Origin: a virus
Lineage: Duplodnaviria > Caudoviricetes
Reading direction: 5' to 3' (one strand)
IMG/VR virus record: IMGVR_UViG_3300020576_007701
Length of the DNA: 64,000 nucleotides
Shown: positions 1 through 64,000 of the stretch, in pieces
Position numbering within the stretch: the stretch's first letter is position 1
How the letters are laid out: each line of letters starts with the position of its first letter
Position numbers and translations under genes: made by a program
The notes under the pieces: generated by a model
Seen by the model: only the letters and a program-made list of their open reading frames with translations
Databases searched by the model: none
What the model was told of the DNA's origin: nothing

Positions 1-336
1 ACCTCCAGTTGGAGTTGCTGTAGTAAATCTTTGTAATCCCAATGTACCAGGAACTAAAGCAGATGTTCCAACTGTTGCTATCCCAATGTTAACTCTAAAC
101 TTATTAACATACGCTTTTCTAGATGAACCAGTTGAAAGTCTTGCTGACATAAGCGTTGTACCTGATGCCAATGAAGCTGCAACAACAGCACTTGCACTTC
201 CAGTAACCGAATAATAACCTCCAGACGTTCCACCAGATGGCGGCCATGCTGGCGTACCACGTGTAACCACTAAAGCATCTCTATTATTTACTTCCGCTGT
301 ATAAAATGTGTTTCCTAAACCAAAAATCTGTATCAT
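1..336 (-). CDS. Putative fibre-associated/tip virion protein, runs off the left end of the window (not in ORF track)
   Basis: ATG at 336, open to base 1: MIQIFGLGNTFYTAEVNNRDALVVTRGTPAWPPSGGTSGG...; N-terminus resembles those of 7360-8802 and 8806-10251. Confidence 0.7.
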   Translation of the reverse strand, partial: MIQIFGLGNTFYTAEVNNRDALVVTRGTPAWPPSGGTSGGYYSVTGSASAVVAASLASGTTLMSARLSTGSSRKAYVNKFRVNIGIATVGTSALVPGTLGLQRFTTATPTGG

Positions 337-348
337 AATATTATTTTT

Positions 349-3300
349 TTAATATGAAATTGTATAATTAACTTTATATGAACCATATGTGCCTCTTGGA
401 CAATATCCCACAATATCAAAACCAACACCTGTCACAAGATTTCCAGACGCAATTCTAACATCTTCCAATAATATTTCTTCAGCTGTAGGATGATCAGTAG
501 AATAATCTCCCACAAGAACAGCTATTATTTTTGAAGTTCCTGAAACGATACTGGTATCTGAAATAGTAACAGAAGTTAATGTTTGCCTACTTGTAATTGG
601 TCCAAAATTTAATGTTGCCTGTGAAATTGTTGGAGCTCCAGCTGTAGCTCTAATGGTAACAGTGTCACCACTTATAAAAGTAATGTTTGTTCCAGCACTT
701 AAAGTTCTAAATTCTAAATCGACACCTGTTTTTTGTTTAAACAACGTTACAAGAGCACTTGCTCCTAATGGTCCACCATTTACATTACTTGCTGTATTTA
801 TTTCTCCAGAACCACCACCAGCTAAATTTGAAATAGCTTGTGCAAGTGTTGTTGTACCAGACCAATATGTTTGACCAGTTATTGTTGACGCTGAGAAACT
901 AGAAGCTGTTGTTGCTTGTAAACTAGATGCACCTGATGCAATAATTCCAGTTACAGATGGTGATGCTATAATAGAAACTATTGGAGCATTTGGTGTTCCA
1001 CCTGTTGTAATATTACTTCCAGCTTGAATTCTTGTTGAGAACCTATCAATGATTGTGGCCATTGATGTTGTTGCTGAAAACAATGTTGTAGCACTTACAG
1101 TTGTCGAAGATAAAGTTGTTGAAGTAATTCCAGCGAATTGGCCAGCACCAGATAATGTCAACGCATTAAGCGAAGGTGATGCAACAACACTTATTATTGG
1201 AGCTGCTGCAGTTCCACCTGTTGCGATATTACTTCCTGCTTGCACAGCAGAATCAACAACTGAGGCGGCTGCATTCGCAATAGAAATTATTGTGGTTGAC
1301 AAATTTGTTGTTCCTGAAAACAATGTTGTAGCACTTACAGTTGTTGCACTTAAACCTGTTGATGTAACACCCGCAAACTGACCTGCGCCTGATAATGTCA
1401 GCGCATTTAATGAAGGTGATGCAACAACACTTATTATTGGAGCTGCCGCAGTTCCACCTGTTGCAATATTGCTTCCTGCTTGCACAGCAGAATCAACAGC
1501 TGATGCAGCCGCATTCGCAATGGATATAATTGTGGTTGACAAGTTTGTCGCACCAGAATAAATTGTGCCACCACTTAAAGTTGTTGCACTCAAACCTGTT
1601 GATGTAACACCAGCAAACTGACCAGCACCAGATAAAGTCAATGCATTTAAACTTGGTGACGCAGTCACACTTATAGTTGGCGCAGTTTGTGTTCCACCAG
1701 TTGTAATATTTGAGCCAGCATTAACAGATAAAACAACATTTTGTACAGCCAACGTTGGAGCATTCGCAGTTCCACCTGTTACGATTGTTGCACTCCCTTG
1801 CACTCTTGTAAAATCTCCAGTCGCTGCAGCAATGTTTATTATTGTTGTGCTTAAATTTGTTGTACCAGAAAATAATGTTGTTGCGGAAACAGATGTTCCA
1901 GATACACTTGTTGCAGTAACACCAGCAAACTGGCCTGCACCTGATAAAGTCAATGCGTTAAGCGAAGGTGATGCAACAACAGAAACAGTTGGAGTTGTTT
2001 GTGTTCCACCAGTTGAAATGTTAGAACCTGCTTGTACAGCAGTTGCAGATCCAGAGCTAGTCGCTTGAATTGTTATTGTATCACCTGTAATAAATGAAAT
2101 ATTTGTACCAGCGCTGAACATTCTAAACTCAAGATCAACTAATGTCTTCTGTTTAAACCAGGCGGCTGTTGTTGCAATTACTGTACTTGTTCCGCCTGTG
2201 TTGCTTGCTGTGTTTGCTTCACCAGATGTACCAGTAGTAGCAAAAATATTATATAAATTTGTTGCTCCAGAAAATAAAGTTCCACCAGAAATTGTTGCAC
2301 CACTTATTGATGTTGCAGTAACACCAGCAAATTGGCCAGCACCTGATAAAGTCAAAGCATTAAGCGAAGGTGATGCAACAACGCTTATTGTTGGAGCTGC
2401 TGCAGTTCCACCTGTTGCGATATTACTTCCTGCTTGTACAGCAGTGTCAACAGCTGACGCAGCCGCATTTGCAATAGAAATTATTGTTGTTGACAAGTTT
2501 GTTGTTCCAGAAAACAATGTTGTAGCACTTACAGTTGTTGCACTTAAACCAGTTGATGTGACACCAGCAAATTGTCCAGCGCCTGATAACGTCAACGCAT
2601 TTAAACTTGGTGACGCAACAACAGAAATCGTTGGAGCTGCTGCAGTTCCGCCAGTTGCGATATTTGATCCTGCTTGTACAGCAGAATCAACAGCTGATGC
2701 AGCTGCATTCGCAATAGTTATAATCGTTGTACTTAAATTTGTTGTTCCAGAAAATAATGTTGTTGCACTTACAGTTGTTGCACTTAAACCTGTTGATGTG
2801 ACTCCAGCAAATTGTCCAGCACCAGACAAAGTCAACGCATTTAACGAAGGTGATGCAACAACAGAAACAGTTGGAGCTGTTTGTGTTCCACCAGTTGTGA
2901 TATTAGAACCAGCGTTAACAGATAAAACAACATTTTGCACAGCCAATGTTGGAGCATTCGCAGTTCCACCCGTTACAATTGTTGCACTCCCTTGCACTCT
3001 TGTAAAATCTCCAGTCGCTGCAGCCACATTTATTATTGTGGTTGACAAGTTTGTCACACCAGAAAATAGTGTTGTGGCACTTACAGTTGTTGCACTTAAA
3101 CCAGTTGATGTAACGCCAGCAAACTGACCTGCACCAGATAATGTCAACGCATTTAAACTTGGCGAAGCAACAACAGAAATTATTGGAGCTGATGCAGTTC
3201 CACCTGTTGCAATATTATTTCCTGCTTGTACAGCCGAATCAACAGCTGATGCAGCTGCATTCGCAATAGAAATTATTGTACTACTTAGATTGGTTGCACC

Positions 3301-6267
3301 TGAATAAATTGTGCCACCACTTACAGTTGTTGCACTTAAACTAGTTGATGTAACGCCAGCAAACTGACCTGCGCCAGATAATGTCAATGCGTTAAGCGAA
3401 GGTGATGCAACAACACTTATTATTGGAGCGGCTGCAGTTCCACCAGTTGAAATGTTAGAACCTGCTTGTACAGCAGAATCAACAGCTGAAGCGGCTGCAT
3501 TCGCAATGGATATAATTGTGGTTGACAAGTTTGTTGCACCCGAATAAATGGTTCCACCACTTAAAGTTGTTGCACTCAAACTTGTTGATGTAACACCAGC
3601 AAACTGACCAGCACCAGATAAAGTCAATGCATTTAAACTTGGCGATGCAACAACACTTATTATTGGAGCTGACGCAGTTCCGCCAGTTGTAATGTTGCTT
3701 CCTGCATTTACTGAATTTACAACCAACTCTGGCCTTGCGAATATCAAATAAAGATTTGTCGCACCTGAATAAATAGTTCCACCACTTACAGTTGTCGAAG
3801 ATAAACTTGTTGCAGTAACGCCAGCAAATTGGCCAGCACCTGATAATGTCAGCGCATTTAAACTTGGCGATGCAACAACACTTATTGTTGGAGCTGCTGC
3901 AGTTCCACCAGTTGCGATATTTGATCCTGCTTGTACAGCAGAATCAACAGCTGAAGCAGCTGCATTCGCAATAGATATAATCGTTGTGCTTAAATTTGTT
4001 GTTCCTGAAAACAATGTTGTGGCACTTACAGTTGTTGCACTTAATCCAGTTGATGTAACACCTGCAAACTGACCTGCGCCAGACAATGTCAATGCATTTA
4101 AACTTGGTGATGCAACAACACTTATTATCGGCGCACTTGCAGTTCCACCTGTTGCGATATTACTTCCTGCTTGTACAGCCGAATCAACAGCTGATGCAGC
4201 TGCATTCGCAATGGATATAATTGTTGTACTTAAATTTGTTGCACCCGAATAAATGGTTCCACCACTTAAAGTTGTTGCACTCAAACTTGTTGATGTAATA
4301 CCTGCAAACTGGCCAGCACCTGATAACGTCAATGCGTTTAAACTTGGTGAAGCAACAACACTTATCGTTGGAGCTGTGGAAGTTCCACCAGTTACGATAT
4401 TTGTTCCTGCGTTTATTGCATTAACAGTTAATTCTGGACGCTGAAAAATATTATAAAGATTTGTTGCGCCAGAATAAATTGTACCACCACTTAAAGTTGT
4501 TGCACTTAATCCAGTTGATGTGACTCCAGCAAATTGACCAGCGCCTGATAACGTCAATGCGTTTAATGAAGGTGATGCAACAACACTTATTGTTGGTGCA
4601 TTTGCAGTTCCACCTGTTGCAATATTACTTCCTGCTTGTACAGCCGAATCAACAGCTGATGCAGCTGCATTCGCAATGGATATAATTGTTGTACTTAAAT
4701 TTGTTGCTCCAGAATAAATGGTTCCACCAGAAATTGTTGCGCCAGAAAAGTTTTGAGCAAGATTTATAGTTGGCGCATTTGCAGTGCCACCTGTAGTTAT
4801 AAAATTGCTTACCTGAACTCTTGTGAAATCTCCAGCCGCATTCGCAATAGATATAATCGTTGTGCTTAAATTTGTTGTTCCTGAAAACAATGTTGTGGCA
4901 CTCACAGTTGTTGCACTTAATCCAGTTGATGTTACACCTGCAAACTGGCCAGCACCTGACAATGTCAACGCATTTAACGAAGGAGATGCAACAACACTTA
5001 TTATTGGAGCTGCTGCAGTTCCACCAGTTGTAATGTTGCTTCCTGCATTTACTGAATTCACAACCAACTCTGGTCTTGCAAATATCGAATATAAATTCGT
5101 TGCACCAGAATATAATGTCCCAGCACTTAAAGTCGTTGCACTTAATCCAGTTGATGTAACACCAGCAAACTGACCTGCGCCAGACAATGTCAATGCATTA
5201 AGTGAAGGCGATGCAACAACAGAAACAGTTGGAGCTGTTTGTGTTCCACCAGTTGTGATATTCGATCCTGCTTGAACAGCTGTTGCAGACCCAGAACTTG
5301 TTGCCTGAATTGTGATTGTATCACCAGTAATAAATGAAATGTTTGTGCCAGCACTCAGCATTCTCATTTCGAGAATAACCCCAGTTTTTTGTTTAAATAC
5401 ACCAGCTGTTGTTGATACAACTGTGCTTGTTCCACCTATATTTTCAGCAGTGTTTGCTTCACCAGATGAACCAGATGTAGCGAAAATATTATATAGATTT
5501 GTGCCACCAGAATATAATGTACCAGCACTTAAAGTCGTTGCACTTAATCCAGTTGATGTAACTCCTGCAAATTGGCCAGCACCTGATAACGTCAATGCAT
5601 TTAAACTTGGTGATGCAACAACACTTATTATCGGCGCACTTGCAGTTCCACCTGTTACAATGTTAGAACCTGCTTGTACAGCCGTGTCAACAGCTGACGC
5701 AGCTGCATTCGCAATAGAAATTATTGTGGTTGATAAGTTTGTTGTTCCTGAAAACAATGTTGTGGCAGATAAAGATGTTGCACTTAAATAAGAAAGCGTA
5801 GCCGCAGAAATATTAACTGTAGGAGCATCTGAAGTTCCACCAGTATAAATATTTAAACCTGGTTGAACATAAGTAGAAGCTCCGCCAATAGTTCCAATAC
5901 CAGCAAAAATATCATAAAGATTTGTGGAACCAGAATAAATGGTTCCACCAGAAATTGTTGTGGCGCTTAAATAAGAAAGTGTGGCAGCTGAAATGTTTAC
6001 AGTAGGACTTGTAGATGTCCCTCCAGTGTATGTGTTTAAACCATTTCTTATAAATGTGGTTGCACCTGAACCAATTGCTCCTATTGGAGCGAATATATTA
6101 TTTAGATCAGCTGAACCAATGTAAATTGTGTCAGCTGAAAAATTACCATTTACATAAAGCGACCTTGTATCTCCAGAACCATCTAAAACTGTATTTCCAG
6201 TTGTGATTTGAAGAAGTCTCGGATATGTTTCTGATATGAATTGGTCATATAAAGAATATTGATTCAC
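349..6267 (-). CDS. Giant Ser/Thr/Gly/Ala-rich repeat fibre protein (1972 aa)
   Basis: About 17 copies of SPSLNALTLSGAGQFAG within ~80-aa units, 3 copies of a GExNT..KQKT..LSAGTNI module, small C-terminal domain; located in virion gene block; GTG start. Confidence 0.75.
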   Translation of the reverse strand: MNQYSLYDQFISETYPRLLQITTGNTVLDGSGDTRSLYVNGNFSADTIYIGSADLNNIFAPIGAIGSGATTFIRNGLNTYTGGTSTSPTVNISAATLSYLSATTISGGTIYSGSTNLYDIFAGIGTIGGASTYVQPGLNIYTGGTSDAPTVNISAATLSYLSATSLSATTLFSGTTNLSTTIISIANAAASAVDTAVQAGSNIVTGGTASAPIISVVASPSLNALTLSGAGQFAGVTSTGLSATTLSAGTLYSGGTNLYNIFATSGSSGEANTAENIGGTSTVVSTTAGVFKQKTGVILEMRMLSAGTNISFITGDTITIQATSSGSATAVQAGSNITTGGTQTAPTVSVVASPSLNALTLSGAGQFAGVTSTGLSATTLSAGTLYSGATNLYSIFARPELVVNSVNAGSNITTGGTAAAPIISVVASPSLNALTLSGAGQFAGVTSTGLSATTVSATTLFSGTTNLSTTIISIANAAGDFTRVQVSNFITTGGTANAPTINLAQNFSGATISGGTIYSGATNLSTTIISIANAAASAVDSAVQAGSNIATGGTANAPTISVVASPSLNALTLSGAGQFAGVTSTGLSATTLSGGTIYSGATNLYNIFQRPELTVNAINAGTNIVTGGTSTAPTISVVASPSLNALTLSGAGQFAGITSTSLSATTLSGGTIYSGATNLSTTIISIANAAASAVDSAVQAGSNIATGGTASAPIISVVASPSLNALTLSGAGQFAGVTSTGLSATTVSATTLFSGTTNLSTTIISIANAAASAVDSAVQAGSNIATGGTAAAPTISVVASPSLNALTLSGAGQFAGVTATSLSSTTVSGGTIYSGATNLYLIFARPELVVNSVNAGSNITTGGTASAPIISVVASPSLNALTLSGAGQFAGVTSTSLSATTLSGGTIYSGATNLSTTIISIANAAASAVDSAVQAGSNISTGGTAAAPIISVVASPSLNALTLSGAGQFAGVTSTSLSATTVSGGTIYSGATNLSSTIISIANAAASAVDSAVQAGNNIATGGTASAPIISVVASPSLNALTLSGAGQFAGVTSTGLSATTVSATTLFSGVTNLSTTIINVAAATGDFTRVQGSATIVTGGTANAPTLAVQNVVLSVNAGSNITTGGTQTAPTVSVVASPSLNALTLSGAGQFAGVTSTGLSATTVSATTLFSGTTNLSTTIITIANAAASAVDSAVQAGSNIATGGTAAAPTISVVASPSLNALTLSGAGQFAGVTSTGLSATTVSATTLFSGTTNLSTTIISIANAAASAVDTAVQAGSNIATGGTAAAPTISVVASPSLNALTLSGAGQFAGVTATSISGATISGGTLFSGATNLYNIFATTGTSGEANTASNTGGTSTVIATTAAWFKQKTLVDLEFRMFSAGTNISFITGDTITIQATSSGSATAVQAGSNISTGGTQTTPTVSVVASPSLNALTLSGAGQFAGVTATSVSGTSVSATTLFSGTTNLSTTIINIAAATGDFTRVQGSATIVTGGTANAPTLAVQNVVLSVNAGSNITTGGTQTAPTISVTASPSLNALTLSGAGQFAGVTSTGLSATTLSGGTIYSGATNLSTTIISIANAAASAVDSAVQAGSNIATGGTAAAPIISVVASPSLNALTLSGAGQFAGVTSTGLSATTVSATTLFSGTTNLSTTIISIANAAASVVDSAVQAGSNIATGGTAAAPIISVVASPSLNALTLSGAGQFAGITSTTLSSTTVSATTLFSATTSMATIIDRFSTRIQAGSNITTGGTPNAPIVSIIASPSVTGIIASGASSLQATTASSFSASTITGQTYWSGTTTLAQAISNLAGGGSGEINTASNVNGGPLGASALVTLFKQKTGVDLEFRTLSAGTNITFISGDTVTIRATAGAPTISQATLNFGPITSRQTLTSVTISDTSIVSGTSKIIAVLVGDYSTDHPTAEEILLEDVRIASGNLVTGVGFDIVGYCPRGTYGSYKVNYTISY
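1050..5760. repeat. Intragenic tandem repeat, ~240-bp (80-aa) unit with variant linkers
   Basis: 240-bp period visible at 1141/1381/1621; protein nearly invariant, DNA synonymously diverged; boundaries approximate. Confidence 0.9.
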
Positions 6268-6288
6268 CTTTAAACATTAAAATTAATC

Positions 6289-6912
6289 TTACTTGCTTAT
6301 AAAATCAATGATATTTCTTACAAATAATTTTTTGTTTTCGTAGCTATCAATCTTATATTTATTGGCAGTTTCAGTTATAATTTTTTCAAATTTTTTCTCA
6401 TTTTCTTTGAAATTGCTTAAAGAAATTTTATTTTCTTTTAATTTTCTTACAGCTTCTTGCACACTTCCTTCATTCAAAGAATTACTTATTTCTTTTTGTA
6501 TAACAGAACCTATATCTTCTTTAATATTTTTTTGAGTAGATTCTGGGATTTGCGTTACAACAACTCTTGGTTTATTATTCAATAAAATGTTTTCTTTTGG
6601 TTTTTCTTTAACCTCAACTGTTACACTCTTGCTTTTTTTAACAGTGAAATTATCTTCCCAAGGTGTAAAAAACGAATCATCAGCAACAACCTCAAGACGC
6701 ACAGTTCCTTCTTCTCCTTCGTTTAAAATATTTAATTTACTGATATCAATTGTGCATTGACCATCATCATCAACATTTCCATAAAAAACCAAGTTCCAAT
6801 TCTTACTCTCCAAAACCAATCTGGCTTTTGTAGAAGTAGCTGGAGGCCCATCTTCATTCACAACTTTGACATTACACTCAAAGAGTTTTGTTTTATCTGT
6901 ATATACTATCAT
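6289..6912 (-). CDS. Hypothetical virion-cluster protein (beta-rich N-terminus, charged C-terminus)
   Basis: 207-aa ORF overlapping the stop of 6909-7301. Confidence 0.6.
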   Translation of the reverse strand: MIVYTDKTKLFECNVKVVNEDGPPATSTKARLVLESKNWNLVFYGNVDDDGQCTIDISKLNILNEGEEGTVRLEVVADDSFFTPWEDNFTVKKSKSVTVEVKEKPKENILLNNKPRVVVTQIPESTQKNIKEDIGSVIQKEISNSLNEGSVQEAVRKLKENKISLSNFKENEKKFEKIITETANKYKIDSYENKKLFVRNIIDFISK

Positions 6913-7301
6913 TTTATTACAACATTTTTAATTTCTACTCTCATTTTATTTTTAGAAACATTTTTAAGTTTCCACTTTACCTGATCTGGGTCCAAATCTA
7001 TTTTTTTTACTTCAGTAATTACATATTCACCCATTTCAACTTTGAGTTTTTTATCTATGTAATTAGTTTGTTCAAAAACATCTTCATCCACAACACAAAT
7101 AAGTTTAATGTATTTAAGCTTTTTTGGTTTCCAAACCAATTTTTCTTTATCAACTTGCCTCCTTTGGGGACGCATTCTGACAAATGCATTGGTTGGACGA
7201 CCACTTTCTTCTTGAACAGCTGTGATCTCAACCACATGATTCCAATAATAAGGATTGTTACTCCATACTATATCGTTATCTGTCCAACGAATGTCTCTCA
7301 T
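6909..7301 (-). CDS. Hypothetical protein with Trp-spaced N-terminus
   Basis: 130-aa ORF; TATTTAT motif just upstream of ATG. Confidence 0.6.
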   Translation of the reverse strand: MRDIRWTDNDIVWSNNPYYWNHVVEITAVQEESGRPTNAFVRMRPQRRQVDKEKLVWKPKKLKYIKLICVVDEDVFEQTNYIDKKLKVEMGEYVITEVKKIDLDPDQVKWKLKNVSKNKMRVEIKNVVIK

Positions 7302-7359
7302 TACATTTTTTAAATAAATAGTTAGGTATTTTGATTTATACTGTTAAAAACAGCATAAA

Positions 7360-8802
7360 TTAGTCGAAATAGCCATTGATCATAACCAAACCTCGATATA
7401 CTAAATTAGCTGTCGCATCAGCAACTGGCATTTTTAATATTATATGGCAATAAGTCCCAGGTTCAACCAATAAAGGCGAAACAAACTCAGAAGTTATTCT
7501 TGGTTGAGCTGTGCTTCCAACAATTGATGTTGCTGACATAGATTGATATCCTAATCCAACTTTTCTTGAAGCTCTTGTTCCAGTTGTTAAATCATCTTGA
7601 GTAGATAAATCTATGGAAGTTCCTCCAACACCAATATACCATTGAAATAAATTTGAATTTGCTCCAACTGTTGCGCCAGAAGAGAATGTGTCTATAGAAA
7701 CACCTTGAATAATCAAATTTCTACCTCCTATGGTAGCTGTTCCAGCTGGATTTAAATAAGCAAATAAAATATTGTCCACTTCAGAACCAGTATAAGCAGA
7801 AAAGAAAAATTGGCCTCCCAATTCAGCATACCCAGAATTTGTATTATCTAATGTTACAAGATTTGGTTGAATACTGTTTGCAATGTTTGCTGTTGTTGTA
7901 CCAGAGGTATTGGCTTGAACAGCTTGACCATCTGGCGCAGAGATAGAATTCCAGCCGTTTCCAATCATTGCTGTTGACCAATTTCTTCCATCTCTACAAT
8001 CTGAAAATAAAACAGAAACTTGAGAGACATTTAATTGTATTGCTGAAGGCACTGTTCCAGTATTTCTATTTCTTAAAAACAAATGCAATGAATTAGATAA
8101 AGATGTTGTTCCAGTAAATGTTTGAGGTGTTATTCTAGTAATCATAACATTATTAACCCAAAATTCAACTGAATTCATATTTATACCTAGCAAATAATCA
8201 TACACAGTATTTGCGACTGGTGTATGAATGTTTACAGAATACATTTCATAACCACCTTGATTTACAACTCCATATAATGTACCTCCTGAAGCTCTAAAAA
8301 ATATCCCATCAGTAATGGTTGCAGCTGTTAATACTATACCAAGACCAAATTCAATAATACTATTCGACTGAAGAGTTGTTGAAAAACTTGTTTCTATATT
8401 TACATATGTTGGAGTTGCTCCATAAAGAGAAAAAGTTCTAAAAGTTTTAACAAGTGAATAATCTCCACTTGTTACGCTATTTCCAGCGTTAAGATTTAAT
8501 TTTGTGTCAACTGTAACTGTTTGATTTGTTGTTGTAACATTATATTTAGCATTGTTTAAAACTGGATAATTAAATTTATCTTGCCAAATTATATCTTCGA
8601 AATTTCTAACAGTTCTATAATCTTGAGAAAGTAGTAAAGATCGTATTGTTTTACTACCCATTATAGAACCATCATCTGCCTCTAATACAGCAACAATATA
8701 ACCAGATGTTTCAATATCCGAAGGCATATTAACAAACAACGCATTGTTTGCATCAACATTTACCTCATCGGTTGAATCTCCGCTTTTAATTACAAAACTC
8801 AT
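7360..8802 (-). CDS. Putative fibre tip/receptor-binding protein with lectin-like beta-sandwich, paralogue B
   Basis: Collinear similarity with 8806-10251 (IEFGLG, DGxFFRA, PLLVEPGTYCHIILKMPV). Confidence 0.55.
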   Translation of the reverse strand: MSFVIKSGDSTDEVNVDANNALFVNMPSDIETSGYIVAVLEADDGSIMGSKTIRSLLLSQDYRTVRNFEDIIWQDKFNYPVLNNAKYNVTTTNQTVTVDTKLNLNAGNSVTSGDYSLVKTFRTFSLYGATPTYVNIETSFSTTLQSNSIIEFGLGIVLTAATITDGIFFRASGGTLYGVVNQGGYEMYSVNIHTPVANTVYDYLLGINMNSVEFWVNNVMITRITPQTFTGTTSLSNSLHLFLRNRNTGTVPSAIQLNVSQVSVLFSDCRDGRNWSTAMIGNGWNSISAPDGQAVQANTSGTTTANIANSIQPNLVTLDNTNSGYAELGGQFFFSAYTGSEVDNILFAYLNPAGTATIGGRNLIIQGVSIDTFSSGATVGANSNLFQWYIGVGGTSIDLSTQDDLTTGTRASRKVGLGYQSMSATSIVGSTAQPRITSEFVSPLLVEPGTYCHIILKMPVADATANLVYRGLVMINGYFD

Positions 8803-8805
8803 TTT

Positions 8806-10251
8806 TTAGTCCCAATAACCGTTTATATTTACAAGACCTCTCAAAACTTGAGATGCTGTTGCTGTGCCAACTGGCATTTTTAAAATTATGTGGCAATAAG
8901 TTCCAGGCTCAACCAATAAAGGCGATCTAAATGTGGAATCTAAACTTGGAGTTGCCATAGCACCAATTGGAGCACCAACTATAAGCGACTGAACTCCAAG
9001 ACCTAATTTTCTTGATGCCCTTGAACCAGCTGTTAATGAATCCGCCGTTGCTAAAGTAACAGCGGTTCCACCAACACCTATATACCATACAAAAATAGTT
9101 GGGGTTGTTGCAACCGCAGCTCCAGTGTTAACTGTGTCAATCTTTACACCAGTAATAACAAGATTTTTTCCAGGAACCGCAGAAGTTGCTGCTGGATTTA
9201 AAAACGCAAACAAAGCATAATCCGTTTCTGCGCCACCTACTGCAGCGAATTGAAATTGTCCTCCAAGACGAGCATAACCAGCTGTGGTATTTGAAAGTGT
9301 TGCAGAAATTGGCGGTACACTATTTGAAATATTTGCTGTTGTTGTACCAGAGGTATTGGCTTGAACAGCTTGACCATCTGGCGCAGAAATAGAAGATTGA
9401 CCATTTTCAATCATTGTAGTTGGCCAATCTCTTCCACTATCCATATCACCCAATGTTATACCAAATTGAGCCAAATTAAATTGTACAGCTGTTGTTGGAA
9501 CTCCAGAATTATAATTTCTCAACAATAAAGGAAGAGAGTTAGAGGCTGTTGGTGAACCAAGACCCGCTGGAACAGGTATATTTGCCACTATTGAATCATT
9601 TACCCAAAATGTACATCTGTCTTGACCAATTGTAATTGCATAATGATACACAGTTCCAGCTACTGGAGTATGAATATTTGATGCTACGGTCTCAGCACCA
9701 GCATTATTCATAACAGCATTTAATTGTCCACCTACAGCTCTAAAAAACACACCATCTGTTGGAGCAGCTGTAGTTGCTGCAAAACCAAGACCAAACTCTA
9801 TTACACTATTTGTTTGTAAAACAGCTGAAAACTTGGCTTTAAAATCAATATAAAGAGGGTATGTGTTGAAAATAGAAAAGTTTCTAAAAGTTTGCACCCT
9901 AGCAACGTTACCAGATGCTGTTGCATTACCAGCATTTAAGTTTAAAAATCCACCCGCTACAGTCGCAGTCATGGTTGATGTGACTGTAATATATTTTGCG
10001 TTGTTTATTACAGCATGGTTAAATGTATCTTGAAAAATTATGGTATCTGTTCCAGTTCTAAGCCTATAATCCTGTGAAACGTCCATGGGTCTTACAACTT
10101 TACTTCCAGTAATTACTCCATCATCAACTTCACCAACAATAGAAGCATATCCAGATCCAGATAAGATTGTTGGAAGGTTTACTTTTAAGTTATTGTTTGA
10201 ATCTACATCTGCTAAAATATTAGATGCTCCACCTTTTAATATTACACTCAT
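8806..10251 (-). CDS. Putative fibre tip/receptor-binding protein with lectin-like beta-sandwich, paralogue A
   Basis: Tandem paralogue of 7360-8802; directly follows the 1446-aa fibre gene. Confidence 0.55.
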   Translation of the reverse strand: MSVILKGGASNILADVDSNNNLKVNLPTILSGSGYASIVGEVDDGVITGSKVVRPMDVSQDYRLRTGTDTIIFQDTFNHAVINNAKYITVTSTMTATVAGGFLNLNAGNATASGNVARVQTFRNFSIFNTYPLYIDFKAKFSAVLQTNSVIEFGLGFAATTAAPTDGVFFRAVGGQLNAVMNNAGAETVASNIHTPVAGTVYHYAITIGQDRCTFWVNDSIVANIPVPAGLGSPTASNSLPLLLRNYNSGVPTTAVQFNLAQFGITLGDMDSGRDWPTTMIENGQSSISAPDGQAVQANTSGTTTANISNSVPPISATLSNTTAGYARLGGQFQFAAVGGAETDYALFAFLNPAATSAVPGKNLVITGVKIDTVNTGAAVATTPTIFVWYIGVGGTAVTLATADSLTAGSRASRKLGLGVQSLIVGAPIGAMATPSLDSTFRSPLLVEPGTYCHIILKMPVGTATASQVLRGLVNINGYWD

Positions 10252-10287
10252 ATTGCGTTTTTGTTATAAATATTGTCAAAATTTTTT

Positions 10288-13200
10288 TTAATTTATTATT
10301 CTATAAACCAAGTTATATACCCCCCATGTGCCGCCATCAGCATTTGCGTTTATTACAAAACTTGCTCCATCTACTATGTCAGTTTGTGTAAATGTTAAGT
10401 TTTCAACCATAGATTCTTCAACATTTGGATGGTTAACTGACGGTATAACTCTGATCATTACAGTTGATGCTGAGTTTATGTTGCTATTTGTAACTCCTGT
10501 GATTGCGTAACTTGTTTCTCCGCCATTAAAACCACTAAAACTTATAGAGGTTTGACCAGTAAAAGCATGTGCAACCCCAGTTAAATTTGAACCATTGCCC
10601 CAAATAGTAGTTCCAGTTATTGTGTTAGCACTTAAAGAAACAAGTGTAGCTGCAGAAATATTAATAGTTGGCGCACTTGATGTTCCTCCAGTATAAGTAT
10701 TTAAACCTGGTTGTACAGCAGTTGCAGATCCACTGCCACTTGCTTGAATTGTGATTGTATCACCTGTGATAAATGAAATGTTTGTTCCAGCACTCAACAT
10801 TCTCATTTCAAGAAGAACTCCTGTTTTTTGTTTAAATATACCAGCTGTTGTAGCTACGTCTGTACTTGTTCCGCCTATATTTTCACCACTATTTGCCTCA
10901 CCAGATGCAGATGTGGCAAAAATATTATAAAGATTTGTCGAGCCAGAATATAAAGTTCCACCAGAAATTGTTAATGCGCTCAACCCAGTGGATGTAACAC
11001 CAGCAAATTGGCCAGCACCTGATAAAGTCAATGCGTTAAGCGAAGGTGATGCAACAACAGAAACAATTGGAGCTGTTTGTGTTCCACCAGTTGTGATATT
11101 ACTTCCTGGTTGTACAGCTGTTGATGAACCTCCTGCGCCAATCGTGGCGAATATATTATATAAATTTGTTGCACCCGAATAAATTGTACCACCAGATACA
11201 GTTGCACCAGAAAAGTTTTGAGCAAGATTTATAATTGGCGCATTTGCAGTGCCACCTGTAGTTATAAAATTGCTTCCCTGAACCCTTGTAAAGTCTCCAG
11301 TTGCTGCAGCTGCTGCATTTGAAATAGATATAATTGTTGTGCTTAAATTTGTTGTTCCAGAATATAATGTCCCAGCACTTAAAGTTGTTGCACTTAAACC
11401 AGTTGATGTAACACCAGCAAATTGGCCAGCACCAGATAATGTCAGCGCATTTAAACTTGGTGACGCAACAACAGATATAATAGGTGCCGAAGCAGTTCCA
11501 CCAGTTGTAATGTTAGAACCTGCTTGCACAGCAGAATCAACAGCTGATGCAGCCGCATTCGCAATGGATATAATTGTGGTTGACAAGTTTGTCGCACCAG
11601 AATAAATTGTGCCACCACTTACAGTTGTTGCGCTTAAACCCGTTGATGTAACACCAGCAAACTGGCCAGCGCCTGACAATGTCAACGCATTTAAACTTGG
11701 TGATGCAACAACGCTTATTGTTGGAGCTACCGCAGTGCCACCTGTTGCAATATTAGATCCTGCATTTACTGAATTTACAACCAACTCTGGCCTTGCAAAT
11801 ATCGAATATAAATTTGTTGCACCTGAATAAATAGTTCCACCACTTACAGTTGTTGCACTTAAACCAGTTGATGTAACACCAGCAAATTGGCCAGCACCAG
11901 ATAATGTCAGCGCATTTAAACTTGGTGACGCAACAACAGATATAATAGGTGCCGAAGCAGTTCCACCAGTTGTAATGTTAGAACCTGCTTGCACAGCAGA
12001 ATCAACAGCTGATGCAGCCGCATTCGCAATGGATATAATTGTGGTTGACAAGTTTGTCGCACCAGAATAAATTGTGCCACCACTTACAGTTGTTGCACTC
12101 AAACCAGTGGATGTAATACCAGCAAATTGGCCAGCACCAGATAATGTCAGTGCATTTAAACTTGGCGATGCAACAACAGAAATCGTTGGAGCTGCTGCAG
12201 TTCCACCAGTTGCAATATTAGAACCTGCTTGTACAGCCGAATCAACAGCTGATGCAGCTGCATTCGCAATAGAAATTATTGTGGCGCTTAAATTTGTTGC
12301 GCCAGAGTAAATGGTTCCACCAGATACAGTTGTTGCACTTAAACCAGTTGATGTAACACCAGCAAATTGGCCAGCACCAGATAATGTCAGCGCATTTAAA
12401 CTTGGTGACGCAACAACAGAAATCGTTGGAGCTGATGCAGTTCCACCAGTTGCAATATTAGAACCTGCTTGCACAGCTGAGTCAACAGCTGAAGCAGCTG
12501 CATTCGCAATAGAAATTATTGTGGTTGACAAATTTGTTGTTCCTGAAAACAATGTTGTAGCACTTACAGTTGTTGCAGTAACAGAATTTGCACGAAATGA
12601 ATTTAAAACAGCTAATGGCGAATTAAAGAAACTACCTGATGAAAAAATTTGTGCAACAATACTTCCAGCATTATTTAAATTTATATATCCTGATATTGAA
12701 TTTAAATACGAATTTGTTCCATCTGATGTCAACGTGTAATTAGAGGCAGAAGCTGTTACACCAGATTCCAATAAATAAATTGTCGGATAATCAGAAACTC
12801 CAACCCAGTCTCTAAATTCAAATTTAGATGCCGTTGTTGTTGGAGCATGTATAAATCTTGAAGTGCTTGTAATTCCAGAAGTTTCTGATCCAAAAGCAAT
12901 TTGATTTGTTGGGATATAATTATCTAATTCTCTGTTTTGATTTTGAATTCTTCCATAAAAGTGCGATCCATTATTCCAAATATCTCCCTCATTTGGTGCT
13001 GACACAGTTTGCCCACTCCTAATTCTCAAAGAAGCAATTGACGTTGATGCTGATTGAATATCCACAAAAGCTGTTGCTTCATTTGTGTGTTTGAAAGACA
13101 CACCTGAATATGTATTTCTTACAACTTCTAAACCACTTATATCAAATGCTTGAAATCCAGTACCAGTGACTCTATCAAATCTGATTTTGTTATTTGAGTT

Positions 13201-14628
13201 TGAAATTTCTGAATTTCCAAACCCACTAATATCAATACCATAATTTCCAAAATATCCAACATTTACATAGCCAAGTTGCGCATATCCTCCGCCAACGACA
13301 TTTGGGTAAATATTAAACAAAGAATTCCCTGAAACACCAGAATTTGAAGAACCGAAAGCAATTTGATTTGTTGGAAGATATGTCGTTCCACTTCCGTTAT
13401 CATTATCAAGTTGTTTGACTGTGCCACCAAATTTTCCATAAATATGTGTTCCATCATTCCAAATGTCACCTTCATTTGGCAAAGATACAGTGGCACCACT
13501 TCTGATTCTTAAAGAAGCCTGTGAAGTACTTGCAGAATGTATGTCAACAATTGCTGTTGGCGTGATTGAAAGAGTTACATCACCTATATAAAATGGCCTT
13601 GCTATTCTGTTATGGTCATTATATATAATATTTTGCAATACGCCACCAATTGCAAAATCCATTCTTGAACCAGAGTTTATCTGTATAGTATCAATAGCAT
13701 TTCCTCTGACAAAATAATTTGAGTTGGTTCTAGCTGATGTAAGATGAATAGCTGTAAATGCGCTATATTGAGTGTCAAGACCAATATTAAAATTACTTGC
13801 ACCTTGTTGCGTTTCAAATATGACCCCAGAAGTTCCACCTGTAATTAATACAGCTGTGTTAAAAGTGTTTAATATTGAAGATTGAAGCCTGGTGTTAATT
13901 GCTGAAACTGTTTCTAATATTTGATCTTGATAATATTGAGTTCTTGTTGAATAATTGCCAATTTGAGCAATACCTGAATCAAGCTGTAAAAAACTTTGAG
14001 AACTAGAACCACCATATAAAATATTGTTTGGATAATATGTTATATTACTTGCTGGCGTTCCAAGTTGAATTGTTGAAGCCGAGATTGAAGTTGCGCTTAA
14101 AAAGTTTGTTCTAACAATTCCACTCGCCTCAATTCTTACTCTTTCTATGTTATTTGTGCCAATACTTATTGGAGAATTTGTTGTTGTACCAAACACAATA
14201 CCAGTTGTTGAATTTGTGCTAATCTCTAAAGCTCCATTACCTAATGGATTACCAAAACTTGAATCGGTTGTTCTTGAGTTAAAAACAGAAGTATAGCTTC
14301 CGTTATTTTGTTGAACAAATGTGGAAGCATAATATGTTGGATTTGTATCTGGGTTAATTACAACAGCATTAAACGCAGAGCTGTAAATTAAATTTGTTGA
14401 ACCAGTTAATCCAGAGGAAGAATTTCCAAAAGCAATTTGTGTTGGATTTAAATATGTATTTCCACCACCACCTTGTCCAATACCAGCAAAAATATCATAA
14501 AGATTAGTTGCCCCAGAATAAATTGTATCCGCAGAAACACTCTGAGTAAACAAAGTATTACCAGTTACAGTTCCACCTGAAAGGTTTAAGAAAACTCGCT
14601 TTAAAGGGGTAAAATACATGCCAGACAT
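10288..14628 (-). CDS. Second repeat fibre protein (1446 aa)
   Basis: N-half has tail-fibre-like repeats (QIAFG, ASLRIRSGxTVSxPNEGDIWN); C-half has ~6 copies of the same 80-aa unit as 349-6267 and a related C-terminal domain. Confidence 0.75.
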   Translation of the reverse strand: MSGMYFTPLKRVFLNLSGGTVTGNTLFTQSVSADTIYSGATNLYDIFAGIGQGGGGNTYLNPTQIAFGNSSSGLTGSTNLIYSSAFNAVVINPDTNPTYYASTFVQQNNGSYTSVFNSRTTDSSFGNPLGNGALEISTNSTTGIVFGTTTNSPISIGTNNIERVRIEASGIVRTNFLSATSISASTIQLGTPASNITYYPNNILYGGSSSQSFLQLDSGIAQIGNYSTRTQYYQDQILETVSAINTRLQSSILNTFNTAVLITGGTSGVIFETQQGASNFNIGLDTQYSAFTAIHLTSARTNSNYFVRGNAIDTIQINSGSRMDFAIGGVLQNIIYNDHNRIARPFYIGDVTLSITPTAIVDIHSASTSQASLRIRSGATVSLPNEGDIWNDGTHIYGKFGGTVKQLDNDNGSGTTYLPTNQIAFGSSNSGVSGNSLFNIYPNVVGGGYAQLGYVNVGYFGNYGIDISGFGNSEISNSNNKIRFDRVTGTGFQAFDISGLEVVRNTYSGVSFKHTNEATAFVDIQSASTSIASLRIRSGQTVSAPNEGDIWNNGSHFYGRIQNQNRELDNYIPTNQIAFGSETSGITSTSRFIHAPTTTASKFEFRDWVGVSDYPTIYLLESGVTASASNYTLTSDGTNSYLNSISGYINLNNAGSIVAQIFSSGSFFNSPLAVLNSFRANSVTATTVSATTLFSGTTNLSTTIISIANAAASAVDSAVQAGSNIATGGTASAPTISVVASPSLNALTLSGAGQFAGVTSTGLSATTVSGGTIYSGATNLSATIISIANAAASAVDSAVQAGSNIATGGTAAAPTISVVASPSLNALTLSGAGQFAGITSTGLSATTVSGGTIYSGATNLSTTIISIANAAASAVDSAVQAGSNITTGGTASAPIISVVASPSLNALTLSGAGQFAGVTSTGLSATTVSGGTIYSGATNLYSIFARPELVVNSVNAGSNIATGGTAVAPTISVVASPSLNALTLSGAGQFAGVTSTGLSATTVSGGTIYSGATNLSTTIISIANAAASAVDSAVQAGSNITTGGTASAPIISVVASPSLNALTLSGAGQFAGVTSTGLSATTLSAGTLYSGTTNLSTTIISISNAAAAATGDFTRVQGSNFITTGGTANAPIINLAQNFSGATVSGGTIYSGATNLYNIFATIGAGGSSTAVQPGSNITTGGTQTAPIVSVVASPSLNALTLSGAGQFAGVTSTGLSALTISGGTLYSGSTNLYNIFATSASGEANSGENIGGTSTDVATTAGIFKQKTGVLLEMRMLSAGTNISFITGDTITIQASGSGSATAVQPGLNTYTGGTSSAPTINISAATLVSLSANTITGTTIWGNGSNLTGVAHAFTGQTSISFSGFNGGETSYAITGVTNSNINSASTVMIRVIPSVNHPNVEESMVENLTFTQTDIVDGASFVINANADGGTWGVYNLVYRIIN
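11383..12096. repeat. Exact 249-bp direct repeat (11383-11631 and 11848-12096)
   Basis: Base-by-base comparison; 103 bp of it (11519-11621) is also identical to 1475-1577 in the other fibre gene. Confidence 0.85.
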
Positions 14629-14751
14629 CCGTGAGAATTATTTTTATTCATAAATAGATTCTAAAAACACTTATGTAGTAAAAAAAACCCTATTTAAAGG
14701 CTTAAAAAAAATTTTAATGATATTATCGAATTAAAAAAAATTTTTTCTACG

Positions 14752-14758
14752 TATTTAT
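14752..14758 (+). promoter_or_regulatory. TATTTAT late-promoter-like motif upstream of tail tube gene
   Basis: Same sense-strand motif precedes about two dozen genes (see findings). Confidence 0.65.
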
Positions 14759-14790
14759 TTAAAACAAAGAAAAACTTAAAAACAACAACT

Positions 14791-15279
14791 ATGGCAGACA
14801 TGTTCAGACCAGTTCCTATCGAACAGGAACCTAAAAGAAAAAATAGATTTCAACTTTCGTTTCCAACGGAACTTGGTATCGACTCGTTTTTAGTTCAAAC
14901 TTCTGGAAAACCAAAAATTACAATCGAATCCACTGAAATCATGTACATGAATGGAAGTGATTGGGTTGCTGGTCGTTCAAAGTGGGAACCAATCGAAGTA
15001 AAATTCATTGATGTAATCGGACCCTCTACGACTCAAAAAATTATGGAATGGGTAAGACTTCACTACGAATCAACAACAGGCCGTATGGGTTATGCAGTTG
15101 GTTACAAGAAAAATCTTGTACTTACCGCTCTTGATCCTACTGGTGTGGAAGTTGAGAAATGGACTCTTATCGGTTGTATGATCACTGACGCTTCTTTTGG
15201 CGAAAATGATTACGGCTCATCAGATCTTCAAGAGGTAACAATTACCCTTCAACCTTCTAGATGTATTTTAGCAGCTTAA
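14791..15279 (+). CDS. Tail tube protein, T4 gp19-like
   Basis: EPKRKNRF, GRSKWEPIEV, GYKK, EKWTLIGC..ITDASFG motifs typical of gp19-family tubes. Confidence 0.9.
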   Translation: MADMFRPVPIEQEPKRKNRFQLSFPTELGIDSFLVQTSGKPKITIESTEIMYMNGSDWVAGRSKWEPIEVKFIDVIGPSTTQKIMEWVRLHYESTTGRMGYAVGYKKNLVLTALDPTGVEVEKWTLIGCMITDASFGENDYGSSDLQEVTITLQPSRCILAA

Positions 15280-15306
15280 TTGCTGTTAAGTTATAAAACA
15301 AATTAG

Positions 15307-15350
15307 AAACCTTGGGAATTGCATATCTTGCAATCATCCCAAGGTTTTTT
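15307..15350 (+). terminator. Rho-independent terminator after tail tube
   Basis: AAACCTTGGGA...TCCCAAGGTTT stem followed by T-run. Confidence 0.7.
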
Positions 15351-15361
15351 AATACAATTTA

Positions 15362-15772
15362 ATGGCTAGTTTAAGATTATATAAAAAATTTTATATCATC
15401 ACAAATGATCAAAGTTTGGGAACGCAATCTTATGCTTTATCAAACCCTTATTTTACTTCAGCAAATTCTTACATAGCTGGCACAGGAGCCACAGAGAGTG
15501 GTACAATAATAGAAACTAATGTAGAAATTACAGAAGAGTCTACAGGGGTGTTTTATGCCTCTTTAGACCCAGTTCTTTATTCTATTGATGTTATTTATGA
15601 TCTTGTTTGGTTTGTTCAATATACATTTGATGCACCTACTAAAAAAATAAGTACAAGATTTAAACTATCAAATTCTTCTACAAAATATGTACATCAACTA
15701 GAAGCAGAACTTGTAAGCCAGATAATAGAAATAGAAATATTGAATCAGACAATGGGTTTTGAGATAAATTAA
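15362..15772 (+). CDS. Hypothetical virion-associated beta-sandwich protein
   Basis: 136-aa ORF between tube and BppU-like gene. Confidence 0.55.
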   Translation: MASLRLYKKFYIITNDQSLGTQSYALSNPYFTSANSYIAGTGATESGTIIETNVEITEESTGVFYASLDPVLYSIDVIYDLVWFVQYTFDAPTKKISTRFKLSNSSTKYVHQLEAELVSQIIEIEILNQTMGFEIN

Positions 15773-15794
15773 ATATTTATATAAAACAAATAAT

Positions 15795-16160
15795 ATGTAT
15801 TCTCAAACACTAAAAAATAAATTTTTCATAAAAAGAAACGACACACTTCCTACACTAGAAATAGTAGTTATAGATAGAGAGTGCCTTGGTGCAAAAACGC
15901 CATTTAATCTTAGTGGAGTAACAGCGTGCACGTTTAGCATGTCTACAGAAAGTGGAGATATGAAAATAATGGCTAAAACCGCACAAGTAACATCTACCAC
16001 TGGTGGCACAATTAGTTATGATTGGGATGAGCAAGACACAAATGAAAGCGGTGTTTACAATGGGGAATTTCAACTTTTATTTACTGGCGGCGGCAGAATG
16101 TCAATTCCTCAAATAGGTAGTATAGCAATAGAAATAGGTAAAGATGTAAACCCTTTTTAA
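15795..16160 (+). CDS. BppU N-terminal-like (baseplate upper) domain protein
   Basis: IKRNDTLP...NLSG...GTISYDW..DT..GVYNGEF pattern. Confidence 0.65.
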   Translation: MYSQTLKNKFFIKRNDTLPTLEIVVIDRECLGAKTPFNLSGVTACTFSMSTESGDMKIMAKTAQVTSTTGGTISYDWDEQDTNESGVYNGEFQLLFTGGGRMSIPQIGSIAIEIGKDVNPF

Positions 16161-17392
16161 AGCGCCTTTACAAACCCCAACACTTCTGATTTACCAATAA
16201 GTACAACCAAATCTTTTACAACTTTCCACTTAGATTCATTTGACTCCTGGAGCTGCTTATCAGCTCCATTTTTATTATATGTCCACCCAGACTTAATTTC
16301 TATTTGCTTATCTCTAAAGGTAAAATCTGTATGATAAATATGTTTATCGCCGTTGTGCTCATATTCAAAACTTTGCCCTTGTTGGACTTCGCTTAACAAA
16401 CCTTTCTCTTCAATGAGCTCAAGAAAATATTTTTCGTATGAACCTTGATATGTTATTTTAGTATCTTTATATTTTTTTATTCTTAAACCAGATAAATGGT
16501 TTTTTTCTAAAACTTCCCTTGTTTGCATTGGATGATCTTTTCCATATTTTTCTTTAAATGTTTGCTTTCTTTTATCTTTAATTTCTTGAATAGACATCAC
16601 ATTTGTTGTGCCGTATTTTTCAATCATTTTATATTTACCTTTTTCTCTTATATTTTCAAAGCATAACAAACTTTTTACACCTATTTTTTTTAAATTTGTA
16701 TTCTCTGTTTTTATTTTTACTGATTCTAATTCTGAAGGATATTTTGTTCCATAAATTTCTATGTTTGTTTTATCTTTTTTTTCTAAAATGTATTTATTTT
16801 GAAGTGGGTGTTCTACCCCATACAATTCCAAATTAGTTTCTTTTTGTTTTTTTTTAAATTCATCTTTTTGTATTGCGTAATCTACTCCGTAAAGCTCACG
16901 TGTTGTTTCCAAAGCTTTGCCTCTATTGTTATAATTCTCATTTCCGTGATTTTCTTTTTTTGTTTCTTTATTCTTTTCCATGTTGTTGTAATAAGCGTCA
17001 CCATAAACACTCTCCTTTGTTTTCATGGCTTTTTTAGCATTCACAAAATTTTCATCTCCATATTTTTCTTTTCTTGTTTTTTTTGATTTATCATGAAACC
17101 CTTCCAATTTAAATGCAAATTCTTGACCATGTTTTTCTAACATCGCCTTTCTACCATTATCCAATCTTTTTGTTTTATTCTCTGGGATCAACGCCCAATC
17201 TTTTCTACACTGATCAGAACACATCGTTGTTGTAGATGTTTTCTTAACCTCAAACTCATTATTGCAATAAGCGCATTTTCTTTTTTCTCGATTATGTTTC
17301 TTTTTTAATTCACTACCGCATTTCATTGAGCACGTTTTTTGTTCTTGTGGTTTATCAAATTCACAAGCGCAATTTTTACATATTAATTTCAT
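16157..17392 (-). CDS. Free-standing putative homing endonuclease (Zn ribbons, KYG repeats, C-terminal PD-(D/E)XK-like domain)
   Basis: CxxC...CSxxC twice, repeated (K/L/V)YG units, GSYE...YHTDF...IEIK. Confidence 0.7.
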   Translation of the reverse strand: MKLICKNCACEFDKPQEQKTCSMKCGSELKKKHNREKRKCAYCNNEFEVKKTSTTTMCSDQCRKDWALIPENKTKRLDNGRKAMLEKHGQEFAFKLEGFHDKSKKTRKEKYGDENFVNAKKAMKTKESVYGDAYYNNMEKNKETKKENHGNENYNNRGKALETTRELYGVDYAIQKDEFKKKQKETNLELYGVEHPLQNKYILEKKDKTNIEIYGTKYPSELESVKIKTENTNLKKIGVKSLLCFENIREKGKYKMIEKYGTTNVMSIQEIKDKRKQTFKEKYGKDHPMQTREVLEKNHLSGLRIKKYKDTKITYQGSYEKYFLELIEEKGLLSEVQQGQSFEYEHNGDKHIYHTDFTFRDKQIEIKSGWTYNKNGADKQLQESNESKWKVVKDLVVLIGKSEVLGFVKAL

Positions 17393-17467
17393 TATATTTA
17401 TAATTAAAAGCTACAAGAATAGCTGTATTTATTTTATTATAAATATAATTAAATTTTTAAAATATGC

Positions 17468-17496
17468 AAAAAAAAGAGCCTCATTTGAGGCTCTTT
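17468..17496 (-). terminator. Terminator downstream of tail sheath
   Basis: AAAGAGCCTC-ATTT-GAGGCTCTTT hairpin, U-tract on minus strand. Confidence 0.75.
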
Positions 17497-17517
17497 AAAG
17501 TATTGATTTTCAACTAG

Positions 17518-19902
17518 TTAGAAGTCGCTGAAATTTGCGCCAGTCGGCAAAACAGCAAAAGTAAGATCTATAAATTCGGCTGTTCTCGTCGGCTTTAAAA
17601 GTATACGTCCAACTAAGGTATTTCTATCAATTGTATCCGCAGTGTTATTACTATCATCCATTACAACTTTGAAAGCTGTTAAACCTCTTTGATTTTGAAT
17701 CTGAAGAAGGATTGGTTCAACTTTCGCAAGGAATTGATTTCTTAATGTTTGATCATTTTGTTCAAACACTAACGTTAACGAAGCGGCAGCAATTAATCTT
17801 CTAACTTGAAGAAGTAATCTTCTGATGTTAATTCTATCAAGAGCAGATTGTCTAACTTGAAGAGTTTTTTGTCCCCAAATTGAAACACCTTGTTGTACGA
17901 ATGTAGCAATTGGATTTACTCTTCCTTGATACAATACATCTCTTTGATCTTTTGACAATTTGATGTCCGCTCTGATAATTGAATTATCTGCAAGACCTCT
18001 ATTAAGACCAGCAGGAGCGAACCAAGGAGCTGCAACATTGTCTGTATAAGCCATAGCTTTAACAACCATTAATGTTGGAGATTGATAAGTGTATTCGTTT
18101 GTGTTTACATCTTCAATTTGAACCCATGGCCAGTATGTAGCACCGTAACTTGAGTCAAAACCAGTTGATTCAAGTATTGCTACCAATTCTTCTGGCGTTC
18201 CTTTTTCAGTTCCGATTGTTATTCTTGGAGAATCCATGATGTATAAAGCATCTGTTCTAGATTCAACCATGTCAAGACCATATCTGATAAGACTTTCATT
18301 GTTTGAGAAATCAATACCAGGAGTTGCAAATAAATTGATATCTACTTCTTCAGGTGAAGACATAGTATCAATACCAGTTGTAAATGCTGCAACGTTTGCA
18401 GTATAAGCATCTGTGAATTCTTCGTAGTTTTCTTCAAATTGAGTGTATTTATCCCAACCATCAAATCCACCATAAGGTACAAGTGTAAACTTTAATAAAG
18501 TTTTATCAAGTAACGTTCCCGCAGTATTTGTATATGCTGTTAAACTACTCTTGTTACCAGAAATAAATTCTGAAGAATCTGCAGTGTTTTCTAAGTGGAA
18601 ACCTTTTACAGTTGTCATACCAGAAGTAACACCGCCTGGATAATTAAATAAGTCAGCCTCTAAAGTTTTTACAGCATTAAATACAGAAACTTGTGATTGT
18701 GTTAAACTTGTGTAACCCAATTCAGAAACACCTAAATAAGTTTTAAATTTAGAATCTCCTGTAAGGTAAGTTGTTTTGTAATAAATGCCTGCAGGTACAA
18801 CAGTTGTTGCGCCACTAGCACCATAAGCCCTTAAGTTGTAACCTCTGAAGCCAGAAGGTATAGAAGTTGGAGATACATTTTCAGCGATATCAACTGTAAT
18901 AAATCTTGATTTTTTTGGATAAGATTCATCTGTTGTACCGATTATTTTTCCGATATAAGTTGTGCTCTTAGGATCAAGAGAACAATTAGACCATCTTTCT
19001 AAAGCGGATTGAGAAACAGTTGCATCAGTATCGTTAAAATCTCTAACGATAACATCAAAAGTGTAATTAACCAAATCTAAGTTTGCAATAGAAACTTTAA
19101 TTTCTCTGTTAGAAGCATCACCGTCAGATATTGTTTGAAATCTGAATAAATCTTTTACTTGTCCACCAACAACTCTTGATACAATGTAAGGTGTAACAGC
19201 GTTAGTGTAACCATTTTGATAATCTGTTGCAGTTGCTCCAGAAAAATAAATAAGATTTAAACTAGACATTAAACCTCTAGCTTTAGCTTCTCTGATTAAG
19301 TGAGGGTAAATTGATTCTACATAAATATTTGCAGTACCAGTAATAACCTTAGGAGTTTTTCCTAAAATTTTTACAATGTAACTGTTTGAAGTTTCATCAA
19401 GTGATACAGTGTATCCACTATTTGTAACAGCAGTAAGAGGAGAAATTCCAGTTCCTGAAAGAATAAAATCAGACAACACTGTAGAAAGTGCGCCACCTAA
19501 TTTTACATCATTTTGATAAGTAGCATAAAAACTGCCAGAAATTTGATTTTTCTTACTTCTAATAACAGCAAGAGTCATACCTGATAATGTAGATGCGCTA
19601 TCGGCAACAAGCACCCATGCAGGTGAGTTAACGAAACCGCTACCTCCCAAAATTCTTGTAACTGTTAATTCATTTGATTGTGAAAGAAATGAATTAGCCA
19701 CATAAGATAAAGGATATTCTGGGGCCGTAGAACCAAATCTTAAATTATATTCTTCAGAACTTGAAACACGGATAGCTTCAAACGCTGGTCCTTTAGGTGT
19801 TTTACCTACAAGTCCTAAACGTGTGATACCAATCCTTGAGGCAAATACTGAAAAGTCTTGTTCTTTGTCATATACCCCTGGAGAAACGAAAATTGTTGCC
19901 AT
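17518..19902 (-). CDS. Tail sheath protein, T4 gp18-like
   Basis: SPGVY N-terminus, YWPW, PWFAPAGLNRG, WGQKTL, DRINIRRLL, FEQND, KPTRTAEFI. Confidence 0.95.
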   Translation of the reverse strand: MATIFVSPGVYDKEQDFSVFASRIGITRLGLVGKTPKGPAFEAIRVSSSEEYNLRFGSTAPEYPLSYVANSFLSQSNELTVTRILGGSGFVNSPAWVLVADSASTLSGMTLAVIRSKKNQISGSFYATYQNDVKLGGALSTVLSDFILSGTGISPLTAVTNSGYTVSLDETSNSYIVKILGKTPKVITGTANIYVESIYPHLIREAKARGLMSSLNLIYFSGATATDYQNGYTNAVTPYIVSRVVGGQVKDLFRFQTISDGDASNREIKVSIANLDLVNYTFDVIVRDFNDTDATVSQSALERWSNCSLDPKSTTYIGKIIGTTDESYPKKSRFITVDIAENVSPTSIPSGFRGYNLRAYGASGATTVVPAGIYYKTTYLTGDSKFKTYLGVSELGYTSLTQSQVSVFNAVKTLEADLFNYPGGVTSGMTTVKGFHLENTADSSEFISGNKSSLTAYTNTAGTLLDKTLLKFTLVPYGGFDGWDKYTQFEENYEEFTDAYTANVAAFTTGIDTMSSPEEVDINLFATPGIDFSNNESLIRYGLDMVESRTDALYIMDSPRITIGTEKGTPEELVAILESTGFDSSYGATYWPWVQIEDVNTNEYTYQSPTLMVVKAMAYTDNVAAPWFAPAGLNRGLADNSIIRADIKLSKDQRDVLYQGRVNPIATFVQQGVSIWGQKTLQVRQSALDRINIRRLLLQVRRLIAAASLTLVFEQNDQTLRNQFLAKVEPILLQIQNQRGLTAFKVVMDDSNNTADTIDRNTLVGRILLKPTRTAEFIDLTFAVLPTGANFSDF

Positions 19903-20026
19903 ATTTGTTTTTTATTTGTTGTTAGTTAGTTTTTAACCTTTTTATTACTAGTGTTTGCTATTTTTTTCTTATAGTTTTACACTTATAAACTTTTATTATA
20001 AATATTAGAAAATTATCAAAATCAGC

Positions 20027-20746
20027 TTAACTGTCAGATTTTTTCTCAGTTATTTTAATTTGAATTTTGCTTACAGTGTTAACCTTCTCAAATTGTGTGG
20101 AATCTATTAGCTTGCCAAACACAGTAATTGGAAACGTTATTTCATAAACTTTTTCAGAAGAAATATCTTCTTGTCTAGTTTCAGATGGCGCTTCCATTGT
20201 TGAACTTATCCAATATCCATTAACATTCATGTAGCCTTGACCTCCAGAAAAGCCATCTCTAATCATTTTTTCATAGTATTGATTAGCATCTACAACATAT
20301 GTGGTTACAAACACCAATTCGTACATAACGTCAATATAGGCTGGTTGTGGAATCTTATACAAATCATACCCTTTCAACGTGCCATCTGTCTTTGGAACTT
20401 TTAAAAAAGTAAATTTTTTCTTATTTGGTATTGTGTATTTAAAAGGTGAGGTGCCCTGTTTTGAACCTGTTCTGGATAAAACCATAAATGGCCTAGTTAT
20501 TTCTTCTCCGTTCTCATTTCTCATGGCTCTCCAATTCATTCTTCTTTCTGCCCAGAGCTCTTGAGAATTAAAAATAATAGGAACCACTCTGTATATTCCA
20601 TTTTCATCTGTAGCGGTAATATTTATTTTTTTTATAAATTCATAAATACCTTTATCAAGATCAACAAGGCCTATTTTTTGAGGTAAATAAGCGTGGTTTT
20701 CAAAGTTTTCGTCTAAGCTTTTTCCGATATTGTTTAAAATGGACAT
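20027..20746 (-). CDS. Tail completion/terminator protein, T4 gp15-like
   Basis: VPIIF..W, PFMVLSR, PQPAYIDVMYEL motifs; position between neck genes and sheath. Confidence 0.7.
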   Translation of the reverse strand: MSILNNIGKSLDENFENHAYLPQKIGLVDLDKGIYEFIKKINITATDENGIYRVVPIIFNSQELWAERRMNWRAMRNENGEEITRPFMVLSRTGSKQGTSPFKYTIPNKKKFTFLKVPKTDGTLKGYDLYKIPQPAYIDVMYELVFVTTYVVDANQYYEKMIRDGFSGGQGYMNVNGYWISSTMEAPSETRQEDISSEKVYEITFPITVFGKLIDSTQFEKVNTVSKIQIKITEKKSDS

Positions 20747-20771
20747 ATACTATAAATATTAACAAAATATC

Positions 20772-21641
20772 TTATGTAGACATTTTGTTTGATTTTATTA
20801 TGTTTGTCAATGACTCTAAAGGTTGAAAATTTGTGTAATGATTCAATTTGATAAGTTCTTCTGATGTTGTTGCAGAACTAACTGGGATAATATGATCTAA
20901 TTGCCACGTTATCTCTCCACCTGGAACGTATTTACCATGATTATTCCAATTCATCCAAGACTCAAACTTATTCTCTATATAAGATTTAAATTCTTTTGCA
21001 GAACATCCCAATATTTTGAACGTCTTTGAATTTTTTTTATAATCCTTTGCTTTAAATGAACTAAAAATTAAACTTCTAATAACACATTCAAGTTTAAACA
21101 ACGTATCTATCTTTTTTCTTGCATTTCTTTTTATATTCTTTATCTGTTTATACGCTGCGTTGTTATCTTTTACTTTATTAGGATTCTCTTTTCTATACTG
21201 CTTTTGATACTCTTTTATTTCTTGCGCATGCTTGTTGTAATAAACCTTTTTCTTTTTTAAAATTCTTTTTTTGTTTTTATCAACTGATTTTTTATGTTGC
21301 TGTTTGACCTTATCTATATTTTTTAAAACATATTCTTTTTTTCTAGATAAAATTTCTGTTTTTTGTGTTTCATATTTTTCCTTTCTTAATTCTTTTGATT
21401 TTAAATAATATTTTCTTTGAAGATTTTTCATCAATTGTTTTTGAAGTTTCTGTTTTTTCTCCTTTTTTAAGTCTAAAATCTTACCATTGCACTCTTTACA
21501 AGAAGCCTTGGGTCGATGCCACCACAAATAATTAAATTCTTCCCTGGTTTTTTTAATTTTACATTTATTACAAACCTTAAAATAAGCGTGGTTCTCAAAG
21601 TTTTCGTCTAGGTTATTACCAATATTATCTAGGATTCCCAT
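20772..21641 (-). CDS. HNH homing endonuclease whose first 20 aa copy the gp15-like N-terminus
   Basis: CxxC..CxxC, ILGCS..F..YIE, WQLDHIIP, NHYTNFQPL..N; start moved to ATG 21641, which has the TATTTAT motif upstream. Confidence 0.8.
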   Translation of the reverse strand: MGILDNIGNNLDENFENHAYFKVCNKCKIKKTREEFNYLWWHRPKASCKECNGKILDLKKEKKQKLQKQLMKNLQRKYYLKSKELRKEKYETQKTEILSRKKEYVLKNIDKVKQQHKKSVDKNKKRILKKKKVYYNKHAQEIKEYQKQYRKENPNKVKDNNAAYKQIKNIKRNARKKIDTLFKLECVIRSLIFSSFKAKDYKKNSKTFKILGCSAKEFKSYIENKFESWMNWNNHGKYVPGGEITWQLDHIIPVSSATTSEELIKLNHYTNFQPLESLTNIIKSNKMST

Positions 21642-21668
21642 TCTTTTTTTAATAAATAGAAATAAAAA

Positions 21669-21700
21669 TTTGGCATTTGTTAATTTTGTTTGTATATTTG
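21669..21700 (+). promoter_or_regulatory. Bacteroidota-type primary sigma promoter pointing into a non-coding region
   Basis: TTTG (21669-72), 20-nt spacer, TATATTTG (21693-700): exact -33/-7 consensus. Confidence 0.65.
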
Positions 21701-21704
21701 CCAC

Positions 21705-22110
21705 AGCTTGTTTCATTTACACGAACTGTTTTCTTCTGGGCGTTGATTTCAGAGGTAAATGTTGTTATACGGTTAAGGCAATATATCGCTCAACAGTAAA
21801 AACAAAAAAAGACACACTAGCCCTCTAATTCCAATTACAGTTAATTTTTTTAATTGTAATTTTTCTACCTCTGCTGGCAGCAGACTTGTGCTTAATCTCA
21901 CAAGCAGCCACTCATGTAGACGTAATTTTTTAAGGAGAAATCTATAAAAAAATTACGGGGGGGATTAGGGGGGGCGTTGATTTTTGTAGTTTGTTCCCTA
22001 GTACAGCAATATATCTTACTAAAATAAATGTACAGTAACTAGAGTATAGTTACTATAATAGGGGATTACTATGCAAAATATATTTTTTGTTCACTTGATA
22101 GTAAGTGCCT
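21705..22110 (+). ncRNA. Candidate structured non-coding RNA (or replication/packaging element)
   Basis: ~400 nt without a long ORF, at least 6 hairpins, two copies of GGGCGTTGATTT..GCAATATATC..ACAGTAA, promoter upstream; ends approximate. Confidence 0.4.
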
Positions 22111-22116
22111 TTATAA

Positions 22117-22683
22117 CTAACGTCCTTTGAAAATATCTTCATCAACCTCTACAGCTTCTATAGTGATAAAGAATCTTCTATCACCAGCCCATGAGAATTC
22201 ATTTGAAATTTGTGAGTAACCATCATTTATTATTTTATAGAATTGCCCTTTATAACCTATAAAATGGCCCATCTTTATTCCAGATACAATTATATTTGTG
22301 TTTTCTCTCTTTTCAATCAACCCTAATTCTTCAAGATGAGATAAATAAACATGAGCAGTAAGATTGCCCATACCCTTTTTTTCTATACCACCTTTAAACA
22401 TAACTTCAGGAGCTTTTACTTCAACATTAATTCTTCCATAAATTTGAACTTCTGGAAGAAATACTTTTTTCTTTGCTTGACCATAAAAGTCAGTCTGGGT
22501 TTTTACAAGATCTATTCTATAAAGTAAGAAGAATTCGCTTACAATTTTTTCTGTTATTTCTCTACCAGCAGACATAAAAAAATCAGCTTCTTTTCCAGTA
22601 AAGAACATGCCGATACCTTCTGGTTTAGCCTCAGCGTTATTCATCCCTTCTGGACGATTTCCTATTTCGTTTAAATCTGCCAT
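22117..22683 (-). CDS. Neck/head-closure protein, T4 gp14-like
   Basis: Position after gp13-like gene; LYRID..DFYG, GHFIGY.GQFYKI pattern. Confidence 0.6.
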   Translation of the reverse strand: MADLNEIGNRPEGMNNAEAKPEGIGMFFTGKEADFFMSAGREITEKIVSEFFLLYRIDLVKTQTDFYGQAKKKVFLPEVQIYGRINVEVKAPEVMFKGGIEKKGMGNLTAHVYLSHLEELGLIEKRENTNIIVSGIKMGHFIGYKGQFYKIINDGYSQISNEFSWAGDRRFFITIEAVEVDEDIFKGR

Positions 22684-22685
22684 TT

Positions 22686-23873
22686 TTAAAATACACTAAT
22701 TCCAAGTGGTCCAAATCCAAGATTTTTATTTATAGATTCTTGAACACTTGCTCTTCTTTCCATTATTTTGTCGTAACTTAATTCTTTAAGTTGATCTCTT
22801 AATTCTGCAATTAATTTTTCTTGATCGTCTCTTCCAGTGGTGATAAGGTCATCTTTATTTAAAGATAATTCAGCGCCAGGTATTGGAAGTGTACCATTAA
22901 ATTTTCCTCTTATGTATCCAAGATTTTCTTTTGAAAGCGCCAAAGCAAATCTTTTTACCCATCTTTGCGCCACAGAGTTAAGTTGATTAAAACTTATAAA
23001 ATTTAATTGTGCATCTGCAGGACTTGATACCAAACCATTTCCCTGAAAACTTAAAGCAGCTTGTGATTCTGTAACCCCAGTATATCCTGGGTTTGCAGAG
23101 TATCCACTATATTCCGAATTACCATAAGAAGAAGCTCTATCATAATATGTATAAAACATTGTACCAGGAGTACCAACAACGCCAAATCCACTTCCAGAAT
23201 TTGCATTATTAGGATATGGAACAGGAAATAATTTTAAAACTTTTGTTCCTTCTGGACCACCTCTTAAAATATAAGAATATTCATTTCCTCTAACTCTGTT
23301 TCTTAATTCCGCAGCTTGAGCTGTAAGTAAAGTATTAAACACAGGTAATACACTAATCATTGAATTTCCAAGATAAGAACCTTGAAATTCTGTTACTGCT
23401 AAAACATCTGTATTGAATGGATCTAAACCTGTAATATTTACGAAGCTAGGAGTAAACCATAAAACTTCATTCACTTCTCTTCCTGCTGGTATTGTATAAT
23501 CTTGTGTTCCAGCGGTAAGTACTATTGAATCTTTTTTTAATTCTCTATTTGAGTTTACACCACCGCCAACTTGTTCTCCATATGTAGATACTTGTGCTTT
23601 TTCAAAATAAAGGCTGTTTGAAATATATTTTAATGTGAAATCTATTTCCGAAGGAAGACCAAGCATTTCACCTAATCTATTTTCCATAACCCAGTTATTA
23701 ACCATGGAAGAATATTCCTCTATAGCAATACAAATATTATCTTCTATCTGTTCGTCTAGAAGTTCTACTTGCAATACAGGCTCACCCAAGAATCTTCTTA
23801 TTCTATTCTTAAGTTTGGTCTGTTCGTAAACAGTCATTCCAGTTAAACATCCATCTCCGCAAAATATGCCCAT
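22686..23873 (-). CDS. Neck protein, T4 gp13-like
   Basis: RRFLGEPVLQVEL.DEQI and WVKRFALALSKENLGYIRGKF..IPG..LN motifs. Confidence 0.85.
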   Translation of the reverse strand: MGIFCGDGCLTGMTVYEQTKLKNRIRRFLGEPVLQVELLDEQIEDNICIAIEEYSSMVNNWVMENRLGEMLGLPSEIDFTLKYISNSLYFEKAQVSTYGEQVGGGVNSNRELKKDSIVLTAGTQDYTIPAGREVNEVLWFTPSFVNITGLDPFNTDVLAVTEFQGSYLGNSMISVLPVFNTLLTAQAAELRNRVRGNEYSYILRGGPEGTKVLKLFPVPYPNNANSGSGFGVVGTPGTMFYTYYDRASSYGNSEYSGYSANPGYTGVTESQAALSFQGNGLVSSPADAQLNFISFNQLNSVAQRWVKRFALALSKENLGYIRGKFNGTLPIPGAELSLNKDDLITTGRDDQEKLIAELRDQLKELSYDKIMERRASVQESINKNLGFGPLGISVF

Positions 23874-23885
23874 TATTTTAAATTA

Positions 23886-24182
23886 TTAAAGGTTACTACC
23901 CCAACCTATTGCACCAATTCCAGGGTTTTGAAACATTGGTTTTAAAGCAGCATATGTTCCAGTTATCGCACTACAAGACCCAACTAAAACATCAACGGTT
24001 TGTCCAGCAGTTAATGCAAATGTGGCTGTTCCACCGCCATAAGCATTAATTATTATTGAACCAGCTGTAAGACATTGTATTTGATTTACACAAGTTCCAG
24101 TTAAACCATTTCCAAGAGCATTACCAGTGTATAATGTTCCTGAAGATATTGGTATTATTGTTGAGTTTACATTATTGGCCAT
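23886..24182 (-). CDS. Small Gly/Thr-rich putative virion (decoration-like) protein
   Basis: Start reassigned to ATG 24182 (MANNVNS) with TATTTAT at 24196-24202. Confidence 0.6.
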   Translation of the reverse strand: MANNVNSTIIPISSGTLYTGNALGNGLTGTCVNQIQCLTAGSIIINAYGGGTATFALTAGQTVDVLVGSCSAITGTYAALKPMFQNPGIGAIGWGSNL

Positions 24183-24204
24183 GATATTTTTGTTTATAAA
24201 TATG

Positions 24205-24867
24205 TTAGAAAATTGATTCGAGCTTCTCTTTTTTAATAAAAAAAACAAGCTTGTAAATATTTTCAAGAACCAATAACAATGATTGTTTTTCTTCTACATC
24301 ATAAGCTTCTTGTGAAATAAATTCTTTTAATTCTTCATCTGAGTTTAAACCTTTAATTTTTTCATATATCTCTTTAAGCTCATCAAAATGCGGGTCTTTA
24401 ACTTTTTGTAATAGACCAATATTTTTTTTAAGTAACTTAAACATATAAATTAAATCTTTATCAAATTGAGATCTATTATCATCAACAAAATTTTCTATAG
24501 CGAGATTTGGATTATTTTTTAGTTTCTCATTTAAAGTTTGAACCATTAATTCGTAGCTATCAAAAGGTCCAAAAGAGTGTTCGTATTCTTTACCCTTGGC
24601 GCTAGTAAATTCTTTACTTATCTTTTTCCAATAAACAAATACTTTAGCAGTCCAAGTTTTTATTTTTTTATCTTTTTCAATGAAAAATCTAAATATGTAA
24701 TTTTTAGCTTTATGTTCAAGAGCCCAGACATCAGCCCTATCGCCTTCTTTTTTATTAATTAATTTAAAACCAGACAAATATGTTATATCTTGATCAAATT
24801 TATCAGCTATAACTTGCTTATTTATAGCGGTTTCTAAGGTTTCTCGTATGATTTTTCTAAGATTCAC
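24205..24867 (-). CDS. Hypothetical late protein with N-terminal LRKIIRE motif
   Basis: 220-aa ORF, GTG start, TATTTAT upstream. Confidence 0.6.
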   Translation of the reverse strand: MNLRKIIRETLETAINKQVIADKFDQDITYLSGFKLINKKEGDRADVWALEHKAKNYIFRFFIEKDKKIKTWTAKVFVYWKKISKEFTSAKGKEYEHSFGPFDSYELMVQTLNEKLKNNPNLAIENFVDDNRSQFDKDLIYMFKLLKKNIGLLQKVKDPHFDELKEIYEKIKGLNSDEELKEFISQEAYDVEEKQSLLLVLENIYKLVFFIKKEKLESIF

Positions 24868-24898
24868 TTTCTTAATAAATAACTGAAAAAAAGGGTAA

Positions 24899-24930
24899 TT
24901 TGTAAGTCTGGGTTTTTTGTTGTAATTTTA
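24899..24930 (+). promoter_or_regulatory. Host-type promoter for the HD-apt operon
   Basis: TTTG-N20-TAATTTTA. Confidence 0.5.
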
Positions 24931-24948
24931 TATTAAATAAATTAAACG

Positions 24949-25482
24949 ATGACAATAGAAGATATGAAAGTTTGCCCAAATGGATTGCTAACACATTCAA
25001 AGGTTATTTTTGATGTTTTAAATCCAAGTGCAAAAGACTTAAGAATGTCAGATATAGCACACGCTCTTTCAAATTTATGTCGATATGGCGGCCATTCTCC
25101 AGAATTTTATTCAGTGGCCCAACATGCAGTTCTTTGTTCCTATTTTACAGGTACAGCTACACAAAAATTAAAATATTTGCATCATGACGACTCTGAAGGG
25201 TATTTAGTTGATATGCCTCGTCCAATTAAAAAAAATTTAAAAGAATACAACATAATTGAAGAACGTCTTCAAGCTGTTATTTTTCCATGGTTAGGATTAG
25301 AATACCCTTACACAAATGATATACATATTGTTGATGATGCTATGCTTCACATGGAATACAAAGCTTTTTATGGCGATGATGAATGTGATCCTAATTTTGA
25401 ATTTTGGACACCAAAAGAAGCTAAAGCAAAATTTTTAGCTAGACACGAAGAATTAATAAAAGAATTATTGAATGAAAATTAA
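24949..25482 (+). CDS. HD-domain phosphohydrolase (YfbR/YfdR-like 5'-deoxynucleotidase)
   Basis: DIAHALSNLCRYGGH, YSVAQH, HD..EGYLVD.PRPIK. Confidence 0.85.
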   Translation: MTIEDMKVCPNGLLTHSKVIFDVLNPSAKDLRMSDIAHALSNLCRYGGHSPEFYSVAQHAVLCSYFTGTATQKLKYLHHDDSEGYLVDMPRPIKKNLKEYNIIEERLQAVIFPWLGLEYPYTNDIHIVDDAMLHMEYKAFYGDDECDPNFEFWTPKEAKAKFLARHEELIKELLNEN

Positions 25483-25651
25483 AGATTTTTTATCGGCGGC
25501 GTATTATTTATGCATTTTTTTGATTGCTATTCTAATTTGTGGTTTAGTTTTATATGCAATAATTAAATTGTTTTTATTTAGCATTGCAATGGTTATAGCT
25601 GTAATAGGCTCTTTATTTGCTATTGCGATAATTCTTTCAGATTATAAATAA
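25472..25651 (+). CDS. 59-aa membrane protein with two hydrophobic segments (not in ORF track)
   Basis: MKIKDFLSAAYYLCIFLIAILICGLVLYAIIKLFLFSIAMVIAVIGSLFAIAIILSDYK; fills the operon gap. Confidence 0.65.
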   Translation: MKIKDFLSAAYYLCIFLIAILICGLVLYAIIKLFLFSIAMVIAVIGSLFAIAIILSDYK

Positions 25652-25657
25652 AAAAAT

Positions 25658-25936
25658 ATGAATATTTTTTGTAGTGATAATATGTTAATTGGTTCAAATA
25701 CTGCAAATGATGCAAGTATAAAACATGATTTTTTAAGAGTGTCTGAATTTTATCTATTATATCCAAATACTCAAGAGGTGAGAGAAAAAATATATCGTGA
25801 ATATTTTAATTTTTTTACTAAATGGGATCTTAATGATTTACAATATAATATTGTCAAAAAAGATGATCATTGTTTGGAATTTAAACCCGTTAGAAAAATA
25901 GATGAATTGGCTATATTAGGAATATTAAACTCATAA
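25658..25936 (+). CDS. Small protein resembling the tail-sheath C-terminal domain
   Basis: VSEFYLLYPNTQEVREKI and LEFKPVRKIDE echo sheath ASLTLVFEQNDQTLRNQF and ILLKPTRTAE. Confidence 0.45.
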   Translation: MNIFCSDNMLIGSNTANDASIKHDFLRVSEFYLLYPNTQEVREKIYREYFNFFTKWDLNDLQYNIVKKDDHCLEFKPVRKIDELAILGILNS

Positions 25937-25939
25937 AAA

Positions 25940-26473
25940 ATGCAAACTTGTAAAGAAGAATTAAAATCAACTGTTAGAGATGTAGCAGACTTTCCAAAGC
26001 CTGGAATACTGTTTAAAGACATCACACCAGTGTTAGCAAATGCTGACCTTTGTTCAAAGATTGTATATGAAATTTCTAATAGTTTATCAAATACAAAAAT
26101 TGATGCCGTAGCTGGAATAGAAAGTCGTGGATTCTTTTTTGGGTTTCTTTTGGCAAATAGACTAGGTGTACCATTTATTCCAATCAGAAAGCCTGGAAAA
26201 CTGCCTTTTAAGACGGTTTCAATTGAATATGACCTTGAGTATGGCTCATCTAAAATTGAGATGAATGCGGACGCTATTTCGACTGATATGAACGTTCTTA
26301 TTCATGATGATCTTCTTGCAACTGGTGGAACCGCTGCAGCTGCTGCAGAACTTATTAAGAGTGTTGGCGGAAATGTATCTGGCTTTTGTTTTATAATAGG
26401 CCTTAAAAATCTTGGTGGCGAAGAAAAACTCAAAAAATATTCAGATAATATTTTAAATTTTATAGAGGCATAA
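25940..26473 (+). CDS. apt: Adenine phosphoribosyltransferase
   Basis: DFPKPGILFKDITP, IESRGF, RKPGKLP, YDLEYG, HDDLLATGGT PRPP loop. Confidence 0.95.
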   Translation: MQTCKEELKSTVRDVADFPKPGILFKDITPVLANADLCSKIVYEISNSLSNTKIDAVAGIESRGFFFGFLLANRLGVPFIPIRKPGKLPFKTVSIEYDLEYGSSKIEMNADAISTDMNVLIHDDLLATGGTAAAAAELIKSVGGNVSGFCFIIGLKNLGGEEKLKKYSDNILNFIEA

Positions 26474-26730
26474 TGGAAAAATTTGAAATAAATGAAGAAG
26501 GCATTATTGATGTAAAAAGATTTTATTTTCCTTTAATAATTAATTTGAAATGTCCTCATTGCCAAAGTGAAGTTACAAGAGATTTTTCTGATCACTATCT
26601 TTCTTACCCAAAATTAAATAAAAAAATAACAGAAGGTTTTTATTGTAAATCTTGTGATAAAGAATTCGAAGCAGATATGTTTTTACGTATCTCCATAGAT
26701 GTAGACTCTGATAATCTTAGAAAAATATAG
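26473..26730 (+). CDS. Small Zn-ribbon protein
   Basis: CPHC ... CKSC. Confidence 0.65.
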   Translation: MEKFEINEEGIIDVKRFYFPLIINLKCPHCQSEVTRDFSDHYLSYPKLNKKITEGFYCKSCDKEFEADMFLRISIDVDSDNLRKI

Positions 26731-26733
26731 AAC

Positions 26734-26770
26734 AAAAAAAAGGGCTCCTTTTTTGAGGGAGCCCTTTTTT
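26734..26770. terminator. Bidirectional terminator between apt operon and MCP
   Basis: A-run GGGCTCC...GGAGCCC T-run between convergent genes. Confidence 0.8.
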
Positions 26771-26792
26771 GGTAGGTTATCTACACTTATGA

Positions 26793-28451
26793 TTAGTAAG
26801 TGTTGATGTTGTCGATGTAAATAACACCGTAGAATCTGTTGTTAACCATTTTCTTAGCGTAACGAGTCATGATACCTTTTCTTGGTGTGAAATCGTTAGC
26901 GTCGTAGATAGTTTGAGTCAACTGAAGAGGAATATAAGGTGCATAGATGTAACCAGCCTCAAGGAAAGTATTTCCTTTGTGACCAACTAACACGATTGGA
27001 GCAGGCAAATAAGGGTCTTTGTAAACCACATATCTTGAACCTAAGTTACCAATTTTTTCTACACCTAAGTTGTATTTCTCTGACTCAGGTTGAGCTGAAC
27101 CATCAACGTGGAAGTATTCCAAGTCGTCGAAGATTGCTCCAGCCTCAGCTGAACATACAACCCAGTTAGCACCACCTCTAAGGGTTGCTTTGTGGATTTG
27201 AGCTGAAATCTCATTGATTCTTGTAATCAATGTTTGGTTCCAGTCTTTTTGAGTTCCAAAGAAGTTTGCGTTATTTGACAAACCTTTGTAATCCCATCTT
27301 GCTCTGAATGGAGCACCGTTGATAAGGTCGATTAAGATTTCTCTGTCGATCTCAGCTGCGATGTGCTCTGACAATAAAGCTGTTAATTCAGCTTCAGCGT
27401 CAATAGAGTGATAAGCTTCTAAATCTTGAGCTAATTCTGGAGTCCAGTGTGCTCTTAATTTTCTAGTAACAGTGTTAACAGTTACAGAAGAGAATCTGAT
27501 AGTGATCTCACCCATTTCTGATCTTGCTTCAAGGTCGTTGTAAACCTCGTATGCTGGCCAGATAGTTAAAGTGTAAGAGTTACCAAAAGTACCAGCACCG
27601 TTATTTAACATAAGAGGGTTGAAGTCAGTACCGTAGATACCATTTACACGAAGGTCAAGAACTGCGTCTAATTCGTTATTATCGAATTGGTCGTTAGTCC
27701 AAGTTTGAACTTGTGAGTAGAAAGGAATTCTACCACCTGCAGCAACTACTAATACGTTACCTGTTGCAGCTGAATAATAAATTGCAGTTACAGCAGACAA
27801 TCTAAGAGAAGCTGATGATTGTTGTTTAGAGATATTGAAACCTGCACCTAAAGTAAAGGTCTTGTTGAAGATACCACCTGTGAAAGATGACATAACAACA
27901 GTTGCAGAAGAACCTACTGCAGTCTCACCTGTACCAAATGATAAGTCGAAACCTCTATTGTTATAGAATCTTTCGTAAGCACTTGTAGATGCGAATGTAG
28001 GACCTGCTTGTCCGTTTGCTTGGTTATAAGGAGACTTCTTAGAGTAAGAAGTGTTTCCAGAGTTATCTGGATAGCTTGGATACGCTGGAGTAGCTTGAGT
28101 AGAATCAACACCGTTGAAAGATACTCTTGCATCCATGTAAAACAATAAACCTGAAGGTAAAGCCAAAGGCTGTACAGACACGATTTCGTTAGCTAATAAT
28201 CTAGAGAATACTCTTCTCACGATTGGGAACGCTACAGTATCAAATCTACCAGCAGCTGCGTCAAGAGTTACCTCATTTAACATAGACTGAGCTTGACTTT
28301 CTAAAAGTTGCGCAATGTTTGATTTTTTGATACCACGTAGGCCTTCAAGTAATCCTGAATCTCTCCAGTTGTTCACGATAGCATTTCTTTGCTCTGCTAA
28401 CGATTTGAAAACGGTTAGACCCACTTTTCCGCTATTTAATAATTCACCCAT
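26793..28451 (-). CDS. Major capsid protein, T4 gp23-like
   Basis: VSVQP...GLLFY, TRKLRAHWTPELAQDLEAYH, EIDREI, AGYIYAPYIPL, PRKGIMTRYA; probable cleavage site LNE at residue 60. Confidence 0.97.
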   Translation of the reverse strand: MGELLNSGKVGLTVFKSLAEQRNAIVNNWRDSGLLEGLRGIKKSNIAQLLESQAQSMLNEVTLDAAAGRFDTVAFPIVRRVFSRLLANEIVSVQPLALPSGLLFYMDARVSFNGVDSTQATPAYPSYPDNSGNTSYSKKSPYNQANGQAGPTFASTSAYERFYNNRGFDLSFGTGETAVGSSATVVMSSFTGGIFNKTFTLGAGFNISKQQSSASLRLSAVTAIYYSAATGNVLVVAAGGRIPFYSQVQTWTNDQFDNNELDAVLDLRVNGIYGTDFNPLMLNNGAGTFGNSYTLTIWPAYEVYNDLEARSEMGEITIRFSSVTVNTVTRKLRAHWTPELAQDLEAYHSIDAEAELTALLSEHIAAEIDREILIDLINGAPFRARWDYKGLSNNANFFGTQKDWNQTLITRINEISAQIHKATLRGGANWVVCSAEAGAIFDDLEYFHVDGSAQPESEKYNLGVEKIGNLGSRYVVYKDPYLPAPIVLVGHKGNTFLEAGYIYAPYIPLQLTQTIYDANDFTPRKGIMTRYAKKMVNNRFYGVIYIDNINTY

Positions 28452-28480
28452 TTTAATTTGTTTTTTTTTAATTGTTTGTT

Positions 28481-28487
28481 ATAAATA
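28481..28487 (-). promoter_or_regulatory. TATTTAT late-promoter-like motif upstream of MCP
   Basis: ATAAATA on + strand, about 30 nt from MCP ATG. Confidence 0.65.
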
Positions 28488-28536
28488 GTATGAAATTTTA
28501 TTTTTTATAAAAATTTCAAACTTTTTTTTATTTTTT

Positions 28537-29940
28537 TTAGTTTTCTTCTTCTGATTTACCAATTCCTGCAAGTTGTCTATTTCTTTTTGCCTCTGCACTT
28601 TCGTAAAGTGGCTCAGATGTACTCTTTGGTTTTGCTGTGTTAGTTCCCGCACTTTTTAATCTTTCAATTCCATTACCTTCAACTTTAATGTTGTTTTCTT
28701 TCATAATAGTTTTGAAAAGTTTAGAAGCCTCTTCGTGTGTCTTAGCGCTGTCGAATTGTTCGCATACTTTAATTTTTTCTTCTTTCGTTAATCCGCCATT
28801 TGTTAACACTTTGTTTACTAATACAAGTTTACCATTGAACAACTGCATTTCGTGAAACTGAGTTTTCAGTTTTGAGAAAGCTGTTTCGAAATCTTTTCTC
28901 TCTGTTTGTAGAGATTTGATTTCTTTTTTTAAACTATTGTTTTCCTTATTTAGCTCGTCTAATTTAGACTCGTTTTGAGCTTTATTTTCTTTTATAGCTA
29001 CAGGGCCATGATGACCACCGTTTGCTTTTAAATTATCCATTGACATTTGTCTTTGTCCAGTTCTTATTGCAGCAAATCCAACACCTCTTGTTTCATCAAC
29101 AACATTTTCGTCTTCATTTGCAATACCGTCGATTTCTAACATTTGGTCTTCCATTTCGTCAATGAAATTACCTTCTTCAAAATCTTCAATTTCAATTTCT
29201 TCTTCCATAGCTGGAGCCGCTGGGGCTGGAGCCGCTGGGGCCGCCGCTGCTGCTGGAGCTTCGTCGTCAATAACTTCAAAATCTTGATCAGTTCCTGATT
29301 CTGCACCTGGTTGTGTACCAGCTTCTGGGGCTGCGTTTCCACCAGCTTGTTGCATCATTAAATTTATTAATGTATCAAGTTTAGGAATTAAATCATCCAC
29401 AGTTGCAGGAGCTGCTTCTGGTGCAGCATCTGCTGCTGGCATTGCATCTGCAGTTGGAGCAGGTGCGGCTGCTGGTTCTGCTGCTGGTGCAACTGGCGCT
29501 GCATTAACATCATCTTCCATCATTTTATTTATTTCTTCCATATTTTGATTTTGAATTGTTTCTTCCATTGAAATGTTTGCAGTTTCTGGTAACCATTCTG
29601 ATTCACTTACGTCAATCGCATCTTCGTCATCAGAAACTTCAAATTCATCTTCGTTATCTTCAACATTAGTATTATCAATATCACTATCAATATTATCTAA
29701 GTCTCCTGTAATATTATCTTCTGTATCTACAACTTCACCATCTGTAGAAATTTCTACATTACCAGTTGAATCAATATTAATTGTAGTATCTTCATTCATT
29801 TTTTTATTGAAGAATTCTTTAAGAGTGTCTGCTACTTTTTCTTCTAAAGCTTCAGCAGCTTTTTCCTGAGAAAATTTTATAATTTCCTCATAGCTTTGTT
29901 TAGCTTCTTCTAATGCTGACTTATTTTTATTTTCGCTCAT
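28537..29940 (-). CDS. Prohead core/scaffolding protein (gp22-like)
   Basis: Very acidic, Ala/Pro linkers, C-terminal coiled coil ending R..QLAGI; between protease and MCP. Confidence 0.8.
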   Translation of the reverse strand: MSENKNKSALEEAKQSYEEIIKFSQEKAAEALEEKVADTLKEFFNKKMNEDTTINIDSTGNVEISTDGEVVDTEDNITGDLDNIDSDIDNTNVEDNEDEFEVSDDEDAIDVSESEWLPETANISMEETIQNQNMEEINKMMEDDVNAAPVAPAAEPAAAPAPTADAMPAADAAPEAAPATVDDLIPKLDTLINLMMQQAGGNAAPEAGTQPGAESGTDQDFEVIDDEAPAAAAAPAAPAPAAPAMEEEIEIEDFEEGNFIDEMEDQMLEIDGIANEDENVVDETRGVGFAAIRTGQRQMSMDNLKANGGHHGPVAIKENKAQNESKLDELNKENNSLKKEIKSLQTERKDFETAFSKLKTQFHEMQLFNGKLVLVNKVLTNGGLTKEEKIKVCEQFDSAKTHEEASKLFKTIMKENNIKVEGNGIERLKSAGTNTAKPKSTSEPLYESAEAKRNRQLAGIGKSEEEN

Positions 29941-30014
29941 TGTATGGTTGATTAACTCTTTAATTTTTAATAAATATTATAAAAATTCAAAAAAATGATT
30001 ATAACTGATGAATT

Positions 30015-30683
30015 TTATATATTTTTCCAAAAATCTTTGTTAGATAATTGAAAAAGCTTTGTATAATGTTCGTAATCTTCTTTTAATTCTGATGTTGCTG
30101 GAATTACAATTTTCTTTGCAGCCTCATTAAATGGGACCATTCCACGTTTTAATTTTTCGTTACCCTCTTTAAATAAATAAGCGCCAGGTGTTGAAGGAGA
30201 TGAAACAAAATCAAATGCAATTAATTCAAAATCTTCTTGAACAATATCAGCTCCTTGAACAGATTTTACAGAACCCACTCCTCTAGAAGAAATTCCAAGA
30301 GTAAAACCAGCTTTTAATAAACCTTTAAGTTTTTTACCAGCTTCAACATCTTCTGCTACTAAAACTCTACCATAAAGATCTTTACCTTCCCACCACATAT
30401 CAATAACACGGTGTGAAACATTTGCTAAAGAAACAACTGCATTATCTGGGTGATCTAATTCACCTCCCGCAGTATTACTTTCAACAAGTTCCATGTATTT
30501 ATCAACTTCACGTTTCAAAATTGAATAAGGATATATTCTACCATTTCTATTTTCCGTGTCTGCTTTTTGAAGAATACCAGTCATCATAAGAGGTTTTCCA
30601 AGCTGTTCTGCTTCTTTAATAAGTTTAGTATTTGTTTTAAACTCAAAGAATTCTGAAATTATATACTTAGGATCGTTTAACAT
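30015..30683 (-). CDS. Prohead core protease, T4 gp21-like
   Basis: NRNGRIYP, GELDHP, VSH, GISSRGVGS, DFVSSPSTPGA. Confidence 0.95.
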   Translation of the reverse strand: MLNDPKYIISEFFEFKTNTKLIKEAEQLGKPLMMTGILQKADTENRNGRIYPYSILKREVDKYMELVESNTAGGELDHPDNAVVSLANVSHRVIDMWWEGKDLYGRVLVAEDVEAGKKLKGLLKAGFTLGISSRGVGSVKSVQGADIVQEDFELIAFDFVSSPSTPGAYLFKEGNEKLKRGMVPFNEAAKKIVIPATSELKEDYEHYTKLFQLSNKDFWKNI

Positions 30684-30739
30684 GTTGTAAAAGAATTTAT
30701 TATAAATAATAACTTTTTTTCTGTTTTCGATTAGACAAT

Positions 30740-30769
30740 AAAAAAACCCTCAATAAATTGAGGGTTTTT
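30740..30769 (-). terminator. Terminator hairpin
   Basis: AAAAACCCTCAAT-AA-ATTGAGGGTTTTT. Confidence 0.75.
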
Positions 30770-30791
30770 GTAAATTATTAATGTTTTTTTA

Positions 30792-31334
30792 TTAAAACAT
30801 GTCGCCGCCGCCTTCTTCTGATATCATTTCTTGTGCAGTATCTTTTGCCACTGAAAATGCCCCAGTATAATCTCCATCTTCCAACATTGACTCCATTTCA
30901 TCTAATCCATTTGCAAACGTTGCAGAATCTGGTAAATCAGAACTTGAAAGACCTAACATTTTACCAATGAAAAAATCAATTATTTTTACAGATGCTCCCC
31001 TAGCACCCTTATCTGCTATCCATTTTTGCACAGTTGCGATTGTTTTTTCTGAAAGAGCTGGCTTTTTTTGTCCGTCTTCTTCTTTGATTTTACTAGGACT
31101 CATAGCTCTATTAAGAGATTTTTTATCAATATTTTTTTCAAATTCACTTTGTCCAAGAGGAACAAATACGCCGCCAGAATTTTGTATATCTTTTTTTGCG
31201 GCATTCATAGCCATTCTATCAATTTCTGATAATTGAGTTTTATTATTTTCTTCTTTTAAAATTTCAAGTTGATAAAGTTTTTTCGCTTCAGAAATAATGT
31301 AATTTTTAAATGATGAAAGAGAGATTTTTGCCAT
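30792..31334 (-). CDS. Putative internal head protein
   Basis: Several (I/L)xE sites (IISE, ILKE, LSE, IKE); TATTTAT upstream; beside protease. Confidence 0.5.
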   Translation of the reverse strand: MAKISLSSFKNYIISEAKKLYQLEILKEENNKTQLSEIDRMAMNAAKKDIQNSGGVFVPLGQSEFEKNIDKKSLNRAMSPSKIKEEDGQKKPALSEKTIATVQKWIADKGARGASVKIIDFFIGKMLGLSSSDLPDSATFANGLDEMESMLEDGDYTGAFSVAKDTAQEMISEEGGGDMF

Positions 31335-31376
31335 GATTATTTATTTTTTAATAAATATACATGAAAATCAAAAAAA

Positions 31377-31886
31377 TTAAATTGAAGTTTTATTTATTTG
31401 GAACTTTGACTCTCCTTGTATTATTTTGGCATCCCCTATGATATTGCTTATTCTTACTGCTTCATCATATAACTTTGTATTCTTTTTAACGCTAAGCGGA
31501 AGTTTTTCCCCACTAAACAAATTGCTGGTATGCAGATATAATTCCACTGAAATAAAATTTCTTTTATCGTTATAATTTAGATTGTCTGGAATGTTTTTTA
31601 TATAAATATTTTCTTTTTCTTTTGGGAAAAAAGAGTTGTTGTTCAATTCTTTTTTTAGCCTTTCTGTATATATTTGGCCCAACTCCTTATCTAACGAGCT
31701 TTTTAACACATCTTGTTCTTGAGATTTGTATTCATCTTTTGGTTGTAACCAAAAACTTACGAATAAATATATAGTCTCTGGACTCTCTCTATTTTCAACT
31801 GTTCCAACTTTTACATTTATATTTTTATTCACCAATAGCTTATCTGCTACTTTAATTTCTCTAGCTGTGCGTTTGTATTTTGACAT
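31377..31886 (-). CDS. Hypothetical head-cluster protein
   Basis: 169-aa ORF. Confidence 0.6.
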   Translation of the reverse strand: MSKYKRTAREIKVADKLLVNKNINVKVGTVENRESPETIYLFVSFWLQPKDEYKSQEQDVLKSSLDKELGQIYTERLKKELNNNSFFPKEKENIYIKNIPDNLNYNDKRNFISVELYLHTSNLFSGEKLPLSVKKNTKLYDEAVRISNIIGDAKIIQGESKFQINKTSI

Positions 31887-31931
31887 ATTAAATTATTGTT
31901 TAAAAAATATAAACATTTTTTTGTTATAAAC

Positions 31932-31961
31932 AAAAAAACCTGCTAAAATAGCAGGTTTTTT
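31932..31961 (-). terminator. Terminator hairpin
   Basis: AAAAAACCTGCTA-AAA-TAGCAGGTTTTTT. Confidence 0.75.
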
Positions 31962-31962
31962 A

Positions 31963-32787
31963 TTAACTTAATAATTCTTTTAATTCAATACAAGATATAA
32001 TCCCCTCATCAAGCGTGGTGTGGTTTACACCCTTCATTTTTTCTAATTTAGTTTTAAACTCACTTAAAACATTAATGGATTTTATATCTGAAGAATATTT
32101 GGTTTTAACTTCTTCTAATTTTTTATCCACAAGTTGCATTGTCTCAAGTCTAATTGTTTCTAGGTAATTAACCCTTGTTTCAACATCTGAAACTAAAATT
32201 TTAAAAACTTTTTTTTCATTCTCGTTTAAATGTTCAAATCTATCATTAAAATTGCTAACAGCAACTTTGGTAATAAATTTCCACGCATCTTTAACAAGTT
32301 TTGGAGCGTCTGTTTTTTCATTAGATTTTTCTGACTCAGACACCACTGGTCTAAGCAAGTGATCCATTACAACCTCATAGCTTTTTTGCTCATTTTCAAA
32401 ATCAACAAAACCAGGTTTAGTTCTAGCTTCTATTAAAACATTCATCGCTTCAAATAATTTACCGTCTTTTCTAGCTTCCACATGCATGTCATCTAAAAAC
32501 TCTCGTCTTATTTTTTTGTTTTCAGCCATTATATGTTCCCATTTTTCATTTATAAAAAGTTGAAGATTTTGATTTAAAAATCTATCAGCCAATCTTTCTT
32601 TATCAAAAGATTTACATTCTTGAATACTTTTATAAAAAAGGTGTTGTTTTTGAAGAACAGGTATCTTCTTTACTACTTTAGCAAAACTATCTAAAGTGGC
32701 GCTTTTTGACTCTTTTATCATTTCTGAAGCGGATAACTTCATTATTGAGTCTCTTATTGCTCCAAAATTAAAACTGATTTCTCTCAT
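31963..32787 (-). CDS. Helical head-cluster hypothetical protein
   Basis: 274-aa ORF with TATTTAT upstream. Confidence 0.6.
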   Translation of the reverse strand: MREISFNFGAIRDSIMKLSASEMIKESKSATLDSFAKVVKKIPVLQKQHLFYKSIQECKSFDKERLADRFLNQNLQLFINEKWEHIMAENKKIRREFLDDMHVEARKDGKLFEAMNVLIEARTKPGFVDFENEQKSYEVVMDHLLRPVVSESEKSNEKTDAPKLVKDAWKFITKVAVSNFNDRFEHLNENEKKVFKILVSDVETRVNYLETIRLETMQLVDKKLEEVKTKYSSDIKSINVLSEFKTKLEKMKGVNHTTLDEGIISCIELKELLS

Positions 32788-32829
32788 TGTCTGGTTTTTA
32801 TATAGGTTTTACAATAAATATCTAATTTT

Positions 32830-32861
32830 TTTGCATGTCAATAAAAAAAATAGTATATTTG
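32830..32861 (+). promoter_or_regulatory. Bacteroidota-type promoter for vWA gene
   Basis: TTTG-N20-TATATTTG exact consensus. Confidence 0.7.
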
Positions 32862-32906
32862 TTACTCTATTATTGTAAAATATAAAAAAATTTAAACGAA
32901 AAGCAC

Positions 32907-35216
32907 ATGATTAATTATGTAAAAGTCAAAAAAGACCTGTATTTCGCCCAACAAATTATTGGGACTGCAGCTCAAAAAGAAAAAATTGTTGAGGTTAATA
33001 CTCATCATTTATTCATTATAGATTGTTCTGGCTCAATGCATGGGCAACTTTCTCAAATTAGAAAAGATTTATTTAACAAAATCTCTACTATTTTAAAACC
33101 TAACGACTCTACAACCATTATTTGGTTCTCTGGTAAAAATGAATTTGGTGTGGTTTTAGAAGATTATCAAGCAAACGGTAAAATGAGCTTAACAAACATT
33201 AAGGCCGCCATTGATAAATATTTAACTTCACAAGGTTTAACAGCATTTAAACAACCATTACAAGAGGCTAAAAAAGTGATTCAAAATGTAATTAAAACTA
33301 AAAAAGATTATTTACACTCACTATTTTTCTTAACAGATGGTTGCGATAATTGCTGGCCAGAAAAAGAAATTCTTAGCGCCATTGATGATTTAAAAGAGTT
33401 TGTAAACGGCGCTACAATTGTAGAATATGGTTACTATTGCAATAGAGAACTTATGAGCAGAATGGCTCAAACGTTTGGCGGTATCCACACTGTTTCTAAA
33501 AACTTTCAAGATTTAAACCCATATCTTGATAAACAATTTTCAAGCGACAACAAAAGTAAAAAAACTTATGTTCAATTAGAAGCTATTCCAGAAAGCCAAG
33601 TAGTTTGGAATGTTGTTGATAAAGATGTAATTCTTTATTCTCCAAATGAAAGCAATGAAGTGGCTATTGGCGTAGATGGAGAAACGAGTATTTATTACCT
33701 TACCAAAAAAGAACCAATTGGCAAATCTCTTGGAGATGCAGATTATTTCAACAAACAATATTCAAGCGGCAAATATTCTAATGATGAAATTCTTAAAGGA
33801 TTTTATGCAGCGTTTTTTGCTTTCAGTAGAAAAAGTGATTACAACACTGTGTCAGACTTATTGAAAATGACAGGTGATGCAAATTTAATCAAGATTAAAG
33901 CAAATACTTTCGGAACTCAAAAAATTACTGAATTAGAAGAAAAATTTGTGTCTTGTGTAAATGACTCTTCTCAAAGATATTTGATTGGATATAATCCAGA
34001 TCTTGAACCAGCCGAGGACGCATATTGCGTTATTGACATGTTAACTGATCTTATGAGTAATGAAAAAAATGCTTGGTACCCACAACATGAAGCTTTCTCA
34101 TACAAAAAGATAGGTTCAAAAACTGTATCTAAAGCAGAAACAGTAAATAAAGAAGATAAAGCTAAAATGGAACAACTTCTTAAAGAGGGTAAATTAGAAG
34201 ATTTACAAAGCGCTCTTGATGAAGCAAAAAATAAATTAGGAGAAGATCTTGAATTTTTTTACGATAATGACTTGCAACCATGTTCTTTCAACGACCTTAC
34301 TTGGAATGAAAAAAGGGCAAATCTCTCAGTTCTTGTGACATATCCAGGATACGTTATGCTTCCAGAAAACAATTTTGGAATTGAATCTAAATTCAAAACA
34401 ATGATCTTCAGAAATTACACAATTGTAAAAGATGGAATAATCCACTCTTATAATTTACCAGTTTCTTTATCAGAAGACACATTTAAAAAATTGCAATTAA
34501 ACGGTTTATTACCAGGAGAAACTTATCAAAGTGAAAAAATTTATGTTTTAAATTTTGAAGAAGTTCCTGTAATAAATAGAAAAATGGTAAGTTCATTGTC
34601 CGCTGTAGATGTATTTACAAACTCTTGGGAGTTGTTAAAACTTCAATCAGCAAACACTGTATTTACAGCTCTTAAAAAGAGATTGTTTAAAGGTGTTGAT
34701 AAAAAATTCGAAGATCTATATGGCACAGATGCTACCACTTGGTTAGCTAGTCTTGGCCTTAAAGATAGCGGTTTTGCGCCTGCTAAACTTGTTGAAAAAG
34801 CTGGAGAAGAAATTGTTGTTAATACACTTGAAATTAAAATTGATAAATTATCAACAAGCAATTCAGCAAAAGATGTTGAAGCAACTGAAAAAATGTTAGA
34901 TTCCAATGGAGCAGTAACAGGTCGTCAAGAATTGTTGGTACCAGCTATCAATGAGTTTAGGCAATTTGTAAAAGGTCTTAAAGATCCTAATGATATGGAC
35001 GCTATTAAAGATTGGTTATATGACAAATCTCGTTCTTTCAGAACTCAAAAAACAAGATTAATGACAGAGATTTCAAAATCTAAATTTTTAACCATTGTTG
35101 GAAAGTCTTGGTTTAAAGAATTTCCAGATAGAAGTCAAAAAGAAATGACTTTAAATCTTGATTCAAAAGATATCAAGTTTATTGTTGAAGATAAAATGTC
35201 TACAGTTAAACTTTAA
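32907..35216 (+). CDS. vWA-domain protein (769 aa)
   Basis: MIDAS motif DCSGSM, GLT, FLTDG. Confidence 0.85.
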   Translation: MINYVKVKKDLYFAQQIIGTAAQKEKIVEVNTHHLFIIDCSGSMHGQLSQIRKDLFNKISTILKPNDSTTIIWFSGKNEFGVVLEDYQANGKMSLTNIKAAIDKYLTSQGLTAFKQPLQEAKKVIQNVIKTKKDYLHSLFFLTDGCDNCWPEKEILSAIDDLKEFVNGATIVEYGYYCNRELMSRMAQTFGGIHTVSKNFQDLNPYLDKQFSSDNKSKKTYVQLEAIPESQVVWNVVDKDVILYSPNESNEVAIGVDGETSIYYLTKKEPIGKSLGDADYFNKQYSSGKYSNDEILKGFYAAFFAFSRKSDYNTVSDLLKMTGDANLIKIKANTFGTQKITELEEKFVSCVNDSSQRYLIGYNPDLEPAEDAYCVIDMLTDLMSNEKNAWYPQHEAFSYKKIGSKTVSKAETVNKEDKAKMEQLLKEGKLEDLQSALDEAKNKLGEDLEFFYDNDLQPCSFNDLTWNEKRANLSVLVTYPGYVMLPENNFGIESKFKTMIFRNYTIVKDGIIHSYNLPVSLSEDTFKKLQLNGLLPGETYQSEKIYVLNFEEVPVINRKMVSSLSAVDVFTNSWELLKLQSANTVFTALKKRLFKGVDKKFEDLYGTDATTWLASLGLKDSGFAPAKLVEKAGEEIVVNTLEIKIDKLSTSNSAKDVEATEKMLDSNGAVTGRQELLVPAINEFRQFVKGLKDPNDMDAIKDWLYDKSRSFRTQKTRLMTEISKSKFLTIVGKSWFKEFPDRSQKEMTLNLDSKDIKFIVEDKMSTVKL

Positions 35217-35228
35217 GTTTACACGCAG

Positions 35229-35262
35229 CAAAAAAAGCCCCAGGATCACTGGGGCTTTTTTT
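35229..35262. terminator. Bidirectional terminator
   Basis: AAAAAAAGCCCCAG-GATCA-CTGGGGCTTTTTTT between convergent genes. Confidence 0.8.
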
Positions 35263-35458
35263 ATTTCTTATCAAACCACTTCCATCCCAACAACATCCTA
35301 GTTGTAATTCTGTGAAACCATGATGGTTTTTTATAATACATAAAAGCTGTTGAATATGCGCCGCCATCTCCTCCAGTAATATCGTAACCACCAACAATTT
35401 TTGGTTGTGTTGACAATGAAAAAGAATCAACGGAATATTCACCTGATGCCATTTGCAT
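35261..35458 (-). CDS. Small hypothetical protein
   Basis: Start reassigned to ATG 35458 just after the GT stop; ends KKPSWFHRITTRMLLGWKW. Confidence 0.55.
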   Translation of the reverse strand: MQMASGEYSVDSFSLSTQPKIVGGYDITGGDGGAYSTAFMYYKKPSWFHRITTRMLLGWKWFDKK

Positions 35459-35460
35459 AA

Positions 35461-36810
35461 TTATACGGTTTGAGGTGCTGATATAGATTGAATATAAGCG
35501 TCTCTTTCTGCTTTTCTTGTCTGACACATGTCTCTATAGAATTGAGCTCTCTGAGCGCTCACAATTTCCATTTCATAGGTATTTTTTACCCACTCATGTA
35601 AATTATTTGCCAAGGTATCTCTATAATCTTTATCTAAGATTACTTTTTTGATAGCTTTGTACCAACCATCTTTATTGTTTTTTACAAGAATACCATTCAC
35701 TCCGTCTTTAATAAGTTCACGATAAATACCAAAATCTTGAGCAATAATACACTTCTTTTTCATACCAGCCTCTACAATTTTAAGTTCAGATTTAACTAAG
35801 TTAAAGTTATTTGGAACTGATTTTATTGTGCCTGGTCTAGGATCATTTTCGTGTACCACTTCCCCGCTTTGTAAAACCTTCACTCTGTCAACTTCTTGGA
35901 TTGGCGCTAATGTTACGTCACAATAATCATAGTGCTTACCAAATTGAGTAAGAGGTAAAGTCCATCTACGAACATAACTTTTGTTATATTGTTCTGCGTA
36001 CTCTTCTCTTTTTATTTTCATTAACCATTTAAAATATTCAGGATCTTCAAGTTTTAATTGAGAATATTTGTTTGTAAATATTTCTTCAAACTTACACCAA
36101 ATTGTTTCATGTGGTAATATCGCCCTTGTATTTCTAGAGCCATCTTGTGCAACCTCTGTTATAGAGCCACGAATATCAAAACCACACATAATGAATTGAA
36201 ACTTATCTTTTACTTCTTGATTACCATATAAAAGAGACATAGAATGATCTATTAAACTTAAATCATGCATATGTGAACTACCACCTATCCAAGAAATTCT
36301 ACACTTTTCTGAAGGGTTTGGTTGAACTTCAGATTTCCACATAGCATGACTTGCATCTATTGCATTTGGAATAACATGAACATTTTTATTGTATGCTTTA
36401 ATGTGAGAAGCAAATATGTCCGTTGTACACGTTACATAATCTGCTATTTTCATTGTGCTTAATATTTTTTCAGTAAGTTTTTCTGTTTTTGCCACCTCAT
36501 ATAAAGGGTGTGTGGTTGCTGGAGCCCAATAGTCATCAATATCCATAATTAATACAACGCCAGCAGCCCTTAATTCAGCAAACACAGCATCCTGCGTTTC
36601 AACTGGACCAAGAGCTCTATGAAAATGGATAATATCAAATTGTTTTAAATATGCCAAATTTTCCACATTTGGACCAAGATTAATTTCAATCTCAAACTCT
36701 TCGCCATAATGTTTTTCAAGGGATTGCGCTGGCCAAATATTTCTCCAATGACCCACGCCGTGTGAGTCCGAGGGTACCATTAATACTCGTATTTTTCTAT
36801 TTTCACTCAT
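35461..36810 (-). CDS. GT-B fold glycosyltransferase (GT4-like)
   Basis: DIDDYW, VIPNAI, WIGGSSH, DVTLAP, KSELKIVEAG, NGILV. Confidence 0.8.
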   Translation of the reverse strand: MSENRKIRVLMVPSDSHGVGHWRNIWPAQSLEKHYGEEFEIEINLGPNVENLAYLKQFDIIHFHRALGPVETQDAVFAELRAAGVVLIMDIDDYWAPATTHPLYEVAKTEKLTEKILSTMKIADYVTCTTDIFASHIKAYNKNVHVIPNAIDASHAMWKSEVQPNPSEKCRISWIGGSSHMHDLSLIDHSMSLLYGNQEVKDKFQFIMCGFDIRGSITEVAQDGSRNTRAILPHETIWCKFEEIFTNKYSQLKLEDPEYFKWLMKIKREEYAEQYNKSYVRRWTLPLTQFGKHYDYCDVTLAPIQEVDRVKVLQSGEVVHENDPRPGTIKSVPNNFNLVKSELKIVEAGMKKKCIIAQDFGIYRELIKDGVNGILVKNNKDGWYKAIKKVILDKDYRDTLANNLHEWVKNTYEMEIVSAQRAQFYRDMCQTRKAERDAYIQSISAPQTV

Positions 36811-37588
36811 TTATAATTTGTTTTATATGTTTAATTGTTTTTTCTTTTTGAAACATATAATCTTGTTCCCAAATTATAAAGAGTTTATAACCACTTTTTT
36901 CAGCTAACTCTTTTTTTATTCTATCTTGCTCCCAAAGCTCATGTGCATACTTTTGTTTTTTTTGATTGAAATAGTCTGCTTTATACTTGTTTGGATTGCA
37001 ATGCCAGTAATCGCCATTATATTCGATGATCACATTTTTGCCTTTTATTAATATATCGTATTTTAAATTCTCTATCTTAAATTGACCTTCTATAATAAAA
37101 CCACTTTTCTCTAATTCTGTTTTTATTTCTTTTTCAGCTTTTGATATTGGAGTTGTATTAAGCTTACCATTAGCCTGGTTTACATAAGCGTTTTTACGTT
37201 GTATAGCTTTTACATGATCTAGACTGCCATCTTTGTATTTTGTTTTTAAAGCCTCTGATACTGATTTTCTATGTATTGGATTGGCCATGACATTATCACT
37301 TCCACAACATTGACCAGTTCTTGATTTAGAATTCTGAATTTTAGATTTAATACTATGTTTTTTTCCAAAAAAAGGATTATTTTTCCCTGTTTTCGAACAC
37401 TTCAAACAAAGCGCCTTGGCTACTTCAGCTTTTCTAATATTTCTCAACAATATAGCATAATCCAAAGAAGTTTGATGTATGTTCTCTTTGCAATCTGGAC
37501 ATTGCCTATATCCATACCATCTATTATCTTTTTGATAAACTTTAAATTTTGCTATCTCCTCCTGAAGTTGCTCTTGTGTTCTTCTCAT
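36803..37588 (-). CDS. NUMOD3 + Vsr/DUF559-like endonuclease
   Basis: GKNNPFFGKKHS (NUMOD3), YDILI...IIEYNGDYWH, IIWE; start reassigned to 37588. Confidence 0.75.
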   Translation of the reverse strand: MRRTQEQLQEEIAKFKVYQKDNRWYGYRQCPDCKENIHQTSLDYAILLRNIRKAEVAKALCLKCSKTGKNNPFFGKKHSIKSKIQNSKSRTGQCCGSDNVMANPIHRKSVSEALKTKYKDGSLDHVKAIQRKNAYVNQANGKLNTTPISKAEKEIKTELEKSGFIIEGQFKIENLKYDILIKGKNVIIEYNGDYWHCNPNKYKADYFNQKKQKYAHELWEQDRIKKELAEKSGYKLFIIWEQDYMFQKEKTIKHIKQIINE

Positions 37589-37645
37589 AATTATTCCCTT
37601 TGTCCTACATCTAAATAGTCTTAAAAATGTAAAACAATTCATCCA

Positions 37646-37694
37646 AAAAATAAAAACCAGATCACATACACAAGATGATCTGGTTTTTATTTTT
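37646..37694 (-). terminator. Long inverted repeat/terminator
   Basis: AAAATAAAAACCAGATCA-N11-TGATCTGGTTTTTATTTT. Confidence 0.75.
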
Positions 37695-37706
37695 AAAAGT
37701 TATTTA

Positions 37707-38309
37707 TTATTCTATCTTTTCTGCTATTATAGTGAATTCGCATTTGCCCCACTTTCCTGTCATTTTATCAAAAACACCTGTGTTGTTTAAAAAAGATGGG
37801 TTAAAATCTTCTCCATATATTCCAGGAACTCTTAAGTCAATTACTAATTTTTTTTCTAGAACAGAACTGTGTATTTCACCCCAAGATTTTATTTGAGAAA
37901 AATACGGGATTATTCCACCACGAGGTATTATTTTTTTGTCTCTATAAAATATATCGGTATCAGTCACTAAATTAAAAATATCAAATGGAGTGTCTATAAT
38001 TAATTCACAAATACCACTTTTAAAAGAATGTGAAGAATCTACTATCACTGTAGTTCCTTTCTTTTTTTGTTCAGATATTTCTCCAGTAGTCGGATGTTCA
38101 ATTATCTTCGAATCTAAGAGATAAGTTTCAAGCGATGGAGTAATTGTTCGAAAATAGGTGTCAGAACCAGAAGGTTTAAATTCTATCGGACCTGTTCCTA
38201 AAAAAATTTGTTTTAAACCTTCTTGAATAAGGTGTTTTTCTATGCCGCTAACAGCATTTTTGTCAGATAAGGCAGCACGTAGCTCCTCCTTGTTGATTTT
38301 GTAATTCAT
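37707..38309 (-). CDS. Stand-alone paralogue of the MCP insertion domain
   Basis: GGIIPYFSQIKSW and DLRVPGIYGEDFNPSFLNN vs MCP GGRIPFYSQVQTW and DLRVNGIYGTDFNPLMLNN. Confidence 0.8.
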   Translation of the reverse strand: MNYKINKEELRAALSDKNAVSGIEKHLIQEGLKQIFLGTGPIEFKPSGSDTYFRTITPSLETYLLDSKIIEHPTTGEISEQKKKGTTVIVDSSHSFKSGICELIIDTPFDIFNLVTDTDIFYRDKKIIPRGGIIPYFSQIKSWGEIHSSVLEKKLVIDLRVPGIYGEDFNPSFLNNTGVFDKMTGKWGKCEFTIIAEKIE

Positions 38310-38374
38310 TGTTTTTCATTTTTTAATTTAACTTCCATGTGGTTGATCCACATAGTTCTGTATTTGTGTATAGA

Positions 38375-38405
38375 AAAATATATACAAATCAAATCAAAAA
38401 ACAAA
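38375..38405 (-). promoter_or_regulatory. Possible host-type promoter for MCP insertion-domain paralogue
   Basis: TTTG-N19-TATATTTT on minus strand. Confidence 0.4.
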
Positions 38406-38424
38406 ATGAATTTTTATTTAAATA

Positions 38425-38450
38425 AAAAACCACCTGTGCAAGGTGGTTTT
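38425..38450 (-). terminator. Terminator hairpin
   Basis: AAAACCACCT-GTGCA-AGGTGGTTTT. Confidence 0.7.
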
Positions 38451-38530
38451 GGTTAAGTAGCCTTTAGATTTGAGCAGTGGTAATTAAGCACTTAAGCTTA
38501 AAAGGCATTATTAAATACAAATATACTAAT

Positions 38531-38803
38531 TTATTTAGCGTTTTTATAATTATCAACTTCTTTGCTAGCGGCTTCTAAACTGCTTTCGTTGTAATTTTCA
38601 CAAAGTTGAAGATTAAGATCGTTGTCAAAATTTCTATCTATTTTGATTAGATTTCTTCTTTCTTGAATGTCAATTGTCGTAGTCATTCTTGAGTCTGCAA
38701 CACAAAATTCATTTGGTTTTAAAATCATTCCAATTGTAATCGTGTTGGTTTTAGCCACTGCAACCTTTACTGGGTTAGGACTTACGTTTTTAATTTTCCA
38801 CAT
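38531..38803 (-). CDS. Hypothetical protein
   Basis: 90-aa ORF; CATTTATA variant motif upstream. Confidence 0.6.
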   Translation of the reverse strand: MWKIKNVSPNPVKVAVAKTNTITIGMILKPNEFCVADSRMTTTIDIQERRNLIKIDRNFDNDLNLQLCENYNESSLEAASKEVDNYKNAK

Positions 38804-38848
38804 ATTTTCTTTTTTTTTAATATAAATGTTATTTCCAAAAAACTAAAG

Positions 38849-39937
38849 TTATTTGGTGTAACATTTTCTAGTTGATATTTTATTTACTGGAGTATAGTAA
38901 GTATTACCTTCAATAAGCCACTCCTGAACTTCTGAATTTTCTCTAACTAAAAGTGTTTTATCGTTTTTGTCAAGAGCTTCTTTTAATTTTTTAGGGGTAT
39001 CAATTTTTTGAAAATCATCTACAATTGTACGCATGTTTAAATCAAAATTTTCTTTAACAACAATTGGTACATTAGCACTAATAGTGTTTCCACCTTCGAA
39101 TGAAAGATTGCTTGTGTCAAGTGTTCCGATTAGATTAGTTGTATAAGGCTTTCCGCTGCTTATTGGGTTGTCTTGAGCAATTTGTTTTTGCAACATCCTC
39201 ATCACAATATCTTCAACTGTTTTTTGAAGATCTACTGAAGAAGCAATTTGTCTCACAATTTGAGAATCATCTGTAGAGGTAACTCCATTCATTGCGTTTT
39301 GTACGGCGTATGGATTTTCTTTATATTTAGCCTGCGCTTCAAAATCAGGGTCAAATCTTTTTTCAGCAAACACTGTAGTGCCGTTTGAAAAATCATATTC
39401 CATTTCTCCGATTTTTTCAAGCTTAGCAAGAAAAACTTCCGCTTTCTTTTGGCCATTATCTAACCATAACTCACGCATTGATTTTTTTACATCTGGATCA
39501 GCAAATGTTCTTATTGGTTTAAGAGAAAGGTTTTCGCCACTTTCACTTAGTTCATTTTGACTAAAAATAATTACTTTACCTGGTTGTACTTTATCTAAAA
39601 AAGATGGCAATTCTGGTGTATATTCTGGAATGTTTCCACTTGTACCTTGATCTACATTTTGTCCAGGTGTTTGAGTTCCATCGAATGTTGTGTTTACAGT
39701 TTCTATACTTTCTCCTTCTTCTGGTCCCATTATTGGTTCTTCCGAAGGGTCTTCTGCAAGGTTAGACATTACAGCTTCTGGTATCATTTCTGGAATTTCA
39801 TTAATAGCTTTTTCGTGATTGTAAGCACTCATAACTTTTAATTTTATTTGTTCAATGGCCGCATCATCTAAAACGCCATTTAAGTTCATTTGAGATACTT
39901 GATCACCAATCATAGCTTTAAGCTCTTGCATATTCAT
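38849..39937 (-). CDS. Acidic late hypothetical protein (possible head-core component)
   Basis: 362 aa; INE, VKE, LKE, VRE sites; TATTTAT upstream. Confidence 0.55.
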   Translation of the reverse strand: MNMQELKAMIGDQVSQMNLNGVLDDAAIEQIKLKVMSAYNHEKAINEIPEMIPEAVMSNLAEDPSEEPIMGPEEGESIETVNTTFDGTQTPGQNVDQGTSGNIPEYTPELPSFLDKVQPGKVIIFSQNELSESGENLSLKPIRTFADPDVKKSMRELWLDNGQKKAEVFLAKLEKIGEMEYDFSNGTTVFAEKRFDPDFEAQAKYKENPYAVQNAMNGVTSTDDSQIVRQIASSVDLQKTVEDIVMRMLQKQIAQDNPISSGKPYTTNLIGTLDTSNLSFEGGNTISANVPIVVKENFDLNMRTIVDDFQKIDTPKKLKEALDKNDKTLLVRENSEVQEWLIEGNTYYTPVNKISTRKCYTK

Positions 39938-40038
39938 AACTGTGTGTTTTTTATATAAATAGCTTATTTTTTGTGTTTTTGATTTTAGCTATTTACATTC
40001 TTAAAAAATAAGCTTATTTATTAAGAAAGCAATAATTT

Positions 40039-40815
40039 ATGAGACCTAAAACCAAAGAAAGAAAAACACCAAAATATATACAAGAAGAAGCTCAGTCTTT
40101 TAAAAGCAGCCCTAAATCTGTGGCTGCAGAATTTATTAAACCAAAAAAACTAGAATTTGAATTAACCAAAAAACAAAAGGATTTAATGAAAATTTTAAGT
40201 AGCAATAAAATAATTACTGTCACAGGACCTCCAGGTACAAGTAAAACTTTTATTGCGTGTTATGCGGCTATACATGCTTATATGACTGGTAAATGCCAAC
40301 ACATCATCTTATCAAAGCCAACAGAAATACTTTCTGGAACAAAAGATCCAGGAGCTCTACCAGGTTCATTAGAAGAAAAAATGGCCGTTTATGCTGAATC
40401 TTTTTTTGATGCTTTTGATGAAATTCTTGATAAAAAAGATTTTAAACATTTGTGGAATGATAAAATAATAGAATTTAAACCAGCTCAATTTTTAAGAGGT
40501 AGAACAATTAAAAACTCTTTTATCATAATCGACGAATTTCAAAATTTTGATATTAAAGCGCTTAAAAGTATAGTTACCAGATTTGGTAGAAATAGCACAA
40601 TCGTATTCATGGGAGATACAAAACAAAATGATATTGGAAAGAAATTTGTAGCGGTTGATTTATTTAATGAAATCATAAAGCCAATAAAGGGTTGCGCTAT
40701 ATTTAAGTTTGAGAGAGGGGATATTGTGCGTGAACAAATTTTAATTGATATTGTAGATAGATTTGAAAAATTTGAAGAAGAAGGCAAGTTCACTGATACC
40801 ATAAAGGGAAATTAA
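40039..40815 (+). CDS. phoH: PhoH-family ATPase
   Basis: GPPGTSKT, GALPG, FLRGRT, IIDEFQN, GDTKQND. Confidence 0.93.
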   Translation: MRPKTKERKTPKYIQEEAQSFKSSPKSVAAEFIKPKKLEFELTKKQKDLMKILSSNKIITVTGPPGTSKTFIACYAAIHAYMTGKCQHIILSKPTEILSGTKDPGALPGSLEEKMAVYAESFFDAFDEILDKKDFKHLWNDKIIEFKPAQFLRGRTIKNSFIIIDEFQNFDIKALKSIVTRFGRNSTIVFMGDTKQNDIGKKFVAVDLFNEIIKPIKGCAIFKFERGDIVREQILIDIVDRFEKFEEEGKFTDTIKGN

Positions 40816-40848
40816 AAAAAACGACTATTTATAGTAAACAAAACGACT

Positions 40849-41052
40849 ATGATAGATTATTTTTATCCAGAACTTGACCCAAAAGGTCAAAAAAGCAAAA
40901 AGTTTGTTAACGAACTTTTAAATCCTGAGCAAGCATATTTTGAAGCTCAGAAGAAAGCTGCTTCTATGCAAAAAACAAAAAATGACATTATGGAAAAAGA
41001 CAATGGAAAGCTTTTAACTAATGATGGAAGAGAAATGTTAAACGAACAATAA
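40849..41052 (+). CDS. Small protein, paralogue of 41061-41231
   Basis: C-terminus NDIMEK...DGREML. Confidence 0.65.
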   Translation: MIDYFYPELDPKGQKSKKFVNELLNPEQAYFEAQKKAASMQKTKNDIMEKDNGKLLTNDGREMLNEQ

Positions 41053-41060
41053 TACACACT

Positions 41061-41231
41061 ATGTTACAAGAAGCTAAAAATAAAAAAACCTCATCAAGAG
41101 ATCTTATTTCTCCTGTTAAAAAGAGCGAACCAAAAGAACAAGTAAAAAAAATAAGTTCTGATTCTAATGATATCATTGAAAGAATCGACCAAAAAGTAGT
41201 TATTGAAGATGGTCGTGAGCTTTTAAAATAA
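41061..41231 (+). CDS. 56-aa protein (not in ORF track), paralogue of 40849-41052
   Basis: MLQEAKNKK...NDIIERIDQKVVIEDGRELLK. Confidence 0.65.
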   Translation: MLQEAKNKKTSSRDLISPVKKSEPKEQVKKISSDSNDIIERIDQKVVIEDGRELLK

Positions 41232-41252
41232 ACCCAAAAAAAATAATCCAAC

Positions 41253-41287
41253 AAAAAAACCCAAGTTTTAATTAGCTTGGGTTTTTT
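41253..41287. terminator. Bidirectional terminator
   Basis: AAAAAACCCAAG...CTTGGGTTTTTT between convergent genes. Confidence 0.75.
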
Positions 41288-41943
41288 GTTATTTTAGTTA
41301 CATTGTTAATGATTGTACTAGTGAGCGGCTTGTTATTTCTATATATTTTAAGCTGTGCTTGGTATCCGACTTTAATGTGCGGAGAAATAACAACTATATC
41401 TCCAGATAGTAAACCTGGAACTGTTGTGTCAGAAACCAAAAAACTGTTATTAGAAACCTTTTTTAAAGTCATTTCTGAACTTAGAGTACTAATTTTAATT
41501 ACAGTGTTATTTGGCACTTTATCATCATTGATAAACTCAGACATTTCTTTATTTTGAAAAACACTACTTCCTTTTACACCAAGATCTTCCAATTCGCTTC
41601 CAAGCATATTTCTAGTCTGAGAAAGATATTCAATTTTTTTCTGATAAGAAGCAATAAGTTTATCTAAAACTAATGCCTTATCTTTTTTTACTCTTTGAAG
41701 TTCTACATATTCTTCGCTTTCACGAGCAGCTTCTTCTTCTCTATTTAATTTTTCAAGTCTTTTTTCATTGACTTCAATAAATCCAGCATCTAAATCCGCT
41801 AACTTATCTTCGATAACATCTATCTTAGAATCTGTTTCTGAATCTATATTCTGGCCATTAGGAGAAAAAGCCTCTTGATTTATAATCTTAAGGCTTTCTC
41901 TTCTAATAAATTCCAAAAGCTGGCTTTTATTCTTTATTTCCAT
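41272..41943 (-). CDS. Coiled-coil hypothetical protein, possible head-core component
   Basis: Start reassigned to 41943 (MEIKNK); co-oriented with 41951-43242. Confidence 0.55.
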   Translation of the reverse strand: MEIKNKSQLLEFIRRESLKIINQEAFSPNGQNIDSETDSKIDVIEDKLADLDAGFIEVNEKRLEKLNREEEAARESEEYVELQRVKKDKALVLDKLIASYQKKIEYLSQTRNMLGSELEDLGVKGSSVFQNKEMSEFINDDKVPNNTVIKISTLSSEMTLKKVSNNSFLVSDTTVPGLLSGDIVVISPHIKVGYQAQLKIYRNNKPLTSTIINNVTKITKNPS

Positions 41944-41950
41944 TTTTTTA

Positions 41951-42862
41951 TTATTCTTCGTCTTCGTTACTAAGGCCTGCAAATTTTCTCATTCTTTTTT
42001 GTTCAGCAAGAATTTTTGCTTGTCTTTCAGAATCTTTACCTTCTAAGAAAATATTTTTCTTGTCAGTTTTAGAACCTTCTGTAATTATTGCGCCTTTTTT
42101 CTTACCGCCTTCACTTACAACTGTATCTTTTTTCATGTCGCCATCTGGATCGCTAAGGTCAGCGTCTTGAGCAACACTCTCACCATCAATTCCTTCTTCT
42201 GAAGTTTTTTCCATTTCAGTTACAACTGCTTCTTGAGCAACTGTTTCTTTTTTAACCTCATCAAATTCTTCTTCTTTTTCAGTGTCTTCTGGACCAGCTT
42301 CTCCATTTTCAGCAGGATTTTCATCAGCAGCAGAATCAACTTCTACTTCTTCGAAATCATCAGCATCAGCATCAGGTTCTCCACCAACTTTTACATCAAC
42401 AGCGCCACCTTCAGAAGCTAATTTAGCATCTATAGATTTACCAAGTTCTGCAAATTTAGCTTCGAATTCTCCCATTGGAGCAGCTTCTGTAGCAGCCATA
42501 GCGCCCATTTCAGAACCCATTTTAGGACCACCCATTTCTGTTTCAGCAGGAGATTCAACGTCAACGTCAAGTCCCATATCTGCAGATCCAGAGTTGTCTA
42601 ATTCTTCTTCGTCTTCTTTTAAAGTCGTAGCGTTTAATTTTTCAAATTTAACTCCAGGTTGTTCACCAGGAACTAAACCAGTTGCAGAACTAGTCTTTTG
42701 CATACCGCTAGCTTCTACTTCACTTAATATTGAGTCTTCACCACTCATTTGTTGAAGTGCTTCATTGATTTCACTTAATCTTTTAGATAAAGTACGTTTC
42801 TTCCACATTTTTTGGAATTCTTCATTTATCATTTTGTCAACTTCGTTTTTTGATATTTTCAT
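41951..42862 (-). CDS. Highly acidic scaffold-like protein
   Basis: Many (I/L)xE sites; ends RMRKFAGL, like the scaffold's RNRQLAGI. Confidence 0.55.
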   Translation of the reverse strand: MKISKNEVDKMINEEFQKMWKKRTLSKRLSEINEALQQMSGEDSILSEVEASGMQKTSSATGLVPGEQPGVKFEKLNATTLKEDEEELDNSGSADMGLDVDVESPAETEMGGPKMGSEMGAMAATEAAPMGEFEAKFAELGKSIDAKLASEGGAVDVKVGGEPDADADDFEEVEVDSAADENPAENGEAGPEDTEKEEEFDEVKKETVAQEAVVTEMEKTSEEGIDGESVAQDADLSDPDGDMKKDTVVSEGGKKKGAIITEGSKTDKKNIFLEGKDSERQAKILAEQKRMRKFAGLSNEDEE

Positions 42863-42885
42863 AATTTTAAGTTATGGGGGTTTAA

Positions 42886-43242
42886 TTATTTATTTTTAAG
42901 TGCCTTATTTTCTTCTTTGAGTTTGGCAATTTCCTCTTTAAGTTTGTCAACTTCGTTTAAAACATCTTCTTGCAAATTAGTTTCTTCAGCCATTTCTTTA
43001 GCTAAATCAGTAATATGAGAAAGGTTGTTATCGTTTACAAATCCGTTTTTTGTTTGATTAGAAGCATCATTTGGAGTAGCAAAGCCGAAACTTGCAACCA
43101 TACCTCTGTTTTCATTTATAGAAGCTAATTCAGAATTAAGCTTTTTAGCCTCTTCGAAAATTTCTTTTTTTCTTTTAACTCTAAGAGCTTCTTCAATTAT
43201 AGCCTGTTTTAATGTTGCAGGTCCGATTTTTTTAGTTGACAT
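42886..43242 (-). CDS. Small coiled-coil putative head-core protein
   Basis: IIEE, INE, LQE, LNE, LKE sites; TATTTAT upstream. Confidence 0.55.
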   Translation of the reverse strand: MSTKKIGPATLKQAIIEEALRVKRKKEIFEEAKKLNSELASINENRGMVASFGFATPNDASNQTKNGFVNDNNLSHITDLAKEMAEETNLQEDVLNEVDKLKEEIAKLKEENKALKNK

Positions 43243-43275
43243 ATTGAATCTTTTTTTAATAAATACTCTAAAAAA

Positions 43276-43307
43276 TTTGATTTTTCGCTTTTATTAAGAT
43301 ATTTTTT
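43276..43307 (+). promoter_or_regulatory. Possible host-type promoter for trx operon
   Basis: TTTG-N20-TATTTTTT. Confidence 0.4.
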
Positions 43308-43352
43308 ATCTCAATAAGCACATTAATAAATATATCAAAAAACATAAAAATC

Positions 43353-43661
43353 ATGGAAAACGTAATAGAAGGCACAAACGCCAATTTTCAAAGCTTAATT
43401 TCTGAGGAAAAAATAACAATAGTAGATTTCTGGGCACCTTGGTGTGGTCCTTGTAGAACACTTGGACCAATTTTAGATGAAATTGCAGAAGAAAACAAAG
43501 ATCTACAAGTTGTAAAAGTAGACGTGGATAGTAATTCAGAATTATCTACAGAATATAAAATAAGAAGCATACCAGCTGTTTATGTCTTTAAATCTGGAGA
43601 GTTAATAAATAAGTTTGTTGGCGTTAAGTCAAAAGAAGAAATTTTAAAATTAATTGCATGA
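43353..43661 (+). CDS. trxA: Thioredoxin
   Basis: VDFWAPWCGPC, IRSIP. Confidence 0.95.
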   Translation: MENVIEGTNANFQSLISEEKITIVDFWAPWCGPCRTLGPILDEIAEENKDLQVVKVDVDSNSELSTEYKIRSIPAVYVFKSGELINKFVGVKSKEEILKLIA

Positions 43662-44296
43662 TAAATGCAGTTGTCTTTGGAGATGGTCGGCATGGCCTTT
43701 TTTCAGAAAGTTTAGAAAAAAATGCAAATGGCGCTTTTAAATGTGTTGAAGTAAAAGATTCATCTACATTCAAGGAAGATGTGTTAAAAGCTTTATCTAG
43801 TGAACTTGAATATACTGCTCTTTTTACAAAAGACAACATTTTGTTTAATCAAATTAATGAGGAAGATATTACAAACACATTGTCTGATGAAGATATTATT
43901 TGTTTTTCATTAAGACTTGGAGAAAATATTACATATTGTAGCACTCTTGAAATGGTGAACAATTTACACGGGCAAGAACATTTTGACAGCATTATGAAGT
44001 GGGACTGGTCTAAACATTATTTAGATTTTGGCTTTCCATTATCTATAAATGGCCATATATTTAGAACTAAAGAATTAACGAAATTAATAAAAAAAGTAAA
44101 TTTTACAAATGCTTTAAGCTTAGAAGAAGGTCTTCAAATGTTTGAATTTCTACCAAGAGAAAAAATGGCTTCTTATATAACAAGCGTTTTAATAAGCGCC
44201 AATGTTTCAACACCAGAGTCGCCGATATTAGAAGAACTAGATTTTTCAAACATAAAAAGCGTAGAACAAATCATAAAAAATAAAAATAATGTATAA
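43658..44296 (+). CDS. Hypothetical, possibly degenerate GT-A-like protein
   Basis: FSLRLG, DFGFPLSINGHIFR; start of glycan island. Confidence 0.4.
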   Translation: MINAVVFGDGRHGLFSESLEKNANGAFKCVEVKDSSTFKEDVLKALSSELEYTALFTKDNILFNQINEEDITNTLSDEDIICFSLRLGENITYCSTLEMVNNLHGQEHFDSIMKWDWSKHYLDFGFPLSINGHIFRTKELTKLIKKVNFTNALSLEEGLQMFEFLPREKMASYITSVLISANVSTPESPILEELDFSNIKSVEQIIKNKNNV

Positions 44297-44870
44297 TTTA
44301 GAAAAAATGTCAAAAAGAGTTCGCCACCTACTTGGTGAGCCAACATATTGTGTAGAACTAACAGATGAATCTATGGAATCATTAATCCAACTTGCAATAA
44401 ACAAATGGAAAATGTTTTCTTCTTTGCACAAAATTAGTACTAAACAAGTAAAGGAAATAGAATATTTTTGGGTAGAATCATATTTTCAAGCTTTATGTAA
44501 AGAATCTCTTGGTATGATACGTGGAAAATTTGACGGCATACAAATACCTGGATCGGTTTTAAAACTTAATTATAAAGATCTTATTTCTAGTTCAGAAATT
44601 GAAAAGAAAAATTTAGAAGAAATGCTCAACACAAACATTGAAAAAACAATTTTAGCCCTATATGTTAATGTTGAAAATTTGAAATACGACGAAATAAACG
44701 AATATATGTCTAAAATTATCAAATCAATTAAAGACCCAAAATTAAAATGTTTCGCTATTGCCACAAAAGGGGAGCCTTCAAGAATAGAATGTTTGTTTCC
44801 AAATTTCACTCCAAGCAAAGAAGTTCAAGAGGCATTAAATAATAAATTGTTATCAATTTTAAAACCATAA
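44289..44870 (+). CDS. Miniature paralogue of neck protein gp13
   Basis: RVRHLLGEP..VELTDE and WV..ALCKESLGMIRGKFDG..IPG..LN match both ends of 22686-23873, central region missing. Confidence 0.8.
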   Translation: MYNLEKMSKRVRHLLGEPTYCVELTDESMESLIQLAINKWKMFSSLHKISTKQVKEIEYFWVESYFQALCKESLGMIRGKFDGIQIPGSVLKLNYKDLISSSEIEKKNLEEMLNTNIEKTILALYVNVENLKYDEINEYMSKIIKSIKDPKLKCFAIATKGEPSRIECLFPNFTPSKEVQEALNNKLLSILKP

Positions 44871-44871
44871 T

Positions 44872-45615
44872 ATGAAAAACAAAATTAAAGTAATTACTCC
44901 TTTTTATAATCCAGGAGAATTTTTAGAAAAGTGCGTAGCATCTTTAACAACTCAAAGATATGATAACTTTGAAATTATATTCATAGACGATTGTTCTACA
45001 GATGGCGCTTTTGATAGACTTCCAAAAGAAGATTCACGTGTAACAATTATTAGAAACACAGAAAGAAAAACCGCTTTAGAAAATATACACATGGCCATTA
45101 TGGAACATTGTGAGCCAGATGATATTGTTGCAATAGTAGATGGTGACGATTGGTTGCCCACCAGAAATGTTTTAAGTTTTATAAACGACTACTACAATCA
45201 GCATGATTGCTGGATTACATATGGCCAAGCCTCTTGGACAGACGGAAGAAGAGGTTTCGCTTCTGCTTATACGCCAGAAGAATTTAAAAATGTAAGAAAA
45301 GCACCATATAAAGTATCTCATCTTAGAACTTGGAGAGCTGGCGTTTTCCAAAAGGTCCAAGAACAAGATCCAAACTTTGATAAAATGAGAGATAAAGATG
45401 GAAAGTTTTATTTAATGTCCTATGACACAGCCATCATGTTCTGTATAATGGAAATAGCTGGCTATGAAAAAACAAAGTTTATTGATGAAATTTTATATGT
45501 TTACAACAGAAGCAATCCACTTTCTGAAGATAAAGTTGATCAGGCTTGGCAATGGGCAGTACATCAAGAGGTGAGTAATAAAATGCCTTTAAAACAAATA
45601 GAAACTTACAAATAA
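44872..45615 (+). CDS. GT2 glycosyltransferase
   Basis: ITPFYN, IDDCSTD, VDGDDW, SHLRT. Confidence 0.9.
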   Translation: MKNKIKVITPFYNPGEFLEKCVASLTTQRYDNFEIIFIDDCSTDGAFDRLPKEDSRVTIIRNTERKTALENIHMAIMEHCEPDDIVAIVDGDDWLPTRNVLSFINDYYNQHDCWITYGQASWTDGRRGFASAYTPEEFKNVRKAPYKVSHLRTWRAGVFQKVQEQDPNFDKMRDKDGKFYLMSYDTAIMFCIMEIAGYEKTKFIDEILYVYNRSNPLSEDKVDQAWQWAVHQEVSNKMPLKQIETYK

Positions 45616-45619
45616 TTTA

Positions 45620-45651
45620 TTTGTTTTTTAAAGTCCAAATTACTATATTTT
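45620..45651 (+). promoter_or_regulatory. Host-type promoter
   Basis: TTTG-N20-TATATTTT. Confidence 0.5.
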
Positions 45652-45667
45652 ATTAAAATAATTACAA

Positions 45668-48277
45668 ATGAAAGAAAAAAAAGAGAAAATAGTAATAACT
45701 GGTGGTTTGGGTTATATAGGTACAGAACTTTGTAAAATATATTCTGGGCACGCTAGATATAAAGAAATAGTAGTTATTGATTCTATTTTTAAATCAGAAA
45801 GAGTTTCGCAATTAACAGATTGGGGTATTAAATTTATACAAGCTTCTATTTTAGATGAATCAGTATTAGAAGAGCAACTTAAGGATGCAAATACTATTAT
45901 TCACTTAGCTGGAATTACCGATGTAGCTTATACAAAAACCGAATCAAACGATGCCAAAGATAAGGAAATTAAAAACATTGGAATTGTTGGTACGCAAAAT
46001 GTAATAAAATATGCAAACAAAGAAGCTAAAATTATATTTCCATCCACGCACGTTGTTTATGAGGGGTTCTCTGAAACAAAAAGAGATATTTTAGAAAATG
46101 AAACTCCAAACCCAGTATTAACATACTCTTTAGGTAAAGTACAATCAGAAAATGATTTAAAAAACTCAGGTTTAAACTATGTAATCCTTAGATTAGCCTC
46201 TGTATACGGCTTCTCAACAGATAGTACCAGAATAAATATAATGCCAAACTTGTTTTCAAAAATAGCTTCACAAAATGGAACTATAAAACTTTTTTCAGCA
46301 GGCGTTCAATTAAAGAGCTTGGTTCCATTGTTTGACGTTGTTAGATGCATGCAATTCATGGAAGAAAATAAAAACATAAACAAAGAAATCTTTCATTTGT
46401 CAAAAGAGAATATGACAGTTAAAGAAGTGGCATTGCTTTGCAAAGAAATAAATTCTAAATTAAATATCGTAGAAACAAACGACGAAATTCCAAATCTAGG
46501 TTACACAATCTCAAATCAAAAATTGTTATCAACTGGTTTTAAATTTAGATATAGTATTAAAGAATGTTTAGAAGAAATGATTTCAAAATGGTCCGAAAAA
46601 ATAAAAACTAAAGATCTAGAACATGTTTCAAAAGGCGGAGATGACTATATTGATGAAAGAGGCAGAATATCAAATTATGAATTAACTGAACCAATAAATT
46701 TAATTGGTTATATTGAGTCTAAAGCTGGGACAGTAAGAGCAAATCACTATCACCCAATTCAAGAGCAAAAATGTCTTTTAATAAAAGGACAATTTATAAG
46801 TGTTATTAAAGATCTTTCAAATCCAGATGCTTTAACTGATACAAAAATTATCAATGAAGGAGACATGTCTGTGATAAAACCAAACGTAGCACACACAATG
46901 GTTTTCACAAAAGATTCAATATTTTTAAATTTGGTTAGAGGAGAAAGAGAACACAAAAATTATGGAATTACACATACAATTCCACATGTATTGGTAGATG
47001 AACCAACCAGGGTAAGGCTTCTTGAAAGTTATAAAACTTTTTGTAGAAGTTGTTATGGAGAAAGACTAAAAAGGGTTATTTCTCTTGGAAATTCGCCGCT
47101 TGCTAATAATTTAAAAAACAGCGCAGATGAAGAAAGTGAAACTTATCCTCTAGAAGTAAACTATTGTGAGGATTGTCATAATTGTCAACTAACATGTGTT
47201 GTACCACCTAGAAAAATGTTTGATAATTATCTTTACGTATCTTCAACCGCTGCTTCTTTTAGAAAGCATTTTGAAGATGCGGCAGATACTTATGTAAAAG
47301 AATTTAATTTAAATTCAAGCTCGCTGGTTGTTGATATTGGAAGCAACGATGGAATAGCTCTTAAACCATTAAAGGAAAAAGGAGTCAATGTTGTAGGTGT
47401 GGAACCAGCTAAAAATATAGCAAAATTAGCAAATGAAAATGGGATAGAAACAATCAATGACTATTTTGATAATAATTCAGTTGAAGAAATTTTAAGCAGA
47501 CACGGCAATGCTGATTTAGTAACTGCTTCAAATGTTTTTGCCCATTCTGACGAACTCGTTAATATCACGAAAGATTCTTTTAAACTATTAAAAGAAAACG
47601 GATCTTTTATAGTTGAGGTGCAGTATCTTTTTGACACCATGAATGATTTAACATTTGATAATATTTACCATGAACATGTAAATTATTGGAGTGTTACATC
47701 AATAAACAACTTCTTTAAAAGCTTAGGTTTTTTTGTATATAATGTTGAACACATAAATACACATGGTGGTTCTATAAGGGTTTTTGTTGGAAGAATTGGC
47801 CAAGTATCTTTAAATGAAAATGTAGAAACATTTTTAGAGAAAGAAAAAGCATTTGGTTTATTAAATTTCGATAGATATGAAAAATTTTCACAAGATGTGG
47901 AAGAGCTTAAAAATAATGTTGTATTTAACATGAATAATTTAAGAGATAAATACAAAGTAATTGCTGGGTATGGATCTCCAGCTAAGGCAACAACTTCTCT
48001 TAATTACTTTGGAATAGATCACAAATATATAGATTACATCATAGAGGATAATAAAATGAAAAATGGTAAGTTTATACCAGGTGTAAACATACCGATAAAA
48101 GATAAAGAATATTGTAATCAAAACTTACCAAATATCATTATTGTAATGGCATGGAATTTCTTTGAGGAAATAAAAAAATCAAACCAAGACTTAATTGACA
48201 AGGGTGTAATTTTTATAAACATTAAAGAGTTACAAAACAAAGATTTTATAATAAAAGATAAAGCCATTATAGCTTAA
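45668..48277 (+). CDS. Trifunctional NDP-sugar enzyme: SDR epimerase/reductase + cupin + C-methyltransferase
   Basis: TGGLGYIG/YSLGK; RANHYH..HT; CRSC..CEDC, DIGSNDG, YHEH, HGGS, GYGSPAKA. Confidence 0.85.
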   Translation: MKEKKEKIVITGGLGYIGTELCKIYSGHARYKEIVVIDSIFKSERVSQLTDWGIKFIQASILDESVLEEQLKDANTIIHLAGITDVAYTKTESNDAKDKEIKNIGIVGTQNVIKYANKEAKIIFPSTHVVYEGFSETKRDILENETPNPVLTYSLGKVQSENDLKNSGLNYVILRLASVYGFSTDSTRINIMPNLFSKIASQNGTIKLFSAGVQLKSLVPLFDVVRCMQFMEENKNINKEIFHLSKENMTVKEVALLCKEINSKLNIVETNDEIPNLGYTISNQKLLSTGFKFRYSIKECLEEMISKWSEKIKTKDLEHVSKGGDDYIDERGRISNYELTEPINLIGYIESKAGTVRANHYHPIQEQKCLLIKGQFISVIKDLSNPDALTDTKIINEGDMSVIKPNVAHTMVFTKDSIFLNLVRGEREHKNYGITHTIPHVLVDEPTRVRLLESYKTFCRSCYGERLKRVISLGNSPLANNLKNSADEESETYPLEVNYCEDCHNCQLTCVVPPRKMFDNYLYVSSTAASFRKHFEDAADTYVKEFNLNSSSLVVDIGSNDGIALKPLKEKGVNVVGVEPAKNIAKLANENGIETINDYFDNNSVEEILSRHGNADLVTASNVFAHSDELVNITKDSFKLLKENGSFIVEVQYLFDTMNDLTFDNIYHEHVNYWSVTSINNFFKSLGFFVYNVEHINTHGGSIRVFVGRIGQVSLNENVETFLEKEKAFGLLNFDRYEKFSQDVEELKNNVVFNMNNLRDKYKVIAGYGSPAKATTSLNYFGIDHKYIDYIIEDNKMKNGKFIPGVNIPIKDKEYCNQNLPNIIIVMAWNFFEEIKKSNQDLIDKGVIFINIKELQNKDFIIKDKAIIA

Positions 48278-48278
48278 T

Positions 48279-49052
48279 ATGAAAAAAGAAATAAACCACA
48301 TATCAGTAATAATACCATCTTATAATGTAGAGGCTTATACTGACGCAGCTTTAACTAGTATTATTAACCAAGATTATCCAGATTTTGAAATAGTTTTTAT
48401 TGACGACAACTCAACGGATAGGACATTTGAAATTGCTCAAGAATATGCCGCCAAATTTCCAAATATGAAATGCATTAGAAATGACAAGAGAAAATTTCCT
48501 CTTGAAAATTTTAAAATAGGTGTTGAAAATTCTCAACCTGGCTCTATATGTGTTTTGTGTGATGGCGATGATTATTATAAACACGAAAATGTTTTACATA
48601 GAATAAACAAAGAATATTCTAAGTATGATTGTTGGGTAACTTTTGGTACATATGAACATGTAAACCCTTATTCGGACGTTTCTGCTCACTATCACCCATA
48701 TCCTGATGAAGTCATAGCAAACAATTCTTTTAGGAGCCACAAATGGCTCGCTAGCCATATTAGAACATGTAGAAAAGAATTATTCGAAATGATAAAAAAT
48801 GAAGACTTAATAGATCCAGCCACAAACAACTATTTTGCTTTTAATAGTGATTTAGCAACTATGTGGCCAATGATGGAAATGGCTTCTGGTTTACCAAATA
48901 AAATTAGGTATATACCAGATGTTATGTATTGTTATAATGTTGGAAATCCAATAAGCGAAAATAAAGTTAATCAAAAAGAAATTGATAGAATCGAAGCTTT
49001 AATAAGAAGTTCAAAGCCATACAATCCAATTTTAGAATTATCTAATGCTTAA
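48279..49052 (+). CDS. GT2 glycosyltransferase, paralogue of 44872-45615
   Basis: IIPSYN, IDDNSTD, CDGDDY, SHIRT. Confidence 0.9.
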   Translation: MKKEINHISVIIPSYNVEAYTDAALTSIINQDYPDFEIVFIDDNSTDRTFEIAQEYAAKFPNMKCIRNDKRKFPLENFKIGVENSQPGSICVLCDGDDYYKHENVLHRINKEYSKYDCWVTFGTYEHVNPYSDVSAHYHPYPDEVIANNSFRSHKWLASHIRTCRKELFEMIKNEDLIDPATNNYFAFNSDLATMWPMMEMASGLPNKIRYIPDVMYCYNVGNPISENKVNQKEIDRIEALIRSSKPYNPILELSNA

Positions 49053-49947
49053 AAATATGAGTCAAATAATTGATGTTTTAAATAATAATATTTTTAGTTA
49101 TAAGGAAATTTTTGAAAATTCTGAAATCAAACTTTTAAATAACGATGAATTTGATATTAACTTCATCATTGGATTTAGAGGTAGAAAAGAGTTTTTAATT
49201 CCAATGATAAATGCATTTAATAAAGCTGCGGATTTTTATAAAAATAAATTTCCAAATGAAAATAAAAAGTTTTGCTTAACACTTGTTGAACATAGTTTAA
49301 CGCCAGAAAATAAAGAAATTATAGGAGATAAAGCGAACTATATTTGGACACCAGGTAATAAATCTGAACAGTATAGTAGAAGTTTTTCTTATAACTTTGG
49401 CGTAAAATACTCTAATAAAGCAAAGTATTACATTTTACACGATTTAGATATTCTTATTAAGGAAAATTTTTTTGAGGAAATTTATTTAAATTTAAAATCC
49501 GAGTGTCTTCAAACATATGGCAAAAGAAGAGTTTTATATATGTCTCAAGAGTTGACAAATTCTGTTTTATCTGGCGATGTTGATTTTAACACTTTTGACG
49601 AAAATTATCCTAATATAAATCCACCACAAATACTTGGATCAAAAGGTGGTTCAATTTTGGTTGGACACGATTTGTATTATGAGGTTGGAGGTTTTGATCC
49701 AGAAATATTTTGGGGATATGCGCCAGAAGATCAACTTTTTTGGGATAAAGTACAGACAATTTTAGGTGAAATAGATTATGCTGACAATCCGCCAATTGAT
49801 ATTTTTCATATGTGGCACCCGCCTACACTACATCATTCAAACGCTGATTATTTTCCAATGGAAAAATGCTTTTATGAATTTAGGGCAATGAATAAAAAAG
49901 CCAGAATGAATTTTATAAATTTAAAAAAAGAACTCTTCAAAGATTGA
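49045..49947 (+). CDS. GT-A glycosyltransferase with GT7-like C-terminus
   Basis: HDLD (DxD), GGFDPEIFWGYAPED, HMWH. Confidence 0.8.
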   Translation: MLKNMSQIIDVLNNNIFSYKEIFENSEIKLLNNDEFDINFIIGFRGRKEFLIPMINAFNKAADFYKNKFPNENKKFCLTLVEHSLTPENKEIIGDKANYIWTPGNKSEQYSRSFSYNFGVKYSNKAKYYILHDLDILIKENFFEEIYLNLKSECLQTYGKRRVLYMSQELTNSVLSGDVDFNTFDENYPNINPPQILGSKGGSILVGHDLYYEVGGFDPEIFWGYAPEDQLFWDKVQTILGEIDYADNPPIDIFHMWHPPTLHHSNADYFPMEKCFYEFRAMNKKARMNFINLKKELFKD

Positions 49948-50216
49948 TTATGAGAACACTTAGAAAATATGTAGATATAGATATTAGAGAAACTGTAAAT
50001 GTTGGAATAGAACTTGATTTCAATGAATTAGTTCAAATAATACAACAATGCACTGATAAAGAAAAAGATGAAATTTTACTTGAATTAAAGGGCGGCGGAG
50101 TAATACCAGAAATTCATGGTAGAACAAGGGTTACTTTATTAGATCAAATGAAAATAGATTTTTTCAGAGAAAATTTTAATAAAATTTCAATCGACCAACT
50201 TCAAACACTTGTGTAA
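49944..50216 (+). CDS. Hypothetical protein
   Basis: ~90-aa ORF coupled to both neighbours. Confidence 0.55.
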   Translation: MIMRTLRKYVDIDIRETVNVGIELDFNELVQIIQQCTDKEKDEILLELKGGGVIPEIHGRTRVTLLDQMKIDFFRENFNKISIDQLQTLV

Positions 50217-51103
50217 TGAAAACTAAGACATTTATATTTACAGAAGCTTATAATTGCGGACTTATTTTAAAAAAATGTTTAGAAAGTTTTTTTAAATATC
50301 ATCCAGGTATTACTGTAAACGTATTTGGAACCGCAAAAGATTTTAAAGAACTTGGAAAATTTGACGATGTTGAGTATATTGAATTAAGCGCAGATGAAGA
50401 TTTAAAAGAGTGTTTTAAGCATGGTCATTTAGGCACTGCTCACATAGGTGCAAGAGTAATTAAAGAATTTTCTAAAGATTGCAATTATATAATTCACTTT
50501 GATAGCGATATAATATTTAGAAAAGAATCTCTGTCTTTGTTAAATGAAAAAATTGAAGAGGGTTATGACCTAATTGGTTCTAGGCGTTGTTACAAAAACA
50601 ATATGAACAACCTTGTTTTAGAAGGACTTGAAGATGTTGTGCAAACTTATTTTTTTGCTTTTAATAAAAATAAAATTTATGATTATGATTTCAACACTTT
50701 AAGAAATATGATTGTTGGGTTTTTCAATCCATTGGGGCACGAAATACTTGACTATTTTGATCCTGTTTCATTTGATATTTTGAAAAATAATGGGAAAATT
50801 TATTTCCTTGACACAAATTTAGTTGGCGGTTTATCCGCTGAGGGTAACAGAAAAAACATACACGAAGAATTAAATAGTGATTTTGATTTTGGTACAAATT
50901 TGGTACATTTTGGTGGCATAGGTTCTGGTATGAAATTTTATAAGTTTGGAAATGACAGCGTTCCAGAATCTTATTCCAAGTGGGCCATAAACAGATACGG
51001 CATATATAGTAAAGTAATTTTGGGCTCTGAAAAACAAGACATAGAAATAGATGAAGTAAAAACAGAATTGTTAATCAAAGCATTTAATGAAACAAATAAT
51101 TAA
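50216..51103 (+). CDS. Putative GT-A glycosyltransferase
   Basis: IHFDSDIIF DxD motif, late VHFGG; context. Confidence 0.6.
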   Translation: MKTKTFIFTEAYNCGLILKKCLESFFKYHPGITVNVFGTAKDFKELGKFDDVEYIELSADEDLKECFKHGHLGTAHIGARVIKEFSKDCNYIIHFDSDIIFRKESLSLLNEKIEEGYDLIGSRRCYKNNMNNLVLEGLEDVVQTYFFAFNKNKIYDYDFNTLRNMIVGFFNPLGHEILDYFDPVSFDILKNNGKIYFLDTNLVGGLSAEGNRKNIHEELNSDFDFGTNLVHFGGIGSGMKFYKFGNDSVPESYSKWAINRYGIYSKVILGSEKQDIEIDEVKTELLIKAFNETNN

Positions 51104-51890
51104 TAGCTACACATACCCAGATTGGCCAAATATAGAAATTGAATTTGAAAAGTCAATAGAGTTATTTATAGATGGATTTGATGGGTACAATCCAAACAGT
51201 AATTCATATAAAATTTTACTTGTAAAAGAAGTAGAGGCTATAAGCGGCTTTAAAAGTACAGCAATTGAACATGCTTCAAAATTTGATTTAGTTTTAACTT
51301 ATGACGAGGAAATTATACAAAAATGTGACAATGCTCGTTTTTTTCCTTTCGGAACAACATGGATAAAAAATTACGATTTTTTAAAAGAAAAAAAGTTTCA
51401 AATTTCCCACTTGACTGGCCACAAACAAATTACAAATTGGCATATATTAAGACAAAAAATCCACTATAAACAAGAACTAATTGTCACACCAAGAGATTTT
51501 TATATAAGCCAATATGGCGGAGTTGAAAATGCATTTAACAATAAAATTTTAGGAGAATTTAAAGAGCCTCTTTTCGAATCACAATTCCATATTTGTATAG
51601 AAAATTCTGATCAAAAAAATTTATTTACAGAAAAAACAATAGATTGTCTTATCACAAAAACAGTTCCTATTTTTTGTGGATGTGATAATATAGGTGATTT
51701 TTTTAATGAAAAAGGTTTCATAATTGCAAAGAATGTAAATGACATTATAAAAGAGTGTAATAATTTAACGCCAAACACATATGAAACAATGATGGAGGCT
51801 ATAGATGAAAATTACAATATATGCTTGAAATATGCAGATTCAGTAGGTAATCTTAAAAATACTTTATTAGATATTTTTAAAAATAAATAA
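51087..51890 (+). CDS. GT10-like (alpha-1,3/4-fucosyltransferase family) glycosyltransferase
   Basis: FHICIENS...FTEKTIDC...TVPIFCG. Confidence 0.8.
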   Translation: MKQIINSYTYPDWPNIEIEFEKSIELFIDGFDGYNPNSNSYKILLVKEVEAISGFKSTAIEHASKFDLVLTYDEEIIQKCDNARFFPFGTTWIKNYDFLKEKKFQISHLTGHKQITNWHILRQKIHYKQELIVTPRDFYISQYGGVENAFNNKILGEFKEPLFESQFHICIENSDQKNLFTEKTIDCLITKTVPIFCGCDNIGDFFNEKGFIIAKNVNDIIKECNNLTPNTYETMMEAIDENYNICLKYADSVGNLKNTLLDIFKNK

Positions 51891-51891
51891 T

Positions 51892-52908
51892 TTATTCGTC
51901 GTATAATAATTTTACCATGCTATTAACTGTATCAAAGTTATCTGCGGTGGCTCTACTATTAGGTATTTTTACATTAAAAGTTTCTTCTAAAAAAACTAAA
52001 ACAACTACCATTGAAAAAGAATCAATATAACCACCTCTTATAAGCGATGTTTCATACGTTACATTGCTTATTCTTTTACAAGAACAATCTTCCTCTGGAA
52101 ACATGCAATAAGAATAGTGACCCTGGTTACTTCCAAAATGTTTTTTTATATAATTTAAAATTATTTTTTTTTCATTTTTTAACTTTGTTTTTGGTTGTAA
52201 AATTTTTGGTTTTACTTCTTTGTCCACTTGATCGTCTATATTTTTTATATTAATTTCATATGGGAAAAGTGTATTAAATAATTTTTTATAAAAATCGTGC
52301 CCCTTCATGGTGTTTATATAAAACTTTTGTGGGGATCTACACTTATATACATCTAAATGTTCATTTATTTTAATGTGGTTTATATCTTCCTTAGAGTCTT
52401 TGTATAGCAAATCATCTTCAGAACCCTCCTCAATGCTATTAGCGGCAACAATCTTGAAAGACAATTGTTTGTGTTTTTTCTTTAATAATTTTACCAATTT
52501 AAGAAGTCCTTTTAAAGGAATTTCTTTGTGAGTCATAAAGGTAAAAATTACATTATCCCCAGATGTATTATTTAAAAGTTTAAAAAAACGTTTAGCAATA
52601 CTTTCTTTGTATCCAGTCCATCCACACCCATCGTCACCTCTTAATACACCGTGTTCATGATGTTTGTAACCTAATTTAGCGTATGGATATTCGTCACAAT
52701 CTGGCGGATCTATTCCGTTTTTTATATTGTTTTCTATGTGCCATTCATAACCATTTTCAACTATATCACAAACAATATCTATATTGCTATTAGCCCAATC
52801 AAATATATAGCCATATCCCAAAAAATTAATACGTGCGTTGTTATTGTTTAATAATTCAGCAACAACGCAGCAATCTCCTATACTAATAATGTGGTTAACT
52901 TCTTTCAT
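51892..52908 (-). CDS. DUF1796-like papain-fold domain fused to a C-terminal acyl carrier protein
   Basis: IISIGDCCVVA...R...IFDW N-terminus; GYIDSFSM...LEETFNVKI...NFDTVNSM ACP signature. Confidence 0.7.
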   Translation of the reverse strand: MKEVNHIISIGDCCVVAELLNNNNARINFLGYGYIFDWANSNIDIVCDIVENGYEWHIENNIKNGIDPPDCDEYPYAKLGYKHHEHGVLRGDDGCGWTGYKESIAKRFFKLLNNTSGDNVIFTFMTHKEIPLKGLLKLVKLLKKKHKQLSFKIVAANSIEEGSEDDLLYKDSKEDINHIKINEHLDVYKCRSPQKFYINTMKGHDFYKKLFNTLFPYEINIKNIDDQVDKEVKPKILQPKTKLKNEKKIILNYIKKHFGSNQGHYSYCMFPEEDCSCKRISNVTYETSLIRGGYIDSFSMVVVLVFLEETFNVKIPNSRATADNFDTVNSMVKLLYDE

Positions 52909-52934
52909 TTTTTATTTATAAATATAGTTCAAAA

Positions 52935-52966
52935 TTTGGTTTTTTATAAATAAAAAATTATATTTC
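52935..52966 (+). promoter_or_regulatory. Host-type promoter
   Basis: TTTG-N20-TATATTTC. Confidence 0.5.
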
Positions 52967-52982
52967 TTCTAATAACACAGAA

Positions 52983-53789
52983 ATGGATAAAAAATATAAA
53001 GTCAACATAAAGCTTCTTGGCGGCATAGGAAACAACCTATTTCAAATAGCTTGTGCTTATGCATATTCTTTAAAACACAATTGCGAATTAGTCCTTTTTA
53101 AGGAAAAATTTGGCGCTACACATGGTTCCTTTGATTCATATTCTTCAAATGTATTGAGGAATATCAATTTTTCAGACCCAAACACTATAAAGCAATTATC
53201 TCAATACCAGGAGCCATTTTTCAATTACCAAGAAATACCAGGCTTTAATGTGGATTTGCAATTAAATGGTTATTTTCAAACAGAGCTTTATTTTAAAGAA
53301 TACTCACAAGAAATACTTGACCTGTTTTCTTATCCAGATAATTTTATAGAGTCAATAAAAAAAGAATACTCTGACCTTTTAAATCTAAACGCTTGCTCTA
53401 TGCATGTAAGACGTGGCGATTACGTTCATCAACCAGAAAATCATCCAACTCAAAGTATGAATTATTATATGAAAGCGATAAAACAAATGCCTTCAGATTC
53501 TATATTTTTAATTTTTTCAGATGATATTGAATGGTGTAAACAGAACTTCCCAGACCTTCCAGAAAAATTTTACTTTATAGAAGGCAATAAAGATTTTGAA
53601 GATTTATTTCTAATGACACAATGTAAAAATAATATTATTTGTAACTCTAGTTTTAGTTGGTGGGGAGCTTGGTTAAATAAAAACCAAGATAAAAAAATAA
53701 TTGCCCCATTATATACTAGGTGGGTAGGACAAGCTTTATCTAATTTGGACACAAAGGATGTAATTCCAAAAAACTGGATTCAACTATAA
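52983..53789 (+). CDS. GT11 alpha-1,2-fucosyl/colitosyl-transferase
   Basis: GGIGNNLFQ, GYFQ, HVRRGDY, FSDDIEWC, NSSFSWWGAWL. Confidence 0.92.
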   Translation: MDKKYKVNIKLLGGIGNNLFQIACAYAYSLKHNCELVLFKEKFGATHGSFDSYSSNVLRNINFSDPNTIKQLSQYQEPFFNYQEIPGFNVDLQLNGYFQTELYFKEYSQEILDLFSYPDNFIESIKKEYSDLLNLNACSMHVRRGDYVHQPENHPTQSMNYYMKAIKQMPSDSIFLIFSDDIEWCKQNFPDLPEKFYFIEGNKDFEDLFLMTQCKNNIICNSSFSWWGAWLNKNQDKKIIAPLYTRWVGQALSNLDTKDVIPKNWIQL

Positions 53790-53799
53790 TAAAAAAAAT

Positions 53800-54717
53800 A
53801 TGAAATATAAAAAAATATTAATAACTGGCGGATCTGGAATGGTTGGTATGTCTTTGAAAAAAATAATCCCAGAAGCTGTATATATTTCTTCCCAAGATTA
53901 CAATTTAACTTCAGAAATAGAAGTTGAAAAAATGATGAATGAAATAAAACCAGACTGCATAATACATTTGGCAGCAAAAGTTGGCGGCATATTTGATAAC
54001 ATGCAAAAGCCAGCAGAGTATTATACAGAAAATGTTTTAATGAACACAATATTGGTTGACAAGGCTTATAAACATGGCGTTAAAAGACTTATAGCGATGT
54101 TAAGCACATGTATATACCCAGACAAAAATGAAACTTATCCGCTTGTAGAAGGTGACTTACATAAAGGGCCGCCAGCTGAAACTAACTTTTCTTATGGTTA
54201 CGCCAAGAGATCTCTAGCTGTTCAAATCGACTCATACAACAAACAATATGGAACAAAATATCAATATTTAACGCCATGTAATTTATATGGAGAATTTGAT
54301 AAATATGGATCTAATAGCCACTTTATAGCTGCACTTATAAAGAAAATACATGTTTCTGTAAAAAATGGAGATGACAAAATAGTGTTATTTGGAGATGGAA
54401 CTCCACTAAGACAGTTTATGTATTCAGACGATTTAGCTTTTGTAATAAAAGAGTGTTTGGACAAGAACATTTATGAAAATATGAATGTTGCCACTGAAGA
54501 AATTTATAATATAAAACAAATGGCCTTAATCGCTCTTGAGGCTTGCCAGGCTGAAAATTTAACCATACATTTTGATACTAACTCTCCAAATGGACAATTT
54601 AGAAAAGATGTGTCGGTGTCAAAACTAAAAAAAATAATACCCCACTTCAATCCTATAAATTTAAGTGACGGCATAAAAAAAACATACAAATATCTTTTAG
54701 ATAACAATAAGTTATGA
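53800..54717 (+). CDS. GDP-L-fucose synthase family (Fcl/ColC-type epimerase-reductase)
   Basis: TGGSGMVG, HLAAKVGG, LSTCIYP, YGYAK, PCNLYG, GDGTPLRQF. Confidence 0.9.
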   Translation: MKYKKILITGGSGMVGMSLKKIIPEAVYISSQDYNLTSEIEVEKMMNEIKPDCIIHLAAKVGGIFDNMQKPAEYYTENVLMNTILVDKAYKHGVKRLIAMLSTCIYPDKNETYPLVEGDLHKGPPAETNFSYGYAKRSLAVQIDSYNKQYGTKYQYLTPCNLYGEFDKYGSNSHFIAALIKKIHVSVKNGDDKIVLFGDGTPLRQFMYSDDLAFVIKECLDKNIYENMNVATEEIYNIKQMALIALEACQAENLTIHFDTNSPNGQFRKDVSVSKLKKIIPHFNPINLSDGIKKTYKYLLDNNKL

Positions 54718-56165
54718 AATTTCATAAACAAGAATTTTTATACGACAAAGAAAAAGGCGTAAGAGGTAGTTGTTTTCCAACTGTTCTAGCTTGTATATTA
54801 GATTTGGAACTTGGGCAGGTCCCAAATTTTCAACTATCTTATTGGACACATGAGGAAGAGCAAAATATAATTAAATGTTTATTGCTTAGATATTGTAATG
54901 GTTCTTATGAAAACGCTAAAAAATACCAACAAGACAACTTTGATAATCACAAATCTCTTATGCATAATCAGTGGGCTAATACTATGGATTTTTGGCTGGC
55001 ATCAAAAGGTTACGTTGAAGAATATATTCTTTTAGAAGAAATTGAAGAATGGGTTAAAAAAAACCCAGAAACCCCATATCTAGTAAAGGGTGATTCCAGT
55101 AGAGGTGTCGGTCATGTTGTAATATACAAAAATGGAAAAATGATACACGATCCACACCCATCTAATGAAGGCCTTGTTTCATTAAGAGAAGAACCATACT
55201 CGTATTTAAAAAAAATAACAAATATAAAATATGTCAATTCTCACATAGATGAATTTAATTATATTTTTTCCTCTAATATTGATGCTAATTTAATGAAGCA
55301 AAAAAACGAAATGTCATTTTTATACACATCAACTTTTAGTGAATTTGATATTATGTTTAACGAGTATGACAAAATATTTGTAAAAAAAATAAATTTTATT
55401 TCAGGTATGGGTGTCATAGATTCTATTGCTCAAGATAGAAGCATTGAACAAAAAATGAATAAAGATGGCGCAAAAAAAGCGTCGCTTTTAAATGATATCG
55501 AATTTGTAACAGATCAGGAAATTAACGATCTTAGAGGTAGTCAACATGTATATAAATACACATTTTCAAATAGCGCTAAATTGCTAAAGGAAGGTAAATT
55601 AAAATTCATTAACCCTAAATACAAAGACTATAAAGCAAACGAACTTCTTTTATCTAGTTTGAATACAAAAAATAAAAAAGTAGTTGCAATTAATGGGCGT
55701 AATTTAATTAAGATTCCAGAACGAAACCAAACGTTTCAACCATTAATAGACCACTTGATTAAAGAGGGTTTTTTTGTTGTAAATCTTACTATTAACCCTC
55801 CTGGTTTTAACTATCCAAAAGATTCCTATTACGAGATAACAAATCCAAGTTTAAGTTATAGCGATATGGTGTCTTTTTTTCTATTGTCTGAAACAGTTTT
55901 ATCTGTATGTGATTCGGGTGGAGTTAATGTTCATATTTTAACAGAGGCTAATTTTATATTTCTTGGCCCTGGCGGATGGCTAGATAATCCAGAGTTTGGT
56001 CATGAAGGTACAAGTCTTTTATCTGCGAGAAAAGAAAATACAAATTTCTATACTGAACATTTATTAAATTTTTCACTTGATGAGTTGGTAAATAAAATTA
56101 AACAAATTCCAGGTCGTAATAGACATTCATATTTTTTTAATGAAAACAAGATTGAATTTATATAA
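54714..56165 (+). CDS. Two-domain protein: Cys/His/Asp peptidase-like N-terminus + GT9-like C-terminus
   Basis: GSCFPTVLA...GHVVIY...HDPHP; C-terminal SVCDSGG..H. Confidence 0.45.
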   Translation: MKFHKQEFLYDKEKGVRGSCFPTVLACILDLELGQVPNFQLSYWTHEEEQNIIKCLLLRYCNGSYENAKKYQQDNFDNHKSLMHNQWANTMDFWLASKGYVEEYILLEEIEEWVKKNPETPYLVKGDSSRGVGHVVIYKNGKMIHDPHPSNEGLVSLREEPYSYLKKITNIKYVNSHIDEFNYIFSSNIDANLMKQKNEMSFLYTSTFSEFDIMFNEYDKIFVKKINFISGMGVIDSIAQDRSIEQKMNKDGAKKASLLNDIEFVTDQEINDLRGSQHVYKYTFSNSAKLLKEGKLKFINPKYKDYKANELLLSSLNTKNKKVVAINGRNLIKIPERNQTFQPLIDHLIKEGFFVVNLTINPPGFNYPKDSYYEITNPSLSYSDMVSFFLLSETVLSVCDSGGVNVHILTEANFIFLGPGGWLDNPEFGHEGTSLLSARKENTNFYTEHLLNFSLDELVNKIKQIPGRNRHSYFFNENKIEFI

Positions 56166-56215
56166 TTTACTTTATTTTGCTGTTAGCTATGATTATGTTT
56201 AAAAAAAACATATTC

Positions 56216-57409
56216 ATGGCAACAAACTTAAAAAATAAACGTGAGCGTATAACTCTTGTAAAAGACACAATAGACAAAAAAGATATTGACCATTTAATTA
56301 ATTGGTTAAAAACATACCCAAAACTTACAAAGGGCGAAAAAACAATTGAGTTTGAACAAGCTTGGTCAAAGTGGATTGGATGTAAATACTCAGTGTTTGT
56401 AAACTCAGGTTCTTCCGCAAATCTTTTAATGCTCTATGCATTAATAGAGCTTTATAAATTAAGAAATGGAAAGGTTGTTGTTCCATCTCTGGCTTGGGCC
56501 ACTGATTTAGCACCAGTGATTCAACTCGGTTTTCAACCACTTATTGTTGATTGCAATTTAGCGGACTTATCTGTTGACTTAGAACATTTGGAATATATTT
56601 TTATGAACGAACAACCTTCGGCAATGATTTTAGTTTCAGTTCTTGGTTTATCTCCAGATATGGATTCTGTTGTAAAACTTTGTAAAAAATATGGCGTTAT
56701 TTTACTTGAAGATAATTGTGAATCTCAAGGAACAATGTATAAAGGAAAAAAACTTGGAAATTTTGGCCTTATGTCTAGTTATTCAACATATTTTGGGCAT
56801 ACAATGAGCACAATTGAGGGCGGCATGATTTCAACAAATGATAGAGAAGTATACAATATGTTAAAACAACTTAGAAGTCATGGTTGGGATAGAGATTTAG
56901 ATGCCACAAGACAAGCTGAATTGAGAGAACAATGGGGTATAGATGACTTCGCAGCTTTGTACACTTTTTATGTGCCTGGTTTTAATGTTAGATCTACAGA
57001 TTTGCAAGCTGTAATAGGTTTAAAACAGCTTGAAAAAGTTGACGATATGATTGCTCAAAGAAATAAAAACTTTGAAATTTTTAAACAAAGGTTATCACCT
57101 TACACATGGTTCCCAACTGAGCAAGAAGAAAGTTTTACTGCAAGTTTTTGTATTCCAATAATAGCTGAAACAAAAGAAGAAAAAGATAGAATAGTAAAAA
57201 AATTAATAGAAAACAATGTTGAGTGTAGACCTTTAATATGTGGTTCAATGGGAACTCAACCATTTTTTGTAAAACATTTTGGTAGAGTTGCTTTAGAAAC
57301 AGTTACAAGAGTTGATGAGTGTGGTATGTATATTCCAAATCATCCACACCTTACAAAAGAAGAAATAGATCATATGTGTAATTGCATACTTAGCGCAATA
57401 GAAGAATAA
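56216..57409 (+). CDS. colD: DegT/DnrJ-fold PLP enzyme, ColD-type GDP-4-keto-6-deoxymannose 3-dehydratase
   Basis: VNSGSSANL, LLEDNCES, YFGHTMSTIEGG with His at the usual Schiff-base Lys position; start reassigned to ATG 56216. Confidence 0.75.
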   Translation: MATNLKNKRERITLVKDTIDKKDIDHLINWLKTYPKLTKGEKTIEFEQAWSKWIGCKYSVFVNSGSSANLLMLYALIELYKLRNGKVVVPSLAWATDLAPVIQLGFQPLIVDCNLADLSVDLEHLEYIFMNEQPSAMILVSVLGLSPDMDSVVKLCKKYGVILLEDNCESQGTMYKGKKLGNFGLMSSYSTYFGHTMSTIEGGMISTNDREVYNMLKQLRSHGWDRDLDATRQAELREQWGIDDFAALYTFYVPGFNVRSTDLQAVIGLKQLEKVDDMIAQRNKNFEIFKQRLSPYTWFPTEQEESFTASFCIPIIAETKEEKDRIVKKLIENNVECRPLICGSMGTQPFFVKHFGRVALETVTRVDECGMYIPNHPHLTKEEIDHMCNCILSAIEE

Positions 57410-57410
57410 T

Positions 57411-57647
57411 ATGAAGATAAATAAAATCGAAACATATCAAGATTTGCCTAAATATGGTAAATATGTGCTTGTAAGCGGAATCGACAAAGGAATGTATGAT
57501 GTTAGAAGGTGGCACGTTTGCGAAATGAATGACTTAGAAGATGGGTTAGATTATAGAGATAAAGGCCATTTTTTTTGGCTTACTGAAAAAGGAACTAAAA
57601 TAGACGAAGTTACACATTGGTGTGAATTACCAAATATACCACAGTAA
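57411..57647 (+). CDS. DUF551-like small phage protein
   Basis: LP...VLV N-terminus, VTHWCELP C-terminus. Confidence 0.6.
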   Translation: MKINKIETYQDLPKYGKYVLVSGIDKGMYDVRRWHVCEMNDLEDGLDYRDKGHFFWLTEKGTKIDEVTHWCELPNIPQ

Positions 57648-57658
57648 AACTATACAAA

Positions 57659-58084
57659 ATGTTAACTATAAAAGAGTGGCTTTTAAAAAATAATCCAACT
57701 TTTAAAATAGATTGGAATATATTGGGTTGGCAAAACAATCCAAATTTTTTCGGAGATCAAAAAGAATGGAACAATGTGCTTCTCACAAAAATTAACGAAA
57801 TTTCAGCACATATACATATGGCCACATTATTAGGCGGTGCTGACACAATAGAAGTGCACCCAGATAATATGCATTTCATAGAAAGTTTTGACTACTATAA
57901 TGCAACAACAAAAACTATAGGGTTTAGATATTCCGTAATTGTAGATAATCTTATTTCTAAAAATACAATCAATGTGTATTTAAGTGAACAAGCTATAAGA
58001 AATTTTTATAAATTAAATAAAAAAGGGTTAGATATAGATTTTAAAAATACTTATGGGGTTATTACATTAATAAATGGAAATTAA
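57659..58084 (+). CDS. Stand-alone paralogue of the MCP A-domain region
   Basis: NNPNFFGDQKEWNNVLLTKINEISAHIHMATLLGGA vs MCP NNANFFGTQKDWNQTLITRINEISAQIHKATLRGGA (26/36 identical by hand count). Confidence 0.88.
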   Translation: MLTIKEWLLKNNPTFKIDWNILGWQNNPNFFGDQKEWNNVLLTKINEISAHIHMATLLGGADTIEVHPDNMHFIESFDYYNATTKTIGFRYSVIVDNLISKNTINVYLSEQAIRNFYKLNKKGLDIDFKNTYGVITLINGN

Positions 58085-58117
58085 AAAACGGTTTTAATAA
58101 CTGGAATACCTGGCCAG
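58074..58117 (+). pseudogene. Frameshifted remnant of the original gmd 5' end
   Basis: ATG GAA ATT AAA AAA then, one base out of frame, TVLITGIPGQ. Confidence 0.7.
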
Positions 58118-58147
58118 AAATTTTACACTATTTATAATAAAAATATT

Positions 58148-58984
58148 ATGAAAGAAGAAAACAAAAAAACAGGTATTAAAAAATGTAAACAGTGTTTTAA
58201 AGAATTTCAAATTAACTTGCGAAACAAAAGAAGTGCCAATAAAATATTTTGTTCATCAACATGTGCCAAAAAAAATAACGGCAAAAACAATAAAGGTAAA
58301 AAACGTTCTTTAAAATATAAAAGCATGATGAGTGAAAAAACTTCAGGGAAAAATAATGGTTTTTTCGGAAAGACACATTCTAAAAAATCAGTGCAAAAAA
58401 TGAGCAGTTCCAGTTTGTGGCAAGAAGACAAATTTAAATATTGTAATCTGAAAAACAAAGAAAAAGAGGTTTTAGATGGATTAATGCTTAGTGATGGTTG
58501 TTTGTCAGAAAAATCCAGAATATCAGCTAGACTAACTTTTGGATTTAAATTTAAAGAAACTTGTGAAGAAATATTTAAAACAATAAGTTCGTTAAATTTT
58601 TCTCCAATTTGGCAAAGCGAACAAACAAAATGTTGGCACACAAAATCAAATATGTATCATGATTTATTAGTTGAAAACAAAAGATGGTATCCACAAAAAG
58701 AAAAAATTGTACCATTAGATGTCTTGATTACTAAAACTTCTTGTTATTGGTGGTTTATAGGAGATGGCTATAATATTGATGGAAATGTGTATTTGTGCAC
58801 AGACTCCTTTTCTAAAAAAGATAATGTTTTTTTGATTAACAAATTAAAAGAGAACGGATTTAATCCTTCATTAACAAGCACAAATAGAATCAGATTCAAC
58901 AAAAAAGAAACAATACTTTTTTTAGAGTGGATAAAACCTGAAGGTGAAATAATGGAACAATATAAATATAAATGGAAAATATAA
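58148..58984 (+). CDS. LAGLIDADG-type homing endonuclease with Zn ribbon and NUMOD3
   Basis: [44 protein letters not shown]. Confidence 0.8.
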
Positions 58985-60000
58985 AACAAAAAAAGATAGC
59001 CCTTTGCTTCGGAATAACGGGACAAGACGGCTCGTATCTAGCAGAACTTCTACTTGAGAAAGGGTATGAAGTGCATGGAATTATCAGAAGATCTAGCAGT
59101 TTCAATACTGAAAGACTTGATCATATTTTTGACAAGCTAATATTGCATTATGGCGACGTAACGGACCCAGCTAGTACGACAAATTTAATAGCTACCATAA
59201 AGCCAGATGAAATTTATAACCTAGCCGCTCAATCACATGTTAAAGTTTCTTTTGAACAACCTTATTACACTGGAATGGTAGATGCTCTCGGAACACTTAC
59301 CATTCTTGAGGCTATGCGCATTCATTGCCCACAATCAAAATTTTATCAAGCCTCTACTTCTGAATTGTACGGTGGTATGACCTATAACATGCCACCAAAT
59401 GGCTACACTGAAGAGTCTGTATTTCACCCAAGAAGCCCTTATGGAGTTGCAAAAATTTATGGCTATTGGGCTGTTAAAAATTATCGTGAAGCTTATAATA
59501 TTTTTGCTTGTAACGGAATCTTATTTAACCATGAAAGCCCAAGACGTGGCGGCACCTTCGTAACAAAAAAAGTAATAAACAACCTTGTTGAAATTAAACA
59601 GGGTAAAAGAGAGGTATTGCATATCGGTAATTTGGATTCTAAGAGGGATTGGGGATATGCAAAAGATTATGTTGAAGGAATGTGGCTTATGCTGCAAAGA
59701 GATGTCCCAGAGGATTTTGTATTAGCTACAAACGAAGCACACTCAGTTCGTGAATTGATAGAATTAACAGCGGAGTCAATTGGTTATAAGATAGAGTGGA
59801 GAGGGTCTGGGCTAGACGAAAAAGGTTATGATGAAATAACTGGAAAATTACTTGTAGAGATTGATCAAAAATATTTCAGACCATCAGAGGTTGAGTTTCT
59901 TCTTGGTGATTCATCTAAAGCTAAGACAGATTTAGGTTGGGAGCCAAAGGTTAAGTTTAAAGACCTAGTTAGGCTAATGGTTTTGCATGAAATGTCTTAA
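58972..60000 (+). CDS. gmd: GDP-mannose 4,6-dehydratase
   Basis: [50 protein letters not shown]. Confidence 0.97.
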
Positions 60001-60084
60001 AGTGTCTAGTTTTTGTCTGGGTTTTTAAAAAAAATTTGCAAAATATAAAAAAAGTTTATAACTTACACCCAAAAAAATAGAACT

Positions 60085-61650
60085 ATGAAAATAGAAGAGC
60101 TAACCGATAGTGACATTTCAAAGGTAAAAGAAATTTACACCAATCAATCCTTGACTTGGGATGATAAAACTGGAAAACTAAAAACACTATTTGGAGTAAA
60201 ATCTGAAAGAACCGTTAGACACTGGTTAGTCAAATTAGGTTTTAAAGAAAAAATGGCCGAAGAATCTGCAGATTATATGGCTGCTAAAAAGAAAAAGCTA
60301 GATAAGACAAAAAAGCGCTATATTGTTTCTTGGGCGCAAAACAATACACCACTTCATATTCCTTTTATGAGAAATATGGAAGCTTATGCTAAACACCTTA
60401 ACGCCTCGATACATGTAGTTGCTGGCAGATATAAAAACCCAACTTCAATTTTTCAAGATCGTGATGAAGAATATTGGGACACAGAATTGTTGGAAAAAAA
60501 TTATTTAGACGCAGCTCAGCATGATATTCATAAATTTTTAACTATTCTTGGTAATGTTAAAACGCAGCCTACGGCTATAAATCCACTTGAAGGTTTTGAA
60601 AGTTTTACAGCTGATAAATCTTGTATTGTTGGCCACCCAAAAGTTCAATTAAAAATGGTTCCAGTTTTAGAAAGTTACGTTCAAAAGATGATGGTAACTA
60701 CTGGAGCTTGTACAGAAAAAAATTATACAGATTCAAAAGCTGGAAAAAGAGGCGAATTTAATCACACACTTGGTTTTGTTATTGTTGAAATAAAAAACAA
60801 TGAAATATTTTTTCTTAGGCAAGTAACTGCTGACATCAATGGTAATTTTAACGACCTATACTACAATGTTACAAACAAAAAAGTAAAAACTAACAACAAA
60901 ATTGCGAGTTTGATCATGGGAGATATACATGTTGGAGACCATGACAAACAAGTTATTGATTCTACTTTAAATGTGCTGTGTAAAAAATTGCATCCAGACA
61001 ATATTGTAATGCACGATATTTTTAATGGACACTCTATTTCGCACCACGAACTAAATGACATCTTCCTTCAATACCAAAGAGATGTAGATGGAACAAACTC
61101 TTTACAAAGAGAATTTGATGAAATGTTGGTGTGGTTAGAACAATTTAAAAAACACAATGTGGTTATTGTAAAAAGTAACCATGATGATGTGGTAGACAAA
61201 TGGTTAAGACATAGCGATGCCAAACACATTAAGGCTAGTAAAAATTATTTATTGTTTACAGAATTATCTTCTATAATTATGCAAAACAAAGCGCCAAAAG
61301 GAATTGTGCCATATATTATAAATCAAAAATTTCCAAAAATTAAATGTCTTGGAAGAGACGATAGTTTTAGAGTAAAAGAATTTGAGTTGGGTGTACATGG
61401 CGATATTGGAGCTTCTGGAAGCAGAGGTTCAATTGGACAATACAGAAGACTAAATACAAAAATAGTAACTGGGCACAGTCATCAACCAGTCAGATTAGAT
61501 GGTTCTCTTTCAGTTGGAACTAGTACTAAGTTGAGGGTAAACTATAACAAGGGTCAAAGTGCCTGGTTGAATAGCCACGTGATTATACATGAGGATGGAA
61601 AAGCACAACATATAAATTTCATAAAGGGATGTTTTACCACCTTTAAATAA
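60085..61650 (+). CDS. Calcineurin-like metallophosphoesterase with N-terminal HTH (possibly T5 A1-like)
   Basis: GDIH, HDIFNG, SNHD, HGD, GHSH metal-binding motifs. Confidence 0.75.
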   Translation: MKIEELTDSDISKVKEIYTNQSLTWDDKTGKLKTLFGVKSERTVRHWLVKLGFKEKMAEESADYMAAKKKKLDKTKKRYIVSWAQNNTPLHIPFMRNMEAYAKHLNASIHVVAGRYKNPTSIFQDRDEEYWDTELLEKNYLDAAQHDIHKFLTILGNVKTQPTAINPLEGFESFTADKSCIVGHPKVQLKMVPVLESYVQKMMVTTGACTEKNYTDSKAGKRGEFNHTLGFVIVEIKNNEIFFLRQVTADINGNFNDLYYNVTNKKVKTNNKIASLIMGDIHVGDHDKQVIDSTLNVLCKKLHPDNIVMHDIFNGHSISHHELNDIFLQYQRDVDGTNSLQREFDEMLVWLEQFKKHNVVIVKSNHDDVVDKWLRHSDAKHIKASKNYLLFTELSSIIMQNKAPKGIVPYIINQKFPKIKCLGRDDSFRVKEFELGVHGDIGASGSRGSIGQYRRLNTKIVTGHSHQPVRLDGSLSVGTSTKLRVNYNKGQSAWLNSHVIIHEDGKAQHINFIKGCFTTFK

Positions 61651-62704
61651 AATTTAGTTTTTCAGTCACACCTTCATTATACTTAATTGTTAAAAGAGAA
61701 ATATTGTGCTCCTTGCAATATCTCTCTTTTATTTTGTCGTTAATTTTTCTATTTTTAAAACCTTCGATACCACCAAAATATTCTATAGGTTTATAATGTT
61801 GCATACCATTGTACTCAATGCATAAATTTTGTTTTGGAAGATAAAAATCGAAAGGTAAAGCTAATATATTTTTGCAATCCGCAAATTTATATTGAGAAAT
61901 ATATTCAATACCATTATTTTCAAGAAAGGTACGTATTTGAACTTCACCTGTTGATTCACCACAAGCTGGACATCCATTTCCATTTTTGTGATTATTAGGA
62001 GTTTGGCTAAATTCGCCATGATCTGGGCAAACAATAATTATTTTAGTATGCGCATTAATGTAATTCATTTTTGAATAATCATATTTTTTTCCATGAAACT
62101 CAGAAAAATATTTTAATATTTTTTCTTTTGTTAATTTTTCATTACCATAACACTTCTTGCAGCCTTGACCTTGTTTATGATTATTAAGTGTTTGTTGAAA
62201 CTCACCGTGTTCTTTGCAAATAATAGTAATTTTTTTATTTGTAATAACAGAATCCACTTTTGAATAATCATATTTATTGCTGTGTGTAATATTGCATTCG
62301 TTAATTACCTCCTGAAGTGTTAATTTTTTTCCTGCACATTTAGGACATCCACTTCCATTTTTATGCATACTAGGACTTTGTTCAAAAATACCATGTGTTT
62401 TACAAATTATTTTAATCTTCACATTATCACTGATATATTTTATATTTGAATAATCGTATTTTTTACCATGAACATCTACAAATTGTAATATTACTTTTTC
62501 TTTATCTAATTTATTGTAAATGCATTTAGGGCACCCATTTCCTCTTTTGTGATTACAAGGCAATTGTTCAAATTCGCCATGTTCTTTACATATAACTTTA
62601 ACTTTAGTTCTAGCATTTACATAGTTCACAAGATCATATGAATATTTTTCTCCATGAATTTTTTCAGCTGCTAAAATAAATTCATTATTTTTTTTGTTTT
62701 TCAT
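61643..62704 (-). CDS. Endonuclease with four Zn-ribbon repeats (DUF723-like) and Vsr-like C-terminus
   Basis: 4x H..KY.Y...C..HG.F.Q...H..G.GC..C; LPFDFY...IEYNGMQH; start reassigned to 62704. Confidence 0.8.
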   Translation of the reverse strand: MKNKKNNEFILAAEKIHGEKYSYDLVNYVNARTKVKVICKEHGEFEQLPCNHKRGNGCPKCIYNKLDKEKVILQFVDVHGKKYDYSNIKYISDNVKIKIICKTHGIFEQSPSMHKNGSGCPKCAGKKLTLQEVINECNITHSNKYDYSKVDSVITNKKITIICKEHGEFQQTLNNHKQGQGCKKCYGNEKLTKEKILKYFSEFHGKKYDYSKMNYINAHTKIIIVCPDHGEFSQTPNNHKNGNGCPACGESTGEVQIRTFLENNGIEYISQYKFADCKNILALPFDFYLPKQNLCIEYNGMQHYKPIEYFGGIEGFKNRKINDKIKERYCKEHNISLLTIKYNEGVTEKLNFI

Positions 62705-62786
62705 AAAAAATTTTTTATATTTTATAAATAGTAGAAAAAATGTTATTATACGATAATTTTTTAAAAGGCTAATAAGCAACAAAAAA

Positions 62787-63026
62787 ATGTATACAGAAAT
62801 AATTCATATTGGCGAAGGTAAATTTAATGTTATGATGGAGGACGGATCTTCAAAAGAAGCTGGCCCAAATATTCGTGGAATGATCAGATATACTTATTTT
62901 GAAGATTATACCATACCACCTCTTGATTGGGCGGTAAAACGTGAAATATTTTTACAAGACTATCAAAAAAAAGTAATGCCAGAAATTTTGTCTGGTAAAA
63001 TTAAACCTGGAAAACACAATTTTTAA
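62787..63026 (+). CDS. Hypothetical protein
   Basis: 79-aa ORF. Confidence 0.55.
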   Translation: MYTEIIHIGEGKFNVMMEDGSSKEAGPNIRGMIRYTYFEDYTIPPLDWAVKREIFLQDYQKKVMPEILSGKIKPGKHNF

Positions 63027-63034
63027 ATAAAACA

Positions 63035-63793
63035 ATGGAAAAGTTAAAAACAATAGGAATTTCAATAGACGGAACAATACGTGATTTCGCAGATAAATTT
63101 GACAAACAGTATAGAAAAGTTTTTATTCATAACCCCAATATTGTGGCCATGAATGAAGATGTTACATACAAAGAACAAACGCTAGAAGAGGCGCAAATTG
63201 TAGAAGATACAATAAGAGAAAAAGAAAGAGAATTAATCACTCTTCCAATGGATTCATATGATTTATTAAATCACTATAAATTCTCATCTCAATCAATAAA
63301 AATGTCTAAAATTGAAGATAGAGAAGGTTTAAACATGGATCCAATTGAGTATAACCCAAAACAGAATCTGGAAAAATTTTTATATGAAGATTACCCTTTT
63401 CAAGTATTTGGCCAGGCTGAGGAATATAAAGGCGCTATGGATGCTGTAAACAAACTACAAAGCATAGGCCTTACTAAAGAAAAATTTGATGTTGTACTTC
63501 TTGGAACTCATAGATCTAAGGCTATAGCTGCTACATATTTCTTTTTAAGTACAATAAATTGCAGAATTAGAAAAATTGTTTTTGTGGGTTCTGAATCTGA
63601 AAAATGGAACCACTGTGATGTTTTAATAGATTCTTCACCGATAGCTATTCAAGCTAAGCCGAAAGAAAAAACTGTTATAAAAATAACACACTTGTATAAT
63701 CAGTGGGATGCCGCTGATTTTTCTTACCCCTCAATAAAAGAAGCTTGTAATGAAGCTATTTTTGATAGAATTTTTAATCAGATTGATAAATAA
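63035..63793 (+). CDS. HAD-fold 5'(3')-deoxyribonucleotidase-like protein, degenerate active site
   Basis: GISIDGTIRDF (motif I Asp replaced by Ser), K..CDVLIDS, YN. Confidence 0.6.
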   Translation: MEKLKTIGISIDGTIRDFADKFDKQYRKVFIHNPNIVAMNEDVTYKEQTLEEAQIVEDTIREKERELITLPMDSYDLLNHYKFSSQSIKMSKIEDREGLNMDPIEYNPKQNLEKFLYEDYPFQVFGQAEEYKGAMDAVNKLQSIGLTKEKFDVVLLGTHRSKAIAATYFFLSTINCRIRKIVFVGSESEKWNHCDVLIDSSPIAIQAKPKEKTVIKITHLYNQWDAADFSYPSIKEACNEAIFDRIFNQIDK

Positions 63794-63804
63794 ATCCATA
63801 ATTA

Positions 63805-63836
63805 TTTGGTTTTTAATGTCTAATGTTTTAGATTTT
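63805..63836 (+). promoter_or_regulatory. Host-type promoter
   Basis: TTTG-N20-TAGATTTT. Confidence 0.45.
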
Positions 63837-63852
63837 ATAAAAACCAATAATT

Positions 63853-64000
63853 ATGAAAAAACAAAACAAAAAATCTAATTCTGTTAAGAAAGCTGCACCT
63901 AAAAAAGCAGCAAAGAAAGCAGCAAAGAAAGCAGTAAAGAAAGCAGCAAAGAAAGCAGCAAAGAAAGCAGTAAAGAAAGCAGCCCCTAAAAAAGCAGCCC
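63853..64000 (+). CDS. Histone H1-like Lys/Ala repeat protein, truncated by window end (not in ORF track)
   Basis: MKKQNKKSNSVKKAAPKKAAKKAAKKAVKKAAKKAAKKAVKKAAPKKAA; 12-bp tandem repeats. Confidence 0.8.
   Translation, partial: MKKQNKKSNSVKKAAPKKAAKKAAKKAVKKAAKKAAKKAVKKAAPKKAA

What the first reader, a model, noticed from the sequence alone, without database searches (positions are those of the whole stretch)
25658..58084. A dispersed set of miniature copies of the phage's own virion proteins: candidate decoy/interference system
Seen: four small intact ORFs outside the late transcription units each resemble a single piece of a structural protein in this window: MCP insertion domain (37707-38309), MCP A-domain region (57659-58084), neck gp13 core (44289-44870) and, more weakly, sheath C-terminus (25658-25936). 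None has the TATTTAT motif that precedes the late virion units; all lie behind host-type TTTG-N19/20-TAnnTTT promoters. Known: several bacterial defences are triggered by virion proteins (CapRel and Lit by MCP, DSR2 by tail tube, Avs by portal/terminase). Inference: these are early-expressed, assembly-incompetent mimics that pre-occupy host pattern sensors, poison assembly of co-infecting relatives, or chaperone assembly. I know of no description of such a multi-component set.
Basis: partly seen in the sequence, partly recalled or inferred. Interest (0 to 1): 0.9.

Follow-up and report, generated by a model that had tools for sequence, protein, structure and literature searches.

The report
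Free-standing mini-copies of phage virion proteins
An uncultured T4-like phage carries three small, intact, fast-evolving genes, each encoding one piece of its own head-shell or neck protein; they belong to a large undescribed family of such "mini" genes whose job is untested, possibly imitating unassembled virion subunits.

Summary
Three of the four claimed resemblances are real; the fourth is not. ORF 57659-58084 (141 aa) is the axial (A) domain of the phage's gp23-type capsid protein. ORF 37707-38309 (200 aa) joins a conserved 75-aa N-domain to a copy of the capsid protein's variable insertion region. ORF 44289-44870 (193 aa) is the helix-bundle core of neck protein gp13 without its swing domain. 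ORF 25658-25936 shows no similarity to the sheath.

The three real ones are not decaying duplicates. Each has full-length small homologues at the same syntenic site in related uncultured phages. Approximate dN/dS is 0.24-0.53, against 0.01-0.19 for neighbouring genes. Each is the most divergent gene of its neighbourhood.

They are not one system: relatives carry none or any of several subsets of them. An exhaustive profile search found 496 cluster representatives, most of the best 150 being small A-domain-only proteins, so this is a large uncharacterised family. This scan has noted similar genes in other phage lineages.

Function is untested. I favour soluble mimics of unassembled subunits. 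A 2026 paper shows bacterial Avs sensors bind exactly the capsid A-domain face and the portal adaptor, which makes a decoy role plausible but unproven. Assembly modulation is the main rival.

The parts
57659..58084 (+). mini-MCP-S: 141-aa free-standing A-domain paralogue of the gp23-type capsid protein (equivalent to MCP 376-552 with two deletions, including the C-terminal YGVI.I.N motif)
   Evidence: blastp E 4e-17. hhalign 99.6% to MCP 376-550. AF2 pLDDT 87, pTM 0.82. T4 gp23 residues 302-521 at Z 12.6, rmsd 3.0, 126 residues aligned. Five full-length homologues of 133-141 aa, at the same site after DegT in L117, L118 and L119.
37707..38309 (-). mini-MCP-L variant: 200 aa. It has a conserved N-domain (aa 1-75, nt 38085-38309) and a C-half (about aa 118-200) that copies MCP 230-303, the end of the variable insertion region. 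It lacks the A-like half found in its orthologues.
   Evidence: blastp E 1e-11 to MCP 235-289. The N-domain is 56-81% identical to P0008-P0018 (221-251 aa), which sit at the same site between the 90-aa gene and GT1 in L121-L123. P0083 and P0121 have the same N-domain plus insertion-like build. AF2: N-domain pLDDT 84-94, C-half 30-50.
44289..44870 (+). mini-gp13: 193 aa. It has the helix-bundle core of neck protein gp13 (N-terminal and C-terminal helices), no swing domain, and its own C-terminal region of about 45-75 aa.
   Evidence: blastp E 1e-12 to gp13-like residues 15-70 and 288-381. phrog_211 at 9e-12. Precomputed PF26809 Phage_T4_gp13. The family profile hits T4 gp13 (PDB 9mkb, 9lu4) at E 2e-8, aligning to gp13 residues 10-46 and 242-297. 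Syntenic homologues in G001, G003 and L124.
26793..28451 (-). parent gene: gp23-type major capsid protein, 552 aa
   Evidence: Pfam PF07068 at 7e-73. 92% identical in the closest relative L001.
22686..23873 (-). parent gene: gp13-like neck protein / portal adaptor, 395 aa
   Evidence: phrog_211 at 4e-12. 88% identical in G001.
38374..38405 (-). host-type promoter-like site (TTTG ... TAnnTTT) in front of the 200-aa gene. It follows a hairpin-plus-T-run terminator-like site at 38420-38448. A second such site lies at about 37650-37690, just behind the gene.
   Evidence: read from the sequence; motif match only
43276..43306 (+). host-type promoter-like site at the head of the thioredoxin / 212-aa / mini-gp13 / glycosyltransferase unit
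   Evidence: The mini-gp13 start overlaps the preceding gene by 8 nt.

Best explanation
SHOWN. The window is part of a 153-kb uncultured T4-like myophage whose nearest cultured relatives infect Flavobacterium. Three separate accessory genes arose by partial duplication of virion genes and have been kept as independent small genes. One is the capsid A-domain alone. One is a conserved N-domain fused to a copy of the capsid insertion region. One is the gp13 helix-bundle core alone. Each lacks the parts needed to join a shell (N-arm, E-loop, P-domain) or to clasp the portal (swing domain). Each sits at a fixed site in related phages, is present in some and absent in others, is under purifying selection, and changes several times faster than its neighbours and more than ten times faster than its parent.

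INFERRED. They are made as soluble proteins from host-type (early or middle) transcription units. They work by imitating the unassembled subunit, occupying whatever binds the free A-domain face or the free adaptor core. The partner I favour is a host immune sensor of the Avs type. Such sensors are now known to wrap the capsomer-forming face of the MCP A-domain and to sense the portal adaptor. A truncated mimic could bind such a sensor without supplying the further contacts that trigger it, so it would act as a sponge.
For: Origin and truncation.

Real genes. Full-length small homologues exist at identical syntenic sites. dN/dS for mini-MCP-L orthologues is 0.26-0.30 against 0.01-0.19 for 12 neighbouring genes. 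For mini-MCP-S it is 0.24-0.31 and for mini-gp13 0.41-0.53, against flanks of 0.05-0.13.

Conflict-gene signature. Presence is patchy: G001 has only mini-gp13; the L117/L124 contig has mini-gp13 and mini-MCP-S but no mini-MCP-L; L121-L123 have mini-MCP-L but no mini-gp13. Each mini is the most divergent gene of its neighbourhood (46% against 62-84%; 59% against 62-91%; 82% against 95-100%). Tree branches are 0.2-1.9 for the minis against 0.01-0.2 for the MCP C-terminal thirds.

Not late genes by motif. In more distant phages the minis lie in arrays of small early-type ORFs.

Breadth: 496 cluster representatives, and 112 of 142 new top hits are small, start with M, and are under 60% identical to reference MCPs.

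[quoted passage not shown] The two parent proteins with minis here are both on that list.
Against: There is no functional data of any kind. Expression time is inferred from motifs only.

The same paper says Avs sensors recognise the conserved core fold and leave extensions unbound. A core-only mimic might therefore trigger the sensor rather than block it.

No host, and so no host sensor, is known for this phage. No known anti-defence family matches, and PADLOC (a defence-system library) gave nothing.

The C-half of the 200-aa protein could not be folded with confidence.

Fast evolution with dN/dS of 0.3-0.5 also fits simple low constraint.

One larger relative (P0049, 329 aa) lies beside a baseplate gene, hinting at a structural role in some lineages.
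Confidence: 0.38

Rival explanations
1. Assembly modulators. The minis bind the phage's own, or a co-infecting relative's, MCP or neck subunits through the retained subunit-subunit faces. This would delay premature capsomer or neck-ring formation, help folding, or poison a rival's assembly.
For: The retained pieces are the ones that make subunit contacts: the A-domain forms the capsomer centre, and the gp13 helix bundle forms the ring core and channel (PMC12929587). There is precedent for a capsid-protein homologue that redirects assembly, SaPIbov5 Ccm (PMC8569155). DnaJ lies three genes from the mini in two distant (mutually syntenic) phages.
Against: The minis are dispensable: the closest relative G001 (MCP 92% identical) lacks both MCP minis. 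The MCP C-terminal third is almost invariant across the clade, so a poison aimed at relatives would also hit the phage's own MCP. A partner for so conserved a face would not be expected to evolve this fast.
Confidence: 0.25
2. Ordinary minor virion or prohead components: decoration, vertex or core proteins built from recycled capsid modules.
For: P0049 (A-like plus insertion-like, 329 aa) lies next to a T4_baseplate gene. T4 gp24 shows that MCP paralogues can be structural.
Against: No TATTTAT motif precedes them. They are absent from close relatives with nearly identical capsid genes. They lack the N-arm, E-loop and P-domain. They lie among early-type or metabolic genes.
Confidence: 0.12
3. 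Partners of the neighbouring sugar enzymes: adaptors that bring glycosyltransferases to MCP or gp13, or surrogate acceptors for virion glycosylation.
For: In this window all three lie next to sugar genes: GT1 35461-36810, GT2 44872-45615, and DegT 56177-57409 with gmd 58972-60000. The same adjacency holds in L117-L124.
Against: G001 keeps GT1, DegT and gmd at 82-88% identity without the MCP minis. Distant family members lie in regions with no sugar genes. Sugar genes fill much of 44.8-61.6 kb, so adjacency is partly expected by chance.
Confidence: 0.08
4. Neutral relics: decaying partial duplicates, or capsid-gene scraps carried along by the homing endonucleases that flank two of them.
For: Endonuclease genes lie directly downstream of both MCP minis, at 36803-37642 and 58148-58984. 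The minis are missing in G001.
Against: Relatives hold the minis at the same sites with no endonuclease, and G002 holds the endonuclease without a mini, so the endonucleases are later insertions. Open frames of 141-200 codons in 30% GC DNA, dN/dS well below 1, and more than 100 diverged clusters all exclude decay.
Confidence: 0.03

Closest known systems
T4 gp23 major capsid protein and its paralogue gp24 (vertex protein), HK97 fold, Pfam PF07068
   Same: Clear homology. The 141-aa model superposes on T4 gp23 residues 302-521 (Z 12.6) and on gp24 (1yue, Z 7.8). Like gp24, the minis are duplicates of the capsid gene kept in the same genome.
   Different: gp24 is a full-length shell subunit. The minis keep only the A-domain or the insertion region, cannot form shell contacts, are dispensable, evolve fast, and lie outside the late units.
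T4 gp13 neck protein / portal adaptor (PF26809; PDB 9mkb, 9lu4)
   Same: The mini-gp13 family profile matches gp13 residues 10-46 and 242-297 (E 2e-8). These fall at the two ends of gp13, where the helix bundle (alpha1, alpha2, alpha5, alpha6) described in PMC12929587 should lie; the mapping of residues to helices is my inference.
   Different: The swing domain that embraces the portal and capsid is missing. The C-terminus differs from the arm that inserts into the portal clip. The mini is an additional gene beside an intact gp13.
SaPIbov5 Ccm, a satellite-encoded homologue of the helper phage capsid protein that redirects capsid assembly (PMC8569155)
   Same: It is a capsid-protein homologue used for something other than building the element's own standard shell. 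It sets a precedent for interference by mimicry.
   Different: Ccm is a complete HK97-fold protein that co-assembles into capsids and is encoded by a satellite. The minis are single domains encoded by the phage itself.
Targets of Avs-type STAND sensors (Avs7/8/10: MCP A-domain face; Avs12: portal adaptor; PMC13581612)
   Same: The protein pieces kept in the minis are the pieces these sensors are reported to bind.
   Different: This is the host side of a possible interaction, not a homologue. No phage-encoded trigger-derived inhibitor is described in that paper, nor in the 2026 review of countermeasures (PMC13728456).
Free-standing capsid A-domain mini-genes noted by this scan in other phages (e1-5405164, e1-5370518, e1-5346559, e1-5625412, e1-5652070)
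   Same: Same design: a small selected gene encoding only the A-domain of the phage's own type of capsid protein, dispensable, with function untested.
   Different: Those derive from other MCP families (Lu11/PaBG-type, phage G-type, lambda gpE-type). This case is gp23-type, adds a neck-protein mini, and shows modular forms (N-domain plus A; N-domain plus insertion region). Those notes are unchecked by me.

Membership tests
gp23-type major capsid protein (PF07068, HK97 fold) | Sequence homology to gp23 | tested here: met
   For the 141-aa and 200-aa ORFs: blastp E 4e-17 and 1e-11 to the phage's own MCP. hhalign probabilities 99.6% and 99.8% for the two small families against an MCP alignment.
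gp23-type major capsid protein (PF07068, HK97 fold) | Reaches Pfam PF07068 as a whole protein | tested here: not met
   Neither window protein hits any Pfam family at E <= 0.01. Some orthologues carry only a weak precomputed PF07068 hit.
gp23-type major capsid protein (PF07068, HK97 fold) | Complete HK97 fold (N-arm, E-loop, P-domain, A-domain) able to form capsomers | tested here: not met
   The 141-aa protein covers only MCP 376-552 with deletions, equivalent to T4 gp23 302-521. The 200-aa protein covers only MCP about 230-303.
gp23-type major capsid protein (PF07068, HK97 fold) | A-domain fold | tested here: met
   AF2 pLDDT 87, pTM 0.82. Foldseek top hits are T4 gp23 at probability 1.0. 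VIA Z 12.6, rmsd 3.0, 126 residues aligned. The alignment used for folding included MCP rows, which leans the model towards this fold.
T4 gp13 neck protein (PF26809) | Match to the family model and to solved gp13 | tested here: met
   Precomputed PF26809 on the window protein (P0019) and on P0020-P0022. Profile against PDB 9mkb/9lu4 at E 2e-8. phrog_211 at 9e-12.
T4 gp13 neck protein (PF26809) | Swing domain between the N- and C-terminal helices (T4 residues about 47-241) | tested here: not met
   The alignment jumps from gp13 residue 46 to 242, and in the phage's own gp13 from 70 to 288.
T4 gp13 neck protein (PF26809) | C-terminal arm that inserts into the portal clip | tested here: inconclusive
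   The match to T4 gp13 ends at residue 297 of 309. The mini then continues with about 75 aa of its own. No structure was predicted for it.
Phage tail sheath C-terminal domain (PF17482), claimed for ORF 25658-25936 | Any detectable similarity to the sheath | tested here: not met
   Score 31 against a shuffle mean of 31.7. No Pfam, PHROG or BLAST hit.
Phage anti-defence decoy / sponge (functional class) | Accessory-gene signature: patchy presence, fixed site, fast change under selection | tested here: met
Phage anti-defence decoy / sponge (functional class) | Early expression | tested here: inconclusive
   Only motif evidence: host-type promoter-like sites and absence of TATTTAT.
Phage anti-defence decoy / sponge (functional class) | Binds and blocks a host sensor | not testable with these tools
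   Host and its defence genes are unknown. Needs co-expression or pull-down.
Assembly-redirecting capsid homologues (SaPIbov5 Ccm type) | Full capsid-protein fold that co-assembles with the helper MCP | tested here: not met
   Single domains only.

The most novel reading that the evidence does not exclude
Phages of many lineages keep cut-down copies of exactly those virion-protein surfaces that bacterial pattern receptors read (MCP A-domain face, portal-adaptor core). They express these copies ahead of the real proteins as non-activating sponges for the sensors. This would be a general, trigger-derived class of anti-immunity protein, with this phage carrying three independent examples.
Probability: 0.3. 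Interest if true: 0.85.

Novelty: new variant of a known kind. Interest (0 to 1): 0.62.

Why it matters
Bacterial immune sensors that read conserved virion folds have just been catalogued, but no phage answer based on imitating the trigger is known.

A large, diverse, selected family of free-standing A-domain proteins, plus a neck-core mini, is an obvious candidate for such an answer. It is easy to test by co-expression with Avs7/8/10/12-type sensors.

If the minis instead tune or sabotage capsid and neck assembly, they would be natural dominant-negative tools for studying HK97-fold assembly. Either way, more than a hundred sequence clusters now left as 'hypothetical protein' would gain a defined origin and a testable role.

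Tried and rejected
(1) Homing-endonuclease passenger idea. Both MCP minis lie just upstream of endonuclease genes and are missing in G001. I rejected it because relatives hold the minis at the same sites without endonucleases, and G002 holds the endonuclease without a mini.

(2) Glycosylation-adaptor idea. Weakened by G001 (sugar genes present, minis absent) and by distant minis in regions without sugar genes.

(3) Complex prediction of the 141-aa protein with MCP 300-552: no verdict (score 0.00, controls not run). This is not evidence either way.

(4) The search for related loci in IMG/VR with each small ORF: pattern hits but no confirmed relative. Relatives were reached through the MCP instead.

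(5) Cultured phage collection. The small ORFs and two distant family members either found nothing (P0119) or hit places annotated as parent genes or unannotated uncultured records; no cultured phage showed a gp23-type mini.

(6) ESM Atlas look-alikes for the 141-aa protein and for the N-domain: nothing usable.

(7) Fold of the 200-aa protein. The C-half had pLDDT 30-50, so its likeness to the parent insertion domain rests on sequence only. The N-domain (pLDDT 84-94) found no structural match above Z 3.8 among 48,161 chains.

(8) PADLOC models: no hit for the minis.

(10) Literature. Searches for decoy capsid proteins, gp23 paralogues and free A-domain homologues found no description of such genes.
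Full report
WHAT THE WINDOW IS. The window is the first 64 kb of a single 152,940-bp virus contig with about 31% GC. It encodes a gp23-type major capsid protein (MCP, 26793-28451, minus strand; Pfam PF07068 at 7e-73) and a tail sheath (17518-19902). It also encodes a prohead protease (30015-30683) and a gp13-like neck protein (22686-23873, phrog_211). The nearest cultured phages are the Flavobacterium phages vB_FspM_immuto, with MCP 44% identical. Closer uncultured relatives exist in IMG/VR, with MCP 92%, 85%, 79%, 77% and 74% identical (L001/G001, L010/G004, G002, G003, G005).

CHECK OF THE OBSERVATION. An all-against-all comparison of the window's proteins, and tblastn over the whole genome, reproduce three of the four claimed resemblances.
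- The 141-aa ORF 57659-58084 matches MCP 376-448 at 44% identity (E 4e-17).
- The 200-aa ORF 37707-38309 matches MCP 235-289 at 47% identity (E 1e-11).
- The 193-aa ORF 44289-44870 matches the gp13-like protein twice: its residues 1-49 to 15-70, and 44-147 to 288-381. It is gp13 without its middle.

Local alignment scores are 171, 128 and 143, against about 34 +/- 5 for shuffled queries.

The fourth member fails. The 92-aa ORF 25658-25936 scores 31 against the sheath, where shuffles average 31.7, and it has no family hit.

A whole-genome all-against-all search found only ten paralogous pairs. Exactly these three pair a small ORF with part of a virion protein. There are no portal, terminase or tube fragments.

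A FALSE LEAD. Both MCP-like ORFs lie directly upstream of free-standing homing endonuclease genes: 36803-37642 (NUMOD3 plus REase_MTES_1575) and 58148-58984 (LAGLIDADG). In the closest relative G001 the flanking genes abut, with neither the small ORF nor the endonuclease between them. This suggested capsid scraps dragged along by mobile endonucleases. The wider searches refuted it.

THE 141-AA PROTEIN. It has five full-length small homologues (133-141 aa, 44-60% identical). In three contigs the gene sits at the same place, right after the DegT aminotransferase, with no endonuclease nearby.

THE 200-AA PROTEIN. It shares its first 75 residues (56-81% identity) with a family of 221-251-aa proteins. 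In three contigs these occupy the same syntenic slot, between a 90-aa gene and the GT1 glycosyltransferase, again without an endonuclease. G002 has the endonuclease at that slot but no small gene. The endonucleases are therefore later insertions next to pre-existing genes.

WHAT THE MCP-DERIVED PROTEINS ARE. Profile-profile comparison aligns the 141-aa family to MCP 376-550 (99.6% probability). This includes the C-terminal YGVI.I.N motif, with two deletions. The 221-251-aa family aligns to MCP about 253-523 (99.8%).

A structure prediction of the 141-aa protein is confident (pLDDT 87, pTM 0.82). It superposes on T4 gp23 residues 302-521 (Z 12.6, rmsd 3.0 A, 126 residues). It also superposes, less well, on other HK97-fold capsids and encapsulins. 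The alignment used for folding included MCP rows, which favours that outcome, but the sequence homology stands independently.

The window's 200-aa protein is a variant. It keeps the family's N-domain, but its C-half copies MCP 230-303 (the end of the variable insertion region) instead of the A-domain. Two other cluster representatives (P0083, P0121) have the same build. A fourth form (P0049) joins an A-like and an insertion-like piece.

The N-domain folds confidently (pLDDT 84-94) but matches no solved structure. The C-half did not fold with the shallow alignment available.

In a maximum-likelihood tree the two small families are each monophyletic (99/97 and 100/99). They sit on branches of 0.2-1.9 substitutions per site, while the MCP C-terminal thirds differ by 0.01-0.2.

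WHAT THE NECK-DERIVED PROTEIN IS. The 193-aa protein carries a precomputed PF26809 (Phage_T4_gp13) hit. A profile of its six known members matches solved T4 gp13 at E 2e-8, over gp13 residues 10-46 and 242-297.

According to the 2026 T4 neck structures, gp13 consists of a four-helix bundle (alpha1, alpha2, alpha5, alpha6) and a swing domain. The bundle forms the ring core and DNA channel. The swing domain flips up to embrace portal and capsid. A C-terminal arm enters the portal clip (PMC12929587).

By my reading of the matched residues, the mini keeps the bundle, lacks the swing domain, and ends in a region of its own. It lies at the same site (thioredoxin, a 212-aa protein, the mini, then GT2) in G001, G003 and the L124 contig.

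ARE THEY LIVE GENES? Yes.
- Frames of 141-200 codons are open in 30% GC DNA.
- Nei-Gojobori estimates (approximate where dS is saturated) give dN/dS of 0.26-0.30 for the mini-MCP-L orthologues, the highest of 13 genes compared; the other 12 give 0.01-0.19.
- dN/dS is 0.24-0.31 for mini-MCP-S and 0.41-0.53 for mini-gp13, with flanks at 0.05-0.13.
- Each mini is the most divergent protein of its neighbourhood: 46% against 62-84%, 59% against 62-91%, and 82% against 95-100%.

NOT ONE SYSTEM. Presence is patchy and independent.
- G001 has only mini-gp13.
- The SRR30276808 contig (L117/L124) has mini-gp13 and mini-MCP-S but no mini-MCP-L.
- L121-L123 have mini-MCP-L but no mini-gp13.
- G002 shows none in the parts recovered.

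These are three independent accessory genes, each with its own slot.

HOW BROAD IS THE FAMILY? An exhaustive profile search of 1.84 billion cluster representatives found 496 hits at E <= 1e-3 and 153 at E <= 1e-10. Of the 142 new proteins among the best 150, 119 are at most 300 aa. Of those, 112 start with M and are under 60% identical to any reference MCP, with a median length of 169 aa and a median identity of 38%. Every context I inspected showed a complete gene inside a contig.

In more distant phages the minis lie in arrays of small early-type ORFs with no sugar genes. No phage in the cultured collection carries one. This scan has recorded comparable free-standing A-domain genes derived from other capsid families in other phages. 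I did not check those notes.

EXPRESSION. The word TATTTAT lies 12-39 nt upstream of MCP, scaffold, protease and about twenty other genes. It is absent before the minis. The 200-aa gene stands alone between two hairpin-plus-T-run sites, behind a TTTG...TAnnTTT site. The other two are internal to units headed by such sites. This is motif evidence only. Expression data could not be obtained.

HOW THEY MAY WORK. What is shown is origin, truncation, selection, speed of change and dispensability. The mechanism is inference.

The retained pieces are the ones a free, unassembled subunit exposes and uses for contacts. [quoted passage not shown] It also reports that Avs12 senses the portal adaptor (PMC13581612). 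Both parents that have minis here are therefore known immune triggers. The accessory, fast-changing, patchy pattern is what conflict genes usually show. I therefore rank a sensor-sponge role first (about 0.38).

The chief objection comes from the same paper: the sensors read the core fold. A core-only mimic must bind without triggering, and that is unproven.

The rivals, in order:
- Assembly modulation or sabotage (0.25). It fits the retained interfaces and the Ccm precedent (PMC8569155). It fits poorly with dispensability, and with fast change against an almost invariant MCP face.
- Minor structural roles (0.12).
- A link to the neighbouring sugar enzymes (0.08). G001 keeps the enzymes without the minis.
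- Neutral relics (0.03), which the data contradict.

A co-folding test of the 141-aa protein with the MCP C-terminal half gave no verdict.

VERDICT. The 'system' framing and the sheath member fall. The decoy reading is plausible and now has a concrete, testable target class, but no evidence yet separates it from assembly-related roles.

Noticed in passing
window 36803-37642 (-), 58148-58984 (+), 61643-62782 (-), 16157-17392 (-): There are four free-standing homing-endonuclease-type genes: NUMOD3 plus REase_MTES_1575; LAGLIDADG; HNH/treble-clef; and a homing-endonuclease PHROG. Two are inserted immediately downstream of the MCP minis. G002 has a 48%-identical copy of the first at the same site but no mini. 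G001 lacks both.
   Followed up: partly
window 25658-25936 (+) and 43658-44296 (+): The 92-aa ORF wrongly linked to the sheath shows a weak likeness to the 212-aa protein encoded just upstream of mini-gp13. The local score is 58 against 30.9 +/- 5.6 for shuffles, with 0 of 300 shuffles as high. ORFs 25658-26730 are absent from G001.
   Followed up: partly
window 44872-61650 (+): A long sugar-nucleotide / glycosyltransferase region. It holds two GT2 paralogues, an 869-aa protein, homologues of GT10/GT11 genes, an epimerase, DegT aminotransferase plus GDP-mannose 4,6-dehydratase (a perosamine-type pair), and a 521-aa protein. It is conserved in relatives with extra methyltransferases or a carbamoyltransferase. 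Its target (virion, DNA or host surface) is unknown.
   Followed up: no
window 57411-57647 (+): A 78-aa DUF551-like ORF lies between DegT and the 141-aa mini. It is absent at this site in L117, L118 and G001, so it is a separate small insertion.
   Followed up: no
window 349-6267 (-) and 10288-14628 (-); 7360-8802 (-) and 8806-10251 (-): Two giant proteins (1972 and 1446 aa) share many 54-71% identical repeat blocks. Between them lie two tandem 480-aa paralogues, 53% identical. These are probably fibre or surface proteins.
   Followed up: no
L010 (G004) 10001-11648: The MCP gene of this 85%-identical relative changes frame near residue 204-207; the open frame is only 348 aa. This is either an assembly error or an interrupted capsid gene.
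   Followed up: no
window 20027-20746 (-) and 20772-21716 (-): Neighbouring genes share a 21-residue stretch: residues 1-21 of the first match residues 26-46 of the second at 76% identity (E 2e-6). G001 has only the first gene in full.
   Followed up: no
P0051, P0114, P0151; L129 212-928 and 7001-7717: The conserved N-domain of the mini-MCP-L family also occurs without any recognisable MCP-derived region, or as very short proteins (71-167 aa). One distant contig (L129) lists two 238-aa ORFs, one of which is the N-domain plus insertion-like protein P0121.
   Followed up: no
L131 2061-3050: P0049 (329 aa) carries the A-like piece before the insertion-like piece, the reverse of their order in MCP. 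It lies next to a T4_baseplate-family gene.
   Followed up: no

Follow-up and report, generated by a model that had tools for sequence, protein, structure and literature searches.

The window, by which we mean the whole 64-kb stretch of viral DNA analysed here, holds at positions 57659-58084 (+ strand) an open reading frame (ORF) with an ATG start that encodes a free-standing A-domain protein of 141 aa, an assignment drawn from its match to the phage's own major capsid protein (MCP), a family profile, an AF2 model, fold matches, intact homologues and dN/dS values. The gene is preceded by a DegT/DnrJ/EryC1-type sugar aminotransferase gene (DegT; 56177-57409, +), recognised by PF01041 matches on its orthologues at loci L001, L002 and L013, to which it is 71-88% identical, and by a DUF551-like gene of 78 aa (57411-57647, +) whose PF04448 match (E 4e-4) lies just under the cut-off. 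It is followed by a LAGLIDADG homing endonuclease gene with NUMOD3 (58148-58984, +; PF03161 E 2e-15, PF07460; phrog_11023) and by a gene for GDP-mannose 4,6-dehydratase (Gmd; 58972-60000, +), which was identified by blastn to annotated phage gmd genes and is 88-91% identical to its L001 and L105 orthologues. Over 56177-60000 the window sequence recurs without any variant in contigs from four river-metagenome runs (two studies), and these contigs bridge the A-domain gene and the endonuclease. The phage's MCP, a 552-aa protein of the Gp23 (T4) type (PF07068 E 7e-73; phrog_138 "major head protein"), is encoded at 26793-28451 (-) and is the full-length homologue of the 141-aa ORF.

The endonuclease sits in the 5' end of gmd (58085-58984, 58972-59060). 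Upstream of it a fossil gmd start, MEIKK, is still readable: the segment 58085-58147 (+) reads ATGGAAATTAAAAAA and then, one base out of frame, TVLITGIPGQ, matching the L001 gmd start MKNKKTALIAGITGQ. The insertion point is the conserved GITGQDG nucleotide-binding motif, and the working gmd uses a new start that overlaps the endonuclease stop. The genes around it form a large glycan operon (43658-60000) with two GT2 glycosyltransferases, a GT10 and a GT11 fucosyltransferase-like enzyme, Gmd, a GDP-fucose-synthase-like epimerase, the DegT aminotransferase and an 869-aa epimerase/C-methyltransferase fusion; the glycan operons of relatives additionally carry a carbamoyltransferase and more methyltransferases. 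Beyond the operon, the minus strand at 61643-62782 encodes a 379-aa protein with four or five HGxFxQ...GxGCPxC zinc-ribbon-like repeats followed by a C-terminal domain, and its L013 counterpart has DUF723 matches; it is possibly another mobile nuclease-type gene. A promoter and terminator scan of 52800-61800 returned fewer sites than were found in shuffles.

By pairwise BLASTP, residues 9-81 of the ORF align to MCP 376-448 with 32 identities over 73 positions (E 3e-19). A tblastn search of all six frames of the 64-kb window with the 141-aa query returned the MCP at E 3e-17 and no other real match. Side-matches in tblastn fell over a 1972-aa ORF at 349-6267 (-), which may encode a repetitive fibre-like protein; there DATTETVG recurs in overlapping plus-strand frames near 2822-2875 and 5180-5233. 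The family profile (146 members) proved colinear with MCP 380-550 of 552 (E 2e-39) and included the last strand (YGVITLIN vs YGVIYIDN); within the 153-kb record from which the window comes, the MCP is the only other match to this profile. The ending G-V-I-x-hydrophobic-x-N is confined in this genome to the MCP and the 141-aa ORF, and here it is therefore simply the MCP's own final strand. The original prediction had reported 26/36 identity over MCP 393-428, a figure that a hand count reproduced exactly, and a continuation at GFRYSV/GSRYVV, which is real; the profile carries the similarity further, to the MCP C-terminus.

Three parts of the MCP have no counterpart in the 141-aa protein: residues 1-375, a loop of some 16 residues that follows position 452, and residues ~492-535. 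The last of these segments aligns to AGIYYAPYVAL...GFKTRYG of T4 gp23, and from HK97 topology we infer that it comprises the strands returning to the P-domain. Because residues 1-375 and ~492-535 are both missing, what is present is the A-domain portion alone, and the absence of N-arm, E-loop and P-domain, which had been claimed from the first reading, is supported. Judged from the alignments, the protein corresponds to the final 170 residues of the MCP minus the P-domain excursion. The MCP itself aligns over residues 314-532 to the T4 gp23 PDB chains 5VF3/6UZC. As for PF07068, the homology of the 141-aa protein to Gp23 is significant (BLASTP E 3e-19; profile E 2e-39); the ORF itself has no Pfam match at E 0.01 and stays short of the Gp23 threshold, and the complete shell-forming HK97 fold, with N-arm, E-loop, P-domain with spine helix and A-domain, is absent from it.

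Structure prediction of the protein alone, as the original prediction had suggested, gave an HK97 A-domain fold (AF2, pLDDT 92.6, pTM 0.86). The input to this model was a 146-row alignment; an earlier six-sequence input had yielded an unusable pLDDT of 44. The long helix, short helix, central sheet and C-terminal closing strand that define the HK97 A-domain fold are all present in the model. When it was compared with ~48,000 PDB representatives, the top 50 matches were all HK97-fold capsid or encapsulin chains except 2PK8. The best matches were to jumbo phage S6 (Z 11.4), T4 gp23 (Z 10.8; 128 residues at 3.1 Å, chain residues 303-521 and thus the C-terminal part only) and phage P1 (Z 9.9), with weaker ones to gp24 (Z 7.7) and HK97 gp5 (Z 7.4; chain residues 219-383). 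The exception, PF0899 (2PK8), is a 94-residue free-standing A-domain protein that aligned over 89 of its 94 residues (Z 6.9). Foldseek returned the same families, and in the ESM Atlas the model matched a Gp23 cluster (TM 0.79, 127 residues at 2.4 Å); the Atlas's own model of the 141-aa protein is poor. At the sequence level, the A1 profile had no significant match to PDB sequences, 2PK8 included. Taken together, the predicted structure and its matches support well the label "A-domain only", with exact boundaries inferred from topology, and sequence, profile and fold evidence agree on a free-standing A-domain paralogue unable to build a shell. A complex prediction of full-length MCP with the 141-aa protein scored 0.00 in a run without controls and weighs neither way.

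A word-indexed search recovered five free-standing homologues of 133-141 aa with 44-60% identity to the ORF. Pairwise Nei-Gojobori estimates gave dN/dS values of 0.24-0.41 with dS near saturation. In the closest pair (window vs L001) the A-domain gene has a dN/dS of 0.29, against 0.07 (DegT), 0.05 (Gmd) and 0.05 (a 521-aa neighbour), and the corresponding protein identities are 60%, 87%, 91% and 79%; non-synonymous change in the A-domain gene is thus 3-4 times faster than in neighbour genes. The values of about 0.3, together with the intact frames in relatives, demonstrate that the gene is under purifying selection. Pseudogenisation in relatives, which the original prediction had named as grounds for abandoning its proposal, was not what we saw: the gene is intact in at least five divergent relatives and has been lost from one close relative. 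On these sequence comparisons, the 141-aa ORF is a real gene and neither a recent fragment nor a pseudogene.

We examined the position of the gene in relatives. It adjoins DegT, or the end of the upstream gene, in L001, L002/L003, L013/L014, L007 and L008. Its start and the DegT stop share bases in L001 (TAATG), abut in L002 and overlap by 8 nt in L008; in L013, too, the start overlaps or abuts the DegT stop. L001 has a second overlap, between the gmd start and the stop codon of the A-domain gene. Two DegT groups can be told apart, {window, L001, L105} and {L002, L013, L008}, with 71-76% identity between them, and the A-domain gene is present in both. In L105, whose DegT is 88% identical to that of the window, the A-domain gene is absent and DegT overlaps Gmd directly. 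The most parsimonious account has the A-domain gene inserted behind DegT long ago and later lost from L105; the sugar genes evidently function without it. The DegT-Gmd junction in L105 and the occurrence of most of the family outside sugar operons indicate that the location in a sugar operon is probably incidental. That the gene stands between sugar-nucleotide genes, DegT and Gmd, is correct, as had been pointed out, and the same two observations make the emphasis on a place "inside the sugar operon" misleading.

The DUF551-like gene that separates DegT from the A-domain gene in the window was not found there in L001, L002 or L013. Since it occupies this place in no inspected relative, the DegT-gmd interval looks like an insertion hot spot. 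The LAGLIDADG endonuclease was not found at this site in L001, L013 or L105, and both of these flanking genes are missing at L001, L002/L003, L013/L014, L007 and L008 alike. We also considered that an MCP fragment might have hitch-hiked with the homing endonuclease, and this was ruled out, because L001, L002 and L013 keep the A-domain gene behind DegT without an endonuclease.

When 1.84 billion cluster representatives were searched exhaustively with a profile, the 141-aa protein turned out to belong to a much wider family: 411 clusters matched at E ≤ 1e-3, of which 205 at E ≤ 1e-10. Among the 150 matches listed, nearly all are 110-260 aa long, 149 have a Met start at the position equivalent to MCP 375-386, and P0118 is the only recognisable full-length MCP. 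The possibility that the members are MCPs truncated at contig edges was ruled out for those inspected: in all but one of the 150 listed, the initial Met coincides with the onset of homology, and the eight members inspected lie inside long contigs. Pfam matches were obtained for 33 of 146 members, all to Gp23, and neither Pfam nor PHROGs holds a dedicated family for these mini-proteins.

The members of ~165-255 aa that we checked are complete genes within long contigs in a neighbourhood other than that of the window, namely among small genes between RNase HII/DUF2828 and DnaJ/ClpP. Four such loci (L012, L015, L016 and L017) represent a second large-phage lineage with a conserved block of Hc1 histone-like, RNase HII, DUF2828/DUF7788, DnaJ and ClpP genes, in which the A-domain mini-gene lies within the Hc1-to-ClpP block; in L012 a release-factor-like gene is added. 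In the window phage's 153-kb record, about half of a genome, neither DnaJ nor DUF2828 families were found, and hence no second copy near them. No sugar enzymes were found in the four other family contexts inspected. One member lies 6 kb from its own MCP (L026), and one adjoins a nucleoside deoxyribosyltransferase. Fusions to Gmd and to dCMP deaminase occur in one member each, and a Portal_T4 match in two; the fusions and Portal_T4 matches are possibly gene-calling artefacts. In a soil metagenome phage with contigs up to 336 kb, P0016 (L010 8001-9206; 401 aa) consists of three tandem A-domain copies and adjoins two T4_baseplate genes.

The carriers are uncultured T4-like jumbo phages of 300-360 kb. 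Complete IMG/VR genomes of the phage group measure 320-360 kb and have terminal repeats; the window's 153-kb record is rated 52% complete. The C-terminal 253 residues of the MCP are 92-100% identical in at least 120 clusters (including loci L023-L101), and these near-identical MCP clusters, complete 320-360 kb genomes included, mark a very abundant uncultured jumbo T4-like group. One of the MCP clusters falls in a Bacteroidia bin; among cultured phages, the closest MCPs belong to Flavobacterium phage immuto and Rhodothermus phage RM378. In five of seven complete genomes the MCP is the sole match to the family profile, and the mini-protein family is therefore accessory; the other two have a weaker second match each, in frames of 378 and 251 aa.

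A tree of 135 aligned columns (FastTree, LG+gamma), rooted on the immuto and RM378 MCPs, placed 144 of 145 small proteins in one clade (support 0.79). This clade is sister to one MCP subclade of the phage group (node support 1.0), and the window's own MCP falls in the other subclade (0.98). The topology gives moderate support, the alignment being short, to the view that the family stems from a single old derivation from the clade's MCP and not from a recent copy of the window's MCP. One further protein, P0149 (169 aa; ENA contigs up to 7 kb), is 65% identical to window MCP 355-490 and groups with the window's MCP subclade outside the main mini-protein clade; it may be a capsid-fragment gene that arose independently and more recently, or else an MCP that is truncated.

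A column-by-column comparison of the MCP consensus with 144 small proteins revealed which residues have been kept. In the W-D-Y-x-G turn, W19, D20, Y21 and G23 carry the MCP residue at frequencies of 0.74-0.99, and in the long A-domain helix and the turn after it (ORF residues 34-61) the MCP residue is found at 0.75-0.99 at most positions, many of the kept ones being polar (Q, D, N, Q, T, T, N, S). An invariant core from W37 to E65 was likewise seen among the five homologues of 133-141 aa. In the strand 63-66 the MCP residues are not retained, and the second helix (68-75), nearly invariant in MCPs, carries them in the small proteins at 0.25 or less except at the leading proline 68. The two main A-domain helices have been described in encapsulins as the interfaces between neighbouring facet subunits (PMC8346489). 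The pattern of conservation suggests that the 141-aa protein retains one capsomer-forming face and has lost the other.

No lattice, dispensability, fast evolution and the retention of one MCP surface together make a soluble, monovalent mimic the most economical reading. We propose, with a probability of roughly 35%, that the 141-aa protein is a decoy or sponge for a host immune sensor that responds to unassembled MCP. According to recent work, several Avs families, and Dsr1 as well, reportedly grip the penton- and hexon-forming face of the A-domain. The 141-aa protein would present one capsomer-forming face of the MCP while being unable to polymerise, and would act by competitive binding to whatever reads that face, the preferred ligand being the host sensor of unassembled MCP. 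An A-domain that lacks the P-domain and the E-loop could engage such sensors while failing to make them assemble, and this would blunt MCP-triggered abortive infection; the place behind DegT would be a historical insertion site with no functional link. The selective retention of the capsomer-forming helix is consistent with this proposal, and the gene resembles counter-defence genes in being accessory, fast-evolving and set in non-structural neighbourhoods. Both roles suggested in the original prediction, a capsid mimic for host sensors and a modulator of capsomer assembly, would be compatible with the accessory distribution, the fast evolution and the retained helix. On the other hand, a fragment that binds a sensor could trigger it rather than block it, the kept helix residues could be merely fold-critical, and the faster evolution may reflect relaxed constraint only. 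Furthermore, the tight and apparently translationally coupled linkage to DegT in both sub-lineages is left unexplained by a decoy. That the A-domain mini-protein family of jumbo T4-like phages consists of decoys or shields against Avs7/8/10 and Dsr1-like receptors is an extension that we put forward tentatively.

The retained helix face might instead bind the phage's own MCP, or the near-identical MCP of a co-infecting rival, and so modulate capsid assembly, a role that we regard as possible, if rather doubtful. With the opposite face lost, the protein would cap or hold MCP monomers, whether as a holdase against premature or aberrant capsomers, as a shield of the face from host sensors, or as a dominant-negative competitor poison. 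One A-domain face kept and the other lost is indeed what would be expected of a chain terminator, and the C-terminal part of the MCP is so conserved that one binder could suit many phages. The sister relationship of the family to the MCP subclade other than the window's would suit a weapon against relatives, and some members, such as that of L026, lie near virion genes. Against this, the protein is not needed for assembly, being absent from most complete genomes and from L105, and its gene stands outside the structural module.

It has been previously reported that the Family 4 'A-domain encapsulins' of archaea are encoded in operons with the enzyme gene first and the A-domain protein gene next (PMC8346489), the gene order seen behind DegT. 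By analogy, the 141-aa protein could be an enzyme partner, an oligomer in complex with the upstream DegT that would stabilise or organise sugar-nucleotide synthesis. The overlapping or abutting DegT stop in L001, L002, L008 and L013, a linkage that spans DegT identities of 71-88%, speaks for such a complex, as do the single members fused to Gmd or dCMP deaminase, the one beside a nucleoside deoxyribosyltransferase, and the extent of the PF0899 alignment (2PK8; 89/94 residues, Z 6.9). However, the DegT-Gmd junction of L105 is intact without the A-domain gene, the four other inspected family contexts are devoid of sugar enzymes, DUF1884 matches none of the 146 members, and the fusions are single cases that may be artefacts of gene calling; we therefore consider an enzyme partner unlikely.

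Still less probable is a minor virion component, that is, a decoration, plug or vertex-associated protein docking through A-domain-like contacts: homology to the shell protein, the member with three tandem A-domains (contig up to 336 kb), which has T4-type baseplate genes next to it, and the Portal_T4 match in two members would suit it, but the window's gene is accessory, fast-evolving and outside the structural module. It is very improbable that the gene is a leftover without function from a partial duplication of the MCP, perhaps carried along with the homing endonuclease, since despite the LAGLIDADG gene directly downstream and the loss in one relative, endonuclease-free relatives keep the gene at the same place, the frame is intact in all relatives found (dN/dS 0.24-0.41, dS saturated), and the family comprises more than 400 clusters with a well-defined fold.

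Among known systems, the closest in sequence are the Gp23 MCPs (PF07068; T4 gp23 5VF3/6UZC/7VS5), which share with the 141-aa protein the same A-domain fold and, in the window's own MCP, a homologous C-terminal stretch of 170 residues. Like the vertex protein gp24 (1YUE), it is an MCP paralogue kept in the same genome. In contrast to both, it is a quarter as long and lacks the N-arm, the E-loop, the insertion domain, the spine helix and the P-domain strands, and its gene is accessory, fast-evolving and outside the head module. Without these lattice elements, the protein cannot tile a shell or fill a vertex, and at 141 aa, with neither P-domain nor E-loop, it does not belong to the gp24-type vertex proteins. 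A second full-length, gp24-like Gp23 match was not found in the 153-kb record (~52% complete).

The Family 4 'A-domain encapsulins' (DUF1884/PF08967; PF0899, 2PK8) are known from Thermococci and Rhodothermus, and self-assembly or enzyme binding has been proposed as their function (Andreas and Giessen 2021, PMC8346489). The 141-aa protein resembles them in consisting of nothing but an HK97 A-domain and, in the window's relatives, in having an enzyme gene immediately upstream. It differs in that it is phage-encoded and not cellular, is separately derived from a T4-type MCP, and is ~40% longer; PF08967 matches none of the 146 members at E 0.01, which places the phage proteins outside DUF1884 by sequence. 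Their linkage to an enzyme is not general either: the two-gene unit of enzyme and A-domain protein involves DegT in the window's relatives, and is absent from L105, and the four other contexts inspected are different neighbourhoods. A follow-up paper on the Family 4 A-domain proteins was not found in our literature search.

A third comparison is with MCP sensors and counter-sensing phage proteins (Avs7/8/10, Dsr1, CapRel, Lit/Gol), with which the 141-aa protein would have in common the presentation of the A-domain face, should the decoy proposal hold; with counter-defence genes it shares an accessory and fast-evolving profile. To our knowledge, no decoy derived from a fragment of a phage's own MCP has been demonstrated to date. 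If the decoy proposal is correct, the protein would define a new counter-defence class based on mimicry of the phage's own structural protein. The retained helix coincides both with the capsomer interface described for encapsulins (PMC8346489) and with the face gripped, by report, by immune receptors, which makes the 141-aa protein a candidate for hiding or mimicking the phage's most conserved and most sensed protein.

A targeted literature search returned no description of phage-encoded Gp23-derived A-domain proteins, and until now HK97 A-domains that stand alone were on record only in cells, as the Family 4 encapsulins. In the present family, a truncation of that kind has arisen from a T4-type phage MCP and spread to more than 400 clusters in uncultured giant phages, and the analysis of the window adds the size of the family, support for a single origin, its accessory status and its face-specific conservation. 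Should the protein bind MCP, it would be a naturally occurring tool for manipulating how capsomers assemble in very large capsids; an outcome of sensor binding or of MCP binding would, either way, inform the role of the archaeal A-domain proteins.
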